Shown here: positions 1-64,000 of the stretch, piece by piece
Layout of the letters: every line of letters begins with the position of its first letter
How positions within the stretch are numbered: the first letter of the stretch is position 1
NCBI GenBank assembly: GCA_963764045.1
Contig: CAVXQW010000013.1
Span: 40 to 64,039 of the forward strand
Direction of reading: 5' to 3'
Origin: an uncultured bacterium
GTDB lineage: Bacteria; Desulfobacterota; Deferrimicrobia; Deferrimicrobiales; Deferrimicrobiaceae
Length of the DNA: 64,000 nucleotides
The notes under the pieces: generated by a model
What the model was told of the DNA's origin: nothing
Seen by the model: only the letters and a program-made list of their open reading frames with translations
The model's database searches: none
Program-made: the position numbers and the translations under genes

Positions 1-193
1 CAATTCGAAAAGCGGTACTAAGAATGATGGACTTGTAGTGCCCTCTTGTTTCCGAAGTTCGCGTCAGAGAGCGCTGCAATGTATAAAACTCGGAAACAGG
101 GCACTAGGATCAATGACTTGCTAGCGTCCTAAATCCAAAGTCCGCTCGAATCGCTGCAAAGTGTAACGGACTTCGAATTCGGGACACTCGCCT

Positions 194-835
194 ATGCCGC
201 TCGACTTTGCCGTTTCCGCCTTCGTGACCTTGTTCCTGGTGGTCGATCCGATCGGGCTCGCGCCGAGCTTTCTGGCGATTACCCACGGGCTGCCGGAGAC
301 CGCGCGGCGCCAGGTCGGACTGCGCGCCTGCATCAATGCGGCACTGATCCTTGCCGGCTCGGCGCTGTTCGGCGCCTGGTTGCTGACACGGCTTGGCATT
401 TCGCTTTCAGCCTTTCGCATCGCCGGCGGACTGCTGTTGTTCTCGATCGCCTCCGAGATGGTGTTCGGCGTGCGTACCGAGCGGCAATCGCGCGCTGCCG
501 AGCAGGCAATCGAGGGAGCGCGTTCGCAACATCGCCGCCTTTCCGCTCGCGATCCCGCTGATGGCGGGACCCGGCGCTATCACCGCAACCGTGCTGCTTT
601 ACGGCCGCGCTGGCGGCAATGTCGTGCTGATCGCATTGCTGCTCGCCATTATTGCCGCAGTCTGCGCAATCGCCTGGCGGTCTATCTGATCGCCGCAACG
701 ATCGAGCGCGGCCTGGGCGACACCGGCCACATCGTAGTCGCGCGCCTGCTCGGCGTGATCCTCGCGGCGCTCGCCGTGCAATACGTCGCCGACGGCGATA
801 AAGGCGATCGTGAAGGCCACGTCACGACGACGTAA
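194..835 (+). pseudogene. MarC-family (UPF0056) integral membrane protein, frame interrupted at least twice
   Basis: The N-terminus MPLDFAVSAFVTLFLVVDPIGLAPSFLAIT is in ORF 194-835. The central FPLAIPLMAGPGAITATVLLYG segment is found only in ORF 393-689. The C-terminal ARLLGVILAALAVQYV returns to the first frame. Confidence 0.7.
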
Positions 836-1272
836 AGCGATCAATTCAAGCTCAATACTGACCCGGAAAAATCACCGTGACACGCCAGTATTCGGACCAA
901 GGTGCCGATTAAAAGGCGATCATCGTCTGGCTCGATTTCGCCGACCGATGCCTCGTTGCGCCTCCGGCACGGCAAGCGGGAGCATTACCAGGAATGGCGC
1001 GTGCCAGCAGAGGAGGCTCCTTTGGTTGCGGAGCTGGTGACGGTCGGATGCCAAGGCGCTGAAGGTGATCTGCCTTCGGCAGCAAGCCCAGAACCAGCCG
1101 TTCAGGACGACTGCAAGTGTCGTCGCCTCGGCAAGTTGGCGGATTGCGTAGCCCCGGTTGGCAGATCCCGATCTGCCAACGCAACGGCGTGGACTTTCGG
1201 ATGACTGGCCCGCAATTAGAGCATGGGCGCAAGGCTCATCGATGGTCACCGCTGCGCGGATGCCTCAGCTGC

Positions 1273-1779
1273 TCAGAACGGGATCTCGTCGTCCATGTCG
1301 TCGGCGGCCGCCGGCCGCCGACCGTCGCCGGCTTGCGTTCGCGGCCGCCGGAGCATCGGCCGAGCGAGCCGAAGTCGCCGCCGAACTCCTCGCTGCGCCG
1401 AAGTCCGCGCCCGCCGCGCCACCGCCGGGCGGCCGTCGAGCATGGTGAGCTCGCCGCTGAAGCCCTGCAGCACGACCTCGGTCGAATACTTGTCCTGGCC
1501 GGACTGGTCCTGCCATTTGCGCGTCTGCAGCTGCGCCCTCGAGTAAACCTTGGCGCCCTTCTTCAGGTACTGCTCGGCGATCTTGGCGAGGTTCTCGTTG
1601 AAGATGACGACGCGATGCCACTCGGTCTTCTCCTTCCGCTCGCCGGAATTCTTGTCGCGCCAGCTCTCCGAGGTCGCGATCCGCAGGTTGACGATCGGAC
1701 GGCCGTCCTGGGTGCGGCGGATCTCCGGGTCGCTGCCGAGATTGCCGATCAGGATCACTTTGTTGACGCTGCCTGCCAT
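1273..1779 (-). CDS. ssb: single-stranded DNA-binding protein
   Basis: OB-fold [53 protein letters not shown] and acidic tail DDMDDEIPF. Start placed at ATG 1779 inside ORF 1273-1857. The linker reads Arg-rich in this frame, while a Gly/Ala-rich version sits in ORF 1265-1621, so compensating indels are possible. Confidence 0.85.
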
Positions 1780-1973
1780 GAAACTCTCTCCGTTCGCCAC
1801 GCTTCGTTGCGCCACCCTAATCCCGCATGCCGGGCGACGGCTGCCGATCCAGGGCACCTGTCCACAGTTGCGATGCGGTTATCCCAAACCGCGGGCCCCT
1901 CAGTATCGTGTTCCTATATGTTCTAATCATTCCCGGGCTCGCCCGCAACCCCAAAACCTGACGACATCACCGG

Positions 1974-4552
1974 CTAACTCATTTTCGGCAGCGCCTGGCG
2001 GATCTTGTGATAGCCGGCCCAGGGGTCACGGCGCCGGCGCGACCAACGTGACAGCGGTCTTAATGTCGGCCGGATGCGCATCGTGAGCCGGCCCAGCCCC
2101 TGCCAGGAAACCGGCAGCGCGATATGCGCGCCCGGCCGTGACCGCGTCGAGAACGGCGCGATCGCGGTCGAGCCGCGCTGGTTGCGCAGATAGTCGATGA
2201 AGATTTGCCGCTGCGCTTGGCCTTCGACATGTGGCGACATAGCGGTCCGGGCTGTCCTGCGCCATCAGCCGCGCCATCGCTTCGGCGAAATCGCGGTGCT
2301 CGTCCCAGCCGTGCTGCGCCTCAGCGGCACCACCACGTGGATGCCTTTGCCGCCGGTGACCATCGCGAAAGACTTTCCAGGCCGAGGCGCTGCAGCCGCT
2401 CCTTCATCTCGCGGGCGGCGTCGCTGCACATCGGCGAAGTCGAGCCCGGCATCGGGATCGAAATCGAACACCAGCCGGTCGGGCTGTTCGACCGTCGGGT
2501 ACCTGGGCGCCCCAGATGTGCAGTTCCAGCACGCCCATCTGCGCGGCCGCGACCAGCCCGCGCACATCCTCGATGTAAAGATAATCGGCGCTGCGCGACT
2601 TCTCGCGGATGCGGACGGTGCCGAAGGCCTCCGGCCAGCCGGGCGACGCGTGCTTCTGGAAGAAGCATTCCTTGTCGTTGCCTTGCGGGCAGCGCACCAG
2701 CGCTGAACGGCCGGTCGACGACGTGCGGCAGCATGCGATCGGCAATCGCCAGGTAGTAATCGATCAGCTCGCGCTTGGTGATGCCTGTGTCGGGTGAACA
2801 TCATGCGGTCAGGATGGGTGATCGCGTATCCCTTCGACATCCGTTTTGCTGGCCTTTGAGACAGTTTGTCGCGCTCCGACTTCGCTGCCGCGCGGCAAGG
2901 CTCTGTCTGCGCCATCGGCCGCTCCCGCACGACGTCGCGCGCCGGCTTGTCCTCGCGCAATCCTTTGAAGCTGCCCTGGCGCATCAGGCCGTCGCGGGTC
3001 CAGCCGCGGAATTCGATTTCGGCGACCAGCACCGGCTCGACGAACTGCGCCTTGCGCGCATCGCCGCCGGAAGTGCGGCAAGCGGCGATGTCTTGCGGGC
3101 GATGCCTTGAAACGCGCGCGCAAGGTCATCGAGCAGCTTGCCGGAAAATCCGGTGCCGACACTGCCCGCGATAGCGCAGCTCTCCATCGTCCCGCACCGC
3201 CAGCAGCGATCGAGGAAAACGGCCGGCCGGTCTTGTCGGACGGCTCCCAGCCGACGATGACGAATTCCTGCTCCAAGCCGCATTTCGATCTTCAGCCAGT
3301 CCTTGGTGCGGCCGGAGCGGTAGGGCGCGTCGGCGCGCTTGCGAGACGATGCCTTCAAGCTTAAGCTCGCAGGCCTGCGTGCGAAGCACCTGCTCGCCCT
3401 GCCCGGTCAAATGGATCGGTAAAACAGCGGGCCCTTTCGGCGGCAGCTTGCAGCAGCTGCTCGAGCCGCTGCTTGCGTTCGATCAGCGGCGGCTTGCGCA
3501 GATCCTCGCCGTCGAGATAGAGCAGATCGAAGACGTAGTAGCCGAGCCCGCCGCTGCCTTCCGAGAGGGCGTTCTGCAAGCGCGCCGAAATCGGTGCGCC
3601 CGTCGGCGTCCGAGCACCACGACCTCGCCGTCGAGCAGCGCCTGGCGGCACGGCAGCGTCGCCAGCGGCGCGACCAACGCCGCGAACTTGTCGGTCCAGT
3701 CGTGCCCGGTGCGGGTGCGGATGACGACGCTCGCCGCCGGCGATGGCGGCGAGCGCGCGATAGCCGTCGAACTTGATCTCGTGCAGCCAGCCCTCGCCGG
3801 CCGGCGGCGCGTCCACCAGCGTGGCCAGCTGCGGCGCGACGAACGGCGGGATGCCGCGCCTGTGCCGGCTTTTTGGCGCCGCGCTTGCCGGCGGCGGCTT
3901 GCCGACTTTCTTCTTCTGCCGTCGGCCTCTGTGCCGCTTTGTCCGGCGTCCGACTTGTCCGAGCCCACACGTTGCCGGCGCGCGATCTCCTCCATGCGTG
4001 CGGCCCGCTGCGCACGCTGGTCGTCGCCGCGCTCGACGATCGGCTTGCTCGCCGGCCCGCGCGTAGTCGTCGCTGCTCCTTGATCAGCAGCCAGTTCTCG
4101 CGCTTGCTCGCTCGCCCTGCGCGGCCGCATGCGCACCAGCGTCCAGCCGCCCTTGCAGCCGCTCGCCGTGCAGCTTGAACATGAGCTTGCCCTTGCGCAG
4201 CCCCTCGTCGGCATCGCCCTCCGGCTCCCAGGTGCCGCGGTCCCACAGCAGCACCGTGCCGCCGCCGTACTGGCCCTTGGGGATGTGCCCTCGAAGTCGC
4301 CGTAGTCGAGCGGATGATCCTCGACATGCACGGCGAGGCGCTTGTCGGCGGGATCGAGGCTCGGCCCCTTCGGCACGGCCCAGCTCTTCAGCACGCCGTC
4401 CAGCTCCAGCCGGAAATCGTAGTGCAGCCGCGGGCGGCGTGCTTCTGGATGAGATAGCGGGGCCGACGCGGCTGCGCTTGGCGCCGCGCGGCTCCGCGGT
4501 GCGGGTCGAAGTCGCGCTTGGCGTGATAGGCCTGCAGCGGTTGAGGTGCCAT
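1974..4552 (-). pseudogene. ligD: ATP-dependent DNA ligase LigD (phosphoesterase-ligase-polymerase order), many frameshifts
   Basis: PE domain: [39 protein letters not shown] and [21 protein letters not shown]. Ligase domain: [11 protein letters not shown]. Pol domain: ECFFQKHASPGWP, YLYIEDVRGLVAAAQMGVLELHIWG, FAMVTGGKGIHVVVPL, IFIDYLRNQRGSTAIAPFSTR. The pieces are spread over all three minus frames (ORFs 3483-4559, 4084-4614, 3407-4327, 3361-3816, 2984-3358, 2809-3276, 2265-3032, 2404-2745, 2321-2734, 2026-2277, 1974-2240). Confidence 0.85.
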
Positions 4553-4666
4553 CGTTCAATTATCGCATTACTTCGCGTCGCCGAAATGCCGATCTCGCAT
4601 GCCGGCGGTAACAACGCTTCGCCCGGCCGCCACGTTCCGCGCCGCCGTAAGCTGCCGGATAGGAAC

Positions 4667-5378
4667 CTATTTCCGTGCCTGTTTGAGCGTCTGCCGCCGT
4701 TTGTAGACCGCCTGCGGCGTCATTTTCGTCTTGCGCAGCGCGGCAACCGTCGCGGGCACAATCGGTTTGGCGGTTTGCGGCTGCAACGCGTCATTGCCCC
4801 AGGCGCTGCGAACATAGCCGGCCACGGCCGCGATCTGCTCGTCCGGCAGGAATCGAAGGGGGGCATGGCGCCATTAAAGTGCCGGCCGTTGACTTCGATC
4901 GGGCCCTGCATCCCGAACAGCACCACGGTCGGCACCAGGCGCGTCGCCAGAAACAGGTCACGGTTGCCGGCGAGCGGAGGAAACTGGCCCGCACACCCTG
5001 GCCATTGGCCTGATGACAGGCGATGCATTGCTCGTTGAACACTTGAGCGCCATCGACCTTGGCGGGCGGTGCCGCCGCCGTTGCCTTTGGCGGCGGATCG
5101 GGACCGAGATAGGTCGCGAGATAGTTGAGAATTTTCCCACGATCCGCCGACGAAAGCTCCAGTCCGTACTTTTTCATGCTGTCGAGCAGATCGCTCCAGG
5201 CGTTGCGCGGAACGCCGGCCGACTCGACCAAGTATTGCAGGTCGTGACAGGTGCGGCACTTGCCATAGACCAGGTCGCGGTCCGGCCCCGGCGGCAACTC
5301 AATTCCGTCTTGTGCAAAGGCCGCCACGGCCAGCAGACAACCAGCCACGGTCCCCGCGATCAGGGACGCGATCCGCAT
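4667..5378 (-). pseudogene. dihaem c-type cytochrome (SorB-like partner of the upstream Mo-enzyme), frameshifted
   Basis: Signal peptide MRIASLIAGTVAGCLLAVAAFA and two haem motifs, CRTCH and CIACH, in ORF 4791-5462. The continuation FPPLAGNRDLFLATRLVPTVVLFGMQGPIEVNGRHFNGAMPPF is in ORF 4720-5259. The tail ..MTPQAVYKRRQTLKQARK is read by eye in the third frame. Confidence 0.7.
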
Positions 5379-5474
5379 CCTCAACTTTTCCAATTCAACT
5401 TTTTGAAACTGTAGGGCGATTTTCCAAACAGACGCGGGACGCATCTGTTTGGATCGCACCACCGGCGCTTGGCG

Positions 5475-6170
5475 TCAAATATCGATCTCGACGCGGTCAA
5501 CGCCGTTCCATTCGAAGCCGCGCGGGTTCCACCGGCTCAGCCCGTCGATCGGCTGGGTGCGGCCAAGCGCATCGGTCGCGCGGCACATCAGCAGATTCTT
5601 GCCCTTTGCCAGCCTGCCCTTGATCGACCAATGATGCCACGCCCACGGGCTCAACGCCGATTTGATATCGGCCTGGTGCCAGGTCTTGCCGCCGTTCGAC
5701 GAGACCTCGACGCTGGTGATCTTGGCCCTGCCGTCATTGAAGGCAACACCGGTGATCTCGACGTCGCCTGCCTTTGGCTTGTCCTCGGACAATGGCGCGA
5801 AAATCACGCTCTTGATCGCATGGCCGTAGGTCGGCCGGCTGTTGTACCAGTTGTAATCATTGGCGCCGAACTTGCCGGGCTCGACCGGCATGTTCGGCAT
5901 GCGGTAGCCGACCGATTGGAACTCGCTCGGCGACTGCTCCGCCGCGTACAGCAGTTCGGTGAGCATCTTGACATTCATATTGCCGTAATAGCCGGGGATG
6001 ATCAGCCGCACCGGGCCGCCATTGGTGGCCGGGATCGCCTCACCATTCATCTTCAGCGCCAGGATCGCGTGATCAGCGCGTCGTCGCTTACGTGATAGCT
6101 CTTGGCGAAGTCCGAGCCGGTCGGCGTCGCTGGCTGATCCAACCTTCCGCCGTCAAGCCAATGCGGGAAG
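5475..6170 (-). pseudogene. sulfite-oxidase-family molybdopterin oxidoreductase, C-terminal ~230 aa only (5' end missing at junction)
   Basis: LDQPATPTGSDFAKS..ALKMNGEAIPATNGGPVRLIIPGYYGNMNVKMLTEL is the Mo-binding core. The following immunoglobulin-like dimerisation domain includes ITSVEVSSNGGKTWHQA. No N-terminal third is present. The upper boundary is approximate. Confidence 0.7.
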
Positions 6171-6568
6171 GAGAACAGGTCCCACCGGGCGAGCTCGACG
6201 ATCCGCAGGCCCCGCGGGCCGAAGACGGGGAGCAGCCCCTTTACGCACGACGATTTCCCGGTTCCGCGCTCCCCCCACAGAAGAACGTGGTTCGCCCCCC
6301 GGCCGGAGACGAACTGGTCCGTGTTCCGGAGCAGCTCCTCCTTCGCCGCGTCGATGCCGACGAGCGACGCGAGATCCACCCGGTGCGGGTGCGGGATCGG
6401 GACGATCCGCCCTCCTTCCCCCGCGCGCTCCCACCGGAACGCCAGGTGGGACAGAAAGATCGCCGCGTCGGTCGGCGGCGCCTCCCGCTTCCCGAGGAGC
6501 GCCTCGATCCGCCCCATGATCCCCTCCAGGCGCCGAAGCGCGCCCTCCCAGGGCGCCTCCGGCGTCAT
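6171..6568 (-). pseudogene. DUF815-type AAA ATPase, N-terminal ~130 aa only (3' end missing at junction)
   Basis: [77 protein letters not shown]. The start ATG at 6568 overlaps the SDR stop (ATGA). The protein stops making sense shortly after the Walker A motif. Confidence 0.6.
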
Positions 6569-7314
6569 GGCATCAGGATCCCGCCGGAAACCGGCAGGTA
6601 CGCGCCCGTGATGAAGCGCGCCTCCTCGGAGGCGAGGAACAGGACCGCCCCCGCCACGTCCTCCGGGAGGCCGTTCCGCCGCAGCGGCGTCATCTGCGCC
6701 GCAGCCGTCCTTCTCCTTCTGCGAAAGAAACGACGTTGCGTCCGTCAGTGTGAGCCCCGGGGCGACCACGTTCACGCGGACGCCGTTCGGTCCCAGCTCG
6801 AGCGCGAGCGACTTCACGAAGGCGTCCAGCCCGGACTTCGCCGTGCTGTGCGCGCAGAACCCCTCTCCCGGGTGTCGGGACAGCCCGCTGCTGATCGCGA
6901 TCACCGACCCCTTGCGGCGCTCCACCATCCCCGGGACGAACGCCTTGCAGCAGAAGAAGGCGGACTTGAGCTCCCCGGTCAGCTTCGCTTCGAACTCCGG
7001 CCACGGGAATTGAAGAAAGGGAAGGACGGGGAACGGAGATCGACGCGTTCAGCACGAGCACGTCGACCGGCCCGAGATTCCGCTTCACCTCGTCCGCCAT
7101 CGCCTCGCACTGCGATGCGTCGCGGACGTCCGCCTGGACGGCGATCGCCGTCCCGCCGACCTCCCGGATCGCCGCGACCACTTCTCCCGCGGCCGTCTCG
7201 CTCCGGAAATAGTTCACCGCCACGGCCGCGCCATACTGCGCGAGGCGCTTCGCGGTCGCCGCTCCGATCCCGCGGCTGGCCCCGTGACCACGGCCACTTT
7301 CCCTTTCATGTGCA
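6565..7314 (-). pseudogene. short-chain dehydrogenase/reductase (FabG-like), at least three frameshifts
   Basis: MHMKGKVAVVTG then ASRGIGAATAKRLAQYGAAVAVNY..VDVLVLNASI, then FPWPEFEAKLTGELKSAFF..SSGLSRHPGEGFCAHSTAKSGLDAFVKSLALELGPNGVRVNVVAPG, then [41 protein letters not shown]. The first shift sits in a C4 run at 7279-7282. Confidence 0.75.
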
Positions 7315-7434
7315 TCGCGTACCCCCTGACCCGAAGTGTCCCGGGTTGGCCCGATTGAGGATATTCTACCCCCTACCAGGGGGCGAAAGGACGGGGACGG
7401 TGGGCGCACCGGGCGTCGAAGGGGAGGGAACGGG

Positions 7435-8058
7435 ATGGACGTCGAGGCGATCACGAAGGGGTTCCTCGCCGGCGCGGCGATCGCCGCGCCGCTGGGACCG
7501 GTGGGACTCCTCTGCATCCATCGTGGGATTTTCTCGGGGCGGGCCGCCGCTCTCCTCTCCGGCCTCGGGGCTGCGACGGCGCATGGAACGTACGCCCTGG
7601 CGGCGGCGCTGGGTCTATCCTTCGTCTCCGGAACCGTTTCCACTCACCAACTCCCGTTACAGGCCGCCGCCGGATTCTTCCTGTGCATCCTTGGCGCACG
7701 AATACTCTTTTCCCGCCCCGCCGCCCGCCCGGCCGAACCGATGGGACGTGGGCTCGCGGGTGCGTATGCCTCCACACTGCTGCTGGCGCTGTCCAGCCCC
7801 GTTACGATGCTCACCATCGCGGCGGTGTTTTCGGGGGCCGGCCTGCCCGGACCGGGGGGAGACACTCTCTCCGCGCTCCTGCTGGCGGCGGGTGTGTTCC
7901 TGGGATCGGCTACCTGGTGGCTGGTGCTTGCATCGGGCGTGGGGTGGCTTTCCCGGCACGGGACCGTCCCCGCCGTACGTTCCCTGAACCGGGTGACCGG
8001 CGCCGCCCTACTGGGATTCGGCGTCTACATTCTCCTGAAACTCCTCGCCTCCACCTGA
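7435..8058 (+). CDS. LysE/RhtB-family amino-acid exporter
   Basis: MDVEAITKGFLAGAAIAAPLGPVGLLCIHRGI.. is a multi-TM protein of about 207 aa. GGGGAGGGAA Shine-Dalgarno precedes ATG 7435 inside ORF 7336-8058. Confidence 0.75.
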   Translation: MDVEAITKGFLAGAAIAAPLGPVGLLCIHRGIFSGRAAALLSGLGAATAHGTYALAAALGLSFVSGTVSTHQLPLQAAAGFFLCILGARILFSRPAARPAEPMGRGLAGAYASTLLLALSSPVTMLTIAAVFSGAGLPGPGGDTLSALLLAAGVFLGSATWWLVLASGVGWLSRHGTVPAVRSLNRVTGAALLGFGVYILLKLLAST

Positions 8059-8106
8059 AAACAAACCGGCACGGCGTACTCCCGTACCCCGGAATACGCC
8101 GTGCCG
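8056..8106 (-). terminator. rho-independent terminator after the OmpA-like operon
   Basis: Perfect 12-bp stem CGGCACGGCGTA (8067-8078) / TACGCCGTGCCG (8095-8106). On the minus strand it is followed by GTTTGTTTTCA. Confidence 0.6.
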
Positions 8107-8142
8107 AAAAAACCCGGACCGTCAGACCGATCCGTTATTGAT

Positions 8143-9090
8143 TCACTTGCTGCCTACTATCTTCACCACCACTCTACGGTTCTGGAACTGCCCTTCCTTC
8201 GTCTTGTTGCTCCCGATGGGATCGGCTTCCCCTTTTCCCTCCGAGGTGATCATCTCGGGTGCGATGGCCTCGCCCACGAGATATTTCTTCACGGACTCCG
8301 CTCTCTGCTCGGAAAGGTTCTGGTTGTATTTTTCGCCGCCGCGGCTGTCCGTATATCCCACCACATGGTACTTGGCGTTCGGGTACTTCTTCGCGAAGTC
8401 GACCGCCTTCTGCAACTCGGCGAGGTCTGCCGGCCGGATGTTCCATTTGGCCGTGTCGAAGTTGACGTGAAGGGTTAACTCGGCCCCCACTGGAACGGCG
8501 GGTGCCATTACCGGCGCTGGAGGAGGAGGCGGAGGCGGCGGAGGCGGCGGGGCGTTCACCGTCACGGTTGCCGACTCGTAAACGGTCCCACCGGTCCCGG
8601 TAGCGGTGATCATGTATTGGGTCGTTTCGGCGGGGCACACCTGCTTGGTGCCGCTCGCCGCGACGTCCCCCACACCCTGATCGATCTCCGCCTTTTGCAC
8701 GTTTTTCGAAGCCCACGTCAGGTTCGAGCACTGTCCCGGGGAAACCGCCTCCGGGTTGGCCGAAAAGGTCAGCTCAGGAGGCTGACACGCCTTCGTCTTG
8801 GCAAGAACCGTGTTGGCGGCCTTGTCCGCCCCGGCGATGTACGGTTGAGCCGTTTCCCAGGACTCGATCGTCTCGTGACGCGCGTAATCCTGTTCCGCCT
8901 TGGCGGCAGCCAGTTCCTTGGGCGCGCAAACCTTCGCGCCCACTTTCATGTTCTCCGCCTCGGCGATCTTGCCCGAGATGGCGCTGAACTGGTCCGTTTC
9001 ACCCTTGGTCATCTGGCGAGGGGCGCAGCCGACCACCAGGACCGACGCGAGAAGGAGCGTCAGGAAAAGGAAAAGATGTCGGTTCCTCAT
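8143..9090 (-). CDS. OmpA-family lipoprotein with poly-Pro linker
   Basis: Lipobox LLLASVLVVGC, an 11-Pro linker, and a C-terminal OmpA_C domain YHVVGYTDSRGGEKYNQNLSEQRAESVKKYL. ATG 9090 overlaps the upstream stop (ATGA). Confidence 0.85.
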   Translation of the reverse strand: MRNRHLFLFLTLLLASVLVVGCAPRQMTKGETDQFSAISGKIAEAENMKVGAKVCAPKELAAAKAEQDYARHETIESWETAQPYIAGADKAANTVLAKTKACQPPELTFSANPEAVSPGQCSNLTWASKNVQKAEIDQGVGDVAASGTKQVCPAETTQYMITATGTGGTVYESATVTVNAPPPPPPPPPPPAPVMAPAVPVGAELTLHVNFDTAKWNIRPADLAELQKAVDFAKKYPNAKYHVVGYTDSRGGEKYNQNLSEQRAESVKKYLVGEAIAPEMITSEGKGEADPIGSNKTKEGQFQNRRVVVKIVGSK

Positions 9091-9374
9091 TTCGCACCTC
9101 CGCCCGCCATCTTGAGTGCCTGGGCGGAATATGTCTTCGATTGCTCCGTGAAGGCGTTGGCGGCCTTGCAGTCCCCTTCTTCCGCCTCGATAACCGCCTT
9201 CTTGAGATACGCTTCCCCCGCGTAGTATTCGTACGGCGCCGACCAGTCGGCACCCGCGGCTTTCGCCTTCTGCAACTGCGCCCGGGCGCCCTGGATCGCG
9301 TTGGACGTCGCGCAACCGGCAGCCAGCCCGCCGATCAGCACGACCGTACATAAGACAATCAATGCTCGCCTCAT
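9087..9374 (-). CDS. DUF4398-like small lipoprotein
   Basis: MRRALIVLCTVVLIGGLAAGC lipobox followed by a helical AQLQKAKAAGADWSAPYEYYAGEAYLKKA region. AAGGAGGG Shine-Dalgarno lies 6 nt before ATG 9374. This family is a common partner of OmpA-family genes. Confidence 0.7.
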   Translation of the reverse strand: MRRALIVLCTVVLIGGLAAGCATSNAIQGARAQLQKAKAAGADWSAPYEYYAGEAYLKKAVIEAEEGDCKAANAFTEQSKTYSAQALKMAGGGAK

Positions 9375-9708
9375 CGAAACCCTCCTTTTCAATGTTTTTC
9401 GCTCCCGAAGACCTTTTTCCCCACGTTCAATTACGCGTTCCGAACACCCCCCTCCAGCGGATATCGCCTCCCCCTTCCGGCTGTCGACTGTATATATAAT
9501 AATATATATCTATGGTTTGGATTGATGATATTCACTTTTTTACCGGGTATACAAGCACGAAATTTCCCGAGCGGAAGGACAAGGGAGTGCCGTTGATCTA
9601 TCCATTGAAAACTCCGGGGGCATCGAAAGGCGATCCTCCTTGCCGCTTGGCCGGAAGGGCGGGCGGGCACAAAACGGTTCCGGTCACCCGGCGCGGGAGG
9701 GTTGCCCC

Positions 9709-11152
9709 GTGAAGAAACTCCTCATCGCCCTCGGTATCCTTGTCGCCCTCGTCGTTCTCGCGGGGGTCGCGATCCTTCTCCTCGTCGACGTGAACACCTA
9801 CAAACCCCGGATCGAATCCGCCGTCTCCGATGCGCTGGGGATGGAGTTCCGGATCGCCGGGAAGGCGCGGCTGCGGCTCTATCCATCGGCAAGCATCGTC
9901 CTCTCCGACGTGCGGCTGCGCAACCGCGGCACCGACCTTGCCACGGCGGAAACGCTGCGGGTGGGGGTGAAGCTGCGTCCGCTTCTGGCCCGCCAGGTCG
10001 TGATCACGGAACTGGCCCTTGAAAAACCGGTGATCCGGATCGAGAAAGGGATCGACGGAACGTTCAACTACGAAACCCCGCCGCGCCCGTCGACGCCGGC
10101 GGCGAAGGAAGGCGAAGCCCCTTCCGCCCCCCTGACCGTTTCCGCCGGTTCCGTGTCGGCGGGAAATATCGTGTACGTCGACCGGAAGACGAAGAGCGAA
10201 ACGAGCCTCGATGCGATCGACCTGTCCGTGCACGACCTCTCGATCCCCACGGCTCCGGAGGTGAAGCTCTTGAAGGGGATCTCCTTCTCCGGCGACCTGT
10301 CCGCGAAGGAGATGAAAACGAAGGACGTCACCGTGTCGGATTTTCGCGCGAAGGTGACGGCCGGCGCGGGCGTCTACGAGATCCGTCCCTTCACGATGAA
10401 GCTGTTCGGCGGCACGGGCGAGGGAGGGATCCACGTCGACCTCTCCGGCGACAAGACGGCCCTGAACGTGAAGTACACGCTGACGAAGTTCCGCGCCGAG
10501 GAGTCGCTCGCGGGGCTCGCAGCGGAAAGTATATTTGAGCGGTCCGATGACGGTGACCCCGGACCTCTCCGCCCGGGGGAAGGACGTGGAGGGGATGAAG
10601 CGGACGCTCTCCGGCACCGTCTCCCTGCGAGGAGACGGCCTGACGCTTCACGGGATGGAGATCGACCGGATCCTGTCGAAGGCGGAAGATGCGCAGAAAC
10701 TGGGCCTTGCGGATGTGGGAGCGCTTCTGCTCGCGGGCCCGCTGGGATCCGCGGTGTTGAAGGGGTACCGCTACGGGGACCTCTACGAGTCCGCCACCCG
10801 GCAGGGGGAAACCCGGATCCCCCGGCTCGTCTCCGACTGGTCGGTGCGCGACGGCGTGGCGGATGCCAGGGATGTCGCCTTCTCCACGGGGAAGAACCGG
10901 GTCGCGCTGAAAGGGAAACTCGACCTCGTGAACGGGCGGTTCGTGGACATCACCATCGCGGTGCTCGACGGGAAGGGGTGCGCGAAGATCCGCCAGAAAA
11001 TCACGGGGCCCTTCGGCGACCCGCGGATGGACAAGACCAGCGTGCTGCAGTCGTTCGCGGAGCCGGTTCTTGGGGCTTTCGAGCGCGCAGGGAAACTGCT
11101 CGGTATCTCGTCGTGCGAGCCCTTCTACACGGGGACCCTGCATCAGCCTTAG
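9709..11152 (+). pseudogene. AsmA-family outer-membrane assembly protein, one frameshift near 10520-10545
   Basis: GTG 9709 gives VKKLLIALGILVALVVLAGVAILLLVDVNTYKPRIESAVSDALG (typical AsmA N-terminus). The C-terminal half continues in ORF 10535-11152 (..VSDWSVRDGVADARDVAFSTGKNRVALKGKLDLVNG). Confidence 0.75.
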
Positions 11153-11243
11153 AGCTTAAATCCGTAAATTACGGTGGGGTCCGAGCGCCGCCGCACGCGT
11201 TTCGACCGGGGATCGGGAAATCGGCGGGGATCGAGAACTCCGC

Positions 11244-11271
11244 TTGACGGTACGCCGCGGCCTGATAGAAT
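11244..11271 (+). promoter_or_regulatory. sigma70-type promoter for the sigma54 activator gene
   Basis: TTGACG (11244-11249), 16-nt spacer, TAGAAT (11266-11271). AGGAGGA Shine-Dalgarno at about 11293, ATG at 11310. Confidence 0.5.
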
Positions 11272-11309
11272 ATCAAACACCTTTTTAAATCCAGGAGGAA
11301 CGTGACTTC

Positions 11310-13006
11310 ATGGCGAACGTCTACCCCGAGGTTGTTTCCCCCCACGATTCCGAGTGGCGGGATTACATCCAGCGGGGATGCGAGCGGGGGGTCCAGGGCA
11401 GGATCATCGAATCGTGGCAGCGGTGCGGCCAGGTGGGCCTCAACCCGCATGAGCGGAATATCCCCGCCCCGATCGAGTCCACGCAGTTCAATAAGCGGAT
11501 GCAGGAGAACCTCGAGATCGTCGAGTTGTACCAGTTCTACATACGCCGCTTTTCCGGATTGCTCGAACAGCTGGGCGCATGCTCCTTCGTCTGCGATACC
11601 GACGGTTTTATCCTGGCGCGGGCGGGGTACGGCAAGGTGCTGAACTTCTTCGACAATTTCTCCCTCTCCGAAGGAAGTTCCTGCTGCGAAAAAGTGATCG
11701 GGACGAACGCTCCGAGCCTGGCCCTCATCACCCGCGAGCCGGTGGTGGTCACGGCCGACGAACATTACACGAAGACCTACCACCCCGCGTTCTGCGCCGC
11801 TTCGCCGATTCTCGATGTGAACCGCAATCTCCTCGGATGCGTGGATATAACGAAGTTCTTCGACCCCAACATCTCCGAGGAACTCCGGAAGCACCTCCTG
11901 AACCTGGCGATCTCCCTCTCCGACATGATCCGCAACGAGGTCTTTCTCGGGCGGCTCACGAAGTCTTCCCCCGTGTATCACCCGGCGTGGGGCGCAGCCC
12001 CCCGCGGACCCTCACGATCCTTCAAAAGGAGGCGTTCCGGACGACAAGCCGCGTCCCTCCTTTCGCCCGGATCGTCGGTTCGGCCCCGCCGCTCGCCAAA
12101 GCGATGCAGTCGGCGAGGATGTACGGCCGCAAGGAGGGGAACATCCTCATCCTCGGGGAGACCGGGACCGGGAAGGAGCTCTTCGCCCAGGCGATTCACA
12201 ATGAGGACCGGCGGGCGAACGGCCCTTTCGTGACGGTCAACTGCGCCGCGATTCCGCTGGAGCTGGCGGAGAGCGAGCTGTTCGGGTACGAGAGGGGATC
12301 GTTCACGGGTGCGAGGAACGAAGGCCACCCCGGGAAGTTCGAGATGGCCCACCAGGGGACGATCTTCCTCGACGAGATCAACTCGATGCCGCTGCCGATC
12401 CAGGCGAAGATCCTGCGCGTCGTGGAGACGAAACGGGTCACGCGGATCAACGGGAAGAGGGAGATCCCGGTCGATTTGCGAATCATCGCGGCGAGCAACC
12501 GGGTGCTGGCCGACGAGGTGGCCGCCGGAACGTTCCGCAAGGATCTCTTCTACCGGCTGAACGTCCTTCCGTTGCGGGTTCCCGCGCTGCGGGAGATGAA
12601 GGAGGACATCCCCGCCCTCCTCGACGCCTTCTTCCAGACGTGCGTGACGGAGCACGGCGTCTGCCGGAAACGGATTTCGCCGGAAGCGTTGCGGCACCTG
12701 GTCGCGTACGACTGGCCCGGCAATGTGCGGGAGCTGAAGAATTGCGCGGAGTACCTCTGTTTCACGGTGGAAACCGACGTGGTCGCGGAACACCACCTCC
12801 CCCCCGAGATCCTCGCCCGGAGGGTCGAGGCGCCCGAGCCGCCGGCGGCGCCGGAGGAGCCGAAGAACCTCGGGTCGCTCGAACGGACGTTCCTCATCGA
12901 GACGATGCACCGGTTCCACGGAAACGCGGTCGAGGCTGCGAAGTCGCTCGGGATCTCCCGGAGCACCTTGTACCGCAAGCTCAAGAAGTACGGGATCACG
13001 CCGTAG
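11310..13006 (+). pseudogene. sigma54-dependent transcriptional activator, AcoR-like (sensor + AAA+ + Fis HTH), one frameshift near 11980-12000
   Basis: AcoR-type N-terminus RIIESWQRCGQVGLNP.. and a GAF-like region in ORF 11310-12233. The AAA+ core ILILGETGTGKELFAQAIH..GSFTGA..GKFEMAHQGTIFLDEI, and RELKN and SLGISRSTLYRKLKKYGI, are in ORF 11579-13006. Confidence 0.85.
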
Positions 13007-13481
13007 CGGGATTCCTCCGGTAGAGGCCGCTCCTTCCGCCCTCCTTCGAGAGCAGGAAGACGTCCCCGATCGAGATCCCCCGGTCCGCCCCCTTGCACAT
13101 GTCGTAGATCGTGAGCGCGGCGACCGACGCCGAGACCATCGCCTCCATCTCCACGCCGGTCCGGTCGAACGCCTTCACGGTGCTCGTGATAACGACCGCC
13201 CCCCGCTCCCCGTCCACCTCGAATTCGACCGACGCCTCGGTGAGCGCGATCGGGTGTGCCAGCGGGATCAGGTCGCACGTCTTCTTCGCCGCGGTGATCC
13301 CCGCGATCCGGGCGATCCCGAGCACATCGCCCTTTTTCATTCCGGCGACCGTGATCGCGGCGACCGTCTCCTTCTTCATGAGGACCGTGGCGGTCGCAAC
13401 CGCCGTGCGGCGCGTCGGCTCCTTCGCCCCCACATCCACCATCACGGCCCGCCCGGCGTCGTCGAAATGATTGAACGGCAT
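12996..13481 (-). CDS. moaC: cyclic pyranopterin monophosphate synthase MoaC
   Basis: VMVDVGAKEPTRRTAVA..KGDVLGIARIAGITAAKKTCDLIPLAHP..TGVEMEAMVSASVAALTIYDMCK. Confidence 0.9.
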   Translation of the reverse strand: MPFNHFDDAGRAVMVDVGAKEPTRRTAVATATVLMKKETVAAITVAGMKKGDVLGIARIAGITAAKKTCDLIPLAHPIALTEASVEFEVDGERGAVVITSTVKAFDRTGVEMEAMVSASVAALTIYDMCKGADRGISIGDVFLLSKEGGRSGLYRRNPATA

Positions 13482-13618
13482 TGCCCCCTCCTAAGCGCTG
13501 CGTTTCATGACTTCGACTGCATTCGACCCGTCTTCATTTTGCCCCTCGTGCCAAACCGGGGGTACCCCGGGGAGCGCAATTCATACGGGAGTGGGGGCCC
13601 TCTCCCCTCCCCGCGCCC

Positions 13619-14086
13619 TCAGGAGATCCGCTCGATGGCGTCCCCGGGGGAAACCTTGCCGGGCCGGATGACCCGGGCGAAGATCCCTTCCCTCGGCATC
13701 ACGCAATCTCCCGCCTGGTGGTAGATGGCGCACCGGGTATGGCACTCCTTCCCGATCTGCGTCACCTCGAGAACCGCTTCCCCGATGCGGAACCGCGCCC
13801 CCACCGGAAGCGCCGTCAGGAGGATCCCCTCGGTGGTCACGTTCTCGGCGAAGTCGCCGGCCGACACCGAGAGCCCCTTTTGCCGCATCTTCTCGATACT
13901 CTCCGCCGCCAGCAGGCTCACCTGGCGGTGGCCGTCCCCGGCGTGGGCGTCCCCTCTCACACCGTGGTCCGCGACGAGCGCGACCGACGGGACCGGCTTC
14001 TTCCGCTCCCCTTTCCGCTCGCTCACGCAGACCGCGGTCACCCGCGCGCCCGATCCGCCCTCTTTCCGCCGATCCTCCACCGCCAC
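13619..14086 (-). CDS. MOSC-domain protein
   Basis: ADHGVRGDAHAG..RQVSLLAAESIEKM..FAENVTTEGI..EVTQIGKECHTRCAIY. Confidence 0.75.
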   Translation of the reverse strand: MAVEDRRKEGGSGARVTAVCVSERKGERKKPVPSVALVADHGVRGDAHAGDGHRQVSLLAAESIEKMRQKGLSVSAGDFAENVTTEGILLTALPVGARFRIGEAVLEVTQIGKECHTRCAIYHQAGDCVMPREGIFARVIRPGKVSPGDAIERIS

Positions 14087-14120
14087 CCTCTCCTTCTCCC
14101 GCCGCCGGCCCGCTTCCGGG

Positions 14121-15131
14121 TCAGGGGACGAGAACCGCGCGGAAGACGACCTTCCCCGCGCGCAACTTTCCGATCACTTCGTTCACCTTCCCCAGCGGGT
14201 GCCGCTCGACCACCGGGGCGATTCCGTGCTCCGCGGCAAACCGGAGCATCGCCTCCATGTCGTCCCGGGTGCCGGTCACCGAGCCCCGGATCGTCTTCTG
14301 CCCCTGGAGGAGGGCCGCGGGGACGAACGACGCGCTCTCCGCGACGGTTGCGAGGACCACGAGCGTCCCGTTCACGCCGAGGCCCGGGACGCACTGCTCG
14401 AATAGACGCGCGGAAGCCGCCGTGAGCAGGATCAGGTCGGCGCCCCCCATCGAGGAGAGCCGATTGGCGACCTTCTCCGTCCTGGAAAAGATTATCTCAC
14501 GGGCGCCCAGCCGCAGCACGAGATCGCCCCTCTCCTCCTCCTCGAGGATCGCGATGACCCGGGCCCCCATCGCGGACGCCATCCGCACCGCCAGGTGCCC
14601 GAGACCGCCGATCCCGGCGACGGCGACGGTCTTCCCGGCGATGTCCCCCGCCCTGCGCAGCGGCGCGAACACGGTGACCCCGGCGCAAAGGAGCGGGGCG
14701 GAATCGACGAGGTCGAGCGGATCCGGGATCCGGTGGACGAACGCCGCGGGCGCCTTCACGTACTCCGCATAGCCGCCGTCCACGGTAACCCCGGTCCCCC
14801 TCTGCGCCTCGCAGAGCATCTCGGCCCCTTCGCTGCACGACGCGCACTCCCCACAGGCGAACTGCATCCACGGGACGCCCACCCGGTCCCCGGGGATGAA
14901 TCCCTTCGCATCGGGACCGGCTACCTCGACGACCCCGGTCACTTCGTGCCCCGGTATGAACGGGGGCTTCGTACCCCACTGTCTCCACTCACCGTCGATC
15001 AGGTGGAGGTCGCTGTGGCAGACCCCGCACGCGCTCACGCGGATCAGAAGTTCGGCGGGGCCGGGGGAAGGCGCGGGAACCACCGAGAGGACGAGCGGCG
15101 ACCCGAACGCCTCGCAGACGGCGGCATTCAC
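14121..15131 (-). CDS. zinc-dependent alcohol dehydrogenase
   Basis: GVCHSDLH, GHEVTGVVEVG, structural-zinc Cys cluster CGECASCSEGAEMLC, and GIGGLGHLAV Rossmann motif. The start overlaps the moeA stop (ATGA). Confidence 0.85.
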   Translation of the reverse strand: MNAAVCEAFGSPLVLSVVPAPSPGPAELLIRVSACGVCHSDLHLIDGEWRQWGTKPPFIPGHEVTGVVEVAGPDAKGFIPGDRVGVPWMQFACGECASCSEGAEMLCEAQRGTGVTVDGGYAEYVKAPAAFVHRIPDPLDLVDSAPLLCAGVTVFAPLRRAGDIAGKTVAVAGIGGLGHLAVRMASAMGARVIAILEEEERGDLVLRLGAREIIFSRTEKVANRLSSMGGADLILLTAASARLFEQCVPGLGVNGTLVVLATVAESASFVPAALLQGQKTIRGSVTGTRDDMEAMLRFAAEHGIAPVVERHPLGKVNEVIGKLRAGKVVFRAVLVP

Positions 15132-16331
15132 GAGAGCGATTCCCCGAGCAGGAGAACATCCACCTTATCTCCCGCGGCGAAGGAGGTTCTGTCGGCCGGA
15201 AGAACCGCGAGGGCATCGGCGAGAACCATCGTCCGGAGGATCCCGGTGTTCTGGTCCCCGGCGGAAGAGGCGAAATATTCCCCGCCACGAACCTCGATCC
15301 CGACCCGAAGGAAGTTCACCTTCCCGGGTTTTTTCCGCACCTCTCCGGTGAGGGTCGCCTTGACCAGCGGCCGCACCACCCTTTTGCGCCCCATCATCCG
15401 GAGAAGCGCGGGCCGGACGAACGCCTCGAACGTGATCAGCGCGGACACCGGGTTCCCGGGGAGGGAGAAGACCGGCTTCCCGTCCTTCATCCCGAAGGCG
15501 GTCGGTCCGCCCGGCTTGATGTCGACCCGCAAGAAGCGGGAGGCGACCCCCCTCTCCGCCAGCACCTCCCGCACCAGGTCCCGGTCGCCCGCCGACACCC
15601 CGGCGGTGGTGACCAGGGCGTCCGCCTTCAACCCTTCGGAGATCTTTTCCGCGTGGCTTTCCAGGTCGTCGCGCGCGATGCCGAGGAGCACCGGCTTCCG
15701 CGCCCGCTTCCCGGACGGCGGCGGCGATCGCCACGCTGTTGCTGTTGATGATCATGCCGGGTGATGGCGTCTCGCCGAGCTCGATCAGCTCGTCGCCCGT
15801 GGAGAGCACCGCCACCCGGACCTTCCGGTAGACCGGGACGAACGCCTTCCCGAGCGAGGCCAGCATGCTGATCTCCGGCGGACGGAGAGGCGTCCCTTCC
15901 TGAAGGACCACCTCCCCCTCCCGCACGTCCTCCGCGCGGAACCGGATATGCTGACGGACCGTCACCCTCCCCTTCACGACGACGTGGCCGTCCGCCTCCT
16001 CCGTCTCCTCGATCGGGATCACCGCATCGCAGCCGGAAGGGGTTGGCGCGCCCGTCATGATCTTGACGGCGCATCCGGGCTGGACGGCGACCGACGCGGT
16101 TCCCCCCGCCGGGATGTACCCGGTGATCTTCAGGCGCGCCGGCCCGCGGCAATCGTCCGCCCGGACGGCATACCCGTCCATCGCGGAGTTGTCGCAGAAC
16201 GGGAGGGGCCACGGCGCGGCGACGTCCTCCGCGAGGGTCCTGCCCAGCGCCCGGCCGGTCTCGACCCGCTCGGTGCCCACCGGCGCGACGCTCTCCAGTA
16301 CGATGTTCCTGGCTTCCTCGTAGGTCGGCAT
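15128..16331 (-). pseudogene. moeA: molybdopterin molybdenum/tungsten transferase MoeA, one frameshift near 15690-15720
   Basis: N-terminal 2/3 in ORF 15165-16331 (FCDNSAMDGYAVRADD..IMTGAPTPSGCDAVIPIEE..VLSTGDEL). C-terminal third in ORF 15128-15691 (ALVTTAGVSAGDRDLV..PGGPTAFG..FSLPGNPVSALITFE). Confidence 0.85.
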
Positions 16332-16350
16332 GTGCGTCTTCCCCCGTTGG

Positions 16351-17025
16351 TTACGTCGGCGGCGGACCGTGAGAGGGGGCGATCCTTCCCCCTTCCAGCA
16401 CGATCGACCCGCCGTTGAGCCGGGCCGGATGGTCCGGGTCGTGCGTGGTCATCACGACCGTGGTCCCTCGCGAAGGGAGCGAGGCGATGACCGCCTCCAG
16501 CAGCCCGGCGGTCTCCCGGTCGATGTTCGCCAGCGGCTCGTCGAGGAGGAGAACCTCCGGGTCCACCGCCAGCGCGCGGGCCATCGCCACCCTTTGCGCT
16601 TCGCCGCCCGGAAAGCTCCCGGGCGTCGCGGTCGCGGAAACCATCCAGGCCCACCGTTTCCAGCGCCCGGTCCACCGCCCTCGGAGCCGCATCGCCCGCG
16701 ATCCCTCTCGCCTTCAGCCCGTACGCCACGTTCCGAACACCGTACCGCCGAAGAGGTACGGGGACTGGTGAAGCAGGGTCACCCTCCGGCGACGCCGCCT
16801 CACGATATCGCTCTTCCAGTCGATCCGCTCCCCCGCGTAGAAGATCTCCCCGGTGCTGGGGGGCGTCAGGAACGCGAGGATACCCAGCAGCGTGCTCTTC
16901 CCCGCGCCGTTGGCCCCCGTGAGGGTATACAGGCGGCCCGAGTCGATCGTCAGCGCGTCGATGTCGACCGCGACGTTCGATCCGTACCGCTTGGTGACCG
17001 ACCGGAGCCGGTACAGTTCGGTCAA
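16351..17025 (-). pseudogene. short ABC-transporter ATPase (TupC-like, no TOBE tail), two frameshifts
   Basis: Walker A TGANGAGKSTLL in ORF 16714-17025. The middle section is in ORF 16130-16729. The signature and Walker B FPGGEAQRVAMARALAVDPEVLLLDEP are in ORF 16351-16692. Confidence 0.7.
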
Positions 17026-17029
17026 GCGG

Positions 17030-17749
17030 CTACCTCCGCTGGAGGAGACTCAGGAACAGGTTGACGATCAGCGCAACGGTCATGAGAACGATCCCCAGCG
17101 CCATGCCGAACGAGAACTCCCCCTTGCTCGTCTCGAGCGCGATCGCCGTCGTCATCGTGCGGGTGTACCCGCGGATGTTCCCGCCGAGCATCATCGCCAC
17201 GCCCACCTCCGCGACGACCCGCCCGAAGCCCGCGATCACCGCGGCGAACACCCCGAACCGGATCTCCCCCATCAGCGTGGCCACCGTGCGGAACGGCCCG
17301 GCTCCCAGCGTGAGCGCCGTGGGGAGGATCCGCGGGTCCGCCCCCCGGACCGACGCGAAGGTGTAGTTCGCCACGATCGGGGAGGCGAGCAACGTGCCTC
17401 CGATCACGATCGCCGTGGGAGTGAAGAGCAGCCCCAGCGCCCCCAGCGGACCTTGCCGGCTCAGGAACCCGTAGACGAGGAGACCCACCACCACCGTCGG
17501 GACCGCCATGAGCGTGTTCAGCGCCGGTGACGACGAACCCTTTCCCACGGAAGTCGGAGAGCCCGACGGCAAGGCCCACCGGGACGCCGAAGAGAGCGGC
17601 GAAGACCGTCGCCCCCGCGGAGACCGACAGGGAGGTGCCCACCGCATCGACCACATCCGGGGAGAACGACCCGATCAGGCGCAGGGCCGCGGCGAAAGGA
17701 GGAAAAGAGGAAATCCAACCGGCGGCCCCGCGGCGATTCAGTTCAACAT
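17030..17749 (-). pseudogene. ABC-transporter permease (TupB/ModB-like oxyanion type), frameshifted
   Basis: ORF 17030-17656 has ALNTLMAVPTVVVGLLVY..LTLGAGPFRTVATLMGEIRFG..ALETSKGEF. The N-terminal FAAALRLIGSFSPDVVDAVGTSLSVS is in other frames. The candidate ATG at 17749 lies 5 nt after the modE stop. The start is uncertain. Confidence 0.6.
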
Positions 17750-17753
17750 CGCG

Positions 17754-18520
17754 TCAGGCATCGAGGCCAAGGATCACGCTGGACGCCTTGACCAGAGCGC
17801 AAACATGGTCGCCGATTTCCAGTTTCAAGGTTTTCGCGCTCTCCTCGGTCACGATCGCCGTCAACACGCTCCCGCCTTCCAGGGACACAGACACCTCGGC
17901 GTTCACCGGCCCGTGCACGACACGGCTCACCGTCCCGCACAACAGGTTCCGGGCGCTGACCTTCGCGTTGTGGAGGTCCTTCCCCAGAATCACGGCGCTC
18001 GCCTTGAAGAAGGCGTACGCCTCCACCCCGGGCTTGAGGCCAAGGACCGCGGCGCTCTCGTTCGTGATGACCGCGCAGAGGGTCTCCCCCCCTTCAACCC
18101 GACGGTGACCTCCGTGCTGACGGCGCCTTTGCGGACCTCTTTCACCTTGCCCAGAAACACGTTCCTCGCGCTGACACGCATGGCGACCCTCCGAAGCAGG
18201 GAGTAGAGGCGACCCACATCCCCGAGACGCCCCTCGAGACGCCCGATAAACTTTTGATGCTCGCCCTGCAGGACGCGGTACAGCCGGACCGTTTCTTTCC
18301 CCTCTTCCGTAAGCATTGTACCACCGCCGCCGACGCCCCCCGCCGCTCGGTGGACGAGAGGTCTTTCCGAGGCGTTGTTCATCGCGTCCACGGCGTCCCA
18401 GGCGGTCTTGTAGCTGATCCCGACCTCGCGGGCCGCGCCGCTGATCGACCCGCGCCGGTCGATCGCCTCCAGCAGCCCGATCCGATTCCCCCCGACAAAC
18501 GCCCGGTCCGCCCGCCGCAT
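17754..18520 (-). pseudogene. modE: ModE-like molybdate/tungstate-responsive regulator (HTH + two Mop/TOBE domains), one frameshift near 18030-18090
   Basis: IGLLEAIDRRGSISGAAREVGISYKTAWDAVDAMNN in ORF 17990-18520. The first TOBE domain MRVSARNVFLGKVKEV.. and the second VSARNLLCGTVSRVVHGPVNAEVSV (ORF 17754-18026) follow. Confidence 0.8.
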
Positions 18521-18684
18521 GGAGAGGGTCGCCGCGATCGATACGACTCCATCCGCCCCGCGTGACGTCGAACGCCGGGCACCGGAAGCGCGTGTTCCGC
18601 CGTGCTTCCCCTTAATTTTTTCTCCCCTCCCGGTTCCACGTTTTGTGCCTGCGGTGCGTTTGGTACTTACTATATAACGGTTGC

Positions 18685-18709
18685 AAAAAAAAATCCCGCC
18701 CGGGTCGGG
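18685..18709 (-). terminator. rho-independent terminator after the aor-moaD-thiF unit
   Basis: On the minus strand a GC-rich hairpin CCCGACCCGGGCGGG (18695-18709) abuts the thiF-like stop. It is followed by A plus a T9 run (18685-18693). Confidence 0.5.
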
Positions 18710-19561
18710 TCACCCTGTCTTCCCGGGCGCGATCGGGATCTCCTCGAACTCCATGTCCAGGAACTCCATGTCCAGCAGATTGAGAAACAGCATCCTTCCG
18801 TTCAGGCATCTCCCCTGTCCGAGAAGGATCTTGCACACCTCGGCCACCTGCAGGCTGGCGACCACGGCCGGCGTGAAGGACGGGTTCCCGAGCCGGGTCT
18901 CCACGCCCCTTTGCTCCTTCCCCGACGGATAAATATGCCGGGAGATGTCTTCGCCGGGCATCTGGGTGGCCATCTGTCCGTACCATCCGGCGATGGCACC
19001 GTGCACCATCGGAATCCCGAGGTCCCGACAGGCGTGGGCAAGGTCCATCCGCGCGGTCACGGTGTCCAGGGCGTCGACGACCGCATCCGCTCCCGAAAGC
19101 AGATTCTCCGCATTCTCCCGGGAAAAGGAGGACCTCACCGGGATCACCCTTACGGCGGGGTTGACGTTCCCCACGCGCTTCACCGCCGCGTCGACCTTCG
19201 GAACCCCAAGGTTCGCCGGCAACGCAAGGAGCTGCCGATTCAGGTTGTGCTCCTCGAACGTGTCAGGGTCCACCACCACGAGGGTCCCGGTACCGAGCCG
19301 TGCGAGCTCTTCGACGAGGTACCCCCCGAGGCCACCGGCCCCGACGATCACCACCCGGGAGCGGAACAGTTTGAGTTGGTCGGAAACCGAAAGGGTCTGC
19401 CGGTTCCTCTGATAGCGCGCCGGCATCAGCCCCAGTTCCAGCGCCGTCTCCTCGATCTGTCCGACGCGAAGTTGAAACCGTTCCGCCGCGCCCACCTGGG
19501 CCGACCAGGGAAACAGGTCGCCCTGGGCATGGGTCAGCAGGTAGACGCGAAGATCTTCCAA
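18710..19561 (-). CDS. ThiF/MoeB/HesA-family E1-like adenylyltransferase
   Basis: RVVIVGAGGLGGYLVEELARLGTGTLVVVDPDTFEEHNLNRQ. The gene starts 1 nt after the upstream MoaD-like stop. Confidence 0.8.
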   Translation of the reverse strand: MEDLRVYLLTHAQGDLFPWSAQVGAAERFQLRVGQIEETALELGLMPARYQRNRQTLSVSDQLKLFRSRVVIVGAGGLGGYLVEELARLGTGTLVVVDPDTFEEHNLNRQLLALPANLGVPKVDAAVKRVGNVNPAVRVIPVRSSFSRENAENLLSGADAVVDALDTVTARMDLAHACRDLGIPMVHGAIAGWYGQMATQMPGEDISRHIYPSGKEQRGVETRLGNPSFTPAVVASLQVAEVCKILLGQGRCLNGRMLFLNLLDMEFLDMEFEEIPIAPGKTG

Positions 19562-19562
19562 A

Positions 19563-19790
19563 TCATCCCCCGCCTACCAGGGGGAAGATGGCGACGGTGT
19601 CGCCGTCCGCCAGTTCCCGCATCCGCTCCGCGTGGCGGCCGTTGACCAGGAGGATCCCGATCTCGCTTTCCGGCAGCCGCGCATCTTCGACGACCTTCGA
19701 CACCGTCGACCCCGGGGGAACGATCCGGATTTCCATGTCGAACCGCCCTTTGCGGAACGTCGCGAACAGCTTCACCGTAACCCGCATCAC
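19563..19790 (-). CDS. MoaD/ThiS-family sulfur-carrier protein (C-terminal GG)
   Basis: 75 aa, beta-grasp-like MRVTVKLFATFR.. ending ..DTVAIFPLVGGG. Confidence 0.75.
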   Translation of the reverse strand: MMRVTVKLFATFRKGRFDMEIRIVPPGSTVSKVVEDARLPESEIGILLVNGRHAERMRELADGDTVAIFPLVGGG

Positions 19791-19833
19791 CCCTCCACCG
19801 CCGCGATGTGACGCCGCCAGGTCCCCTCCCTCG

Positions 19834-21570
19834 CTACCAGTTGAAAACCTTGTCCAGATCCTCGTCCGTCACCTGGAAGGTTACGTTGTGGGGCGGAATC
19901 GACTCCTTCAGGAAAAACCGCGGCAGCCGGTCGTGGTGCTTCGTGAACCCGGCGCGGGTGTTGAAGTCCCTTTCCATCTTGAGGATGCTCATCCCGAGCG
20001 CCGTGACGTCGTCCCCCGTCAGGGTGATGCCGTGGAAGGCACCGATCATGTCCAGGAGAGCCTGGAAGGTCTCGGGCTGGTCCAGGAGAGGGAAGGCGAT
20101 GAAGAGGCACATCCCGGTGGAATCGACCGCCGCCGTCGCGATCTGGAGGTTTCGGGACATCTCGACCTGCCCTTCCGGCTTGAGAGGGTCCAGGTTCCCG
20201 CCGGACTTGAGGACGTTCGGGCCCACCGAGTACCCCGCCGTGTGGTCGGCGCCCTGGGTGCTCGTCGCGTACGTCACCCCGATCCCCATGACCGCCCGCG
20301 GGTCGTACGCCGCCATCGCCTGCCCCTTGCACACGGGGACCCGCTCGACCCCGAAGACCTTGCCCGTGACCTCGGCGCCGCAGCCGAGGATCCTCCCCAG
20401 CGGCGTTCCCTTCCCGATCTCTTCCACGAGCCGGATCGCACCCGCCCCGTCGCCGAAGGGGATCAACCCCGCCTCCATGGCGACACCCACCGCCGCGCCC
20501 GTATCCATGGTGTCGACGCCGAAGTTGTCGTCGAGGAAGTCGAGCCGGGCGATGACGTCGAGGTCGTCGATGCCGCAATTTCCGCCATGGGCCCAGACCG
20601 TCTCGTACTCCGGCTGCTTCGTCAGGTACTTGCCGTCCTTGTCGTGGTAGATCCCGGAGCACTGGATCACGCAGCCGCGATGGCAGCCGTGGGTGGCGAG
20701 TCCTCCCCGCTTCACCTCGAGCTCCGCCTGCACCTCGCCGCTGATCTTCGCCGCGTTCTCGAACCGCCCCGACCGGAAATTGTTCGTGGGGTAGGCGCCC
20801 GCCTCGTTGAGGACGTTGGTCAGCACGTTGGTGCCGTAGGCGGGGAGTCCCTCCCCGGTGATGGGGTGCTTCCGCAGCCCCTCGACGAACCGGCGGTTCG
20901 CATCCCGGAATTTCTCCGGGTCTTTGGGCGGCCGCATCTTCAACCCGGTGTCGTCCAGGATGATCGCCTTGACCCGCTTCGCCCCCATGACGGCTCCGGT
21001 CCCGCCGCGCCCGCAGTGCCGCGTCGGCCGCTTCTCCGGATCGGTGCATGCGATGGAGGCGGCCAGCAGCTTCATCTCCCCCGCGGTGCCGATGGTCATG
21101 TACGCCGCGCGGTCGCTGTACTGGCCCTTCAGCTTCTCGATGAGGGGGTAGTTCGGGAGATTCTTCAGGCTGTTGTCGACCGAGACCTCGACGCCGTCCT
21201 TGTTGATGAAGATCTTGTAGAGGTCGTCCCCCTCCGGCTTCCCCTCCAGCACGATCGCGGCGTACCCCAGCCTCGCCAGCACCTGCGCCGCCTGCCCGCC
21301 GGCATTCGATTCCTTGATCCCTCCCGTGAGGGGGCTCTTGCACCCCACCGAGATCCGTCCGCTCATGGCGGCGGGCGTGCCGCTGAGGGATCCGGGGGCG
21401 ATGACGAGCTTGTTCTCCGCGCCAAGGGGATGGCAAAGAGGGTGGACCTCCCTGGAGATGATCGCGGTGGTCATCGCACGCCCGCCGAGCCCGGCGAACT
21501 CGCCGACCGGTTCGGTCCTGAACTTCGGCCCGCCCTCCGCCCCCATGTCGACCCTCAGTATCTTGTCCAT
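19834..21570 (-). CDS. aor: tungsten-containing aldehyde:ferredoxin oxidoreductase family protein
   Basis: 578 aa starting at ATG 21570 (MDKILRVDMG..) inside ORF 19834-21696. AOR N-domain GLGGRAMTT..KLVIAPGSLSGT..SPLTGGIKESNAGG. Fe-S/pterin region THGCHRGCVIQCSG. AAGGAGAA Shine-Dalgarno. Confidence 0.9.
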   Translation of the reverse strand: MDKILRVDMGAEGGPKFRTEPVGEFAGLGGRAMTTAIISREVHPLCHPLGAENKLVIAPGSLSGTPAAMSGRISVGCKSPLTGGIKESNAGGQAAQVLARLGYAAIVLEGKPEGDDLYKIFINKDGVEVSVDNSLKNLPNYPLIEKLKGQYSDRAAYMTIGTAGEMKLLAASIACTDPEKRPTRHCGRGGTGAVMGAKRVKAIILDDTGLKMRPPKDPEKFRDANRRFVEGLRKHPITGEGLPAYGTNVLTNVLNEAGAYPTNNFRSGRFENAAKISGEVQAELEVKRGGLATHGCHRGCVIQCSGIYHDKDGKYLTKQPEYETVWAHGGNCGIDDLDVIARLDFLDDNFGVDTMDTGAAVGVAMEAGLIPFGDGAGAIRLVEEIGKGTPLGRILGCGAEVTGKVFGVERVPVCKGQAMAAYDPRAVMGIGVTYATSTQGADHTAGYSVGPNVLKSGGNLDPLKPEGQVEMSRNLQIATAAVDSTGMCLFIAFPLLDQPETFQALLDMIGAFHGITLTGDDVTALGMSILKMERDFNTRAGFTKHHDRLPRFFLKESIPPHNVTFQVTDEDLDKVFNW

Positions 21571-21638
21571 GCGCGTTCTCCTTTTCTGCCGGATGTTAAA
21601 TTGGAGCAAATGTACGCAGGTGACCAGGAGAAAAAGCA

Positions 21639-21652
21639 GCAATACCTGTGCC
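21639..21652 (-). promoter_or_regulatory. sigma54 (-24/-12) promoter upstream of aor
   Basis: The minus strand reads aCGGCACAGGTATTGCtg, giving GG-N10-GC geometry with GGCAC and TTGC. It lies about 70-80 nt upstream of the aor ATG. Confidence 0.6.
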
Positions 21653-21966
21653 GTACCGGGGGGCAAACCGGGTCCATATTGTCCCCGCGCGCCCACGTCG
21701 GGCCTCGAAGGAGCCGGCTGATTATATCCATTGTTTTATTTACTAGCAGTGTCAATGATAATACTCATTATTGCGGCAAGGCGCCGCATCCGTATGATTC
21801 CGCATTCCCCATCCGGAGAAGCGACACCGCCGCGATCCCTGGGAGGGGATCGGGTGCCGTCGTCAAAATCGGTGATTTTCAACTCTACCAAAGGCGCCAG
21901 CGGCGTAAAAATGGGAAGCGGCGGGTCCCCCCTTGTCTCATATTTGCACACGGGCGAGACGGTGTC

Positions 21967-22110
21967 GGCCGGATCAGACCCGGTTTCGGGAAAACAGAAA
22001 ACTACGTTCTGTTTTCCTTCCGGCCAGTGCCGTGGGAACGGGGCGGAATCACGGTTCCATCCGTACCGCCGATTTCCTCTTCGGGAAGAGGAAATCGGCG
22101 GTACGGATGG
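21967..22110 (+). promoter_or_regulatory. highly structured moaA 5' leader (candidate cis-regulatory RNA)
   Basis: Nested perfect helices: GGCCGGA (21967-21973) / TCCGGCC (22019-22025) enclose GGAAAACAGAA (21989-21999) / TTCTGTTTTCC (22007-22017). A 54-nt perfect palindrome at 22057-22110 (26-nt arms) ends 7 nt before the moaA ATG and covers the GGATGG Shine-Dalgarno-like sequence. Confidence 0.5.
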
Positions 22111-32394: not shown

Positions 32395-34173
32395 TCAGAA
32401 GTTGCGGGTGATGAACCCGCCGATGAAGTCCCTGTCGCCCAGCAACTGGTTGGTCCCCCAATAATTCGTGTAATTGAGCCCCGCCTGCCAGTGGGTCGGG
32501 GCGCTCTGGTTGAAGAGGATGTACGTGTTCATCGATTTGGCGCCTTGCAGGTAGTTCGCGGTGAGCGTCGGCGTATTCCCCTTGACGGCCTGGAAATAGG
32601 TGACTCCCGGGACGACGGTCCACCCCTTGATGAGCTTGTTGTCGTAGGCCCAGTTGAAGTCGACGGTGTAGCCGTACGAGTACTCATCCCCTACTCCGGC
32701 GATGGTGTTGTAGGTCGTGGGCCCCGCCCCCGCATCCCCCGTGACGGTGCCGTCCTTCCAGAACCCGTAGCCGGCCGCGGCGGCCTGCATCACCGGGACC
32801 CCGCCTATGTTACGGTAGTAACGCCTGCCGGGGCTGACCCCGGGGTATCGAATCCCCACGGCCTCGCCGGTGAACGTGGCGGTGTCCGCCCTCAGTATAT
32901 CAAGGAACCATCCGTGATCTCCCGGGGTCAGGCTCAGGATCCCCGTCAGGTGCATCTGGTACTTCTCCGTGTCGATATACATGGGGCAATTGACCGGGGG
33001 GGCCGCGTTAAAGATTGCATCCAGCGAGCCACCCGGGTTGTAACAGCTGGTCAGTGCGATGGCATCCTTCGGACGGTACGACAGCTCCCAGCCGACCGCC
33101 CAGTTCCCCACGGGGAAGTTTGCGCTGACCCCGTACAGCTTCCGGTTCTCCAGGTACTTCCACTGGGCCTCTCCATCGGCCAGCAAGCTCAGGACCGGCA
33201 TCTTGTCGTGGTAGTTCATGAAGTAGACCCCGAGGTCCAGGGAGACGCCTTCCGGCTTGTAGTGCATCGAGACGCCGTACTGCCCGCTGTTCTTCGGAGT
33301 CAGGTCGTTCGCGAAGGCGACAGGGATGGTGTTGGCGGGGAACGCCGGATCGGAAGCCGGGTCCAGTCCGCCGAAGTTCACGAAGTCGGGGGAAGAGGGG
33401 TTGCCATTAAGATACAGCGACTGACTGCCCTTTCCCAGAATGTCCGCGACGGAAAAATAGGTGCCGACGGGAGGCAACCGGTTCCGGTTCCAGTAGAATT
33501 GATAGTACGCCTCGGCATTGACGCCGTGGCCCAACCCCGACGCGACGCTGAGGATCGGAGCCGGGATGACGGCCTCTTTCAGCTGCGTTCCCGGAATCGA
33601 GAGCTTCTGGAAGTCCAGCGAGTTGGTGGCGTTGATCCCGCCGAGCGCGAAGATGCTCTCTCCCCAGTTGATGACCTGGTTCCCCAACCGGACACGGGCC
33701 CGCTGGGAGCCGATGTTCATGTCCTTGCTCACCCAGAGGTCCAGAAGCTGGATGTCCCGTGCGACCTGGTCTTTCGCCGCTGGAGAGAGCTCCGTCCGCT
33801 GGGTGTCCGTCGCCTTGTAGTCGTAGAGCGCGGTCGCCCGCGCCATGAACTTGATATTATCCGGGAACTTCAACAGCAGCTCCGGGGTGAACTTCAGATA
33901 CGTGGTGAAGAGGTTGTACTTGTCGTAGTTCAGGTTGCCGTCGTCGCCGTTGGAGGAAACAGCGGTGTTCGCCGCGGAGTTTATCCTGGGGTCGCCGATC
34001 AGGTTGGGGTTCTGGTTGACCATCCGCATCCCGGCGCCGAGGGTCAGCTGCATGTCCAGGGATCCCTTGACGGAATCGCTGGCTTCGAACTGGAACGCGT
34101 GCGCCGCGCCGGCGCACAGCACCATCATGCAAACCGGCATCCACAAACTCTTGTAGAGGGCTCTCATTCGCAT
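32395..34173 (-). CDS. DUF1302-family outer-membrane beta-barrel protein
   Basis: Signal peptide MRMRALYKSLWMPVCMMVLCAGAAHA. LGNQVINWGESIF motif and a C-terminal ..GGFITRNF aromatic terminus. ATG 34173 carries an AAGGAG Shine-Dalgarno inside ORF 32395-34473. Confidence 0.75.
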   Translation of the reverse strand: MRMRALYKSLWMPVCMMVLCAGAAHAFQFEASDSVKGSLDMQLTLGAGMRMVNQNPNLIGDPRINSAANTAVSSNGDDGNLNYDKYNLFTTYLKFTPELLLKFPDNIKFMARATALYDYKATDTQRTELSPAAKDQVARDIQLLDLWVSKDMNIGSQRARVRLGNQVINWGESIFALGGINATNSLDFQKLSIPGTQLKEAVIPAPILSVASGLGHGVNAEAYYQFYWNRNRLPPVGTYFSVADILGKGSQSLYLNGNPSSPDFVNFGGLDPASDPAFPANTIPVAFANDLTPKNSGQYGVSMHYKPEGVSLDLGVYFMNYHDKMPVLSLLADGEAQWKYLENRKLYGVSANFPVGNWAVGWELSYRPKDAIALTSCYNPGGSLDAIFNAAPPVNCPMYIDTEKYQMHLTGILSLTPGDHGWFLDILRADTATFTGEAVGIRYPGVSPGRRYYRNIGGVPVMQAAAAGYGFWKDGTVTGDAGAGPTTYNTIAGVGDEYSYGYTVDFNWAYDNKLIKGWTVVPGVTYFQAVKGNTPTLTANYLQGAKSMNTYILFNQSAPTHWQAGLNYTNYWGTNQLLGDRDFIGGFITRNF

Positions 34174-34180
34174 CGCTCCT

Positions 34181-35563
34181 TTACCGCTCACTGATCGAGC
34201 GAAGGTTTTCACCCGTGTACCAGTCCGACTTGAAACGCGGCGAGTTTGACTCCACGTAATACACCATGTCCTTGCCCGTCCCGATCGTGCTCTGGTCGCA
34301 GACGTACCGTCCGCTGACCAGGTCGTACGCGACGAACGGGAAGTGGTCGAACGTGCCGCCAAGCTCCCAGATCGGGATCGGGTACCCTTCCTCGACCTTC
34401 CACAGGCCTCCCTTGGCATCGTACTGGTCGGCGATGAGCGCCAGATAGGTATCCTCGTCGAAATAGAAGACACGCTTCGGCATGGTATGCCGCATCCCCT
34501 TCTTCAGGGTCGCCTCCACCATCCACACCCGGTGCAGCTCGTACCGCCGGCTCTCGTTGGCCAGGTGCTTCAGCTGGAGCACGTCGTGCAGCGGCTTCCG
34601 GAAGTCGTACATGCCGAAGCTGTTGTACGGGACGTACATCTCCTTCTTGCCGACGATCTTCCAGTCGAACCGGTCGGGTCGCCCCAGGAAGACCCACGCC
34701 GTGTCGAGCGGGTACTGGTTTTCGAACCCGATCTGCGGAGCGTCGTAGGCGTAAGCGGGCAGACGACGCACGCGGCGCTGCCCAGGGAAGTAGAAGAAGG
34801 CCTCGCGGTCCTTGTTCGTATAGTCGCAGATGAAGATCCGCTGCCCGGCGAGCGCCGCCGGGCTGTCGTACCCGAAGTCGATGCAATACATGAGATCGCT
34901 CGCCTGCTTCAGGGTGTTGGTCCCCTTTTTCCCCCAGGGGTAGAACGTCGACTGCGGGCCGGCCGGGGCGAGCCACTCCGTACTGCCGGGGCGTGGCGAG
35001 ACCGCCGTGGTGGTTCTGGGCATTTCGTTCCCGATTCCCTTGTACCGCATCAGGAAGTTCCAGATGATTTCCGACCCGTCTTTCGGAAACGGAAACAGGA
35101 TGCCGGGAAGATCCGCGGCCAGCAGATCGGTGCCGTCCTTGCTGAGCTTGGCGGCCCCCGCCGCGTTTTTCCGGATGTTCGCCTCGATCCAGTCCGGGTA
35201 ACCCGCGTTCCGGTGGGACGGGTACACGTCCATCCGGTACCCCTGGGTCTGCTTGACCATCTGCACCTGCCCCGGGCTCAGCTTGTCCTTGTACTTGTCG
35301 ACGTTGGAGGCGTCGATGGAGAAGAGCGGCTTTTCATCCTTGAATTTCCAGTAATCGCCGCGGTATTTCCCCAGGGACCACCCCGGCAGGGGTACGTCCT
35401 TCCCGTCCCATGCGGGGATCGTCCCGTCCTTGTTTCCCGCCTTTTCGGCGCCTGCGTAGTTCAGGTCTTTCCCCAGCCGGGCCACCTCCTGGGGCGTTGC
35501 CCCCCATGCCGTGACCGCTGCCGCCGCGATGAGCGTGACCACAACCAGAACCCGTTTCATCAT
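34181..35563 (-). CDS. DUF1329-family periplasmic/outer-membrane (LolA-like) protein
   Basis: Signal peptide MMKRVLVVVTLIAAAAVTAWG. GTIPAWDG.., ..FYFPGQRRVRRLP.., ..YELHRVWMVEA are typical of the family. GGGAGGAG Shine-Dalgarno. Confidence 0.75.
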   Translation of the reverse strand: MMKRVLVVVTLIAAAAVTAWGATPQEVARLGKDLNYAGAEKAGNKDGTIPAWDGKDVPLPGWSLGKYRGDYWKFKDEKPLFSIDASNVDKYKDKLSPGQVQMVKQTQGYRMDVYPSHRNAGYPDWIEANIRKNAAGAAKLSKDGTDLLAADLPGILFPFPKDGSEIIWNFLMRYKGIGNEMPRTTTAVSPRPGSTEWLAPAGPQSTFYPWGKKGTNTLKQASDLMYCIDFGYDSPAALAGQRIFICDYTNKDREAFFYFPGQRRVRRLPAYAYDAPQIGFENQYPLDTAWVFLGRPDRFDWKIVGKKEMYVPYNSFGMYDFRKPLHDVLQLKHLANESRRYELHRVWMVEATLKKGMRHTMPKRVFYFDEDTYLALIADQYDAKGGLWKVEEGYPIPIWELGGTFDHFPFVAYDLVSGRYVCDQSTIGTGKDMVYYVESNSPRFKSDWYTGENLRSISER

Positions 35564-35670
35564 CTCCTCCCCCCCACTGTCTGGATTACTTCCCGACCCA
35601 TTAAACCCAACGATTCGCCGAACAAATCCCGGAAGCTCGTTTCGAGTGAAAACCGATGCGAGCAAAAACA

Positions 35671-35685
35671 GCAAACTTCGTTCCA
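35671..35685 (-). promoter_or_regulatory. sigma54 (-24/-12)-like promoter upstream of the DUF1329 operon
   Basis: The minus strand reads TGGAACGAAGTTTGC (GG-N10-GC). It lies about 110 nt upstream of ATG 35563. Confidence 0.5.
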
Positions 35686-35810
35686 ATGCTGTGCTACGAC
35701 CGCTACCAAAAGCAAAATATCATAAAAAACTTGCGTATAGCAACGTTAATTCTGTTTATAAAACAACAGTCGCTGCTCGCCTCCGCCCTTGTTCATCATG
35801 GTGATTCCCT

Positions 35811-35846
35811 AAATTGAGACGACGTTATGTAACGCTGTCTCAATTT
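35811..35846. promoter_or_regulatory. 10-bp perfect inverted repeat between the qhp operon end and the DUF1329 promoter (terminator or activator site)
   Basis: AAATTGAGAC (35811-35820), 16-nt spacer, GTCTCAATTT (35837-35846). It lies 22 nt downstream of the qhpE stop and about 150 nt upstream of the sigma54-like promoter. Confidence 0.4.
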
Positions 35847-35867
35847 CGACCCGGGCCTCCCCTTTTT

Positions 35868-36606
35868 TCACCCATACCGTTCCCTCAATATTTCCCTCAA
35901 GTTATCCAGGTCGGCGTCGGGGGACTCTTCGAGCAGGCATGCGATCGCGCCCGAGACCCTCGCGGCGGCGAAGCTGTTCCCCCGGAAATTCCTCTCCCGG
36001 GGCAGACCCGGAAGGGAGCGGGGCCACGGGGAGGCAAGACATTCGCACGGATCGCCGTGACGGTACCTCAGCGTGTCTTCCCCGAGGCGCCCGTCCCCCT
36101 TTACGCCGATGACCTCGTCGTACGAGGCCGGTACGCTCTCCCCCTTCGATCCGTTCCGCGCGGACGCCACCAGGATGATCCCCGCCCGCGCCGCGTCGCG
36201 GCAAAGGCGGCGCAGCGAGGAAGCGTCCTGCGCCGCCTGCCATCCCAAGGCTGAGATTCACCACCCTTGCACCCGCCTCCAGAGCGTACGACAACGCGCC
36301 CTCCAGGACATCCGGCGTCGTGGCGAGCGCGCCATTGAAGATCTTGAGGGCGAAGAGATCGGCCTCGGGCGCCACGTGACGGATCACCGCGGCGATGGCG
36401 GTTCCGTGGCCGGTCGTGTCCTCGTAGTTCGACCCCCGATGGACCGAGCCGTCCTCCCCGCGGAAGATCCCGGCCCCTTCGATCCTCCCCCCGACATGGG
36501 AGTGACGCGGGTTGACGCCCGAGTCGACGACGACGACGCGGACCCCGAACCCTGCCGGCACACCGGGAGGGCGAACGCCCCAGGGGATCGCGCAACGCCT
36601 ACGCAC
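35868..36606 (-). pseudogene. qhpE: subtilisin-like S8 serine protease QhpE (leader peptidase of QhpC), one frameshift near 36240
   Basis: Asp VRVVVVDSGV and His TTGHGTAIAAVI are in ORF 35902-36669. Ser FRGNSFAAARVSG is in ORF 35868-36248. The putative GTG start at 36606 overlaps the qhpF stop. Small size (about 245 aa) and no signal peptide, as expected for QhpE. Confidence 0.7.
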
Positions 36607-38338
36607 GGACGTCTTCCTCCAAAGTCCGCGTTTCGTCGGCGCAGACGCGAAGGAACGATTTGTACGCACCCCGTTGCCGCATCAATTCCCCGTGCGTCCC
36701 AAGGTGGCTGATCCGCCCGCCCGAAAGGACCACGATCAGATCCGCATCCCGGACGGCGTGGATCCGATGGGTCACGATCAAGGTCGTCTTCCCCTCCATC
36801 AACTCCGCGATCGCGCGCCGGACACGATCTTCCGAGAGGAGGTCGAGGGAGGAAGTCGCCTCGTCGAGGATGAGGATCTCCGGAGCGCGGAGGAACGCCC
36901 GGGCAAGAGCCACCCGCTGCCGCTGCCCCGCGGAAAGGGATAACCCCCGCTCTCCGACGATGGTCGAAAGGCCGAGCGGCAGGGAGCGGACGAACTCCGT
37001 CAAGTCGGCGTTCGCGACGGCATCGGCGATCCGCGCGGGGCCGGCGTCGGGTGTCCCGTACCGGATGTTCTCCTCGAGGGTCCCTTGAAAAAGGTACGGC
37101 TCGGTGGAGACCTGTGCGATCCGCCGCCGGAGCGTGGCGCGGCGAAGCCGCCCCAACGGGACTCCGTCAAGCCGGATCTCCCCCCCTTGCGGCTCGTAGT
37201 AGCGGAGGAGAAGGTCCACGAGCGTCGATTTTCCGACGCCGCTCTCCCCGACGAGCGCCACCGTCTTTCCGGCGGGGAGGGTCAGCGACAGGCGGTCGAG
37301 GATACGGGCCTCGCCGCCGTACGCGAAGACGACCCCGTCAAAGACGATCCCCTCCTTCAGGGAGACGAACTCTTCCGCCCCTTCCGGGTCCTTCTCCACG
37401 GGAACGTCGAAAAACTCGAACACGCGCGCAAGCGAAGCCCTCCCTTTCCGCAACGCCGCGTACTGTCCAAGGAGGTTCTGGATCGGCGCGATCACCTGCA
37501 TCTGGAAGGCGGTAAATGCCACAAGGGTCCCGACGGAGATCGCCCCGTCCCGGACCATCGAGCCGCCGTAGAGGAAAGCGAGCGTGGCCGAGCACCCCAG
37601 CACGAACGAGGGGATCCCGCGGGACAGGGAGAAGATCGTCTGGAACCGGAGAACGGAGGCCACCAGCGACAGGTTCTCCTCCTCGAACCTTCGCCGTTCC
37701 TGGCATTCCGTGGCGCTGGAACGCACCAGTCGTATTCCCGTGAAGGTATCGATGATGCGGGTCCCCACGGCGGCGTTCTTCTCCCGGAGCTCGCGGCTCA
37801 TTCCCGTGATGACGTTGCGGGTCAGCCAGAGGCCCAGCACGCCCAACGGGACGAGGACGTTGCTCACGAGGAAGAGGGACCAGGACATGGCGACGAGGAT
37901 GGCGGAGGCGACGACGAGCCGGACGGAGCTGGTGACGAAGGCCATCGGGACGTCCACGAGAATCCCCTGGACCTCCACCATGTCGTTGTTGAGCCGCGCG
38001 ACGATCTCCCCTACCCGCGTCCGCCCGAAGAATCGCATCTCGGCGCGCTCCAGATGATCGAAGAGGGCGACCCGCATGGCGACGAGGATCTTCGCAGACC
38101 CTCGCGTGTAGAGGTAGCTGCTGACGCCGCCGAGGACCATCCCCGCGGCGGCGAAAAGAACCATGGTGAGGAGAAGGGGGGGCAGCGCCGCCCAGTTTCC
38201 GCGCAGGATCACGTCGTCCACCAGCCTCTTCGACAGGAAAGGGGCGTACAGGGAAGCCGCCGTCGCGAGAAGGGACAGTGCGAAGGTCGCGGCGAGAATT
38301 CCCCGCTGGGGCCGAACGAATCTCCACAAAGAGACCAT
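36599..38338 (-). CDS. qhpF: ABC exporter, fused TMD-NBD (QhpF-like peptide exporter)
   Basis: 579 aa starting at ATG 38338 (MVSLWRFVRPQRGIL..). Six-TM exporter domain followed by GESGVGKSTL, LSAGQRQRVALARA and ILILDEATSSLD. The longer ORF 36599-39274 is an antisense read-through. Confidence 0.85.
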   Translation of the reverse strand: MVSLWRFVRPQRGILAATFALSLLATAASLYAPFLSKRLVDDVILRGNWAALPPLLLTMVLFAAAGMVLGGVSSYLYTRGSAKILVAMRVALFDHLERAEMRFFGRTRVGEIVARLNNDMVEVQGILVDVPMAFVTSSVRLVVASAILVAMSWSLFLVSNVLVPLGVLGLWLTRNVITGMSRELREKNAAVGTRIIDTFTGIRLVRSSATECQERRRFEEENLSLVASVLRFQTIFSLSRGIPSFVLGCSATLAFLYGGSMVRDGAISVGTLVAFTAFQMQVIAPIQNLLGQYAALRKGRASLARVFEFFDVPVEKDPEGAEEFVSLKEGIVFDGVVFAYGGEARILDRLSLTLPAGKTVALVGESGVGKSTLVDLLLRYYEPQGGEIRLDGVPLGRLRRATLRRRIAQVSTEPYLFQGTLEENIRYGTPDAGPARIADAVANADLTEFVRSLPLGLSTIVGERGLSLSAGQRQRVALARAFLRAPEILILDEATSSLDLLSEDRVRRAIAELMEGKTTLIVTHRIHAVRDADLIVVLSGGRISHLGTHGELMRQRGAYKSFLRVCADETRTLEEDVRA

Positions 38339-38346
38339 CCGCTTTC

Positions 38347-39369
38347 TCACGACGCCTCCTCCCGGTAGTAGCACATGTAGCGCGCGTCGCAGAACTTCGG
38401 CGTTTTCCGGAGCGCAACAGCCTTGGACGCCGCCTCTTCCCGGGAGGCCCCCCGTTCCACCAGGTCGAGGACCCCGCGAACCATCTGGAGGCCCACGAGC
38501 TTCCGGTAACTCGAGGCGCCGCGTCCGGAGATCTTGATGGAAGTCACTCCCGTGCGGGCGAGGTCGAAGAGCGCGCAGAGCCCGCAGGGGCCGTTCGGGA
38601 TCCCGTCGGGAGTGACCGAATTGCCGCAACCGTTCTGGAACCAGACCCAATCCTTGAACGCGCCCATCAGTTCCCGCGCCCGTTCCTCTTCCTCCCCGGT
38701 CAGGGATCCCTCGGGCTCTTCTCCCAGCGGAAGGAAACGGTGCGGGACGCCCGGGAGCTGCACGCAAAGGGCGCCGACGCTCCGGTGCGTGGTCATGCAG
38801 TACCCTTCCTCGAACACGCACCCTTCGTTCATGACGAACGCTTCCGTCTCCAGCCGGCCCGCCGCCGCATCGCAAAGGGACGCGATGTCCGCCACGCCGA
38901 GACTGCGGGGGAAGATCACCCGACGGACCCCCAGCTCCTCGAGGAAATCGACCATGCCGGGGTTGAGCGCCGCCATCACCGAGCTGGCGTGGACGGAAAG
39001 CGCGGGGAAGGCGCACCGCAGCGCCACGAGGAAGCCCATGTCGGAGACGATGACGCCATCGATGCCGGATTCCCGCGCGAGCCCGCCGATCATGGGCAGG
39101 AGAAGGTCCTGCTGCTCCGGCGTGTAGTAGGGGGCATTGAACGTCACGTGGACGGGGATGCCGAAGGCGTGGGACCGCTCGGTCAGGAGAGAGACGTCGT
39201 CCCGTTGAACGAGGTTCCCCGCCACCGGCCCCCTTCGGTTGAGCCAGAAGGCGCCGCCGTACCGCTTGAGCCACTCGGGGGGGACGTACCCGCAGAAGAA
39301 CTCGCCCGCACCGTTCCCGGCAAGCATCTCCACCTCGTCGGGGTGGCTGACCGGTACGGTGAGCTTCAT
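38347..39369 (-). CDS. U32-family Fe-S protein, UbiU-like
   Basis: MKLTVPVSHPDEVEMLAGNGAGEFFCG.., GIDGVIVSDMGFL, VIFPRSL, Cys pattern EGCVFEEGYC..GALC..GPCGLC, SIKISGRGAS. ATG 39369 overlaps the upstream U32 stop (ATGA). 8 nt separate it from qhpF. Confidence 0.75.
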   Translation of the reverse strand: MKLTVPVSHPDEVEMLAGNGAGEFFCGYVPPEWLKRYGGAFWLNRRGPVAGNLVQRDDVSLLTERSHAFGIPVHVTFNAPYYTPEQQDLLLPMIGGLARESGIDGVIVSDMGFLVALRCAFPALSVHASSVMAALNPGMVDFLEELGVRRVIFPRSLGVADIASLCDAAAGRLETEAFVMNEGCVFEEGYCMTTHRSVGALCVQLPGVPHRFLPLGEEPEGSLTGEEEERARELMGAFKDWVWFQNGCGNSVTPDGIPNGPCGLCALFDLARTGVTSIKISGRGASSYRKLVGLQMVRGVLDLVERGASREEAASKAVALRKTPKFCDARYMCYYREEAS

Positions 39370-40436
39370 CCCGTCGCCCGATCCCCCATGGCCGACATCC
39401 ATGGATGGCTTCCTGCCGGGGCGGGCAGGGATGCCCCGGCTTCCGTGGCCCCGGGCGGAACGGTAATGACGATCCGGTCCACCCGCCGGGAGGAGGAAAT
39501 CCGCCCCAGGATGCTCCCGGTGACGGAGGACGGAACCGCGTGGTAATACGCGTTCCCGAGGTTCAGGAGGTCTTTCTCCGCCCCGTTCCCCCCGGGAACG
39601 GGCAGGCGGAACTCGACGGCGTACTTCCGGCACTCCGACCGGCAAGGAGTGCCGGGGACGAATTTTGCGGCGGATTCCTGGTGCATCGCCCCCAACAGGC
39701 AGGCGCGCCCCATGGTGACGAACAGGTACGGAACGTGAACCGACAGCCTCTCGGACCGGCTCTCCCACTCGTCCGCCTCGAGCGGCTGGAGGAACGGATC
39801 GATTTCCCGGCGCCCGATGCCGTACCGCTCCATCAGGGCCCGGAAACCCGGTGCGAGCTCCCCAGACCGGCAGAGGGCCGCCCGGGCAGACGCCGGCGCC
39901 TGCGGGGAATCGAAATATTCCGCGAGCCGCGGGTCGCGCAGCATCTTGTGCGTCAGGCGGCCCAGGACGATCACGAGCTTCGGGTGGCGGGACCTCAGGC
40001 GGTGGACCGTCCCCCAGTCGCCGGCGACGACCTCGAAGCCCTCCACTCCTTCCAGCGTCCGGACCGCTTTTTCCGCCTTGGCCAGGCCGTCCCGCGACAG
40101 CGGCGGCAGGACGAGGGATAAGGCGACCCGCCCCGCCTGCGCCGCCACGACCCAGGAGCGGATCGCCTTCCCCGTCGGGAGGAGCTGCTCACACGTCTCG
40201 CTGCCGACGTACACCCGCGACGGAACGGCCCCGGGGAGGTGCCGGGGGAACGTTTCCGCGAGCATGGCGCGAATATCGGGCGTCACGGCGGCGCGCAGCG
40301 TCTCGTCAAGGGAGACCTCCCCGCGAAGAACCGAGGGCAGCGGGCCGGCGAGAAAGGGGAAGGAGATCCCCACTTCCACGCCGTGTTCCGCGCCCCCCCG
40401 CGGAGACGCCTCCCGGTGATGCCGGTTCGGGAGCAA
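39366..40436 (-). CDS. U32-family Fe-S protein, UbiV-like
   Basis: RVYVGSETCEQLLP, FEVVAGDWGTVHRL, LFVTMGRACLLG..GTPCRSECRKY (C..C-x19-C-x3-C), LLNLGNAYYH. The true start may be an internal GTG near 40379. The ORF start lies 13 nt downstream of the qhpB stop. Confidence 0.7.
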   Translation of the reverse strand: MLPNRHHREASPRGGAEHGVEVGISFPFLAGPLPSVLRGEVSLDETLRAAVTPDIRAMLAETFPRHLPGAVPSRVYVGSETCEQLLPTGKAIRSWVVAAQAGRVALSLVLPPLSRDGLAKAEKAVRTLEGVEGFEVVAGDWGTVHRLRSRHPKLVIVLGRLTHKMLRDPRLAEYFDSPQAPASARAALCRSGELAPGFRALMERYGIGRREIDPFLQPLEADEWESRSERLSVHVPYLFVTMGRACLLGAMHQESAAKFVPGTPCRSECRKYAVEFRLPVPGGNGAEKDLLNLGNAYYHAVPSSVTGSILGRISSSRRVDRIVITVPPGATEAGASLPAPAGSHPWMSAMGDRATG

Positions 40437-40449
40437 GCGGCCGGGCCCC

Positions 40450-41532
40450 CTACCGATGCTGGACGCGGAAGTGCGTGAGGACCGCGTCCCCGGGGGTACT
40501 GATGTGCTTCAGCAGCTTCATCGTTCCCGTGTCGTAGATCAGGATCGAGTCGCCGCCGCCGCCCAGGTACACCTTCTTCCCGTCGGAGCTGATCTGGATC
40601 GTGTAGTAGCTCTTGTCGACGTCGGCGGTGGCCAGCAACTCGTTCGTCGCGAAGTCCCTCTTCTCGACCTTGTTGAGCACCGTGTAGTAATACTTCCGGT
40701 CGGGGGAGACGACCGCCGAGAACTGGTTGTAGAGAGGACCGATGTCGGTCACGAGCCGCATCGACCCTTCCGTGCTCTTCTTCCTGAGGTCGATGGTGTA
40801 GTACCCCTGGTACGTGAGGTTGTTCGAGGTGTTCAGGCTGCCGACCAGGATCATCGCCATCCCGGACTGGTCGTAAAGCCGCCAGATGTTCAGGGAGATC
40901 TGCGGGTCGACGCCGGTCGTGGTCGGGTGGGCAAGCCCGAGGAAGTTCACCCGCTTCCCCGTCATGGGGTCGTAGACGAAGACGTCGCGCCCCGTGATAT
41001 AGAACTCGCTCCCGTCGTAGCCGAAGAAGATGTTCGTGCAGCCGCGCGGGACCTCGATCTCCTTGACGACCTTCGGAGGATCGACCCCGACGTCGAATAC
41101 GATCACTTCGGGCGTCATGTCGACGATCTCGTCCGAAAGCCACCGCTGCCGCAGGGAGAGGGCGTAAAGAAGGTTTGGGTGCGCCGGGTTGATCTCGATG
41201 TCGAGGGCCCGGACCTTGACGTCGCCCGATCCGGTGCGGAACGTGCGGACCACCTTCTTCCCCGCCAGGTCGAGCTGCTCGATCTGCTGCCCCCAGTCGG
41301 TGATGGTGAAGATCTTGTCGAGGTCCCTCGGGTCCCAGGTGAAATTGGTGACCTTCTTCCCCTTGGTTTCGATCGTGGCGACGATCTCGTCCTTGTCGCC
41401 GTCGATGACGTTGAACTTGTTGTGGAGCATCCCCTGCAGGAGGATGTCCTTGCCGAGTGCCGGGGCGTTGCCCGAGGCGAGGAGCAGGGCCGTCCCGAGC
41501 AGCACCAACGCGAAAAAGGCCGTTCTCTTCAT
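40450..41532 (-). CDS. qhpB: quinohemoprotein amine dehydrogenase beta subunit (7-bladed propeller)
   Basis: Signal peptide MKRTAFFALVLLGTALLLASG, size about 360 aa, repeated blade-like segments, and its position after qhpC. The assignment rests mainly on context plus family resemblance. Confidence 0.7.
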   Translation of the reverse strand: MKRTAFFALVLLGTALLLASGNAPALGKDILLQGMLHNKFNVIDGDKDEIVATIETKGKKVTNFTWDPRDLDKIFTITDWGQQIEQLDLAGKKVVRTFRTGSGDVKVRALDIEINPAHPNLLYALSLRQRWLSDEIVDMTPEVIVFDVGVDPPKVVKEIEVPRGCTNIFFGYDGSEFYITGRDVFVYDPMTGKRVNFLGLAHPTTTGVDPQISLNIWRLYDQSGMAMILVGSLNTSNNLTYQGYYTIDLRKKSTEGSMRLVTDIGPLYNQFSAVVSPDRKYYYTVLNKVEKRDFATNELLATADVDKSYYTIQISSDGKKVYLGGGGDSILIYDTGTMKLLKHISTPGDAVLTHFRVQHR

Positions 41533-41585
41533 CGTATCGTTCCCTCCGTGGGATTATTCCGTGTCATGCGCCGCACCGCGGCTTC

Positions 41586-41909
41586 CTACCACTCCGGCTT
41601 GACGACCTTGAGCTTCATCCAGTCCTTCATCGCCCGGGTGCAGTCGGCGTTCCAGTCCGGGTTGTTGTACGTGTCCGGCGCCTGTCCGGGCCACCAGCAG
41701 TACATGTCGGTGGTGCCGAAGAGATCCGTCTCGATCGGCGTGCAGAGCTGTTTCGTGGAGCCGGTCCAGTCGATCTCGTACCCGGGGTTGAACACGGACG
41801 TGCAGGTGTGCATGAACGGGATGCTCCCCTGCGCCTCCACGACCGGGAGTTCCGCCTTTCCCTTTTCGATCTTCTTCCCCTTGCGGTTGACCCCTTTCAG
41901 GTGCTTCAT
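41586..41909 (-). CDS. qhpC: quinohemoprotein amine dehydrogenase gamma-subunit precursor (RiPP-like, CTQ-bearing)
   Basis: 107 aa with a Lys-rich leader MKHLKGVNRKGKKIEKGKAELPVVEAQG. The core CTSVFNPGYEIDW..QLCTPIETDLFGTTDMYCWWPGQAPD matches the CTTSFDPGWEVD..LCQPMEADLYGC.DPCWWPAQV.D pattern. ATGA overlap with qhpD. Confidence 0.85.
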   Translation of the reverse strand: MKHLKGVNRKGKKIEKGKAELPVVEAQGSIPFMHTCTSVFNPGYEIDWTGSTKQLCTPIETDLFGTTDMYCWWPGQAPDTYNNPDWNADCTRAMKDWMKLKVVKPEW

Positions 41910-43321
41910 GCGATCCCCCTTTCGCCGAGCACGGCATCGAGAAACGTCGGCGTTTCGTTTTGTATGCGAACGTAGGTCCGAAGGCCCAGAAGGAACAGCT
42001 CCTTGATCCAGCGGCAATAGTGCGTCGAAGGGGCGAAGAGGTCTCCCTGCCGGAGGTACGCGTCGTGGTAGCACCCCCCGGCGCAGAAGTTCTTCGCCCA
42101 GCAGGCGTCGCATCCGGACTCGCGTCGACGCCTCGCCCCGTCGAGGAACCGGGCGCGGGCATCCGAAGCGATCCCGCGGGACGGGTCGCCCATGGATTCT
42201 CCGACCCCGCAGAGCCGGTGGCACGGGTAGAGAACCCCCGAGGGGTCGGCGGCCAGCATCCCGATCCCCGCCCCGCACGGGTACGGCATCGGGTCCCCGC
42301 GGTGGATCAACCCGAGGATCTGCGTCATGTTCGAGAACGCCGGCATCCGGCGTTCCCGCACGTCGTCGACGTATTCCACGGCCAGATCCCGGAACCCGTC
42401 CAGCACCGCGTCGAGCTCTTCCCCGGTGAGCGCGGTGCGGCTCCCCTCCTTGGCGCTTGCCGGGGCGAATCCCACCTCGTCGAACCCGATGTCCCGGAGG
42501 TGCCGGAACGTCGTTCGCACGTCGACGCCGCCGCTCCCCAGGGTGACGCGCGCCGCCAGCGGATACCCGCCCCGGTTTTCCATCAAGTGCGCTATCCCTC
42601 GCTTCACGTCGTCGTAGGAGCCGCGCCCCGTCGCGTAGGGGCGATTGACGTCGTGAACCTCGCGGGGGCCGTCGACGCTGACGCACACGGAGACGCGGTT
42701 CTCCTTAAGGAACCGCGCGATCTCCGCGGTCAGGAGCGTACCGTTGGTCGTGAGGGAAAAGGAGATCTCCTTCCCTCTAGCCTTGGCCATCGCTCGCGCT
42801 TCGTGAACCGCGACCCGCAGGAGGGGGAAACGGAGGAGCGGCTCCCCCCCGAAGAGGACGACGGACACCTTCCTGACCTCCCCGGAATGGTCGAGCAGGA
42901 ACCCGACGCTCTCGCGGAGCGACTCCGGGGACATCTCCCCCGGCTCCCCTCCCCCGTCCACCGGCGGGACGCACCCTTCCTCGCGGTCCTCGTAGCAGTA
43001 GCGGCACGCGAGGTTGCAGGAGGTCGTCAGCATCAGGACGAGCGTCCGGAGCCGCAAGGGAGGATGGGTGGGCCGGAAAGCCGGCCCGTGTCCCTCGGCG
43101 GGTTCCAGAAGTCGCGCCCGGCGAAGATCCGACAGGATCTCCGCCGGCACGGCGCCGGGATCGGACGATGCAAGGGCGGACAAGGCATCCCGCGCCCCGT
43201 CGTCCATCCGGAACAGTCCCCCGGATTCCGCCGCGTAGAGATACGTCTCCCCTTCCGCCGTGAAACTGCGGTGCGGGAGAAGAGCCGCTTCGACGCCGGA
43301 CCTTCGCGCGATGTTTCCCAT
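41906..43321 (-). CDS. qhpD: radical-SAM/SPASM thioether-forming enzyme QhpD
   Basis: MLTTSCNLACRYCYE, FGGEPLL, and SPASM Cys cluster PCGAGIG..YPCHRLC..GCDACWAKNFCAGGCYH..YCRW. Confidence 0.85.
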   Translation of the reverse strand: MGNIARRSGVEAALLPHRSFTAEGETYLYAAESGGLFRMDDGARDALSALASSDPGAVPAEILSDLRRARLLEPAEGHGPAFRPTHPPLRLRTLVLMLTTSCNLACRYCYEDREEGCVPPVDGGGEPGEMSPESLRESVGFLLDHSGEVRKVSVVLFGGEPLLRFPLLRVAVHEARAMAKARGKEISFSLTTNGTLLTAEIARFLKENRVSVCVSVDGPREVHDVNRPYATGRGSYDDVKRGIAHLMENRGGYPLAARVTLGSGGVDVRTTFRHLRDIGFDEVGFAPASAKEGSRTALTGEELDAVLDGFRDLAVEYVDDVRERRMPAFSNMTQILGLIHRGDPMPYPCGAGIGMLAADPSGVLYPCHRLCGVGESMGDPSRGIASDARARFLDGARRRRESGCDACWAKNFCAGGCYHDAYLRQGDLFAPSTHYCRWIKELFLLGLRTYVRIQNETPTFLDAVLGERGIA

Positions 43322-43337
43322 GGGGTCCGCGCGCCCC

Positions 43338-44924
43338 TTACTGGACCGGCCTCTGGACGTACAGAGGGATGGTGGCGAGCAGATAGCCGCGGGCGGACAG
43401 CGTCCCGCCGCCGGGCGCGGCCCAGGAGGCCGTCACCCAGACGTCCCCCATGTTGTTTTCCTGCATGGCCCGTTTCGGGTTGGGGCCTTCGTTCCCCGGG
43501 GTGAAGAGCCCGTTTCCGTCGATCGTCCCGACGAACTCCACGTCGTGGTCCTCGTTGGAACTCGCAAGCTCCACGACGTTCCACGCCGCCGGGACGCGGC
43601 CGATCTCGATGTCGTCCGCGGTGCCCGCGGCGCCGTCGGCGCCCTTGCTGCAGGCCATGGCGTCGAACTGGACGAGCTGCTTCACGGCGTACCCCAGCCC
43701 TCCGGTGCGGGACATCGCGGGGGACGGAACCACCTTGATGTAGTCGACGGCAGTGTAGACCGCGAAGAGCTTGTCTGCCGCAGCGTTCCCGGCTTTTGCG
43801 TTCCGGTACCCAGAGGGGGCCTTGTCGGCGACGTCCACGGTGACCACAACCTTCGTCGGCGTCGCGGAAACGACCTTATTGACGGTCACCCCGTCGCCCA
43901 GGCTCACCTCTTTCGAAAGGCCGGTCCCGACGACCGTCACGGTGGCACCCTTCGTCCCGGCCCGGAGGGCCTTCGGCATCACGGAGAGGATCCTCGGGGA
44001 GCTCCCTGCGAAGGCGCGGGTTTCAACGCCGCGCAGCTCGAAGTGCGGGTCGTCGAACCGGACCCCGGTGAAGGTCGAACCGTCCATGGAGATGTGGAAG
44101 ACTTCGCGGATCGGCTTCCCGGCCAGGGTGCCGGAAGCCCGCCAGGCGTAGCCGCCGTAGAGGGTCGCCTTCCCCTCGATCGGCTGCTTCTCCCCGTTCT
44201 CGAACTCCACCGTTCCGGCGTAGGAATAGAAGGGCTCACCCGTCTTCTTCAACTGGATCTCGCCACTGTACGCGCCTTTCCCGGCCTGGTACCCGGCAAC
44301 GACCCACTTCCCCTCGCCCGCCTTCGGGCGGGAGGAGACCCACTGCTTCCATTCCGGAGTCTCCAGCGGGAACCGTTTCTGCAACTCCTTCACGCAGGCG
44401 GCGAGCGTTTCGTCCCAGTCGAGGACGTCCTGGAGCTGGTAGAGCCACATCGGAAGGACGCCCGAGTGCATGTTGGCGAGTTTCGGCCAGTCTTCCGGGG
44501 CGCGGCGCTGGAGGGCGGTCTTCGCGTAGCTGTGGCACCGCACGCACACGTCGATGATCAACTGGCTGTCGACCTTCTCCTTGGTGTCCCGCTTCTCGAG
44601 GGTGTAGGCGTACGGCGCCACCTCGGCGGGGGCCAGCCCCTGCTTGTCGGAGAAGTAGAGGAGGAGCGATTCCTTCTCCTCCTTGGTGATCGACAGCCCG
44701 TGGATCCGTTTATGGCGCCACAACGTCTCTTCCCACGCTTCCGGCACCTGCCGGAGGTAGGAGATCCTGGAGACGAGTCCCCCGTTGTTCTTGTGGCAGT
44801 CGGTGCACATCTTCAATACCAGGTCGCTGGTGACCGGGATCCCCGTCTCGCCGAGGGCCGCCCACGCCGTCGCCAGCATGAACGCCAGGCCAACGATAAA
44901 ACACAATCCCATCTTCCTTCGCAT
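43338..44924 (-). CDS. qhpA: quinohemoprotein amine dehydrogenase alpha subunit (dihaem cytochrome c + beta domains)
   Basis: Signal peptide, two haem sites CTDCH and CVRCH in the N-terminal about 170 aa, then three beta-sandwich-like domains. 528 aa. Confidence 0.85.
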   Translation of the reverse strand: MRRKMGLCFIVGLAFMLATAWAALGETGIPVTSDLVLKMCTDCHKNNGGLVSRISYLRQVPEAWEETLWRHKRIHGLSITKEEKESLLLYFSDKQGLAPAEVAPYAYTLEKRDTKEKVDSQLIIDVCVRCHSYAKTALQRRAPEDWPKLANMHSGVLPMWLYQLQDVLDWDETLAACVKELQKRFPLETPEWKQWVSSRPKAGEGKWVVAGYQAGKGAYSGEIQLKKTGEPFYSYAGTVEFENGEKQPIEGKATLYGGYAWRASGTLAGKPIREVFHISMDGSTFTGVRFDDPHFELRGVETRAFAGSSPRILSVMPKALRAGTKGATVTVVGTGLSKEVSLGDGVTVNKVVSATPTKVVVTVDVADKAPSGYRNAKAGNAAADKLFAVYTAVDYIKVVPSPAMSRTGGLGYAVKQLVQFDAMACSKGADGAAGTADDIEIGRVPAAWNVVELASSNEDHDVEFVGTIDGNGLFTPGNEGPNPKRAMQENNMGDVWVTASWAAPGGGTLSARGYLLATIPLYVQRPVQ

Positions 44925-44987
44925 CGCTCTCCTCCTCGTACGGTGGAATGATCGGGGGATAACAAATCTTGTCTCCTGCGTCGGTCA

Positions 44988-45002
44988 GCAATTCCCGTTC
45001 CA
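44988..45002 (-). promoter_or_regulatory. sigma54 (-24/-12)-like promoter upstream of qhpA
   Basis: The minus strand reads TGGAACGGGAATTGC (GG-N10-GC), about 65 nt upstream of ATG 44924. An IHF-consensus-like AATCAATGAATTG (minus strand, 45042-45054) lies just upstream in an AT-rich tract. Confidence 0.45.
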
Positions 45003-45260
45003 TCGGTCCAAAGTTACTCTTTATTCCAAGTTCATTCCGTGCAATTCATTGATTTTACAATGAAAATCTCCTATGCCTCAAATGCGCAAATAATTACTCG
45101 CAACAGGAATCGCCGGGAACTTCGCGAGCCCCGAGGGATCACAATTAAGAAACGGTGTGTCAAAAACGGGAATTACAGTCGGATGCAAAGGGTGCCCCGA
45201 CCTGGGGCATGAGCCGGTCCGGGAGGAACGATGACCAAGGCCATTCCGGGGAATCAGAGC

Positions 45261-45298
45261 GAAAATCTCATCCCCCATCCGCCTTGCGGATGGGGGAT
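45261..45298 (-). terminator. rho-independent terminator after the Tim44-like gene
   Basis: 13-bp perfect stem ATCCCCCATCCGC / GCGGATGGGGGAT (45270-45298) with a 3-nt loop. On the minus strand it is followed by GAGATTTTC. Confidence 0.55.
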
Positions 45299-45305
45299 CC
45301 TGCCG

Positions 45306-46244
45306 CTATGAAGTCTGCTGGATCGCGGAGAGACGCCAGGTCCCGGGACCGACCGCCCGGGTAAAGGTCCAGAACTCCTCGAACTTGACGGGGACGGTAT
45401 CGCTCCCCGAAAGAACTTTTCCCGTCTCGTCCGTGGTGTAGTCCAGCAGGTTCGCCTGGAAGAGCACGGTCACGAAATCCTGCCCCGACTCCTGCCACGC
45501 CTCGGTGATCTCGACGTTTCGCACGGAGATGTTCTCCAGGCGGTTGATCCGCCCCTTCGCCTTCAACGCGTCCGCGTCCGCCTGCAACGTTGCGCGCATC
45601 TCGTCGGTCAGCATGCCCGCCACCACCGACATGTCACGGCGCGTCCAACCTCCCTGCAAGCGAAAGAACGCATCCGACGCCGTTTCCCCGAACGTCTTCG
45701 CGTCGAAGGAGGGATCCATCCGGCGGATATACTCGAGCCCTTTGTCGCGATCCTCGCCGGTGGTGTCGGCGACGGCCGCCGGTGCCGCGTACGGCCCGGG
45801 AGTCGTCCCCTCGACCTGCGACGGCCATGCCGGCGGTTCCTGCCGGCGCTTGTAGAACCGGTACGCCAGATATCCGAGGCCGACCAGAAGGAGGATGGGG
45901 AGAATGCCGCCGAGCCCTCCACCGCCGCCCATGCCGCCCAGTCCACCGAAAAGCATGCTCCCGAGGAACCCGCCGGCCAGCCCTCCCATCATGCCGCGCA
46001 TGAATCCGCCCGTTTGGGGCGTGGGACCCTGGGCCGGTGCCGCGGATGTGGATGTCGAAGGGGAAGGGGACGTGGCCGACGGGATCGACGGCGAAGAGGG
46101 GCGGGTCGGCGTCGACATGCTTCGCGATCCGCGGCTGCCGGAGGAACGACTCCCACCGACCCGTGCGAACGCCTCCACGGTCATGAACAGAAACACGGCG
46201 GCGGAAAGGCAGACGGCAGCGACGACAAACGATCGATTCTTCAT
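45306..46244 (-). CDS. Tim44-like domain membrane protein
   Basis: Signal/TM segment, Ser/Pro-rich and Gly-rich (GGLGGMGGGGGLGG) region, a second TM, then the C-terminal Tim44-like fold DPSFDAKTFGETASDAFFRLQGGWTRRDM..FWTFTR. Confidence 0.7.
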   Translation of the reverse strand: MKNRSFVVAAVCLSAAVFLFMTVEAFARVGGSRSSGSRGSRSMSTPTRPSSPSIPSATSPSPSTSTSAAPAQGPTPQTGGFMRGMMGGLAGGFLGSMLFGGLGGMGGGGGLGGILPILLLVGLGYLAYRFYKRRQEPPAWPSQVEGTTPGPYAAPAAVADTTGEDRDKGLEYIRRMDPSFDAKTFGETASDAFFRLQGGWTRRDMSVVAGMLTDEMRATLQADADALKAKGRINRLENISVRNVEITEAWQESGQDFVTVLFQANLLDYTTDETGKVLSGSDTVPVKFEEFWTFTRAVGPGTWRLSAIQQTS

Positions 46245-46330
46245 GATCCCTCCGGATCGGATACAGATCGGTAGCAAGGTATCGCGGGGCGCCCCGACGC
46301 GTCAACCTGCCGGGAGCGGATCCGACGCCG

Positions 46331-46801
46331 CTACCCGCGGCCCTCGGGACCGAATTCCCGGATGAGAAACCGACGCCGGAACGCGAAGATCTCCGCGAGC
46401 CTGCGTCGGACCAGGGGACCGCCGAATACCTTCCCGATCCCGCCGAATGGAAGGGCGTAGTGGACGATGTCTTCCATTTCGACGCCCTCTTCGACTTCCC
46501 GGAAATGGTGCTCGTGGTGCCAGAACCGGTACGGTCCGAACCGCTGTTCGTCGACGAACAGCGACGGTTCCCGCATCTGGGTGATCTCCGTGACCCACCC
46601 CACCGATACCCACGGGATCGGGCGTACGCGGTAGGTGATGATCATGCCGGGGTACATCTCCCCCGGGAGCACCGACGTCACCTGGAGTCCGAGGGAGGGA
46701 GGCGTGATCCGGGGCAGGTTCCGCGGGTCCGAGAAGAATCTCCATGCCACCGGCAGGGAAATCGGGAGACGTTGCATCTCCCGCAATACGAACGTCTTCA
46801 T
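46331..46801 (-). CDS. SRPBCC-superfamily protein
   Basis: MKTFVLREMQRLPISLPVAWRFFSDPRNLPRITPP..FVDEQRFGPYRFWHHEHHF. ATG 46801 lies inside ORF 46331-47008. Confidence 0.65.
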   Translation of the reverse strand: MKTFVLREMQRLPISLPVAWRFFSDPRNLPRITPPSLGLQVTSVLPGEMYPGMIITYRVRPIPWVSVGWVTEITQMREPSLFVDEQRFGPYRFWHHEHHFREVEEGVEMEDIVHYALPFGGIGKVFGGPLVRRRLAEIFAFRRRFLIREFGPEGRG

Positions 46802-46955
46802 CCCGCACGCCCCCGATCGCGGTCCGGAGACAGAAGACTCAAGGGGCAGGCCGGCAGATCCCCTGGACGCGCTGCGCGAAGGCCGAAAGGAGCGGCTCGG
46901 CCTGATCCGCGGGAGATCTTCCCGGCGACGGCGATGATGCATCCGCCCTCCGGGG

Positions 46956-47735
46956 TCATCCACAAGTTCGCCGGAAGGGGTCTGTGCGCTGGACAGGGTC
47001 GGCGTCACACTCCCGGTACCCCGGGAGCTCCCGCGCGAGGCGCGCCTTCCGCGCGGCGCCGCCGTCCGCCGCGGGCGGCAGGAGCAGATAGTGGCCGGAG
47101 GCGGTGGCGGTGGAGAACTTCACCTCGAAGCCCGGGGCCAGGCACTCGTAGCCCAGCATCGCCCGTTTCTGGTAGAGGATCGATCCGGAGACCCTCCCCG
47201 GCAGGTCGTCCAGCGCCCTCGCCTCCTCCGGCGGAGCGCCGCTCCCGGAAAGGAGCGGGACGATCTCCGAGGAGATGCCGACGACGTCGTTCCGGGATCC
47301 GTCACCGGGCTTCGAACGGACGCGAACGAACGTTTCGCCCCGGAAGAAATCGGCCGACGTATCCGAGACGATCGCCTCCGAGGGAGGGATCCGGAGAATC
47401 TCCTGGTCCGGGTACCGGTACTGGGACCAGATCCCGTAGGCGTCCCGGGGAGACGCCATCCGGTACAGTTCCAGTCGCACCTCGGAGCCGGGTCTCGCGA
47501 TACTGCCGAGAACGGCGACCGTCATGCGCTCCATCCCGTATGGGAGAACCAGCTCGGCTTCCCCGTCGATCTCCTCGTAGAGGTTGTCGGGCCCGAAGGT
47601 CCGCACGGGCTCGAGGAGTTTCCATCCCCCCTTCGCCGCGAGGGCTCCGGGAACGGGATCCCCGGGATCCGCCGCCCCGGCCGGGAGGACGGTCGCCGCG
47701 AGGAGCAGCAGCGCCGCAAGGAGGACCGTCTTCAT
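46956..47735 (-). CDS. secreted protein of unknown function
   Basis: Signal peptide MKTVLLAALLLLAATVLPAGA followed by ..PDNLYEEIDGEAELVLPYGM... The start overlaps the AKR stop (ATGA). It forms the lower part of the 912-aa ORF 46956-49694. Confidence 0.55.
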   Translation of the reverse strand: MKTVLLAALLLLAATVLPAGAADPGDPVPGALAAKGGWKLLEPVRTFGPDNLYEEIDGEAELVLPYGMERMTVAVLGSIARPGSEVRLELYRMASPRDAYGIWSQYRYPDQEILRIPPSEAIVSDTSADFFRGETFVRVRSKPGDGSRNDVVGISSEIVPLLSGSGAPPEEARALDDLPGRVSGSILYQKRAMLGYECLAPGFEVKFSTATASGHYLLLPPAADGGAARKARLARELPGYRECDADPVQRTDPFRRTCG

Positions 47736-48921
47736 CCCGCAAGCCGCGCGTGGGCCCTTCGCGCCAGCCGCCCCACCGGAAGCCGCAACCGGCACTCGAC
47801 GAGGCACGTCTCGCACTCCACGCAGGCGGCGGCGTTCCGGCCCGGGGGAAGGGAGCCGTAGGCGGAGCGCGCGAGATCCTCCTCCCGGTACCCCTCGAGG
47901 TACGTCAGGGACCGCAGCACGTTCGGGACCTCGACGCCGCTCGGGCAGACCCCGCCGCAAGCGCCGCACAGGCCGCAATGACGATCCCCGATTTCGAGCG
48001 CGTACCGGCCGAGGGCGATCCGGTCCGCGAGCGCGAACCGCTTCCCGCGCGCCCCGAGATTCTCCTCGACCTGGGCATAGCTCGTCATCCCCGGGATCGC
48101 GAGGGTCACGCCGGGATTGGCGAGGACCCAGGCGAGGGCCGCCTGGTACGGGCTGAATCCCCCCGGCGGCGACGCATATCCCCCGGCCTGGGTTTTCATC
48201 GCGATGATGCCGATCCCGGATGCGGCAGCCCCCCGGATCGTGTTCGAGAGCCCCGGGGTCATCTCCGAGAGCGCCCTTCCCCGTCGCCACGACGCCTGTA
48301 TCGGAGCGGAAGTTGTACGCCACGAGGACCGTCTTGTAGAACCCGTGTTTCGCGACAGCGCGCAGGACGGCTTCCTGCCCGCTGTGGGTCGTGACCCCCA
48401 CGGCGCGGACCTTCCCCTGCTCGATCAGCTTCTGGAAAACCTCTCGGGCCCTCTCGTCGGCCACTTCGGCTTCGGTACTGACGTTGTGGAGCTGGAGAAG
48501 GTCGATGACGTCCGCTTTCAAGGAGCGGAGGCTGTTCTCGGCGGAGAGGATCATCTCGTCCACCGTGCCGATTTTCACCTTGGTCGCCAGGGTCACTTTG
48601 TCCCGGATGCCGGCCAGCGCCCTCCCGACGATCCGCTCGTTTTCACCGCCCATGTACCGGGCCGCCGTGTCTACATAGTCCACACCCCGATCGACGGCGA
48701 ACCGGATCACTTCCGGATCGCGGGTGGTCATCGCGCCGAACCCGATGGTCCCGACCTGGAACCCGGTTTTCCCCAACGGCCGCTTTTCAAGCGGGGCCGT
48801 GGACGGGCCCGCCGCAGATAAAGCGGTCTGCGGAATCCCGGGCAGCGTCGCGCCCACCGCAACACCGGCCGCGGCGCCCATCATACGAAGGAAATCCCTG
48901 CGCGTCGCTCTTGGCCGCATC
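47732..48921 (-). pseudogene. Tat-exported aldo/keto reductase with C-terminal 4Fe-4S domain, one frameshift near 48260
   Basis: Twin-arginine signal MRPRATRRDFLRMMGAAAG. AKR core GFGAMT..VDYVDTAARY..IDLLQLH. C-terminus in ORF 47732-48262 with CGLCGACGGVCP and CVECETCLVEC. Confidence 0.75.
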
Positions 48922-49115
48922 CTGCGCTCCTCCTTCCATCGCCGGCGGACGCGCACAAGCGCAGTCCGGGTTGCGGAACGGGCATCAACGGATAGCGTAG
49001 CCGACTCCCCGGTCGGAGTCCACCGACCGGATCCTCCAGCGCTACCCGTGGTCCCCGCAACAGGAGCCGAACGCCTCCGTTGTTCGAGGGCAGGAAAGCG
49101 TGATGTAATCTCCCC

Positions 49116-49565
49116 ATGAGGACCTTGCTGCTCTTCCTTCTCCTCTCGTGCATCTCCCTCTACGCCTCGGCCGACGGGGATGCGGATCTCCCCCCCTGCC
49201 CCTCGTCTCCCAATTGCGTGTCGAGCAGCGATCCGGACCCGGACCACCGCGTCGACCCGATCCCTTTCCAGGGGACGGAGGAGGATGCCCGGGAGGCGAT
49301 CGAATCGGTCGTACGCTCTTTCCCCCGCGCTACCATCGTCGCCGCTTCGGGAACCGTTGTCCGGGCGGAGTTCCGGTCGTGGATGGGGTTCGTGGACGAC
49401 GTGGAATTCCGGATCGACGCATCGGCCGGGTTGGTCCACGTCCGTTCGGCATCGCGGAAGGGATACTGGGACTTCGGCGTCAACCGGCGAAGGGTCGAGG
49501 CGATCCGGAAGGCGTTCGGAATCGTCATGGAGACGCGGAAGGGCGCAGGGCCGGGGTACCGCTGA
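49116..49565 (+). CDS. DUF1499-family protein (secreted/lipoprotein-like)
   Basis: Signal peptide [17 protein letters not shown] followed by [37 protein letters not shown]. Confidence 0.7.
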
Positions 49566-49794
49566 GGCCCCAAAGAGTTCGCTTGCGGATCCGGCGCCAA
49601 GGTGGTATGGTGCCGTCAGTTCAAATATCCCAGACGCAATCCTCTCCCCCAAGGGTCCTTTCGAAGGAGCAGCCCGGCACCCCGGCCGGGTCATCCAGCT
49701 TCTCCCGAGATTTCACCATGCGGAAGATCGGACGGGCACACAGTCCCGCCCACCGGTTGTGCTTGGTGAAAAAAACGTCAGGAGAAGAGAGAAG

Positions 49795-51190
<1,396 letters not shown>

Positions 51191-51231
51191 CGAGAAGATT
51201 CACGCCGATCGACGGTAAAGGGAGGATCCCC

Positions 51232-52845
51232 TTGAGCGGACCGATCAACGGAAACCGGGCGGACGATCTGTCCTTCCACGGAATCCGGAAGGCCGAGGCC
51301 GTCTGGTGGAATCTCTCGGGATCGGCGCTGCTCGAGCAGTCGCTGCGGCGACGCGAAGGGCATCTGGCGGCGTCCGGTCCCCTCGTCGTGCGGACTGGCG
51401 AATATACGGGCCGGTCCCCCAACGACCGCTTCTTCGTGCGGGAGCCCGGGAGCGAGGGGACGATCCATTGGGGGAAGACGAACCGCCCCTTCGACACCGA
51501 CAAGTACGAGGCGCTCCGTGCGCGGCTTCTCTCCTACCTCGAGGGGAGGGAACTCTTCGTCCAGGATTGCCACGTGGGCGCGGACGACGGGCATCGGCTG
51601 CCGATCCGGGTCATCACCGAGATCGCGTGGCACGCCCTGTTCGCCAGGAACATGTTCCTCCCCGTGACGGACCGGGAGGCGCTTTCGGGCCACGTCCCCG
51701 GGTTCACGGTCATCAGCGCGCCCGGATTCCACTCCCGCCCCGAGATGGACGGGACGCGGAGCGAAGTCTTCATCCTGATCCACTTCGGGCGCAAGGAGGT
51801 GCTGATCGGCGGCACCCTGTACGCGGGCGAGACGAAGAAGTCGATCTTCACCGTGATGAACTACCTCCTCCCCGCGGCGGGGGTCCTTCCGATGCACTGC
51901 GCGGCCAGCTACGGGCGCGACGACCAGGACGTGGCGGTCCTCTTCGGCCTCTCGGGAACGGGGAAGACGACCCTCTCCGCCGACCCGGAGCGGACGCTGG
52001 TGGGCGACGACGAGCACGGCTGGAGCGACCGCGGCGTCTTCAACTTCGAAGGGGGGTGCTACGCCAAGGTGATCCACCTCTCCCCCGGCATGGAACCGGA
52101 GATCCACCGGACGACCGGGATGTTCGGGACGATCCTTGAAAACGTGGGAATGGACATCGAGGGGCGACGGATCGACCTGGACGACGCGACCCTTACGGAA
52201 AACACCCGGGCCTCCTACCCGCTCTCCTCCATTCCCCGGGTGGCACTCCGCGGCGCGGTCGGCCATCCGAAGCATATCGTGATGCTGACGGCGGACGCCT
52301 TCGGGGTTCTTCCGCCGATCTCCTCGATGACGGCCGACCAGGCGATGTACCATTTCCTCTCCGGATATACCGCCAAGGTCGCCGGGACCGAACAGGGGAT
52401 CGTGGAGCCGCAGGCCACGTTCAGCACCTGTTTCGGTGGCCCGTTCATGCCTTTAGCCCCTTCCGTCTACGCGAAACTCCTCGGGGAGAAGGTCGCCGCG
52501 CACGACGTCAAGGTCTGGCTGGTCAACACGGGGTGGACCGGCGGTCCGTACGGCACGGGGCACCGGATGGAGATCGGCCACACCAAGGCGATGCTCCGGG
52601 CCGCGCTCTCCGGGAAGCTGGACGGCGTCGAGATGCGGGTGGATCCGGTGTTCGGGTTGCGCGTGCCCGCGACCTGCCCGGGCGTGCCGTCCGAGGTCCT
52701 GGACCCGAGGTCGACATGGAAGGATGGCGCGGCGTATGACCGGACCGCGCGAAAACTGGCCGGGATGTTCCAGGAGAACTTCGCCCAGTACGCCGATCAG
52801 GTGACGCCCGAGGTCCGGGCAGCGGGTTTCCGCAGCCCGGGCTGA
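51232..52845 (+). CDS. pckA: phosphoenolpyruvate carboxykinase (ATP)
   Basis: TGRSPNDRF, FGLSGTGKTTLS, GDDEHGW, FNFEGGCYAK, NTGWTGG. TTG start. Confidence 0.9.
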   Translation: MSGPINGNRADDLSFHGIRKAEAVWWNLSGSALLEQSLRRREGHLAASGPLVVRTGEYTGRSPNDRFFVREPGSEGTIHWGKTNRPFDTDKYEALRARLLSYLEGRELFVQDCHVGADDGHRLPIRVITEIAWHALFARNMFLPVTDREALSGHVPGFTVISAPGFHSRPEMDGTRSEVFILIHFGRKEVLIGGTLYAGETKKSIFTVMNYLLPAAGVLPMHCAASYGRDDQDVAVLFGLSGTGKTTLSADPERTLVGDDEHGWSDRGVFNFEGGCYAKVIHLSPGMEPEIHRTTGMFGTILENVGMDIEGRRIDLDDATLTENTRASYPLSSIPRVALRGAVGHPKHIVMLTADAFGVLPPISSMTADQAMYHFLSGYTAKVAGTEQGIVEPQATFSTCFGGPFMPLAPSVYAKLLGEKVAAHDVKVWLVNTGWTGGPYGTGHRMEIGHTKAMLRAALSGKLDGVEMRVDPVFGLRVPATCPGVPSEVLDPRSTWKDGAAYDRTARKLAGMFQENFAQYADQVTPEVRAAGFRSPG

Positions 52846-53801
52846 TCCGGTCCTCCCCCATCCGCGGCGGAGGGAGAGACCTCCTTGAACAGCGCCGCGA
52901 TCTCTCCCACGATGCCGCGGCGGAACGCCAGCACGCAGATGACGAAAATCGTACCGGTGATCACGATCACCCATTCGCCGATATTCGCCCCGTAGTTCTG
53001 CAGGCTGACCACGACGATCGCGCCGATCACGGGCCCGAATACCGTACCCATCCCGCCCAGCAGGGTCATCAACACCACTTCCCCCGACGTGTGCCAGTGC
53101 ACGTCGGTGAGGGACGCCAGCTGGAAGACCAGGGTCTTTGTCGCGCCCGCCAGGCCCGATAGGGCCGCCGAAAGCACGAATGCGGTCAATTTGTATTTTT
53201 CCACGTCATAACCGAGGGAAATCGCCCTCGGCTCGTTCTCCCGGATCGCCTTGAGCACCTGGCCGAAGGGGGAATGGATCGTCCGGTAGACGATCCAGAA
53301 TCCCGCCAGGAAGATCGCGAACACGAAGTAGTACATATACAGGGGTTGCATCAGGTCGATCACGCCGAACAGTTTGCCGCGAGGCACCCCCTGCAGCCCG
53401 TCCTCCCCCCCCGTGAACGGCATCTGCAGAAACATGAAGTACACCATCTGCGCCAGGGCCAGGGTGATCATCGCGAAGTAGATCCCCGAGCGCCGTATCG
53501 CCAGGCTTCCGATGACGTACCCGAGCGCCGCGGCCACCGCGGTGCCCGCGAGGACGCCAATCTCGGGTTGAACCCCGAGGGCTTTGACGGCATGGCCCGT
53601 GACGTACCCGGCGGTGCCGAGGAACGCCGCGTGTCCGAAGGAAAGCAGGCCGGTGTAGCCGAGGAGCAGGTTGAACGCACAAGCGAACAGGGCGAGACAC
53701 AGGATCTTCATCGCGAACACCGGGTACACGAGGAAGGGGGCAGCGAGACCGAACACGAAGAGCAGCCCCCACGCCGCGGCATTCATCTTGAGCGGGGGCA
53801 C
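52797..53801 (-). CDS. livM: branched-chain amino-acid-type ABC transporter permease (LivM-like)
   Basis: LLLGYTGLLSFGHAAFLGTGAY-type motif (LLLGYTGLLSFGHAAFLGTAGY), about 10 TM segments. The 3' end overlaps pckA convergently by 49 nt. Confidence 0.8.
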   Translation of the reverse strand: MPPLKMNAAAWGLLFVFGLAAPFLVYPVFAMKILCLALFACAFNLLLGYTGLLSFGHAAFLGTAGYVTGHAVKALGVQPEIGVLAGTAVAAALGYVIGSLAIRRSGIYFAMITLALAQMVYFMFLQMPFTGGEDGLQGVPRGKLFGVIDLMQPLYMYYFVFAIFLAGFWIVYRTIHSPFGQVLKAIRENEPRAISLGYDVEKYKLTAFVLSAALSGLAGATKTLVFQLASLTDVHWHTSGEVVLMTLLGGMGTVFGPVIGAIVVVSLQNYGANIGEWVIVITGTIFVICVLAFRRGIVGEIAALFKEVSPSAADGGGPDQPGLRKPAARTSGVT

Positions 53802-53804
53802 GCC

Positions 53805-54773
53805 TTACCGCTCCCTGCCGAACAGGCCCGCCGGCCGCACCAGCAGAACGATGGCCATGATCACGAAGATGGTCACCGCCGACGCCTCGGGGGAAAACAG
53901 GAGCTTGATCGGATAGACGATGGATCCCGCGACGGGCACCGAATCGAACGTCGCGCTGAGCAGGTTGGCGATCATCCCGGACTTGACGATCCCCTCGATC
54001 AGGCCGAGCCCGAGGCCGGTAACGATGGAACCCATGATCGAGCCCATGCCGCCGACCACAACGACCGCGAACACCGCGATGATGAGATTCGACCCCATCA
54101 ACGGGTTCACGTTGAAAATCGGGGCCGCCAGGACGCCGGCGAACGCGGCCAGCGCCACGCCGTACCCGTAGGTCAGCGTGATCATCAGCGGCACGTTGAT
54201 CCCGAACGCCTGCAGCAGCTGCGGATTTTCCGTGCCGGCCCTCAGATAGGAACCGAGCTTGGTGCGCTCGATGACGAACCACGTGCCGAAGCACACGGTC
54301 AACGAGGCCGCCACGACCCATACCCGGTACTTCGGCAGGAACATGAAGCCGAGGTTCTTCCCGCCCGCCAACCCTTCGGCCACTGGGTAACTTTCGCCCG
54401 AAATGCCGAACCGGTACCGGAAGAGGCCTTCGATGATCAGCGCAAGTCCGAACGTGAGGAGCAGCCCGTAAAGGTGATCCAGCTTGTAGAGCCGCTTCAG
54501 CATGCTGCGCTCCAGGAGCATGCCGAACGCTCCGACCAGCAGCGGCGAAAGCAGCAGCGCCCACCAGTAGTTGACGCCGAGATACCTCATCCCGATCCAG
54601 GCCAGGAACGCGCCCATCATGTATTGGGCGCCGTGGGCGAAGTTGATGATGTTCAGAAGGCCGAAGATGATCGCCAGCCCGAGGCTGAGGATCGCGTAAA
54701 AGGAGCCGTTGAGCAGGCCGACCAGCAGCTGGCCGAACAGGCCCTGAATCGACACTCCGAACAATCCGCTCAC
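53805..54773 (-). CDS. livH: branched-chain amino-acid-type ABC transporter permease (LivH-like)
   Basis: NGSFYAILSLGLAIIFGLLNIINFAHGAQYMMGAF. Confidence 0.8.
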   Translation of the reverse strand: MSGLFGVSIQGLFGQLLVGLLNGSFYAILSLGLAIIFGLLNIINFAHGAQYMMGAFLAWIGMRYLGVNYWWALLLSPLLVGAFGMLLERSMLKRLYKLDHLYGLLLTFGLALIIEGLFRYRFGISGESYPVAEGLAGGKNLGFMFLPKYRVWVVAASLTVCFGTWFVIERTKLGSYLRAGTENPQLLQAFGINVPLMITLTYGYGVALAAFAGVLAAPIFNVNPLMGSNLIIAVFAVVVVGGMGSIMGSIVTGLGLGLIEGIVKSGMIANLLSATFDSVPVAGSIVYPIKLLFSPEASAVTIFVIMAIVLLVRPAGLFGRER

Positions 54774-54855
54774 CCCCGGTATGAATGTCTGCGGGAACCT
54801 TCCCCGGAAAAATCCGGGGCGGAAGCCGGGGCCCCCGCCCCGCGAGCGGTCCGAC

Positions 54856-56076
54856 TTATTTCTTAACGAGCGGGCACATGCTCTTGGACAACGGCAGGAA
54901 CGCCTGGTCTCCCGGGATCGTCTGCCGGATATTGTAGTAGTCCCACGGATACTTGGAGTCCTCCGGTTTTTTCACCTGGGCCAGGTACATGTCGTGCACC
55001 ATCCGGCCGTCGTCCCGTATCTTGCCGTTCTTCGCGAAGAAGTCGTTGATCGGGGTCGCCTTCATCTTCGCCATCACGGCCTTCGTGTCGTCGGTCCCGG
55101 CGGCCTTCACCGCCTTCAGGTAGTGGTACACCGCCGAATAGTCCCCGGCCTGCACCATGGTCGGCATGTGGCGATTCTCCCAGAGGAAGCGCTTCGACCA
55201 GGCCCGGGTCTCGTCGTTCATGTCCCAGTAGAAACCGGTCGTCAGATACATCCCCTGCGTCGCCTTCAGCCCCAGGCTGTGAACGTCGGTGATGAACATC
55301 AGCAGCCCGGCCAGCGACTGCTTCGGCGTGATGCCGAATTCGGCCGCCTGCTTGATGGCGTTGATGGTATCGTTGCCGGCGTTGGCCAGGCCGATCACCT
55401 GGGCGCCCGAAGACTGCGCCTGCAGCAGGTACGAGGAGAAATCCTGGGCCGGGAACGGGTGCAGCACATGCCCCAGCACTTTGCCGCCCGCCTCGAGAAC
55501 CACCTCGGAGGTGTCCTTCTCCAGCGACTTCCCGAACGCGTAATCGGCGGTCAGGAAGAACCAGGTCTTCCCCCCCTGCTTCACCACCGCCCTCCCGGTC
55601 CCAACGGCCAGCGCGTAGGTGTCGTAGGTCCAGTGCACATTGGTGTCCGTGCACTGCTCGTTGGTGATCAGCGTGGAGGCGGCGCCCGAGACAAGGGTGA
55701 TCCGGTTCTTCTCCTTCGCCACCTTCATGACCGCCAGCGCGGTGGAGGTCGTCACCAGGTCGACGATCACGTCCACCTTCTCCGTGTCGATCCACTCCCG
55801 CGCCTTGATCGCCGCGATGTCCCCCTTGTTCTGGTGGTCCGCCGAGATGATCGCGATCTTGAAGTCCGGCTTCTCCTTGGCGATGAAGTCCGCGACCGCC
55901 ATCTGGACCGCGCGCAGCGACCCTGGCCCGGCCAGATCCGAATAGGTCCCCGACATGTCGGTCAATACCCCGATCTTCACTACCCCATCGGATGCCTTGG
56001 TTGCGGCCCCGGCGGTCGCGCTTACAAGGGCGACCAAGGCGGCGCAGATCAGTGCGCCTAGCAGCCTCCGTTTCAT
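54856..56076 (-). CDS. periplasmic substrate-binding protein, Leu/Ile/Val-binding (type I PBP) family
   Basis: Signal peptide MKRRLLGALICAALVALVSA followed by VKIGVLTDMSGTYSDLAGPGS... 406 aa. Confidence 0.8.
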   Translation of the reverse strand: MKRRLLGALICAALVALVSATAGAATKASDGVVKIGVLTDMSGTYSDLAGPGSLRAVQMAVADFIAKEKPDFKIAIISADHQNKGDIAAIKAREWIDTEKVDVIVDLVTTSTALAVMKVAKEKNRITLVSGAASTLITNEQCTDTNVHWTYDTYALAVGTGRAVVKQGGKTWFFLTADYAFGKSLEKDTSEVVLEAGGKVLGHVLHPFPAQDFSSYLLQAQSSGAQVIGLANAGNDTINAIKQAAEFGITPKQSLAGLLMFITDVHSLGLKATQGMYLTTGFYWDMNDETRAWSKRFLWENRHMPTMVQAGDYSAVYHYLKAVKAAGTDDTKAVMAKMKATPINDFFAKNGKIRDDGRMVHDMYLAQVKKPEDSKYPWDYYNIRQTIPGDQAFLPLSKSMCPLVKK

Positions 56077-56104
56077 CGTTTCGTCCTCCTTTTCCCGTTG
56101 GGTG

Positions 56105-56857
56105 TTAGACGCCGAGGTACTCGTGCAGCTTGCCGATCCGGGATGCGAGATCCTCCTTCTTCACCATCTCCACGATCCGCCCGTGCTCCATCACGTAGTG
56201 GCGGTCCGCCAGCCGCGCTGCGAAATGGAAATTCTGTTCCACCATGACGATGGTGAGACCCTTCTCCTTCAGTTCCCGGATGACCCGGCCGAGGGTCTGC
56301 ACGATGACGGGAGCCAGGCCTTCCGTGATCTCGTCCAGCAGAAGGAGGCTGGCCCCGGTGCGCAGGATCCGGGCCATCGCGAGCATCTGCTGCTCGCCGC
56401 CCGACAACCGGCTGCCCTGGATCTTCTTCCGCTCCGCCAGCTGTGGGAACATTTCATAGATTTCCTTGAGGCCCATGCCGCCGCTGGAGACGATTGGAGG
56501 AAGGAGCAGGTTCTCCTCCAGGGAAAGGCTGGCGTAGATGCCGCGCTCCTCGGGACAGTAGCCGAGGCCCAGGTGGGCGATCTTGTGCGTCGGAAGGCCG
56601 ACGACCTCTCTCCCGTTCACCACGATCGAACCGGTGCGCTTTCCCACCAGCCCGAGGATCGCTTTCAGCGTGGTGGTGCGCCCGGCGCCGTTGCGCCCCA
56701 GCAGCGTCACCAGCTCGCCGCGGTTCACCGTGAAATCGATGCCGTGCAGGATATGGGACTCTCCGTAGAAGGCGTGCAGGCCCGTGACCCGCAGGTATTC
56801 GAAACGGGGAAGAAAGGCGCTGATGCTGCTGACGGCGGTCTCCGTCGCGCTACTCAT
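56105..56857 (-). CDS. livF: ABC transporter ATP-binding protein (LivF-like)
   Basis: LLGRNGAGRTTTLKAI, LSGGEQQMLAMARIL, LLLLDEITEGL. Confidence 0.85.
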   Translation of the reverse strand: MSSATETAVSSISAFLPRFEYLRVTGLHAFYGESHILHGIDFTVNRGELVTLLGRNGAGRTTTLKAILGLVGKRTGSIVVNGREVVGLPTHKIAHLGLGYCPEERGIYASLSLEENLLLPPIVSSGGMGLKEIYEMFPQLAERKKIQGSRLSGGEQQMLAMARILRTGASLLLLDEITEGLAPVIVQTLGRVIRELKEKGLTIVMVEQNFHFAARLADRHYVMEHGRIVEMVKKEDLASRIGKLHEYLGV

Positions 56858-57617
56858 CGGCCGCCCCGACGTAGGCTTCGAGCACCTGGGGGTTTTTCGA
56901 AACCTCGTTGTAGGGCCCTTCGGCGAGGATGGAGCCCCGTTGCATGACCGTGATGGTGTCCGAAAGGTTCGCCACCACCGAAAGGTTGTGCTCCACCATC
57001 AGGACGGTGCGGTTGGCGGAAACCTTCCGGATCAGTTCAACGATCCGCCCGACATCTTCATGGCCCATCCCTTGCGTCGGTTCGTCGAGAAGCAACAGTT
57101 CCGGATTCATCGCCAGCGTGGTGGCAATTTCCAGGGCGCGCTTCCGCCCGTAGGGGAGCTCCACCGTGGTCACGGATGCGAAGGACGCGAGGTCCACCGC
57201 TTCGAGCAGTTCCATGGCGCGGTCGTTCAGTACGCTCAACGTGTTTTCCGACTTCCAGAAATGGAACGAGGTGCCGAGGCTTCGCTGAAGACCAATGCGT
57301 ACGTTTTCCAGGACCGTCAGGTGCGGAAACACCGCGGAGATCTGGAACGACCGGATCACGCCGCGGCGCGCGGTCTGCGCCGGTTTCTCCCGGGTGATGT
57401 CGATGCCGTTGAAGGAGATCGTGCCGCCGGTGGGGGGAAGGAATTTCGTGATCAGGTTGAAGACCGTCGTCTTGCCGGCCCCGTTCGGGCCGATCAGCGC
57501 ATGGATGGAACCTCTTTTAACCTTCAGGCTTACGTCGTTGACCGCAACGAACCCCCGGAACTCCTTGGTGAGGCCGCGCGTTTCCAGGATGTAGTCGTCG
57601 CCCGACAGGCTCCCCAC
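56850..57617 (-). CDS. livG: ABC transporter ATP-binding protein (LivG-like)
   Basis: LIGPNGAGKTTVFNLI, LPYGRKRALEIATTLA, LLLLDEPTQGM. Confidence 0.85.
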   Translation of the reverse strand: MGSLSGDDYILETRGLTKEFRGFVAVNDVSLKVKRGSIHALIGPNGAGKTTVFNLITKFLPPTGGTISFNGIDITREKPAQTARRGVIRSFQISAVFPHLTVLENVRIGLQRSLGTSFHFWKSENTLSVLNDRAMELLEAVDLASFASVTTVELPYGRKRALEIATTLAMNPELLLLDEPTQGMGHEDVGRIVELIRKVSANRTVLMVEHNLSVVANLSDTITVMQRGSILAEGPYNEVSKNPQVLEAYVGAADE

Positions 57618-57851
57618 GATCCGTCCTCCGCCGTTTTATATTCCAGCGACAAATAAAGCCCGGAGTTGCGATCCCGAGGCGGGGAGAAATCGTACGCCTC
57701 GCATACTTCCACAACAACATATCAAACAACGGGATACGCCAGATATTTTACGGGAAATCCACAAAACGCCATTTGCATACGGACCGATGTTCCGCCGGCA
57801 TCTTTCCCGATAGTATATTCCATCCGTGGATTCCGATCATGAGATGTAATT

Positions 57852-57860
57852 TGGTAGAAT
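57852..57860 (+). promoter_or_regulatory. extended -10 promoter candidate for the ACT-domain gene
   Basis: TGGTAGAAT (TGn + TAGAAT) lies about 60 nt upstream of ATG 57921. The -35 element is weak. Confidence 0.3.
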
Positions 57861-57920
57861 GATGTTTCAAAAGTTCCGACAACGCAGACGCGCTCCCGGG
57901 CGGGGCGCTAAGGAGGGACC

Positions 57921-58331
57921 ATGGGCGACATCATCCGCAAGGTCGACTATTTCAAGGCGCAGGTGCCGAACAAGACCGGCGAAGGGGCGAGGATCCTCTC
58001 GGCGCTTCGCGGCGAAGGGATCGACCTCCTCTTCTTCACCGGCTTTCCCCGGGGACGCGCCGCCCAGATCGATTTCGTCCCCAAGAACGGACCGGCCTTC
58101 CGGAAGGCGGCGAGGAAGATCGGACTCGCGGTGACGAAGAATACCGCTTTCCTGGCTCAGGGTCAGGACCGCAAGGGCGCGATCGCCGGAATCGTGTCGA
58201 AGCTGGCGGATGCGGGGGTGAACATTACCGCGCTCGACGCCGTCGCAGCGGGCGAAGGCCGGTACGGGGCGATCCTGTGGGTCAAGCCGGCGGAGGTCCG
58301 GAAGGCGGCGAAAGCCCTGGGGGCGAAGTGA
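57921..58331 (+). CDS. tandem ACT-domain small protein
   Basis: 136 aa. Two ferredoxin-like halves: VDYFKAQVPNKTGEGARILSALRGEGIDLL and FLAQGQDRKGAIAGIVSKLADAGVNITAL. Confidence 0.6.
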   Translation: MGDIIRKVDYFKAQVPNKTGEGARILSALRGEGIDLLFFTGFPRGRAAQIDFVPKNGPAFRKAARKIGLAVTKNTAFLAQGQDRKGAIAGIVSKLADAGVNITALDAVAAGEGRYGAILWVKPAEVRKAAKALGAK

Positions 58332-58339
58332 GGAGGGCC

Positions 58340-59044
58340 CTACTCCCTCCTCCCCTGCAACCGAAGGAGCATCAGGAAGAGGTTGACGAAATCGAGGTAT
58401 AAGGTCAGCGCCCCGAGGATCGAGAGGTTGGCAAGCACATTGCCGTACTCCGGGGTCTCGGCCATCCGTTTCAGCTTCCAGGTGTCGTAGGCCGACAGCC
58501 CTACGAAGACCAGGACACCGATGTAGGTGGTGATCCAGTAGACCGCCTCGCTTTTGAGAAAAAGATTTACCACCGACGCGATGACGATCCCGAACAGACC
58601 CATGACGACGAAGCTGCCGAACCCCGTCAGGTCCCGTTTCGTCGCCATGCCGTACGCGCTCATCGCCCCGAACGTCGCCGCCGACACCATGAACGTGGAC
58701 GCGATCGACCCCGCCGTGTAAACCAGGAAGATGGAAGCGAGGGTGACGCCGTTCAGCCCCGCGAACAGCAGGAACGTTCCCTTCGCCGCCGCCGCGGACA
58801 TCGTCATGACCCGCGAGCTCAGGTAGAAGACCAACCCGAGCTCCCCGAGGATGAGGCCGAAGTATACGAACTTCGCCCCGAAGATGAACTTCATCGCCGA
58901 GGGGGACGCGAGGAGCGCGAACGACGCGACGGCCGACACGAGCAGCCCGAGCGCCATCCATCCGTATACTCTCGGGAAGAAGGAAGCCTTCTCCAGCGTG
59001 ATTGCCGACGACGGGGTCGGCCTTGCCTGCATATCAAAATCCAT
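58340..59044 (-). CDS. Bax-inhibitor-1/YccA-family membrane protein
   Basis: 7-TM protein FFPRVYGWMALGLLVSA..GLSAYDTWKLKRM..LGALTLYLDFVNLFLMLLRL. GGAGGAGG Shine-Dalgarno before ATG 59044. The longer ORF 58340-59821 is an over-extension. Confidence 0.8.
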   Translation of the reverse strand: MDFDMQARPTPSSAITLEKASFFPRVYGWMALGLLVSAVASFALLASPSAMKFIFGAKFVYFGLILGELGLVFYLSSRVMTMSAAAAKGTFLLFAGLNGVTLASIFLVYTAGSIASTFMVSAATFGAMSAYGMATKRDLTGFGSFVVMGLFGIVIASVVNLFLKSEAVYWITTYIGVLVFVGLSAYDTWKLKRMAETPEYGNVLANLSILGALTLYLDFVNLFLMLLRLQGRRE

Positions 59045-59157
59045 TACAACCTCCTCCATGAAACGTGCGATTTTTCCAGTGTCATTCTCGCACATTCGCG
59101 GAAATGGCGGTTCACGTGAAATCGGCCGCGCGGGACATCCTCGTGGGGCACCGTTCC

Positions 59158-59319
59158 TCATTCGAGCAGTCTTCGGGTGATTTTCCACCCGACGTAGAAG
59201 CCGAGGATACTCGCGAACCCGCTCGCGAAATACGCGGTCATGAACCCGATCTTTTCGCCCAGCACCCATCCGATCCAGCCGAACACCGTCGAAACCACGA
59301 GTGCGAGCAGGTTTTTCAA
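59158..59319 (-). CDS. small (53 aa) two-TM hydrophobic protein, not in the supplied ORF track
   Basis: TTG 59319 is preceded by AGGAGAGAGGGG. By-eye translation gives (M)KNLLALVVSTVFGWIGWVLGEKIGFMTAYFASGFASILGFYVGWKITRRLLE, with a stop at 59158-59160. Confidence 0.4.
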   Translation of the reverse strand: MKNLLALVVSTVFGWIGWVLGEKIGFMTAYFASGFASILGFYVGWKITRRLLE

Positions 59320-59376
59320 TAAGTCCCCTCTCTCCTATTTGATGCCGGCGGGCCATCGCCCGTTGCCGCGGAAGGA

Positions 59377-61087
59377 TCATGGAGCGGATTCGATCCCGCC
59401 GATGTCCTGCTGCGCTTCCCAATCCTGAACGGCCGAGAGAACCTCTTCCGGTGTGCGGCACGATTGGATCTTGAGAAGGAGGTGCCGGTTCCGGGAAATC
59501 CGCGCCAGGATCCCCAGGATCCGGACCTGCGTGTCGGGAGACTCCGCAGGCGTAAGAACCAGGAAGATGTACTCCACCGGCTTTTCGAGGGAAACATCCT
59601 CCACCCCCTGCCGGGTGACGCCCACGGCGACGACGGGATGACCGAGGGCCTCTACACGCGCGTGGGGGAACGCGACCCCCTCGTTGAAAAACGTCGACCC
59701 CTCTTCCTCCCTTTTCTGGATCAGGCCGAGGATCGCCGCGGGATCCCCGATGCCGCGGCCGGCGGCCGCGGCATCCACCAACGTGCGTAGCGCGATCTCC
59801 TTCCGGACCGGCTGGTTCCATATCACGACGCCGCGCGGGCTGATCAGGCTGCTCAGGGCCGGGAGCTTCGATCCGGGGGGGCCGGTTCCTCCCGCGGCTT
59901 GCGCGGAAGACGCTACGCTTTCCCCCCTATCCGGGGTCGGCCGCGAGCGCGCCTCCTCTTCCTCCCGCGTATCGAGAACGACGACGGCCATCCCCCTCGC
60001 GTCGTGAATCAGACGGTCCACCGTGCTGCGCTCCCCCATCCATCGCTTCCAGGCGGGGACGGGGGTCGGGCTGCCGACGACGATGGTTCCCGCCCGGTAT
60101 TCCCGGGCGAATCGGAGAATGGTATCGGGGATGTCCTCCCCCTTGTACGTGAAGACCATCGCCCCCAGCTGCTTGGCGAGGGTCAGGGTGCCGGAGAGGA
60201 TGCTCTGCGTATGCGCATCGATGACCGTCGGCTCCTCGGAGGGGGTCTGCACGTAGACGGCGTACCAGTTCCGGTTGAGCTTTCCCGCCAGCCGGGAAGC
60301 GTACCGGAGCAGCGCCTCGCTCCGTGGACTGCGCGAGCTCAGGCACACCATGATCTGGTCCGGGGCCGCGAGGGCCTCCTCATCCGGGGTCTCCCGCCTG
60401 CGCTGGTCGATCTGAGATGCGAGCTCCCGAAGGGTCAGTTCCCGGAGCTTCTCGAGATTGGCCTCCTTGAAAAAGTTCTCCAGTGCCGTTTGGACCCGAT
60501 CCGGCGGGTAGATCTTCCCCTCCAGCAGGCGCTTCCGAAGATCCTCGGTCGTCAGGTCGACGTTGACGAGCTGGTCCGCCTCGGTCAAGCACCGTATCCG
60601 GGATCCGCTCGCGGATCCGGACGCGGGTCGCCTTCTCCACGACATCATAAAGACTCTCCAGGTGCTGGATGTTCAGCGTGGTGATGACGTGGATCCCCTC
60701 GGCCAGGATATCCTGGACATCCTGATACCGTTTCGGGTTCCGGCTTCCTGGAATGTTGGTGTGCGCCAATTCGTCGATGAGGGCCACCTGGGGCTTTCGG
60801 GCGAGGACGGCGTCGAGGTCCATCTCCTCGAGGAGCACGCCCCGGTATTCCTGGCGGCGGCGCGGGACAACGTCGAGTCCATCGATCAGCTTCGCGGTTT
60901 CCGCCCGGCCATGGGTCTCCACCAGTCCGGCGACGACGTCGATCCCCTCGTCCTTGAGGCGATGTCCTTCCAGGAGCATCTGGTACGTTTTCCCGACGCC
61001 GGCGCCGTACCCGAGGTACACCTTTAGCCGGCCGCGCCCCGCGCGGCGGATCAGTCGGAGAAACGTGTCGGCCCGCTCTTCCGGCAT
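59377..61087 (-). pseudogene. KdpD N-terminal sensor + Usp domain fused to a PTS EIIA(Ntr)-type domain; no histidine-kinase core; one frameshift near 60600-60650
   Basis: KdpD-N: GRLKVYLGYGAGVGKTYQMLLEGHRL..VALIDELAHTN..RYQDVQDILAEGIHVITTLNIQHLES (ORF 60380-61087). Usp: IMVCLSSRSPRSEALLRYASRLA..VVGSP. EIIA_2: FNEGVAFPHARVE..IFLVLTP (ORF 59377-60648). No TM, HisKA or HATPase segments are present. Confidence 0.75.
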
Positions 61088-61099
61088 CGCGGCTACAGT

Positions 61100-61675
61100 T
61101 TACCGTCCAGCGACAAGGTTCAGCGTCAGGACGTTTACCCTTGGCTCCCCCAGGAACCCCAGGGTTCTCCCTTCCGTATGCGCTTCGACCATCGCCAGGA
61201 CCGCTTTCTCGCCGATGCCGCGGGCCTTGGCGACGCGAGCCGCCTGCAGCAGGGCGTTCCGGACGCTGATGTGGGGGTCCAGGCCGCTCGCCGAGGACGT
61301 TACCGCGTCGGCCGGCACGGGGGCATCGGGGGACAGGCCGTTTTCCGCCCGGTAGACGGCGATCCGATGTTTCACGTCCTCGATCAGTTTATTCGATGTG
61401 GGCCCCAGATTCGTGCCCCCGGAATTGGCCGCGTCGTACCCCTGCCCCGCGGCCGAGGGCCGGGGGTGGAAATAGGCCGGCCCGGAGAATCCTTGCGCGA
61501 TCAGCGTCGAACCCGACGACCTTCCCGTCGATGCGGACCAGGGAGCCGTTCGCCTTGTCGGAAAACAATCCCTGGCCGACGGCCCAAACGACCGCCGGAT
61601 AGATCCCCCGCACAGGACCGCCAGCAGCAGCGTGGCGACGACGGACGCCCGGAGCTCCGCGGCAAGGTTCTTCAT
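61100..61675 (-). pseudogene. kdpC: K+-transporting ATPase subunit KdpC, internal compensating frameshifts (about 61500-61620)
   Basis: [24 protein letters not shown].. and ..[48 protein letters not shown] are in ORF 61100-61675. The expected [23 protein letters not shown] segment is found only in the tail of ORF 61389-62858. Confidence 0.8.
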
Positions 61676-61687
61676 GGACCTTCCTCC

Positions 61688-63710
61688 TCACACAAGATGG
61701 AACAGGTTCACCGCGATGTCGATGATCTTGATCCCCGGGAAGGGGAGCAGCACGCCACCCAATCCGTAGAGGAGGAGGTTGCGTCGCAGGAGCGCTCCCG
61801 CGCTCAACGGCCGGAAGTGCACCCCGCGCAGGGCCAGGGGGATAAGGGCGACGATGATCAGGGCGTTGAAGATGACGGCGCTTAAGATTGCGCTCCGGGG
61901 CGAGGACAGCCCCATGATGTTCAGCGGCGCGATCACCGGGAACACGCCGATCAGCATGGCCGGGAGGATGGCGAAATATTTCGCCACGTCGTTGGCGATG
62001 CTGAAGGTGGTGAGCGCCCCGCGGGTCATGAGCATCTGCTTGCCGATCTCCACGATCTCGATGAGCTTCGTCGGGTTGGAGTCCAGATCCACCATGTTCC
62101 CCGCCTCCTTGGCGGCCTGGGTCCCGGTGTTCATCGCCACCCCCACGTCGGCCTGGGCCAGGGCGGGGGCGTCGTTGGTGCCGTCGCCCGTCATCGCGAC
62201 CAGGTGGCCGGCCGCCTGCTCCTTCCGGATCAGCGCCAGCTTGTCCTCCGGCCTCGCCTCGGCCAGGAAGTCGTCCACGCCCGCTTCCCGGGCGATCGCC
62301 TCGGCAGTGAGGGGGTTGTCGCCGGTGATCATCACCGTCCGGATCCCCATCGCCCGGAACCGCTCGAAGCGGTCCTTGAGCCCTCCCTTGACGATGTCCT
62401 TCAGGTGCACCCCCAGGACTCGCGGCGCTGTCCGCCACGACGAGGGGGGTCCCGCCCTGGAGGGAGAGCGGTCGATGCGTCCTCGACCTCCGATGGGAAA
62501 TCGCCGCCCGGTGAACTCCTGGATGGCGTCGGGCGCGCCTTTGCGGATCTGCCGCGCCTCCGAAATCCACGCCGCTCATCCGCGTCTGCGCCGAAAAGGC
62601 GATGAATCGCGCGTTGGGCATTTCCGAGAGGTCCTGCCCCGCAGACCGAACTGTTTCGCCAGAACGACGATGCTGCGGCCTTCCGGGCGTCTCGTCGGCA
62701 AGCGACGAGAGCTGGGCGGCATCCGCCAGTTCCTCTACGCGCACCCCCTCGGCCGGGAGAAACTCCGTCGCCTGCCGGTTGCCCAGCGTGATCGTCCCGG
62801 TCTTGTCGAGAAGAAGGACGTCCACGTCCCCCGCCGCCTCCACGGCCCGGCCGCTCATCGCCAGGACGTTCTTCTGGACGAGCCGGTCGATCCCGGCGAT
62901 CCCGATCGCGCTCAGAGAGCCCGCCGATCGTGGTGGGGATGAGGCAGACCAGAAGCGCGACGAGGACGGTTACGGAGAAGGAGACGCCCGAGTAGAGCCC
63001 GAAGAGCTTCAGGGTCATGGATGACGACGAGAAAGATGACCGTGAGCGCCGACAGCAGGATCGTCAGGGCGATCTCGTTCGGGGTCTTCTGGCGCTTCGC
63101 GCCTTCCACGAGGCGCGATCATCCGGTCCATGAAGCTCTCGCCGGGGTCGGCCGTGACCGCGACCTGGATCCGGTCCGAGAGGACGCGGGTTCCCCCCGT
63201 GACGGCGCTCCGGTCGCCGCCCGCCTCGCGGATCACCGGGGCGGATTCCCCCGTGATCGCGGATTCGTCCACCGTGGCCACCCCTTCGATCGACCTCCCC
63301 GTCGGCGGGGATGATCTCCCCGGCGCTCACGACCACGACATCTCCCTTGCGCAGACGCTCCGCGGGGACCTGCTCCGAGCGAGCCGTCCTGCCGAATCCG
63401 GTTGGCCGTGTCCGGGTGCGCGACTTGCGGAGGGCGTCGGCCTGGGCCTTGCCCCGTCCCTCCGCCATCGCCTCGGCGAAATTGGCGAAGAGCACCGTGA
63501 ACCAGAGCCAGACGGCCACCTGAAGGCCGAATCCCAGCGGCTCGTCCGGCGGGCGGAAGAGAAGGCCGACGGTGGTGAGAAAGGCGCCGACCTCGGTGAC
63601 GAACATCACCGGGTTTTTCATCAGCGACCGCGGGTTCAGCTTCGGAAACGACGCGGCGGCGGCCTGCCGGAGGATCCGGCGTCGAACAGGGAATGGGCTT
63701 TAACCGCCAT
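61688..63710 (-). pseudogene. kdpB: K+-transporting P-type ATPase subunit KdpB, at least six frameshifts
   Basis: Co-linear pieces: MKNPVMFVTEVGAFLTT.. (ORF 63064-63621), [30 protein letters not shown] (63015-63281), [11 protein letters not shown] (62912-63109), LIPTTIGGL (62401-63018), [14 protein letters not shown] (61389-62858), [32 protein letters not shown] (61688-62410). ATG at 63710. Confidence 0.9.
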
Positions 63711-63723
63711 GGAGGGTTCCTCT

Positions 63724-64000
63724 CTAGAAGACGACGTCGGGATGGTCATCATGAAATGTTCGACGATCGGCCCCAGGACAGCGCCGGGAAGAAGGTAAGC
63801 GCCCCGACGATCAGGACCGTGCCGACCAGAAGAAGAAAAAGGTCAGCCCGGAGACGGGAAAGCTTCCCCGCTTTCGGGGGGACGCTCTTCTTCTTCGCCA
63901 GGTTCCCGGCCAAGGCCAGGACGGGGACGATGAAGAAGAACCGGCCGATCGAGCATGGCGATCCCAAGCGTCGTGTTCATCCAGGGGGTGTTGGCGTTCA
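63724..64000 (-). pseudogene. kdpA: K+-transporting ATPase subunit KdpA, 3' end only (runs off the window), frameshifted
   Basis: ORF 63749-63967 has IGRFFFIVPVLALAGNLAKKKSVPP..FLLLVGTVLIVGALTFFPALS. The expected LGPIVEHFMM continuation is in another frame. The lower boundary is uncertain. Confidence 0.7.

Follow-up and report, generated by a model that had tools for sequence, protein, structure and literature searches.

The window, i.e., the whole stretch of 64 kb that was analyzed, comes from a metagenome-assembled genome of Candidatus Deferrimicrobium (MBNT15), which is 75% complete and consists of 18 long contigs. The host, a sediment bacterium that reduces iron, is uncultured. The preliminary description had placed three modules within 32 kb of this window, and our Pfam and NCBIfam profile searches recovered every gene that had been named, at or near its expected place.

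Gene content of the three modules

The first module is a qhp operon on the minus strand (35868-44924). Its leading gene, qhpA (43338-44924), encodes a protein with a signal peptide and two CXXCH motifs that matched TIGR03908 at 462 bits (cut-off 274). It is followed by the radical SAM gene qhpD (41906-43321), by qhpC (41586-41909; NF037958, 94 bits, cut-off 50) and by the beta-subunit gene qhpB (40450-41532); QhpB and QhpD scored below the NCBIfam equivalog cut-offs. Then come a UbiV-like protein without a Pfam match (39366-40436), a UbiU-like U32 Fe-S protein (38347-39369; Peptidase_U32, 103 bits), a qhpF-like ABC exporter (36599-38350; ABC_membrane and ABC_tran) and a qhpE-like S8 protease (35868-36606), whose Peptidase_S8 match lies in two frames with an extra base near 36239. 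The operon is thus predicted to encode the periplasmic quinohemoprotein amine dehydrogenase (QHNDH) QhpABC together with its own maturation genes. The canonical qhpADCBEFGR operon of Paracoccus denitrificans and Pseudomonas putida shares with it the three subunits (alpha, gamma and beta), the radical SAM maturase QhpD, the QhpE-like subtilisin, the QhpF-like ABC exporter and the identical A-D-C-B order. However, the canonical operon also has the flavin monooxygenase QhpG, whereas the operon here has no QhpG gene and the UbiV-like/UbiU-like pair occupies its slot. The assembled 75% of the genome yielded no FAD_binding_3 protein.

In ubiquinone biosynthesis, UbiU-UbiV is a hydroxylase that works without O2 and depends on prephenate (PMC6747719; PMC10990095). 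It is likewise encoded by two genes, for a U32 protein and its partner, and the four cysteines of UbiV (CXnCX12CX3C) resemble the four invariant cysteines of the partner here (CXnCX18CX3C), in which the first cysteine lies far upstream. However, the sequence similarity is very low: the U32 protein reached 64 bits against NCBIfam UbiU, far under the cut-off of 440, and the partner gave no detectable sequence match. The top fold match of this partner was the U32 peptidase 5D88, from a model with a pLDDT of only 61. Moreover, UbiU-UbiV acts on a lipid quinone, whereas the target here would be a protein tryptophan. The U32 pair is kept in qhp operons from other phyla and is also present in Aneurinibacillus thermoaerophilus, a member of an aerobic genus. 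Whether the pair forms the quinone cofactor by an O2-free route is about an even bet.

The second module (24443-35563, all minus strand) begins with four envelope genes recognized by Pfam, namely DUF1329 (34181-35563), DUF1302 (32395-34173), RND/MMPL (29902-32279, with two extra bases near 30933 and 31550) and BNR/Ycf48-like (28838-29905). The same four protein families make up AmeABCD of Castellaniella defragrans, which is tied to the catabolism of hydrophobic compounds (PMC6394551), and the corresponding genes are cofit in Pseudomonas, again in hydrophobic-compound catabolism (bioRxiv 2020.07.04.188060). However, the order of the genes is another one here, and their linkage is with an amine dehydrogenase.

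Downstream of the envelope genes lie an AMP-forming acyl-CoA synthetase (27176-28783; AMP-binding and AMP-binding_C) and two family III CoA-transferases. CoAT1 (25840-27174) matched CoA_transf_3 at 375 bits; the CoA_transf_3 matches of CoAT2 (24443-25811) are split, with an extra base near 25396 relative to two relatives. The synthetase scored 584 bits against NCBIfam MbcS, under the cut-off of 850, and its best solved relatives were 3etc (496 bits) and human ACSM2A (428 bits). By these scores it is a predicted medium-chain (Macs/ACSM) enzyme, nearest to the 2-methylbutyrate/ACSM enzymes, and we found nothing to support the aromatic or dicarboxylic substrate that had been proposed earlier. Among solved structures, the transferases scored highest, at 130-150 bits, with SUGCT, formyl-CoA transferase, YfdE and BbsEF. 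Because the two paralogues are adjacent, a heteromer like that of BbsEF is suggested. Oberender and colleagues reportedly described in 2012 that Geobacter metallireducens uses benzoate-CoA ligase and a family III succinyl-CoA:benzoate CoA-transferase in parallel. Both types, the ATP-dependent ligase and the ATP-saving transferase that serve one acid there, also occur here, but here there are two adjacent transferase paralogues. Given the adjoining synthetase, the transferases may act on a different, later intermediate.

The third module (12996-24411) occupies both strands. Its central gene encodes a single-subunit aldehyde:ferredoxin oxidoreductase (AOR) of the Geobacter type (19834-21570, minus strand; AFOR_N and AFOR_C). 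The start of the open reading frame at 21696 was rejected as the gene start, and the ATG at 21570 is preceded by a ribosome-binding site. Of the solved structures, true AORs match best (9mqx, 309 bits; 1aor, 255 bits; 8c0z, 246 bits), the ligand positions for pterin and Fe-S line up with those of 1AOR, and identity to Geobacter AORs is 75-78%. Behind AOR on the minus strand follow a MoaD/ThiS-like sulfur carrier (19563-19790; ThiS, 41 bits) and a MoeB/ThiF-like adenylyltransferase (18710-19561; ThiF, 184 bits), a pair that also stands behind AOR in Geobacter cassettes. Next are a ModE-like regulator with an HTH and two TOBE domains (17754-18520; HTH_1 and TOBE in two frames), which is one base short in a G run near 18086 by alignment to relatives, a TupB-like permease (17030-17656; NCBIfam TupB 160 bits, ABC_perm1 195 bits) and a TupC-like ATPase (16351-17025; ABC_tran in two pieces). 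The same kind of alignment placed indels near 16609 and 16736 in the TupB/TupC stretch (16351-17656). The series continues with MoeA for metal insertion into molybdopterin (15128-16331; MoeA_N, MoCF_biosynth and MoeA_C in two frames, with a one-base insertion near 15692 relative to G021, a related assembly) and an Ahr-like, Zn-dependent alcohol dehydrogenase/aldehyde reductase (Zn-ADH; 14121-15131; ADH_N and ADH_zinc_N; 273 bits against NCBIfam Ahr, under the cut-off of 470). A MOSC-domain protein (13619-14086; Pfam MOSC, and 200 bits to the C-terminal part of NCBIfam MoaC/MOSC) and the cyclic pyranopterin monophosphate synthase MoaC (12996-13481; 173 bits) come last. On the plus strand, two genes diverge from AOR. 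One is moaA (22096-23103), whose product scored 352 bits with TIGR02666 (cut-off 284); the other, at 23110-24411, encodes a metalloenzyme maturase of the radical SAM/SPASM type (TIGR04311, 651 bits; W_rSAM_matur, 230 bits). The predicted cytoplasmic, single-subunit AOR thus has pterin and tungstate supply genes of its own.

The Geobacter-type cassette consists of AOR, a small protein, MoaD/ThiS, MoeB/ThiF, TupABC, MoeA and MoaC; the accessory genes stand in nearly the same order here, and a sigma-54 activator lies nearby in G. pelophilus as well. However, the cassette here lacks TupA, the binding-protein gene of the tungstate/molybdate ABC transporter, and the 200-aa gene after AOR. It has gained moaA, the TIGR04311 radical SAM maturase, ModE, Zn-ADH and MOSC, and it adjoins qhp, whereas the Geobacter cassettes have no qhp nearby.

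Within 34 kb, eight genes are broken by at least nine single-base indels, as judged by alignment to relatives that are intact at those sites. The indels affect qhpE, CoAT2, RND (twice), MoeA, ModE, TupC and the flanking sigma-54 activator; TupB is probably hit too. This number of lesions would fit a decaying locus, in which the frameshifts are genuine and the pathway is lost in this strain. However, the indels are confined to short homopolymers, and they are the sole lesions, with no stop mutations, deletions or raised divergence seen. Intact orthologues are 85-93% identical, and a housekeeping cytochrome oxidase gene outside the locus is likewise split. Compared with the 18 long contigs here, the 8-contig assembly G021 is broken up by frameshifts even more, and between two near-duplicate contigs there are 11 gaps per 10 kb. 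Because relatives are intact at these sites, the sites are homopolymers and the oxidase gene is split elsewhere, faulty assembly is a more probable cause than gene decay. The indels are probably long-read assembly errors, and loss of the pathway seems very improbable.

Sigma-54 promoters and the flanking activator

We scanned the 64 kb for the sigma-54 -24/-12 consensus, allowing at most one mismatch, and compared the result with 100 shuffles. Three matches were found against 0.82 expected, a number reached in 3 of the 100 shuffles. All three lie on the coding strand (minus), each 63-107 nt 5' of the leading gene of its module: at 21638-21653 (CGGCACAGGTATTGCT, one mismatch), 68 nt upstream of the AOR start; at 35670-35685 (TGGAACGAAGTTTGCT), 107 nt upstream of the DUF1329 start; and at 44987-45002 (TGGAACGGGAATTGCT), 63 nt upstream of qhpA. 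The AOR motif is identical or nearly identical at the same site in three relatives (G013, G021 and G009), the DUF1329 motif is kept in six relatives and the qhpA motif in 6/7. The synthetase/transferase unit is probably co-transcribed from the DUF1329 promoter.

The genome has rpoN. Beside the AOR module, on the plus strand, lies the gene of a GAF-domain sigma-54 enhancer-binding protein with AcoR-like architecture (11310-13006; Sigma54_activat, AAA_lid_14 and HTH_8). It has a frameshift near 12010-12060, and intact orthologues of 560-565 aa with GAF occur in G021 and G024. A search for a common upstream activator site of the three promoters found none.

Linkage within and beyond the genus

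We explored the neighborhood of qhp in relatives. An aldehyde oxidizer, that is, a tungsten AOR, an NAD-type aldehyde dehydrogenase (ALDH) at the same place, or both, was present at 7/7 Deferrimicrobium qhp loci, a count that covers the genus members whose contig is long enough to trace the locus. The gene order from the U32 gene to ModE is the same in G013; in G021, qhp is accompanied by the CoA-transferases and the AOR cassette; and G009 has AOR directly after qhp, plus ALDH. In three others (G024, G007 and G004), an ALDH (Aldedh, 573 bits) replaces the AOR cassette beside the same activator, which stays next to the locus with either enzyme.

Among distant Desulfobacterota, AOR lies inside or adjoining the qhp operon in 4/8 assessable genomes, and none was found near qhp in the other four. 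Given 4-15 AOR paralogues in a genome of 4-6 Mb, chance alone would place one as a neighbor within 10 kb in about 3-5% of genomes. In G243, an AOR 65% identical to the one here lies directly upstream of qhpA and points the same way as the operon, in which a NapC/NirT cytochrome and a porin-like protein are encoded as well. AOR stands between the exporter and protease genes in G413 and G064, and an AOR domain lies 7 kb downstream of qhp on the same strand in G318. A sigma-54 activator adjoins the qhp operon in all three checked (G243, G413 and G064). Recruitment of AOR genes into qhp operons, or to their side, has taken at least two more forms of gene arrangement in distant families.

The envelope genes follow qhp in 8/8 Deferrimicrobium loci examined; the second module had been described as one group, but they go with qhp and not with the synthetase unit, which is co-oriented with them. 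The latter is missing from G009 despite qhp and AOR, stands alone in G011 and was found beside none of the distant qhp-AOR clusters; its link to qhp-AOR was seen in this genus only.

Pathway interpretation

The proposed pathway ran from amine to aldehyde, acid and acyl-CoA. Its first two steps are supported by the 7/7 loci of the genus and by AOR recruitment in distant families, and a coupling of QHNDH to an aldehyde oxidizer is likely. The last step is plausible from the co-orientation of the genes, but the separability of the synthetase unit tells against it, and use of the resulting acid by the synthetase and transferases is slightly less than an even chance. Overall, we read the locus as a modular, sigma-54-controlled system for oxygen-independent primary-amine oxidation, with a probability of roughly 0.6.

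QHNDH would convert an amine to aldehyde and ammonium in the periplasm and pass the electrons to c-type cytochromes. The aldehyde would enter the cell, where AOR would form the acid from it and pass the electrons to ferredoxin, and Zn-ADH could serve as an overflow valve or as an entry point for alcohol. The acid would be converted to its CoA ester by the synthetase and the ATP-saving, probably heteromeric CoA-transferase, and the AmeABCD-like envelope module might cope with a hydrophobic substrate or a toxic aldehyde. Sigma-54 would turn on the three operons, perhaps through the flanking GAF-type activator.

The modules could also be independent neighbors in a variable genomic hot spot, brought together by accidental insertion. 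QHNDH would then supply ammonium or electrons from amines, AOR-ADH would be a general alcohol/aldehyde module, and the synthetase and transferases would activate imported organic acids. Presence and absence do differ module by module in the genus, the synthetase unit stands by itself in G011, and the promoters share no activator site that we could find. The 75-78% identity of the AOR cassette to qhp-free Geobacter cassettes suggests that it is mobile and self-contained. However, AOR was recruited to qhp operons in differing gene orders in distant families, ALDH takes the AOR position beside the same activator, and sigma-54 promoters precede all three operons; we regard an accident as unlikely. 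A mainly reductive or detoxifying role of AOR and Zn-ADH, which would turn surplus aldehyde into alcohol, or acids into alcohols via low-potential ferredoxin, is judged a little less probable still. The Ahr-like reductase within the AOR operon fits such a role, and AORs have been described as serving chiefly to detoxify surplus aldehydes, with acid reduction as a further ability (PMC10413684). However, sister genomes swap AOR for an ALDH that acts oxidatively, and the synthetase and transferases for the acid adjoin.

The claim that the pathway needs no O2 agrees with the enzyme chemistry and with the Fe-S, radical SAM and tungsten content, and every step is in principle O2-independent. However, the genome encodes haem-copper and bd terminal oxidases. 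Because of these the host is not an obligate anaerobe, and therefore an anaerobic role of the locus is not forced.

The chemistry itself is already established in one cultured denitrifier, Aromatoleum aromaticum EbN1, where anaerobic aromatic amine degradation uses QHNDH, then phenylacetaldehyde or benzaldehyde dehydrogenases plus a tungsten AOR (PMC10413684). The O2-free reaction series is the same: periplasmic QHNDH forms the aldehyde, AOR and/or NAD-dependent ALDH the acid, and CoA activation follows. Schmitt and colleagues are said to have reported in 2019 (J Bacteriol 201:e00281-19) that QHNDH starts the degradation in this strain, with two isoenzymes, and Debnar-Daumler and colleagues (2014) are reportedly the source for the aldehyde dehydrogenase/tungsten AOR step. 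The parallel use of AOR and ALDH in A. aromaticum has its counterpart in Deferrimicrobium, whose sister species exchange one for the other. Its AOR is a three-subunit, NAD-reducing AorABC filament, unlike the single-subunit enzyme here, with which no AorA or AorC genes were found. For the tight, recurring linkage of the genes, we found no description in the literature. Compared with A. aromaticum, the host belongs to another phylum and is an uncultured iron reducer, and the genes are clustered under sigma-54 promoters and share one operon in some Desulfobacterota.

Gene content of the three modules

We called genes from codon-position G+C and domain searches, because the high G+C content yields many false ORFs. 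Two ORFs were discarded because they lie in a wrong frame, an artefact of the high G+C: 41554-42162, where the real gene is qhpC (41586-41909), and 21736-22878, where the real gene is moaA on the opposite strand. The preliminary description had divided the locus into an amine dehydrogenase operon (module 1, 35868-44924), an operon with an envelope module, an acyl-CoA synthetase and CoA-transferases (module 2, 24443-35563), and an aldehyde:ferredoxin oxidoreductase (AOR) with cofactor genes and a Zn-ADH (module 3, 12996-24411). Our domain searches confirmed that all three modules are real.

Module 1 encodes quinohemoprotein amine dehydrogenase (QHNDH) in the order qhpA-D-C-B, followed by a protein without a Pfam domain, a U32 protein, an ABC exporter and an S8 protease. 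QhpA reached 462 bits with TIGR03908 (cut-off 274) and matched 4/4 Pfam alpha-subunit domains; its signal peptide and two CXXCH haem motifs mark it as a di-haem, exported alpha subunit. QhpC matched NF037958 over its full length (94 bits, cut-off 50) and is a small Cys/Trp-rich gamma subunit, although the Pfam gamma model did not reach E 0.01 when scanned within the wrong-frame ORF. The beta-propeller subunit QhpB (TIGR03907, 127 bits, cut-off 223) and the radical SAM maturase QhpD (TIGR03906, 396 bits, cut-off 453) scored below their cut-offs; for each, this was the best-scoring family and the gene lies at the expected position. No gene for QhpG, the flavoprotein monooxygenase that serves quinone formation, was found in the operon. 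At 52797-57617, 8 kb from qhpA, is an operon for an ABC transporter of the Liv type (branched-chain amino acid family); relatives showed no link between it and the amine genes. Likewise, nothing in the window flanks (AsmA, OmpA, Kdp, the Liv-type transporter and PEPCK) extended the pathway.

Module 2 starts with four adjacent envelope genes, DUF1329 (387 bits), DUF1302 (449 bits), RND (49 bits) and BNR/COG4447 (67 bits; all Pfam), and continues with an AMP-forming acyl-CoA synthetase and two family III CoA-transferases. The same four protein families form AmeABCD of Castellaniella defragrans (PMC6394551), and a set of cofit Pseudomonas genes (DUF1302/DUF1329/BNR/RND) also matches the envelope module; both systems have been tied to hydrophobic substrates (PMC6394551; bioRxiv 2020.07.04.188060).

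The best solved relatives of the synthetase were Methanosarcina Macs (3etc, 496 bits) and human ACSM2A (428 bits), and it scored 584 bits against the MbcS equivalog model (cut-off 850). It is predicted to be of the medium-chain (Macs/ACSM/MbcS) type, with the MbcS function itself not reached, and these scores suggest medium-chain aliphatic, branched or small aromatic acids as candidate substrates. The first transferase matched CoA_transf_3 over its full length (375 bits), and the second did so when both of its frames were joined or an intact orthologue was read. Neither reached a named NCBIfam equivalog, and their solved relatives, dicarboxylate, formyl and benzylsuccinate transferases, resemble them distantly. 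Because the two paralogues are adjacent, we suggest that they may form a heteromer. The possibility that they are alpha-methylacyl-CoA racemases, which would suit a synthetase of the 2-methylbutyrate type, was not supported: the solved relatives include no racemase.

Module 3 contains the AOR gene with MoaD-like, MoeB-like, ModE-like, TupB, TupC, MoeA, Zn-ADH, MOSC and MoaC genes, and with divergent genes for MoaA and a TIGR04311 radical SAM maturase. The AOR matched AFOR_N (191 bits) and AFOR_C (259 bits) in Pfam. Against solved structures it scored 245-309 bits with 9mqx, 1aor, 8c0z and 9g7j, compared with 149 for FOR, 76 for WOR5 and 68 for BamB, and it groups with the true AORs. When it was aligned to 1AOR, the ligand positions for pterin and Fe-S, E..H, D..G.D and D..G.C, were kept. 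The Fe-S cysteine triad (window 20680-20720, residues about 296-304) reads CX3CX3C (C-HRG-C-VIQ-C), compared with CX2CX3C in the Pyrococcus AOR.

Indirect hints that the cofactor may hold tungsten rather than molybdenum are a TupB-like permease and the maturase, a relative of the 'tungsten cofactor oxidoreductase radical SAM maturase'. No genes for an AorA ferredoxin-like or AorC FAD subunit were found beside it; its neighbours are the MoaD-like and MoeB-like genes and, on the other side, the divergent moaA. The window AOR is of the single-subunit kind, whereas Aromatoleum AorABC is multisubunit. In Geobacter, AORs 75-78% identical to it stand first in a closely similar, self-contained cassette that has no qhp genes. 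The tungstate-type ABC transporter of the window (16351-17656) has permease and ATPase genes and lacks a binding-protein gene, which is present in the Geobacter cassettes (L102, a fetched Geobacter stretch, 13773-14582). A second copy of MoeA-TupBC occurs on contig C2 of the same bin at 84-85% identity. Three further AOR paralogues were observed in the genome: two in tandem on contig C14 (59585-63726), 45-50% identical to the window AOR and also in pieces, and one on contig C7 (75866-77431), 34% identical and conserved in nearly all genus members.

Linkage in relatives and promoters

The preliminary description had joined the three modules into one pathway, from amine to aldehyde to acid to acyl-CoA. 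We followed the gene order in Deferrimicrobium. The window carries all parts with the AOR cassette, and so does G013, with the same order through the three modules, where the fetched stretch holds the complete envelope module and only the U32-to-qhpE tail of the qhp operon. In G021, the qhp operon, envelope module, CoA-transferases and AOR cassette are present, and the synthetase was not detected. G009 has neither synthetase nor transferases; its AOR comes straight after the envelope module, together with an NAD-type aldehyde dehydrogenase (ALDH; L086 5604-7076). G024 and G004 carry the qhp operon, envelope module, synthetase and transferases with an ALDH (Pfam Aldedh, 573 bits; L088 7550-9082 and L104 2105-3589, respectively). 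G007 lacks the synthetase and has the qhp operon, envelope module and transferases with an ALDH that shares 91% identity with the G024 enzyme (L103 11374-12894). In G011, synthetase and transferases occur without the qhp operon, the envelope module or an aldehyde oxidiser.

Thus, an aldehyde oxidiser was found in 7/7 followable qhp loci, and AOR and ALDH are swapped between sister species. In G024, G004 and G007 the ALDH adjoins the same sigma-54 activator and an AOR orthologue is absent; the window has its AOR cassette at that place. This is a clean non-orthologous replacement, and it shows the two enzyme types to be exchangeable at one locus. The envelope module follows qhp in 8/8 loci. Among the seven qhp loci, the transferases were present in six and the synthetase in four (that of G021 being not detected). 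Within the genus, the envelope module and an aldehyde oxidiser go with qhp; the synthetase and transferases are missing from G009 and stand without qhp in G011.

Outside the genus, QhpA homologues (31-36% identity) were found in 15 of the 401 genomes of the phylum sample. We searched for AOR domains near qhpA in 10 of these distant genomes, two of which have it on short contigs and could not be assessed. In four (G243, G413, G064 and G318) an AOR was at most 8 kb away and on the same strand, and none was nearby in the other four. At 4-15 AOR paralogues in 4-6 Mb, chance alone would put an AOR within 10 kb in only some 3-5% of genomes.

In G243 (41% G+C; L098, contig C3 2812000-2831999) the order on one strand is AOR-qhpA-D-C-B, a NapC/NirT cytochrome, a porin-like outer-membrane protein, the UbiV-like protein, the U32 protein, exporter and protease, with a divergent sigma-54 response regulator 5' of the operon. 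Its AOR is 65% identical to that of the window. This cluster, whose cytochrome is of the NapC/NirT tetrahaem type, has the look of a complete unit for respiratory amine oxidation with a route to the quinone pool. In G413 and G064 (70-71% G+C) the AOR lies between the exporter and protease genes with a sigma-54 activator upstream, and the coordinates in G318 are compatible with this arrangement. QHNDH and AOR are therefore joined in three different architectures, counting the adjacent operons of Deferrimicrobium. The loci of G243, G413 and G064 yielded neither a synthetase nor a family III transferase.

We also searched the window for the sigma-54 consensus. Allowing up to one mismatch gave three matches (0.82 expected), all on the minus strand and each 5' of the first gene of a module: 63 nt from qhpA, 107 nt from DUF1329 and 68 nt from AOR, the last distance using the corrected AOR start (ATG 21570). 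The same motifs occur at homologous sites in relatives, and the genome has rpoN. A sigma-54 activator gene (11310-13006) flanks the locus, and its intact orthologues contain a GAF sensor domain. A search for a shared activator site 5' of the three promoters gave only short unconvincing similarities and unrelated hairpins, so control of the three operons by a single activator stays a candidate only. The Rfam scan found no RNA families in the window.

Oxygen, the U32 pair and the pathway

It had been proposed that the pathway needs no O2 at any catalytic step or, if the U32 idea holds, maturation step. QHNDH, AOR, synthetase and transferases do not use O2, so the catalytic part of the claim holds; the maturation part depends on the U32 pair and is hypothetical, and the genome encodes two haem-copper oxidases and one bd oxidase. 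Across the assembled genome we found no FAD_binding_3 monooxygenase, only dinucleotide-motif matches of about 30 residues. The place of QhpG is taken by the U32 protein (38347-39369) and a translationally coupled partner (39366-40436). The U32 protein matched Peptidase_U32 at 103 bits and the UbiU model at 64 bits (cut-off 440).

Homologues of the partner share four invariant cysteines, CXnCX18CX3C, a pattern resembling CXnCX12CX3C of UbiV (PMC6747719). The partner gave no sequence match to the neighbouring U32 protein, PDB or NCBIfam, and its top fold match, from a low-confidence model, was the U32 peptidase 5D88; the cysteine pattern and this fold match are the two grounds for a putative UbiV-like assignment. 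The U32 pair is kept in qhp operons of other phyla, including that of Aneurinibacillus thermoaerophilus. We hypothesise that it would replace QhpG in cofactor formation without O2. A UbiV-like/U32 pair without qhp neighbours was also observed elsewhere (locus L097, 8647-10650), beside a Tricorn/PD40 fragment and mobile-element genes, so the pair may serve other targets too. O2-free chemistry together with terminal oxidases indicates that the locus fits anoxic or micro-oxic life and that the host is not an obligate anaerobe.

Biogenic amines are abundant protein-decay products in anoxic soils and sediments, and, to our knowledge, the way they are oxidised without O2 has been established in essentially one organism. 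As cited in two other papers, Schmitt et al. (2019) report that QHNDH isoenzymes initiate anaerobic aromatic amine degradation in Aromatoleum aromaticum. The tungsten AOR of this bacterium works beside NAD-dependent aldehyde dehydrogenases and is able to take over from them (PMC10413684). The present locus is a genomic variant of that established pathway and no new kind of system. Full-text searches for QHNDH with ferredoxin oxidoreductases, covering literature outside subscription journals, returned no paper describing qhp-AOR gene clusters.

The steps from amine to aldehyde to acid are well supported as a prediction from gene context, namely the aldehyde oxidiser in all seven genus loci and the AOR near qhp in four distant genomes. 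The CoA-activation step is a plausible prediction, but the unit of synthetase and transferases is lacking beside qhp-AOR in G243, G413 and G064 and stands alone in G011. The boldest reading, to which we give a probability of about 0.4, is that QHNDH, the tungsten AOR and the U32 Fe-S pair may make up a unit for anaerobic 'amine respiration' that is conserved in Desulfobacterota-type bacteria. The aldehyde step would proceed without an NAD-dependent dehydrogenase, and the cysteine tryptophylquinone cofactor would arise without O2, through UbiUV-like hydroxylases that modify a protein tryptophan and may depend on prephenate. If true, this would be the first O2-independent route to a protein-derived quinone cofactor, and biogenic amines would donate electrons directly to iron, sulfate or nitrate respiration. 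A qhp operon beside AOR or ALDH under sigma-54 could serve as a genomic marker for amine-oxidising iron and sulfate reducers, and cultivable Desulfobacterota with an in-operon AOR offer test systems for the pathway and for O2-free cofactor biogenesis.

Host genome and frameshifts

The 75%-complete bin has 2.73 Mb in 18 contigs at 65% G+C, and the window is nearly the whole of contig C13. For the uncultured MBNT15 lineage, to which the host belongs, a facultatively anaerobic, iron-reducing life has been predicted (PMC9386147).

Genes broken into two frames (n = 8) were qhpE, CoA-transferase 2, RND (twice), MoeA, ModE, TupC and the activator, and TupB was probably hit by an indel likewise. These breaks could be caused by gene decay or by assembly error. 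In alignments to relatives whose genes are intact there, the lesions are single-base insertions or deletions at short homopolymers with no further damage. The haem-copper oxidase subunit I gene on contig C7 (89711-91019) is also broken into two frames, which is consistent with assembly-wide single-base errors, and the related G021 assembly (8 contigs) is fragmented even worse. Contig C12 (615-21701), which begins in mid-qhpA, duplicates window 43900-64000 at 87-98% identity with many gaps. Because of this repeat, the bin holds two related strains or species for that region. The split oxidase, the fragmentation of G021 and the C12/C13 gaps together point to assembly error over decay.

At window 6053-6928, a short-chain dehydrogenase (C-terminal part) and a DUF815 ATPase (N-terminal part) are fused in one ORF, and the ORF after it encodes a piece of a Mo enzyme of the sulfite-oxidase type; a rearrangement, a chimeric join or more frameshifts may account for this region.

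What the first reader, a model, noticed from the sequence alone, without database searches (positions are those of the whole stretch)
35868..44924. qhp (quinohemoprotein amine dehydrogenase) operon carrying a UbiV-like/UbiU-like U32 Fe-S pair instead of the flavin monooxygenase QhpG
Seen in the sequence: eight co-directional minus-strand genes have tight or overlapping junctions. They are qhpA (dihaem, CTDCH + CVRCH), qhpD (radical-SAM/SPASM) and qhpC (107-aa precursor, ATGA overlap with qhpD), then qhpB. Next come two U32-family ORFs: 39366-40436 (UbiV-like) and 38347-39369 (UbiU-like). These two overlap each other by ATGA. The pair starts 13 nt after qhpB and ends 8 nt before qhpF. The operon ends with the qhpF ABC exporter and the qhpE S8 protease. 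I found no FAD/Rossmann-type monooxygenase ORF anywhere in the 64 kb. Established knowledge: in the characterised Paracoccus/Pseudomonas qhpADCBEFG system, the Trp of cross-linked QhpC is hydroxylated by the O2-dependent flavoprotein QhpG on the way to cysteine tryptophylquinone. U32-family Fe-S proteins (UbiU/UbiV, TrhP, RlhA) carry out O2-independent hydroxylation of aromatic rings. Both U32 ORFs here keep the four-Cys patterns I recall as the 4Fe-4S ligands. The U-like protein has EGCVFEEGYC..GALC..GPCGLC. The V-like protein has SETC..GRAC..GTPCRSEC. Inference: the genome looks anaerobic (tungsten AOR and many rSAM/Fe-S genes nearby). The U32 heterodimer may therefore be the oxygen-independent hydroxylase for quinone-cofactor biogenesis. 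I am not aware that this maturation route has been described.
Basis: partly seen in the sequence, partly recalled or inferred. Interest (0 to 1): 0.9.

Follow-up and report, generated by a model that had tools for sequence, protein, structure and literature searches.

The report
Iron-sulfur enzyme pair replaces QhpG
This amine dehydrogenase gene cluster lacks the oxygen-requiring flavoenzyme that normally builds its tryptophan-quinone cofactor and carries a conserved pair of iron-sulfur "U32" proteins instead, which probably do the same step without O2; no such route was found in the searched literature.

Summary
Window 35868-44924 (minus strand) encodes qhpA-D-C-B, two extra ORFs, then qhpF and qhpE. 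No QhpG homologue occurs in the 64 kb.

- **The pair.** The second extra ORF is a clear Peptidase_U32 protein. The first has no Pfam or NCBIfam hit, but profile-profile comparison shows it is a remote U32 paralogue (95% probability). It has an invariant UbiV-style four-Cys motif.
- **Conservation.** The pair is conserved across phyla: Deferrimicrobiaceae (the window's lineage), Bacillota, Acidobacteria-like metagenomes and some Proteobacteria. In V/U-only operons it usually lies between qhpB and qhpF. The U32 gene follows its partner directly in 73 of 73 loci, and natural fusions exist.
- **Distribution against QhpG.** Of 56 genomic qhp loci with qhpF in view, 44 have QhpG only, 8 have the pair only, 2 have both and 2 have neither. 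The two with both are Thauera and an oxygen-minimum-zone Litorilituus.
- **Not UbiU/UbiV.** The pair scores far below the UbiU and TrhP cut-offs, no UbiT is nearby, and it forms its own clade.

The best reading is an O2-independent hydroxylase, probably prephenate-dependent, for the cofactor tryptophan of QhpC. This rests on comparative genomics only.

Caveats: the distribution is not strictly exclusive, the pair is not restricted to anaerobes, and some pairs lie outside qhp operons. The literature searches found no prior description.

The parts
43338..44924 (-). qhpA, dihaem alpha subunit of quinohemoprotein amine dehydrogenase
   Evidence: TIGR03908 462 bits; four Pfam QHNDH alpha domains. 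PDB 1jmx_A E 5e-82. CTDCH and CVRCH motifs are in the translation.
41906..43321 (-). qhpD, radical SAM/SPASM thioether-forming maturase
   Evidence: TIGR03906 396 bits (cut-off 453); PF04055.
41586..41909 (-). qhpC, 107-aa gamma-subunit precursor carrying the cofactor Trp (CWW). It has Thr in place of Cys37 and a new Cys in 'NADC'.
   Evidence: NF037958 94 bits; PF08992. Alignment to 1jju_C and 1jmx_G. Comparison across loci.
40450..41532 (-). qhpB, beta-propeller subunit
   Evidence: TIGR03907 127 bits, below cut-off. Conserved position in all loci.
39366..40379 (-). V-like partner, about 337 aa; the ORF is open up to the TTG at 40436. It is a remote U32 paralogue with invariant C63, C227, C246 and C250 (CXnCX18CX3C).
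   Evidence: No Pfam or NCBIfam hit. hhalign against the U-like family: probability 95%, E 2.6e-8. 944 representative clusters. Cys conservation. Always directly upstream of the U32 gene.
38347..39369 (-). U-like U32 Fe-S protein, 340 aa. Invariant C184, C191, C202, C262, C265, C327 and C333; C26 98%; C248 86%.
   Evidence: PF01136 E 9e-30. UbiU model 64 bits against a cut-off of 440; TrhP 48 against 534. AF2 pLDDT 88; best PDB match 5d88, U32 peptidase Mk0906, E 6e-7. Cys conservation.
36599..38338 (-). qhpF, ABC exporter
   Evidence: PF00664 plus PF00005. Conserved position after the U32 gene in V/U-only operons.
35868..36669 (-). qhpE, S8 protease, interrupted by a +1 frameshift near 36239. 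The N half is in the frame of 35902-36669 and the C half in the frame of 35868-36248.
   Evidence: NF049966 matches both halves. A 1-nt insertion relative to L012.

Best explanation
The two ORFs between qhpB and qhpF encode a two-subunit Fe-S enzyme of the U32 superfamily. One subunit is a canonical U32 protein; the other is a highly diverged, unannotated U32 paralogue. The proposed function is the step that the flavoprotein QhpG performs in the characterised Paracoccus/Pseudomonas system: oxygenation of the cofactor tryptophan (Trp43 equivalent, the second W of CWW) of thioether-cross-linked QhpC, on the way to the tryptophylquinone cofactor.

Proposed order of events:
1. QhpD cross-links QhpC in the cytoplasm.
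2. The V/U complex hydroxylates the Trp without O2.
3. QhpF exports QhpC.
4. QhpE removes the leader.
5. QhpC assembles with QhpA and QhpB in the periplasm.

By analogy with UbiU-UbiV and TrhP, the oxygen atom would come from prephenate, and the [4Fe-4S] clusters would carry the electrons removed from the indole ring.

Shown here: gene content, conservation, the complementary distribution with QhpG, U32 homology and the conserved Cys sets. Inferred: the substrate, the chemistry, the oxygen donor and heterodimer formation.
For: 1. Conserved synteny across phyla. qhpC/A/D/B, V, U, qhpF, qhpE occur together in:
   - Schinkia, Brevibacillus and Aneurinibacillus (L001, L002, L086);
   - Deferrimicrobiaceae (L008-L013, L015);
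   - several metagenome lineages (L003, L087, L088, L090, L091, and 17 of 22 well-flanked V-seeded loci).
   Sources.
2. Complementary distribution. Of 56 genome loci with qhpF in view, 44 have QhpG only, 8 have V/U only, 2 have both and 2 have neither. One of the 'neither' loci has a QhpG fragment at the contig edge. Fisher p 1.3e-6.
3. Displacement on a related backbone.
   - The V/U-type operon L088 is closer to the QhpG-type Acidobacteria operon L041 than to the window: QhpA 42%, QhpD 52%, QhpC 56% identity, against 36%, 37% and 40%.
   - In L041, qhpB and qhpF are 16 nt apart with QhpG upstream of qhpA. In L088, V/U sits between qhpB and qhpF and there is no QhpG.
4. Both systems sit side by side in Thauera mechernichensis (L047) and in a Litorilituus MAG whose isolate name begins ETNP (L085), each with a bona fide QhpG (NF049967 548 and 425 bits). 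They also co-occur in L150, L156 and L162. This matches the UbiIHF plus UbiUV pattern described in PMC6747719.
5. No other conserved candidate hydroxylase is present in V/U-only operons (Pfam lists). No QhpG homologue is present in the window.
6. Family chemistry. U32 proteins UbiU/V, TrhP and RlhA are linked to O2-independent hydroxylation of aromatic rings, with prephenate as the O donor for ubiquinone (PMC6747719, PMC10990095).
7. Cys motifs are invariant: UbiV-style CXnCX18CX3C in V; C184/C191/C202 and more in U.
8. The U gene is directly downstream of V in 73 of 73 loci, and natural V-U fusions exist (P0326, P0357, L128). This argues for a complex.
Against: - There is no experimental evidence. 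No U32 protein has yet shown hydroxylase activity in vitro (PMC10990095), and none is known to act on a protein.
- Only 64 kb of this genome was searched, so an unlinked qhpG cannot be excluded. Complete V/U-only genomes could not be scanned.
- Seven of the eight V/U-only genome loci belong to one family, so the Fisher test overstates independence.
- 5 of 22 well-flanked V/U pairs are not next to qhp genes (L128, L130, L133, L145, L171; also L089). The module therefore has other substrates, or acts in trans.
- V/U-only hosts include Bacillota that I recall as aerobes, so 'anaerobic adaptation' is not the whole story.
- The V-like model had low confidence (pLDDT 62) and gave no significant PDB match.
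Confidence: 0.62

Rival explanations
1. The V/U pair acts in cofactor maturation, but at a step other than the Trp hydroxylations. Possible steps are oxidation of dihydroxy-Trp to the quinone, formation of the Cys-Trp thioether, or a cross-link involving the extra Cys of non-proteobacterial QhpC. An unlinked enzyme would then do the hydroxylation.
For: - QhpG and V/U co-occur in at least five loci, so they could be complementary rather than alternative.
- V/U-only QhpC proteins all carry an extra Cys about 18 residues after the WW. Deferrimicrobiaceae lack Cys37.
- U-like has four extra invariant Cys not found in UbiU.
Against: - 44 of 56 qhp loci manage without V/U.
- The extra Cys also occurs in QhpG-type Acidobacteria operons that have no V/U, and it is absent from the QhpC of the 'both' loci L047 and L085. 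It therefore does not track V/U.
- No alternative hydroxylase is conserved in V/U-only operons.
- The only chemistry linked to U32 proteins is hydroxylation.
Confidence: 0.17
2. The pair hydroxylates a small molecule or RNA unrelated to QhpC, or is a general-purpose hydroxylase, and is only co-located or co-regulated with qhp.
For: Some V/U pairs sit in other contexts. L133 lies between a B12-radical SAM gene, an MBL-fold gene, an AMP-ligase and an aldehyde dehydrogenase. L145 and L138 lie next to an FG-GAP protein and a multihaem cytochrome. These are interspersed with qhp-linked members in the NJ tree.
Against: - In V/U-only operons the pair usually sits inside the operon, between qhpB and qhpF, with overlapping or near-abutting junctions in several phyla.
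- Its distribution is complementary to QhpG.
- A passenger gene would not be expected to keep such a position across Bacillota, Deferrimicrobiota and Acidobacteria-like lineages.
Confidence: 0.1
3. The pair is a peptidase, as the family's historical annotation says, that processes QhpC or another qhp protein.
For: The Pfam name Peptidase_U32; JGI annotates relatives as 'putative protease'.
Against: - The operon already encodes the leader peptidase QhpE, which is intact in relatives.
- Conserved Fe-S-type Cys motifs point to redox chemistry.
- Characterised family members are linked to hydroxylation, not proteolysis (PMC6747719).
Confidence: 0.04

Closest known systems
UbiU-UbiV (E. coli YhbU/YhbV), O2-independent ubiquinone hydroxylase of the U32 family
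   Same: - Two adjacent genes encode a canonical U32 protein and a shorter, divergent partner.
- The partner has the UbiV-type motif, with the first Cys far upstream of a C-Xn-C-X3-C group.
- The U protein keeps three of the four UbiU-type ligands as invariant Cys (the fourth, C248, is 86% conserved).
- It appears alongside, or instead of, a flavin monooxygenase that does the same step with O2 (PMC6747719).
   Different: - About 25% identity to UbiU, and no BLAST hit to UbiV.
- 64 bits against the UbiU cut-off of 440.
- Gene order is V then U.
- No UbiT/SCP2 gene in any locus.
- Four extra invariant Cys in U.
- Hosts include Bacillota, which by general knowledge do not make ubiquinone.
- The presumed substrate is a protein-bound tryptophan, not a prenylphenol.
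QhpG, FAD-dependent monooxygenase of the qhp operon (NF049967; Oozeki et al. 2021, PMC7876137)
   Same: It occupies the same functional slot: a qhp-operon maturation gene needed between QhpD cross-linking and export. In this sample nearly every qhp locus with qhpF in view has either QhpG or V/U.
   Different: It belongs to an unrelated fold and uses an unrelated cofactor: a group A flavoprotein that takes both oxygen atoms from O2. V/U are Fe-S TIM-barrel-type proteins. No QhpG homologue is present in the window.
TrhP and RlhA, U32 proteins needed for ho5U34 in tRNA and ho5C2501 in 23S rRNA
   Same: They share the U32 domain and conserved Cys. They hydroxylate an aromatic ring within a macromolecule, and by my recollection they also operate in aerobically grown cells. 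The U-like family HMM scores TrhP 99 bits and RlhA 76 bits.
   Different: They are single-chain enzymes with extra C-terminal domains and act on RNA. The U-like protein scores 48 bits against the TrhP cut-off of 534.
LodB/GoxB, flavoprotein maturases for CTQ in LodA-like oxidases
   Same: They also generate cysteine tryptophylquinone post-translationally. QhpG proteins give weak hits to these models.
   Different: They are O2-dependent flavoproteins acting on a different host protein. They are not related to V/U.

Membership tests
qhp (quinohemoprotein amine dehydrogenase) operon | Structural genes qhpA (dihaem alpha), qhpB (beta-propeller) and qhpC (gamma) | tested here: met
   TIGR03908 462 bits; NF037958 94 bits; TIGR03907 127 bits, below its cut-off but syntenic.
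qhp (quinohemoprotein amine dehydrogenase) operon | Maturation genes qhpD (radical SAM), qhpE (S8 protease) and qhpF (ABC exporter) | tested here: met
   TIGR03906 396 bits, below the cut-off of 453. NF049966 matches both halves of a frameshifted qhpE. ABC_membrane plus ABC_tran for qhpF.
qhp (quinohemoprotein amine dehydrogenase) operon | qhpG flavin monooxygenase | tested here: not met
   No tblastn hit better than E 0.09 in the 64-kb window with ten full-length QhpG queries. None within 10 kb in the other V/U-only loci. The whole genome was not searchable.
qhp (quinohemoprotein amine dehydrogenase) operon | QhpC residues of CTQ and the three thioethers: Cys7/Glu16, Cys27/Asp33, Cys41/Asp49, Cys37, Trp43 | tested here: inconclusive
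   All are conserved except Cys37, which is Thr in the window and in all Deferrimicrobiaceae loci. A new Cys appears about 18 residues after the WW.
Peptidase_U32 (PF01136) superfamily | Match to the U32 domain model or fold | tested here: met
   U-like: PF01136 E 9e-30. AF2 pLDDT 88, and the best PDB match is the U32 protein 5d88, E 6e-7. V-like: no Pfam hit, and only 2 of 92 relatives give weak hits. However, hhalign against the U-like family gives probability 95%, E 2.6e-8 over 243 columns.
Peptidase_U32 (PF01136) superfamily | Conserved four-Cys motif for a [4Fe-4S] cluster | tested here: met
   V-like: C63, C227, C246 and C250 are invariant in 92 sequences. U-like: C184, C191 and C202 are 100% conserved, C248 is 86%, and C262, C265, C327 and C333 are 100% conserved in 129 sequences. 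Cluster binding itself was not tested.
UbiU/UbiV (anaerobic ubiquinone hydroxylase) | Score above the NCBIfam equivalog cut-off for UbiU (NF047963, 440 bits) | tested here: not met
   64 bits for the window protein and 67-90 bits for relatives. About 25% identity to E. coli UbiU. It forms a separate clade in the NJ tree.
UbiU/UbiV (anaerobic ubiquinone hydroxylase) | Associated UbiT (SCP2 lipid-binding) gene | tested here: not met
   tblastn of E. coli UbiT against the window and all fetched loci gave no hit at E <= 1.
UbiU/UbiV (anaerobic ubiquinone hydroxylase) | Heterodimer of the two proteins | not testable with these tools
   Indirect support only: U is directly downstream of V in 73 of 73 loci, and natural V-U fusions exist (P0326, P0357, L128).
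TrhP (tRNA U34 hydroxylase) | Score above the equivalog cut-off (NF011996, 534 bits) | tested here: not met
   48 bits.
Prephenate-dependent O2-independent hydroxylases (functional class) | Hydroxylation of an aromatic C-H without O2, with the oxygen atom from prephenate | not testable with these tools
   Inferred from family membership and from the complementary distribution with QhpG. It needs anaerobic reconstitution and 18O-shikimate labelling.

The most novel reading that the evidence does not exclude
A dedicated clade of two-subunit U32 Fe-S enzymes is the first known U32 hydroxylase acting on a protein substrate. It would build a tryptophylquinone cofactor without O2, probably with oxygen from prephenate. 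Amine oxidation by QHNDH would then be possible under anoxic respiration (iron or nitrate).

The same V/U module would be a portable hydroxylase recruited to other, still unknown pathways (L133, L145).

In Deferrimicrobiaceae the cofactor itself may be linked through a different cysteine, because Cys37 is missing.
Probability: 0.5. Interest if true: 0.9.

Novelty: new variant of a known kind. Interest (0 to 1): 0.8.

Why it matters
**An open question for quinone cofactors.** Every characterised route to a tryptophan-derived quinone cofactor uses O2 or H2O2: QhpG for the CTQ of QHNDH, LodB/GoxB for the CTQ of LodA-like oxidases, and MauG for TTQ. How bacteria living without oxygen make such cofactors is unanswered. 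This operon variant offers a concrete, testable candidate.

**A wider role for U32 proteins.** It would extend U32/prephenate-type hydroxylation from lipids and RNA to proteins.

**A family to annotate.** It would give a function to a large protein family that is currently called 'hypothetical' (V-like: 944 clusters at 50% identity, no Pfam model).

**A familiar pattern.** It would repeat the 'entire O2 range' logic of ubiquinone biosynthesis: flavin enzyme only, Fe-S pair only, or both.

Tried and rejected
- **V-like against E. coli UbiV alone.** The direct hhalign comparison was weak: probability 16% with 13 sequences and 1% with 92. A single-sequence template is a poor test. The comparison with the U-like family alignment was used instead.
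- **V-like structure.** The AF2 model had pLDDT 62. Foldseek against the PDB gave only non-significant TIM-barrel-type hits, so the result is inconclusive.
- **PDB sequence search with U-like.** No hit.
- **Metagenome scan with the 92-sequence V alignment.** It was repeated with the 13-sequence alignment.
- **Source contig.** Looking it up through P0121 failed: the protein is not on record.
- **'UbiU/UbiV proper' reading.** Considered and rejected because of the score cut-offs, the absence of UbiT and the Bacillota hosts.
- **Strict mutual exclusivity with QhpG.** Considered and rejected because five loci have both.
- **Extra QhpC cysteine as a V/U marker.** Considered and rejected. It also occurs in QhpG-type Acidobacteria operons and is absent from the QhpC of the 'both' loci L047 and L085.

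Full report
**1. Observation**

The region 35868-44924 holds eight co-directional minus-strand genes. Family searches identify them as follows:
- qhpA: TIGR03908 462 bits, four QHNDH alpha-subunit Pfam domains, PDB 1jmx_A E 5e-82. The CTDCH and CVRCH haem motifs are present.
- qhpD: radical SAM, TIGR03906 396 bits.
- qhpC: NF037958.
- qhpB: TIGR03907, weak.
- qhpF: an ABC exporter.
- qhpE: an S8 protease, NF049966.

Two more ORFs lie between qhpB and qhpF.
- ORF 38347-39369 ('U-like') is a clear Peptidase_U32 protein (PF01136, E 9e-30).
- ORF 39366-40436 ('V-like') matches no Pfam or NCBIfam model.

The V/U and qhpD/qhpC pairs each overlap by 4 nt, and 8 nt separate U from qhpF.

Two corrections apply.
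- Homologues begin MEVGLSFPF, so the V-like start is probably the GTG at 40379.
- qhpE carries a one-base insertion near 36239 that splits it into two frames. Relatives are intact.

tblastn with ten full-length QhpG proteins from Proteobacteria and Acidobacteria (an eleventh query was a wrong-frame fragment) finds nothing in the 64 kb better than E 0.09.

**2. Source organism**

QhpA is 83-90% identical to contigs of Candidatus Deferrimicrobium and Deferrimicrobiaceae MAGs, many of them labelled 'Deltaproteobacteria bacterium'. From genomes, this lineage (MBNT15) is predicted to be a facultatively anaerobic iron reducer that still has cytochrome oxidases (PMC9386147). The window also encodes an aldehyde:ferredoxin oxidoreductase and a further radical SAM/SPASM protein. 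The 'anaerobe' label is therefore only partly right.

**3. What the two proteins are**

*U-like.*
- It is only about 20-25% identical to E. coli UbiU.
- It scores 64 bits on the UbiU equivalog model (cut-off 440) and 48 bits on TrhP (cut-off 534).
- Its AlphaFold model is confident (pLDDT 88, pTM 0.88). The best solved-structure match is the U32 protein Mk0906 (5d88, E 6e-7), followed by generic TIM-barrel enzymes.
- Across 129 family members, C184, C191 and C202 are invariant. They align with UbiU ligands C169, C176 and C193. C248, which aligns with UbiU C232, is 86% conserved.
- Four further Cys (C262, C265, C327, C333) are invariant. A second metal site is therefore plausible.

*V-like.*
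- HMMER finds 944 representative clusters (50% identity level) at E <= 1e-3.
- Sources call them 'hypothetical protein' and none has a precomputed Pfam domain.
- Only 2 of 92 relatives give even a weak PF01136 hit.
- A 92-sequence V-like profile aligns to the U-like family profile with 95% probability (E 2.6e-8, 243 columns). V-like is therefore a highly diverged U32 paralogue.
- Its four invariant Cys (C63, C227, C246, C250) reproduce the unusual UbiV arrangement, with the first Cys far upstream of a C-Xn-C-X3-C group (PMC6747719).
- The V-like AlphaFold model was weak (pLDDT 62) and its Foldseek matches were not significant.

*The pair together.*
- Natural V-U fusion proteins exist: P0326 (705 aa), P0357 (677 aa) and L128 (633 aa).
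- U lies directly downstream of V in 73 of 73 loci. This argues that the two proteins work as a complex.
- No UbiT homologue is present in any locus.

**4. Distribution**

*Context look-ups.* Seven of eight look-ups of U-like homologues showed qhpC/A/D/B-V-U-qhpF-qhpE. These were Schinkia sp. CFF1, Brevibacillus sp. NRS-1366 and five metagenome contigs. One (L003) is a divergent qhp-like operon without a full QhpA or QhpB. The eighth look-up, L089, showed the pair without qhp genes.

*Genome scan seeded with QhpA.* A scan of one genome per species returned 80 loci. Among the 56 in which qhpF is visible within 10 kb:

| Class | Loci | Members |
|---|---|---|
| QhpG only | 44 | Pseudomonas, Oceanospirillales, Rhodobacterales, Acidobacteria, others |
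| V/U only | 8 | seven Deferrimicrobiaceae, Aneurinibacillus thermoaerophilus |
| Both | 2 | Thauera mechernichensis L047, Litorilituus MAG L085 |
| Neither | 2 | L021; L084, which has a QhpG fragment at the contig edge |

- The isolate name of the Litorilituus MAG begins ETNP, which I read as Eastern Tropical North Pacific.
- Fisher's exact p is 1.3e-6, but the loci are not phylogenetically independent.
- The QhpG calls were checked with NF049967: P. putida 567 bits, Thauera 548, Litorilituus 425, Solibacteraceae 237 against a cut-off of 240.

*Metagenome scan seeded with V-like.* This added 80 loci.
- Of 22 with enough flank, 17 are in qhp or qhp-like operons.
- Five are not.
- Three more loci carry both QhpG and V/U: L150, L156 and L162.

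*Displacement on a shared backbone.* The V/U-type operon L088 is closer in its core genes to the QhpG-type Acidobacteria operon L041 than to the window: QhpA 42%, QhpD 52% and QhpC 56% identity, against 36%, 37% and 40%. In L041, qhpB and qhpF are 16 nt apart and QhpG lies upstream of qhpA. In L088, V/U sits between qhpB and qhpF and no QhpG is present. This is the signature of non-orthologous displacement.

*Tree.* In an NJ tree, all V-partnered U32 proteins form a clade well separated from E. coli UbiU, TrhP and RlhA. Members not linked to qhp are interspersed within it.

**5. Mechanism proposed**

In the characterised system, QhpD cross-links QhpC. QhpG then inserts two O2-derived oxygen atoms into Trp43 within a QhpC-D-G complex. 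QhpF exports the product and QhpE removes the leader (PMC7876137).

In V/U-only operons no other candidate hydroxylase is conserved. [quoted passage not shown]

I therefore propose that V/U hydroxylates the cofactor Trp of cross-linked QhpC without O2. The Fe-S clusters would relay the electrons, and prephenate is the probable oxygen donor. The three architectures (QhpG only, V/U only, both) parallel UbiI/H/F against UbiU/V.

The substrate, the oxygen donor and complex formation are all inferred, not shown. TrhP, RlhA and the radical SAM enzyme QhpD all work in aerobically grown cells (my recollection), so V/U-only operons in aerobic Bacillota do not contradict the idea. They do mean that 'O2-independent' should not be read as 'anaerobe-specific'.

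**6. Rivals**

- V/U could act at a different maturation step, such as quinone oxidation, the Cys-Trp link or an extra cross-link. Co-occurrence with QhpG and the extra QhpC cysteine hint at this. However, the extra Cys also occurs in QhpG-type Acidobacteria operons and is absent from the QhpC of the 'both' loci L047 and L085.
- V/U could be an unrelated hydroxylase that is merely co-located. Some pairs do sit in other contexts. The conserved intra-operon position across phyla and the complementary distribution argue against this.
- A peptidase role is unlikely, given QhpE and the Fe-S-type motifs.

**7. Novelty**

- Full-text searches for 'quinohemoprotein amine dehydrogenase' with U32, and for tryptophylquinone with UbiU, returned nothing.
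- The QhpG paper does not contain the word 'peptidase', one of the terms I searched it for.
- The four papers since 2019 that mention both QhpC and QhpD show no sign of it in their titles or abstracts; apart from the QhpG paper they were not read in full.
- The U32 literature states that most subfamilies are uncharacterised.
- NCBIfam (June 2026) has models for QhpG and QhpE but none that claims these two proteins.

I rate this a new variant of a known kind: a known cofactor-maturation system in which one enzyme class has been exchanged for another, and a known enzyme superfamily with a new class of substrate.

**8. Limits**

- Only 64 kb of the genome was available, and complete V/U-only genomes could not be scanned for an unlinked qhpG.
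- The tree is a simple NJ tree with three reference sequences.
- No multimer modelling was possible.

Noticed in passing
window 36230-36250 (qhpE, minus strand): qhpE is interrupted by a single extra base ('GGGATGGCAGGCGG' against 'GGGATGG-AGGCGG' in L012). The Asp/His half and the Ser half of the S8 protease are therefore in different frames. Relatives have an intact gene of 276-293 codons. This is either an assembly error or a real pseudogene.
   Followed up: partly
window 41586-41909 (qhpC); also L008-L015: All Deferrimicrobiaceae QhpC proteins have Thr where the P. denitrificans and P. putida proteins have Cys37, the cysteine of cysteine tryptophylquinone. They also have a one-residue insertion and a new Cys about 18 residues after the WW ('NADC'). 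Bacillota and Acidobacteria-type QhpC keep Cys37 and also have this extra Cys. Proteobacterial QhpC lacks it. The quinone may be linked through a different Cys in this lineage.
   Followed up: partly
window 38347-39369 (U-like protein): Four Cys beyond the UbiU-type ligands (C262 and C265 in GPCGLC; C327 and C333 near the C terminus) are invariant in 129 family members. This suggests a second cluster or metal site that UbiU lacks.
   Followed up: partly
P0326, P0357; L128:10012-11913: Natural single-chain V-U fusions of 633-705 aa occur in high-GC organisms. The C-terminal half of the L128 protein matches PF01136.
   Followed up: partly
L133:6515-15237; L145:4968-14433; L138; L089; L130: V/U pairs also occur outside qhp operons. 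L133 looks like an operon: epimerase, B12-radical SAM, MBL-fold protein, V, U, AMP-ligase, aldehyde dehydrogenase. L145 and L138 lie beside an FG-GAP/ASPIC protein and a multihaem cytochrome. These may mark other substrates for the module.
   Followed up: partly
L003:3873-13631; L132; L147: A divergent qhp-like operon type has a radical SAM gene, a short QhpC-like peptide (CYW in place of CWW), V, U, qhpF and qhpE. It has only a 292-aa protein with a weak QhpA domain-IV match and no recognisable full QhpA or QhpB.
   Followed up: no
window 19834-21642: An aldehyde:ferredoxin oxidoreductase (AFOR_N plus AFOR_C) lies about 15 kb from the qhp operon. In Bacillota and Proteobacteria an NAD-type aldehyde dehydrogenase sits next to qhp. 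The AOR might oxidise the aldehyde product of QHNDH in this organism; this is speculation.
   Followed up: no
window 32395-35686: A DUF1302/DUF1329 gene pair (outer-membrane and LolA-like proteins) lies immediately downstream of qhpE on the same strand.
   Followed up: no

What the first reader, a model, noticed from the sequence alone, without database searches (positions are those of the whole stretch)
41586..41909. QhpC precursor lacks the canonical CTQ cysteine and has a relocated fourth Cys
Seen in the sequence: in precursor numbering the core has Cys36, Cys56, Cys71 and Cys90, and Trp72-Trp73. Three of the four known cross-link geometries are preserved exactly. C36+9=E45 matches Cys7-Glu16, C56+6=D62 matches Cys27-Asp33, and C71+8=D79 matches Cys41-Asp49. 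The quinone Trp is C71+2=W73, matching Trp43. The sequence I recall for Paracoccus/Pseudomonas reads ..ADLYGC(A/S)DPCWW.., where that first Cys (Cys37) forms the thioether to Trp43. Here the sequence reads ..TDLFGTTDMYCWW.., with Thr (ACC ACC codons) in that place and a one-residue insertion. A Cys codon there would need two substitutions, so this is not a single-base sequencing error. An extra Cys appears 17 residues after the Trp (PDWNADCTRAMKDW). Inference: the cofactor may be cross-linked through a different Cys, or it may be a non-cysteinyl tryptophylquinone. Either would fit a divergent maturation machinery (see the U32 finding).
Basis: partly seen in the sequence, partly recalled or inferred. 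Interest (0 to 1): 0.7.

Follow-up and report, generated by a model that had tools for sequence, protein, structure and literature searches.

The report
Amine dehydrogenase subunit lacking cofactor cysteine
A small bacterial enzyme subunit that normally builds its quinone cofactor from a tryptophan bonded to one particular cysteine has lost that cysteine in a whole lineage of sediment bacteria yet is strictly conserved, so its cofactor is probably wired differently from every characterised example.

Summary
Window 41586-41909 (- strand) encodes a 107-aa QhpC, the gamma subunit of quinohemoprotein amine dehydrogenase. Aligned to the crystal-structure chains 1JJU_C and 1JMX_G, Cys7, Cys27, Cys41, their acid partners and Trp43 are all kept. 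Thr66 replaces the CTQ cysteine Cys37, and the loop is one residue longer.

This is not an error. About 45 independent contigs of the MBNT15/Ca. Deferrimicrobiaceae lineage carry the same Thr-Thr, with synonymous codon variation. All 134 other family cores aligned have Cys at that position.

The interpretation needs two corrections:
- Cys90 is not "relocated". The same position is Cys in 108 of 142 family cores, and those outside the clade also keep Cys37. It is a retained, uncharacterised fifth cysteine.
- The U32 pair is not tied to the loss. The same ORF5+U32 pair replaces QhpG in qhp operons of many other lineages, and their QhpC all keep the CTQ cysteine.

Cys90 is the only non-heme, non-ring cysteine invariant in the clade's alpha, beta and gamma subunits, so it is the only possible thiol donor to Trp73. 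Whether it reaches Trp73 could not be tested, because the AlphaFold model failed. The cofactor may instead be uncross-linked or linked through another residue.

The parts
41586..41909 (-). qhpC: 107-aa precursor of the gamma subunit of quinohemoprotein amine dehydrogenase. Its ATG overlaps the qhpD stop codon (ATGA).
   Evidence: Translation. PF08992 76.8 bits against a cut-off of 25. NF037958 94.3 bits against a cut-off of 50. 1JJU_C E 1.6e-18.
41823..41909 (-). Leader peptide, about residues 1-29 (MKHLKGVNRKG...). The boundary is inferred from the canonical mature N-terminus six residues before Cys7.
   Evidence: M1, H3, N8 and K10 are invariant or nearly so across 124 family members. The cleavage site itself is an inference.
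41700..41714 (-). Thr66-Thr67-Asp68-Met69-Tyr70: the remodelled cofactor loop. Thr66 occupies the Cys37 position, the loop is one residue longer, and Met69 is specific to the clade.
   Evidence: Column composition.
41691..41699 (-). Cys71-Trp72-Trp73. Cys71 corresponds to Cys41 (partner Asp79). Trp73 corresponds to Trp43, the quinone-forming tryptophan.
   Evidence: C71 and W73 invariant in the family.
41640..41642 (-). Cys90: the retained family-wide 'fifth cysteine'. It is the only clade-invariant cysteine not committed to a canonical ring or a heme.
41622..41624 (-). Asp96 (Cys90+6), invariant across the family. It is a candidate acceptor of a fourth Cys-Asp thioether, with the same C-x5-D spacing as Cys27-Asp33.
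   Evidence: D96 invariant. The cross-link itself is an inference.
41607..41609 (-). Lys101 (Cys90+11). This position is Asp/Glu in 94 of 100 other fifth-Cys sequences and Cys in the multi-Cys subgroup. It is Lys in all clade members.
41589..41594 (-). Clade-specific C-terminal Glu106-Trp107 extension.
   Evidence: a [ED]W tail occurs only in the 7 clade sequences out of 156 family tails. W107 is invariant.
41906..43321 (-). qhpD: radical-SAM/SPASM maturase that makes the Cys-Asp/Glu thioethers.
   Evidence: TIGR03906 396 bits, below the cut-off of 453. PF04055.
43338..44924 (-). qhpA: dihaem alpha subunit, with two CXXCH motifs at Cys40/43 and Cys127/130.
   Evidence: TIGR03908 461.8 bits..
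40450..41532 (-). qhpB: beta-propeller subunit, divergent.
   Evidence: TIGR03907 127 bits, below the cut-off of 223.
39366..40436 (-). ORF5: conserved partner of the U32 protein. It matches no Pfam or NCBIfam family and may be a remote U32-fold relative.
   Evidence: hhalign against the U32 profile: probability 49.5%, E 1.7e-4.
38347..39369 (-). U32-family protein with weak UbiU/TrhP similarity. It stands where QhpG would be expected.
   Evidence: PF01136 E 2.6e-29. UbiU 64.5 bits and TrhP 47.9 bits, both far below cut-off. No QhpG in the window.
36599..38365 (-). qhpF-like ABC exporter.
35868..36669 (-). qhpE: subtilisin-like leader peptidase. In this window it is split by a 1-nt insertion near 36239.

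Best explanation
This is a functional, selectively maintained variant of the QHNDH gamma subunit, specific to the MBNT15/Ca. Deferrimicrobiaceae lineage.

Shown:
- The precursor keeps the leader and the three Cys-x(n)-Asp/Glu ring motifs (C36-E45, C56-D62, C71-D79).
- It keeps the catalytic or cross-linked Asp62 and the quinone tryptophan Trp73.
- It sits in a complete qhpA-D-C-B-ORF5-U32-F-E operon.
- It lacks the cysteine that forms the CTQ thioether in every other family member.

Inferred:
- QhpD installs the three canonical thioether rings.
- The ORF5/U32 pair, which stands in for the missing O2-dependent QhpG here and in many other qhp operons, hydroxylates Trp73.
- QhpE and QhpF then process and export the peptide.
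- In the periplasm the dihydroxy-Trp is oxidised to the quinone.

The C4 position of that quinone cannot be capped by the canonical Cys. My preferred mechanism is that Cys90 supplies the thioether instead, giving a Cys-Trp quinone with a new topology (i+17 downstream rather than i-6 upstream). Cys90 is the family's ancestral fifth cysteine. Its usual acidic neighbour at +11 has become Lys in this clade, and it is the only clade-invariant cysteine in any of the three subunits that is not used by a ring or a haem.

I put about 0.75 on 'functional subunit whose cofactor cannot be the canonical Cys37-Trp43 CTQ'. I put about 0.35-0.4 on Cys90 being the donor.
For: - Family membership and alignment to solved structures.
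- Loss of Cys37 is clade-wide. It persists to a sister group whose QhpD and QhpB are only 57% identical, while the QhpC core is almost unchanged. Synonymous changes far outnumber non-synonymous ones.
- The operon is conserved in all clade loci.
- No QhpG was found in the 64-kb window or in any clade locus. The probe was a QhpG verified against PDB 7CTQ.
- The ORF5+U32 pair also lies in other qhp operons that lack QhpG.
- Cys90 is invariant (TGC in 13 of 13 sequences).
- The +11 position is D/E in 94 of 100 fifth-Cys sequences against 9 of 34 without the fifth Cys. It is Cys in all 7 multi-Cys peptides and Lys in the clade. This suggests positions 90 and 101 are in contact, and that the clade has freed Cys90 from its usual partner.
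- There is no conserved extra Cys in QhpB (Cys165 is Val in L024) or in QhpA (Cys177 and Cys425 vary within the clade).
- Oozeki et al. 2021 (PMC7876137) report that QhpG does not form the CTQ thioether. They propose that final oxidation occurs after export, and that the loop bearing Trp43 is mobile. A late capture of the quinone by a different thiol is therefore conceivable.
Against: - No structural evidence places Cys90 near Trp73 C4. The AlphaFold2 model was unusable (pLDDT 49).
- Cys90 is homologous to a cysteine that coexists with Cys37 in most of the family. There it must have another role.
- Asp96 at +6 is invariant and has the same spacing as the known Cys27-Asp33 ring. Cys90 may simply be locked in a fourth QhpD ring, leaving no free thiol.
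- The +11 covariation is confounded by phylogeny, and several fifth-Cys sequences have T, Q or N there.
- The clade-specific Met69, the loop insertion and the terminal Trp107 point to other possible solutions.
- qhpE is frameshifted in this particular window.
Confidence: 0.4

Rival explanations
1. Tryptophylquinone with no cysteine cross-link. QhpD makes four rings (C36-E45, C56-D62, C71-D79, C90-D96) as it may in all fifth-Cys QhpCs, so no thiol is left. Trp73 becomes a 6,7-quinone whose C4 is unsubstituted. The C71-D79 ring holds it in place and the remodelled Thr-Thr-Asp-Met-Tyr loop shields it.
For: - Asp at Cys90+6 is invariant in 124 sequences and has the same C-x5-D spacing as Cys27-Asp33.
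- Every fifth-Cys sequence has an acid at +6.
- The local C-x-x-A-x-K-D-W motif is unchanged in the clade.
- The loop around position 37 is remodelled and strictly conserved.
- Uncross-linked quinone cofactors exist, for example TPQ in copper amine oxidases (general knowledge).
Against: - Asp96 is equally invariant in sequences with no fifth Cys, so its conservation does not show it is a cross-link acceptor.
- An indole-6,7-quinone with a free C4 should be open to Michael addition by the amine substrate. All known tryptophylquinones (TTQ, CTQ) are substituted at C4 (general knowledge).
- The +11 acid covaries with the fifth Cys, while +6 does not.
Confidence: 0.3
2. The quinone is cross-linked through a residue other than cysteine that the clade has gained. 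Candidates are Met69 in the cofactor loop (a sulfonium link as in the KatG Met-Tyr-Trp adduct), Lys101 or Lys104 (an amine adduct as in LTQ), or the new C-terminal Trp107 (a TTQ-like Trp-Trp link).
For: - Met69 and the one-residue insertion lie four residues before Trp73, and Met69 is ATG in 13 of 13 clade sequences. That column is T/D/S/G/P elsewhere.
- The [ED]W C-terminal tail is found only in the clade, in 7 of 156 tails.
- Lys101 replaces a conserved acid.
- There are chemical precedents for Met, Lys and Trp adducts to oxidised aromatic rings (general knowledge).
Against: - There is no direct evidence for any of these links.
- No MauG-like enzyme for Trp-Trp coupling was seen among the operon genes scanned.
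- Tyr70 is Phe in some members, so a KatG-like triad is unlikely.
- A thiolate (Cys90) would out-compete these nucleophiles if it were nearby.
Confidence: 0.15
3. No quinone is made. The subunit is a cross-linked structural or redox-inactive peptide, or the operon has a different catalytic chemistry.
For: - QhpG is absent.
- QhpB, QhpD and QhpE score below their NCBIfam cut-offs.
- qhpE is frameshifted in this window.
- A quinone-less gamma subunit can still assemble into the QHNDH complex in a qhpG mutant (PMC7876137).
Against: - Trp73, Asp62 and both haem motifs of QhpA are invariant.
- The whole operon, including the ORF5/U32 pair, is conserved and under purifying selection.
- The same ORF5/U32 pair accompanies otherwise canonical QhpC in other lineages.
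- qhpE is intact in the other clade loci.
Confidence: 0.1
4. Artefact: a sequencing or assembly error, or a pseudogene, produces an apparent loss of the cysteine.
For: The window carries at least one probable 1-nt error or mutation, in qhpE. Several database entries for this clade are frameshifted fragments (P0008-P0013).
Against: - About 45 independent contigs from different studies have the identical Thr-Thr pattern.
- Two substitutions would be needed to make a Cys codon.
- The Thr codons vary synonymously, and the core shows a strong excess of synonymous changes.
Confidence: 0.01

Closest known systems
QHNDH gamma subunit (QhpC) of Paracoccus denitrificans and Pseudomonas putida (PDB 1JJU/1PBY chain C, 1JMX/1JMZ chain G), which carries CTQ (Cys37-Trp43) and three Cys-Asp/Glu thioethers
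   Same: Same Pfam and NCBIfam family. Same leader motif. Cys7-Glu16, Cys27-Asp33 and Cys41-Asp49 spacings are identical. Trp42-Trp43 is kept. Same operon partners QhpA, QhpB, QhpD, QhpE and QhpF.
   Different: Thr replaces Cys37. There is a one-residue insertion in the 37-41 loop (Asp-Met-Tyr for Asp-Pro) and a one-residue deletion between Asp49 and Trp57. Cys is present at position 61. The C-terminus has an extra Glu-Trp. There is no QhpG; an ORF5+U32 pair stands in its place.
Uncharacterised 'five-cysteine' QhpC subfamily (Acidobacteriota and many metagenomic lineages, e.g. P0127, P0083, L072, L087, L095)
   Same: It shares the fifth cysteine in the C-x-x-A-x-K-D-W motif. It gives the highest-scoring non-clade hits to the query (44-51% identity). 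Some members also have the ORF5+U32 pair.
   Different: All members keep the CTQ cysteine, and nearly all have Asp/Glu at +11 from the fifth Cys where the clade has Lys. The role of the fifth Cys is unknown in any organism.
TTQ in methylamine dehydrogenase and CTQ in LodA/GoxA oxidases
   Same: These are protein-derived tryptophan-6,7-quinones whose C4 is capped by a second side chain. They show that the capping residue can differ between enzymes (general knowledge; PMC7876137 discussion).
   Different: The protein folds and maturation enzymes are unrelated (MauG; LodB/GoxB). No sequence relationship was tested or is expected.
U32-family O2-independent hydroxylases (UbiU/UbiV, TrhP, RlhA)
   Same: The operon's U32 protein matches PF01136 and weakly matches the UbiU and TrhP models. 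It comes with a conserved partner, as UbiU does with UbiV.
   Different: Scores are far below the equivalog cut-offs (64.5 against 440 bits). The partner's homology to U32 is only weakly supported. No activity on a peptidyl tryptophan is known, and no paper in the library links U32 with tryptophylquinone.

Membership tests
QhpC / QH-AmDH_gamma (PF08992, NF037958) | Profile-HMM score above the curated cut-off | tested here: met
   PF08992 76.8 bits (cut-off 25). NF037958 94.3 bits (cut-off 50).
QhpC / QH-AmDH_gamma (PF08992, NF037958) | N-terminal leader with the conserved M-x-H...N-x-K motif that QhpD recognises | tested here: met
   M1 and H3 invariant; N8 and K10 at least 90% conserved in 124 sequences. 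The query has MKHLKGVNRKG.
QhpC / QH-AmDH_gamma (PF08992, NF037958) | Three Cys with acid partners at +9, +6 and +8 (Cys7-Glu16, Cys27-Asp33, Cys41-Asp49) | tested here: met
   C36/E45, C56/D62 and C71/D79 align exactly to 1JJU_C and 1JMX_G. Only the motifs were tested, not the bonds.
QhpC / QH-AmDH_gamma (PF08992, NF037958) | Quinone-forming Trp two residues after Cys41 | tested here: met
   W73 is invariant in the family.
QhpC / QH-AmDH_gamma (PF08992, NF037958) | CTQ cysteine four residues before Cys41 (Cys37) | tested here: not met
   Thr66 stands at that column. It is Cys in 134 of 134 non-clade cores and Thr in all clade members.
QhpC / QH-AmDH_gamma (PF08992, NF037958) | Encoded between qhpD and qhpB, with qhpA, qhpE and qhpF in the same operon | tested here: met
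Canonical qhp maturation system (qhpABCDEFG) | QhpG, the FAD-dependent peptidyl-Trp dihydroxylase | tested here: not met
   tblastn with a QhpG verified against PDB 7CTQ (E 2e-106) finds nothing in the window or in the clade loci.
CTQ-bearing proteins (cofactor class) | Covalent Cys S-gamma to Trp C4 thioether on a Trp-6,7-quinone | not testable with these tools
   This needs mass spectrometry or a structure. The AlphaFold2 model was unusable (pLDDT 49). Cys90 is the only candidate thiol.
Five-cysteine QhpC subfamily (informal) | Cys at the position of 1JJU Ala61, in the C-x-x-A-x-[KR]-D-W motif | tested here: met
   Cys90. The column is Cys in 108 of 142 cores.
Five-cysteine QhpC subfamily (informal) | Asp/Glu eleven residues after the fifth Cys | tested here: not met
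   Lys101 in all clade members, against D/E in 94 of 100 others.
Peptidase U32 / UbiU-UbiV-type hydroxylases (for the neighbouring gene 38347-39369) | PF01136 match; equivalog-level match to UbiU, UbiV, TrhP or RlhA | tested here: inconclusive
   PF01136 E 2.6e-29. UbiU scores 64.5 bits against a cut-off of 440, and TrhP 47.9 against 534. It is a family member but not an equivalog.

The most novel reading that the evidence does not exclude
The MBNT15/Deferrimicrobiaceae enzyme carries a protein-derived cofactor that is chemically new. This would be a tryptophan-6,7-quinone with either no cross-link or a cross-link through a non-cysteine residue (Met69, a lysine, or the new C-terminal Trp107). 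It would be made without oxygen by a U32-type hydroxylase pair. A less radical version is a Cys-Trp quinone formed from a cysteine 17 residues downstream of the Trp, which is a new cross-link topology.
Probability: 0.4. Interest if true: 0.85.

Novelty: new variant of a known kind. Interest (0 to 1): 0.62.

Why it matters
Only a handful of protein-derived quinone cofactors are known: TPQ, LTQ, TTQ and CTQ. In every tryptophylquinone described, the C4 position is capped by a second side chain, and that cap is thought to be part of how the cofactor is formed and protected.

This clade is a natural, strongly conserved enzyme that keeps the quinone tryptophan and the three cage thioethers but has dropped the capping cysteine. 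It offers a ready-made test of whether the cap is essential, whether another residue can substitute, or whether a new cofactor exists.

The survey produced two further results:
- Most QhpC sequences carry an uncharacterised fifth cysteine that the two crystallised enzymes lack.
- An ORF5+U32 pair replaces the oxygen-dependent QhpG in many qhp operons. This bears on how the cofactor is made without oxygen.

All three points can be tested directly by expressing one operon and running mass spectrometry on an 8-9 kDa peptide.

Tried and rejected
1. AlphaFold2 on the QhpC precursor with a 124-sequence alignment gave a mean pLDDT of 49 and pTM of 0.25. It was unusable for the Cys90-Trp73 distance, and the tool returns no coordinates anyway.

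2. I tried to read the structure papers for gamma-subunit geometry (Datta 2001, Satoh 2002, Nakai 2015). None is held in the library. The supplements of Oozeki 2021 contain nothing on residue 61.

3. Mutual information between the fifth-Cys column and all other columns was diffuse and dominated by subfamily phylogeny, so it was no use as a contact predictor. Only the +11 position is discussed, with that caveat.

4. Neighbour-joining trees of QhpD and the ABC exporter, built to find the sister group of the clade, disagreed in topology. Both are compatible with retention of the fifth Cys, but the ancestor cannot be named.

5. Inter-subunit cysteine donor: rejected.
   - QhpB's single Cys165 is Val in the deep sister L024.
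   - QhpA's non-haem Cys177 and Cys425 vary within the clade.

6. A second qhpC copy in the window: none found by an HMM search of all six frames.

7. The 511-aa gene upstream of qhpA in the Acidobacteria loci was considered as a QhpG substitute. It looks like a polytopic membrane protein with no family or PDB match, so it was dropped.

8. Contexts of several fifth-Cys representatives (P0014, P0018, P0025, P0070) lay on contigs too short to be informative.

Full report
**What is at the coordinates**

The reverse strand of window 41586-41909 encodes a 107-residue peptide:

MKHLKGVNRKGKKIEKGKAELPVVEAQGSIPFMHTCTSVFNPGYEIDWTGSTKQLCTPIETDLFGTTDMYCWWPGQAPDTYNNPDWNADCTRAMKDWMKLKVVKPEW

It passes the curated thresholds of both family models for the gamma subunit of quinohemoprotein amine dehydrogenase (QHNDH):
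- PF08992: 76.8 bits against a cut-off of 25.
- NF037958: 94.3 bits against a cut-off of 50.

Its ATG overlaps the stop codon of the radical-SAM gene upstream. The surrounding minus-strand genes form a qhp operon:

| Gene | Window coordinates | Note |
|---|---|---|
| qhpA | 43338-44924 | dihaem alpha subunit |
| qhpD | 41906-43321 | radical-SAM maturase |
| qhpC | 41586-41909 | this finding |
| qhpB | 40450-41532 | beta-propeller subunit |
| ORF5 | 39366-40436 | no family match |
| U32 | 38347-39369 | U32-family protein |
| ABC exporter | 36599-38365 | qhpF-like |
| qhpE | 35868-36669 | subtilisin-like |

**Checking the observation**

- Cys36, Cys56 and Cys71 correspond to Cys7, Cys27 and Cys41.
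- Their acid partners lie at +9, +6 and +8.
- Trp73 corresponds to Trp43.
- The stretch dlfgTTdmyCWW aligns to dlygC(a/s)dp-CWW. Thr66 therefore sits on the CTQ cysteine Cys37, with a one-residue insertion.
- Cys90 aligns to Ala61 of 1JJU_C.
- Codons 66 and 67 are ACC ACC.

**Is it real and is it selected?**

A word-indexed search of 5.8 billion proteins found only close relatives (75-92% identity), and all have the same pattern. A scan of one genome per species found ten loci. All are annotated as Deltaproteobacteria or Ca. Deferrimicrobium/Deferrimicrobiaceae MAGs, which is the MBNT15 lineage. They are 89-97% identical in QhpC and share the operon order.

A deep sister group (L024/L025) has QhpD and QhpB only 57% identical to the window's. 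Its QhpC core is still nearly unchanged, including Thr-Thr-Asp-Met-Tyr and Cys90. Twenty-four further metagenome loci are the same.

The codon evidence points to purifying selection:
- Codons 66 and 67 vary only synonymously (ACC/ACG).
- Across the 83-codon core, the 9 short-read genome loci differ from the window at 7-14 synonymous and 0-2 non-synonymous codons.

Sequencing error and pseudogene status are excluded.

**How unusual is the loss?**

An exhaustive HMMER scan of 1.84 billion cluster representatives returned 69 clusters. A profile search returned 1016 proteins, of which the best 120 were inspected.

I aligned 142 full cores, including the two PDB sequences. The Cys37 column is Cys in all 134 non-clade sequences and Thr in the 8 clade sequences.

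Two aberrant relatives were seen:
- P0070 is a singleton on a 1.2-kb contig that lacks Cys37 and also Asp33.
- P0066 is a 557-aa fusion that lacks Cys41.

**The 'relocated' cysteine**

The same alignment shows that the column of Cys90 is Cys in 108 of 142 cores. That is 100 of the 134 sequences that keep Cys37. Only the Paracoccus/Pseudomonas-type subfamily lacks it, and that is the only subfamily that has been characterised biochemically.

The closest non-clade hits to the query are five-cysteine sequences. Neighbour-joining trees of QhpD and the ABC exporter do not agree on a sister group. In both trees, however, retention of this Cys is the more parsimonious history.

Cys90 is therefore an inherited fifth cysteine of unknown function, not a new or moved one.

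Two candidate partners for it emerge from the sequences.
- **Asp at +6** is invariant in the whole family and has the same spacing as the known Cys27-Asp33 ring. It is also invariant where the fifth Cys is absent, so its conservation is not informative.
- **The residue at +11** is Asp/Glu in 94 of 100 fifth-Cys sequences, against 9 of 34 without the fifth Cys. It is Cys in all seven peptides of a multi-cysteine subgroup (P0042, L027, L073 twice, L084, L089, L100). It is Lys in every clade member.

The +11 pattern suggests that positions 90 and 101 are in contact, and that the clade has lost the usual partner of Cys90. This inference is confounded by phylogeny.

**Other features specific to the clade**
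- Met69 and the one-residue insertion in the cofactor loop.
- A one-residue deletion between Asp79 and Trp86.
- A C-terminal [Glu/Asp]-Trp extension found in none of 149 other family tails.

**The maturation machinery**

I took a QhpG from a canonical Hydrogenophaga flava locus and verified it against PDB 7CTQ (E 2e-106). It finds nothing in the 64-kb window or in any clade locus.

ORF5 and the U32 protein are conserved as a pair in all clade loci. The U32 protein matches PF01136. It matches the UbiU and TrhP models only weakly, far below their cut-offs. ORF5 has no family or PDB match. It shows a weak profile-profile similarity to the U32 family (probability 49.5%, E 1.7e-4 over 78 columns).

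I then searched metagenome contigs with the ORF5 alignment. The ORF5+U32 pair also lies inside qhp operons of many other lineages, again with no QhpG. Those operons encode three kinds of QhpC:

| QhpC type | Loci |
|---|---|
| Canonical four-Cys | L083, L085/86, L104/106 |
| Five-Cys | L072, L087, L093, L095 |
| Multi-Cys | L027, L073, L084, L089, L100 |

All of these keep the CTQ cysteine. In L073 it is displaced by a two-residue insertion. The U32 pair is therefore a widespread alternative to QhpG and is not specifically coupled to the loss of Cys37. No paper in the searchable library mentions U32 together with tryptophylquinone.

**Could another subunit donate the cysteine?**

No.
- QhpB has a single Cys (Cys165), and it is Val in the deep sister L024.
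- The two non-haem cysteines of QhpA vary within the clade. The four haem-binding cysteines are conserved across the family.
- The window holds no second qhpC.

Cys90 is thus the only clade-invariant cysteine in the three subunits that is not committed to a canonical ring or a haem.

**Mechanism**

Background from Oozeki et al. 2021 (PMC7876137):
- QhpD forms the three thioethers in the cytoplasm.
- QhpG dihydroxylates Trp43 but does not form the quinone or the Cys37 link.
- The authors propose that final oxidation follows export.
- The loop bearing Trp43 is mobile.
- A quinone-less gamma subunit still assembles into the complex.

By inference, the clade's peptide is ringed by QhpD, hydroxylated by the ORF5/U32 pair, cleaved, exported and oxidised. 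The C4 position cannot receive the canonical Cys. I weight the options as follows:

| Option | Probability |
|---|---|
| Cys90 supplies the thioether | about 0.35-0.4 |
| Cys90 is locked to Asp96 in a fourth ring and the quinone has no Cys link | about 0.3 |
| Another clade-specific residue (Met69, Lys101/104, Trp107) caps C4 | about 0.15 |
| No quinone is made | about 0.1 |

The structural test that would separate these could not be run. The AlphaFold2 model of the peptide was disordered (pLDDT 49), and the structure papers are not in the library.

**Host context**

MBNT15/Ca. Deferrimicrobium genomes are predicted to be facultative anaerobes of anoxic, iron-rich sediments and peat (PMC9386147). 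That fits an oxygen-independent route to the cofactor, although it proves nothing.

**Verdict**

It is wrong that the fourth Cys is relocated and wrong that the U32 pair explains the loss. This is a new variant of a known enzyme. There is a reasonable chance (about 0.4) that its cofactor is chemically new, and a further chance that it is a CTQ with a new topology.

Noticed in passing
window 35868-36669 (- strand), insertion near 36239: qhpE, the leader peptidase, is split into two overlapping reading frames by a single-base insertion (GGGATGGCAGGCGG against GGGATGG-AGGCGG in L002, L003, L004 and L008). The gene is in one frame in the other clade loci. I could not decide whether this is an assembly error or a real inactivation.
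   Followed up: partly
window 38347-40436 (- strand); loci L027, L072, L073, L083-L087, L089, L093, L095, L100, L104, L106: The ORF5+U32 gene pair sits inside qhp operons of many unrelated lineages that lack QhpG, including operons with fully canonical QhpC. It looks like a general, undescribed alternative to the O2-dependent Trp dihydroxylase. L026 has the same pair without any qhp genes.
   Followed up: partly
family-wide; window residue Cys90 (41640-41642): About three quarters of QhpC sequences (108 of 142 cores) carry a fifth cysteine that the two crystallised enzymes lack. It co-occurs with Asp/Glu at +11 (94 of 100), or with Cys at +11 in a multi-Cys subgroup. This suggests a fourth cross-link that has not been characterised in any organism.
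   Followed up: partly
L027 3873-7802; similar in L084, L089: This is a very divergent qhp-like operon. It encodes a 91-aa QhpC-like peptide with 8 cysteines. Its 'alpha' protein is only 292 aa, with just a weak match to domain IV, no haem-domain match on record and no CXXCH motif in its sequence. An extra 374-aa gene is also present. It may be a haem-less relative of QHNDH.
   Followed up: no
L073 921-1673: Two tandem QhpC-like precursor genes lie in one operon. In both, the CTQ-position cysteine is six rather than four residues before the Cys-x-Trp motif.
   Followed up: no
L011 1688-2527 (also L012): A 279-aa ORF just upstream of a five-Cys qhpC begins with the same leader as the QhpC precursor (MDHLKAINQKARR...). 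No qhpD is adjacent. It may be a second, much larger substrate or a decoy that carries the leader.
   Followed up: no
P0066 (557 aa) and P0070 / L023: P0066 is a QhpC-like N-terminus, lacking Cys41, fused to a roughly 450-residue unrelated region. P0070 is a singleton QhpC-like peptide that lacks both Cys37 and Asp33 and has extra cysteines (GCHC).
   Followed up: no
window 32395-35686 (- strand): A DUF1329 + DUF1302 gene pair directly follows qhpE. The synteny is conserved in the clade loci that extend that far (L001-L004, L008, L010). The pair may belong to the same functional unit, for example substrate uptake at the outer membrane.
   Followed up: no
L017/L018 (Acidobacteria, 6-Mb contig), +/-10 kb around qhpC: This five-Cys qhp operon has neither QhpG nor the ORF5/U32 pair within 10 kb. 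Its Trp hydroxylase is either encoded elsewhere or is of a third kind.
   Followed up: no
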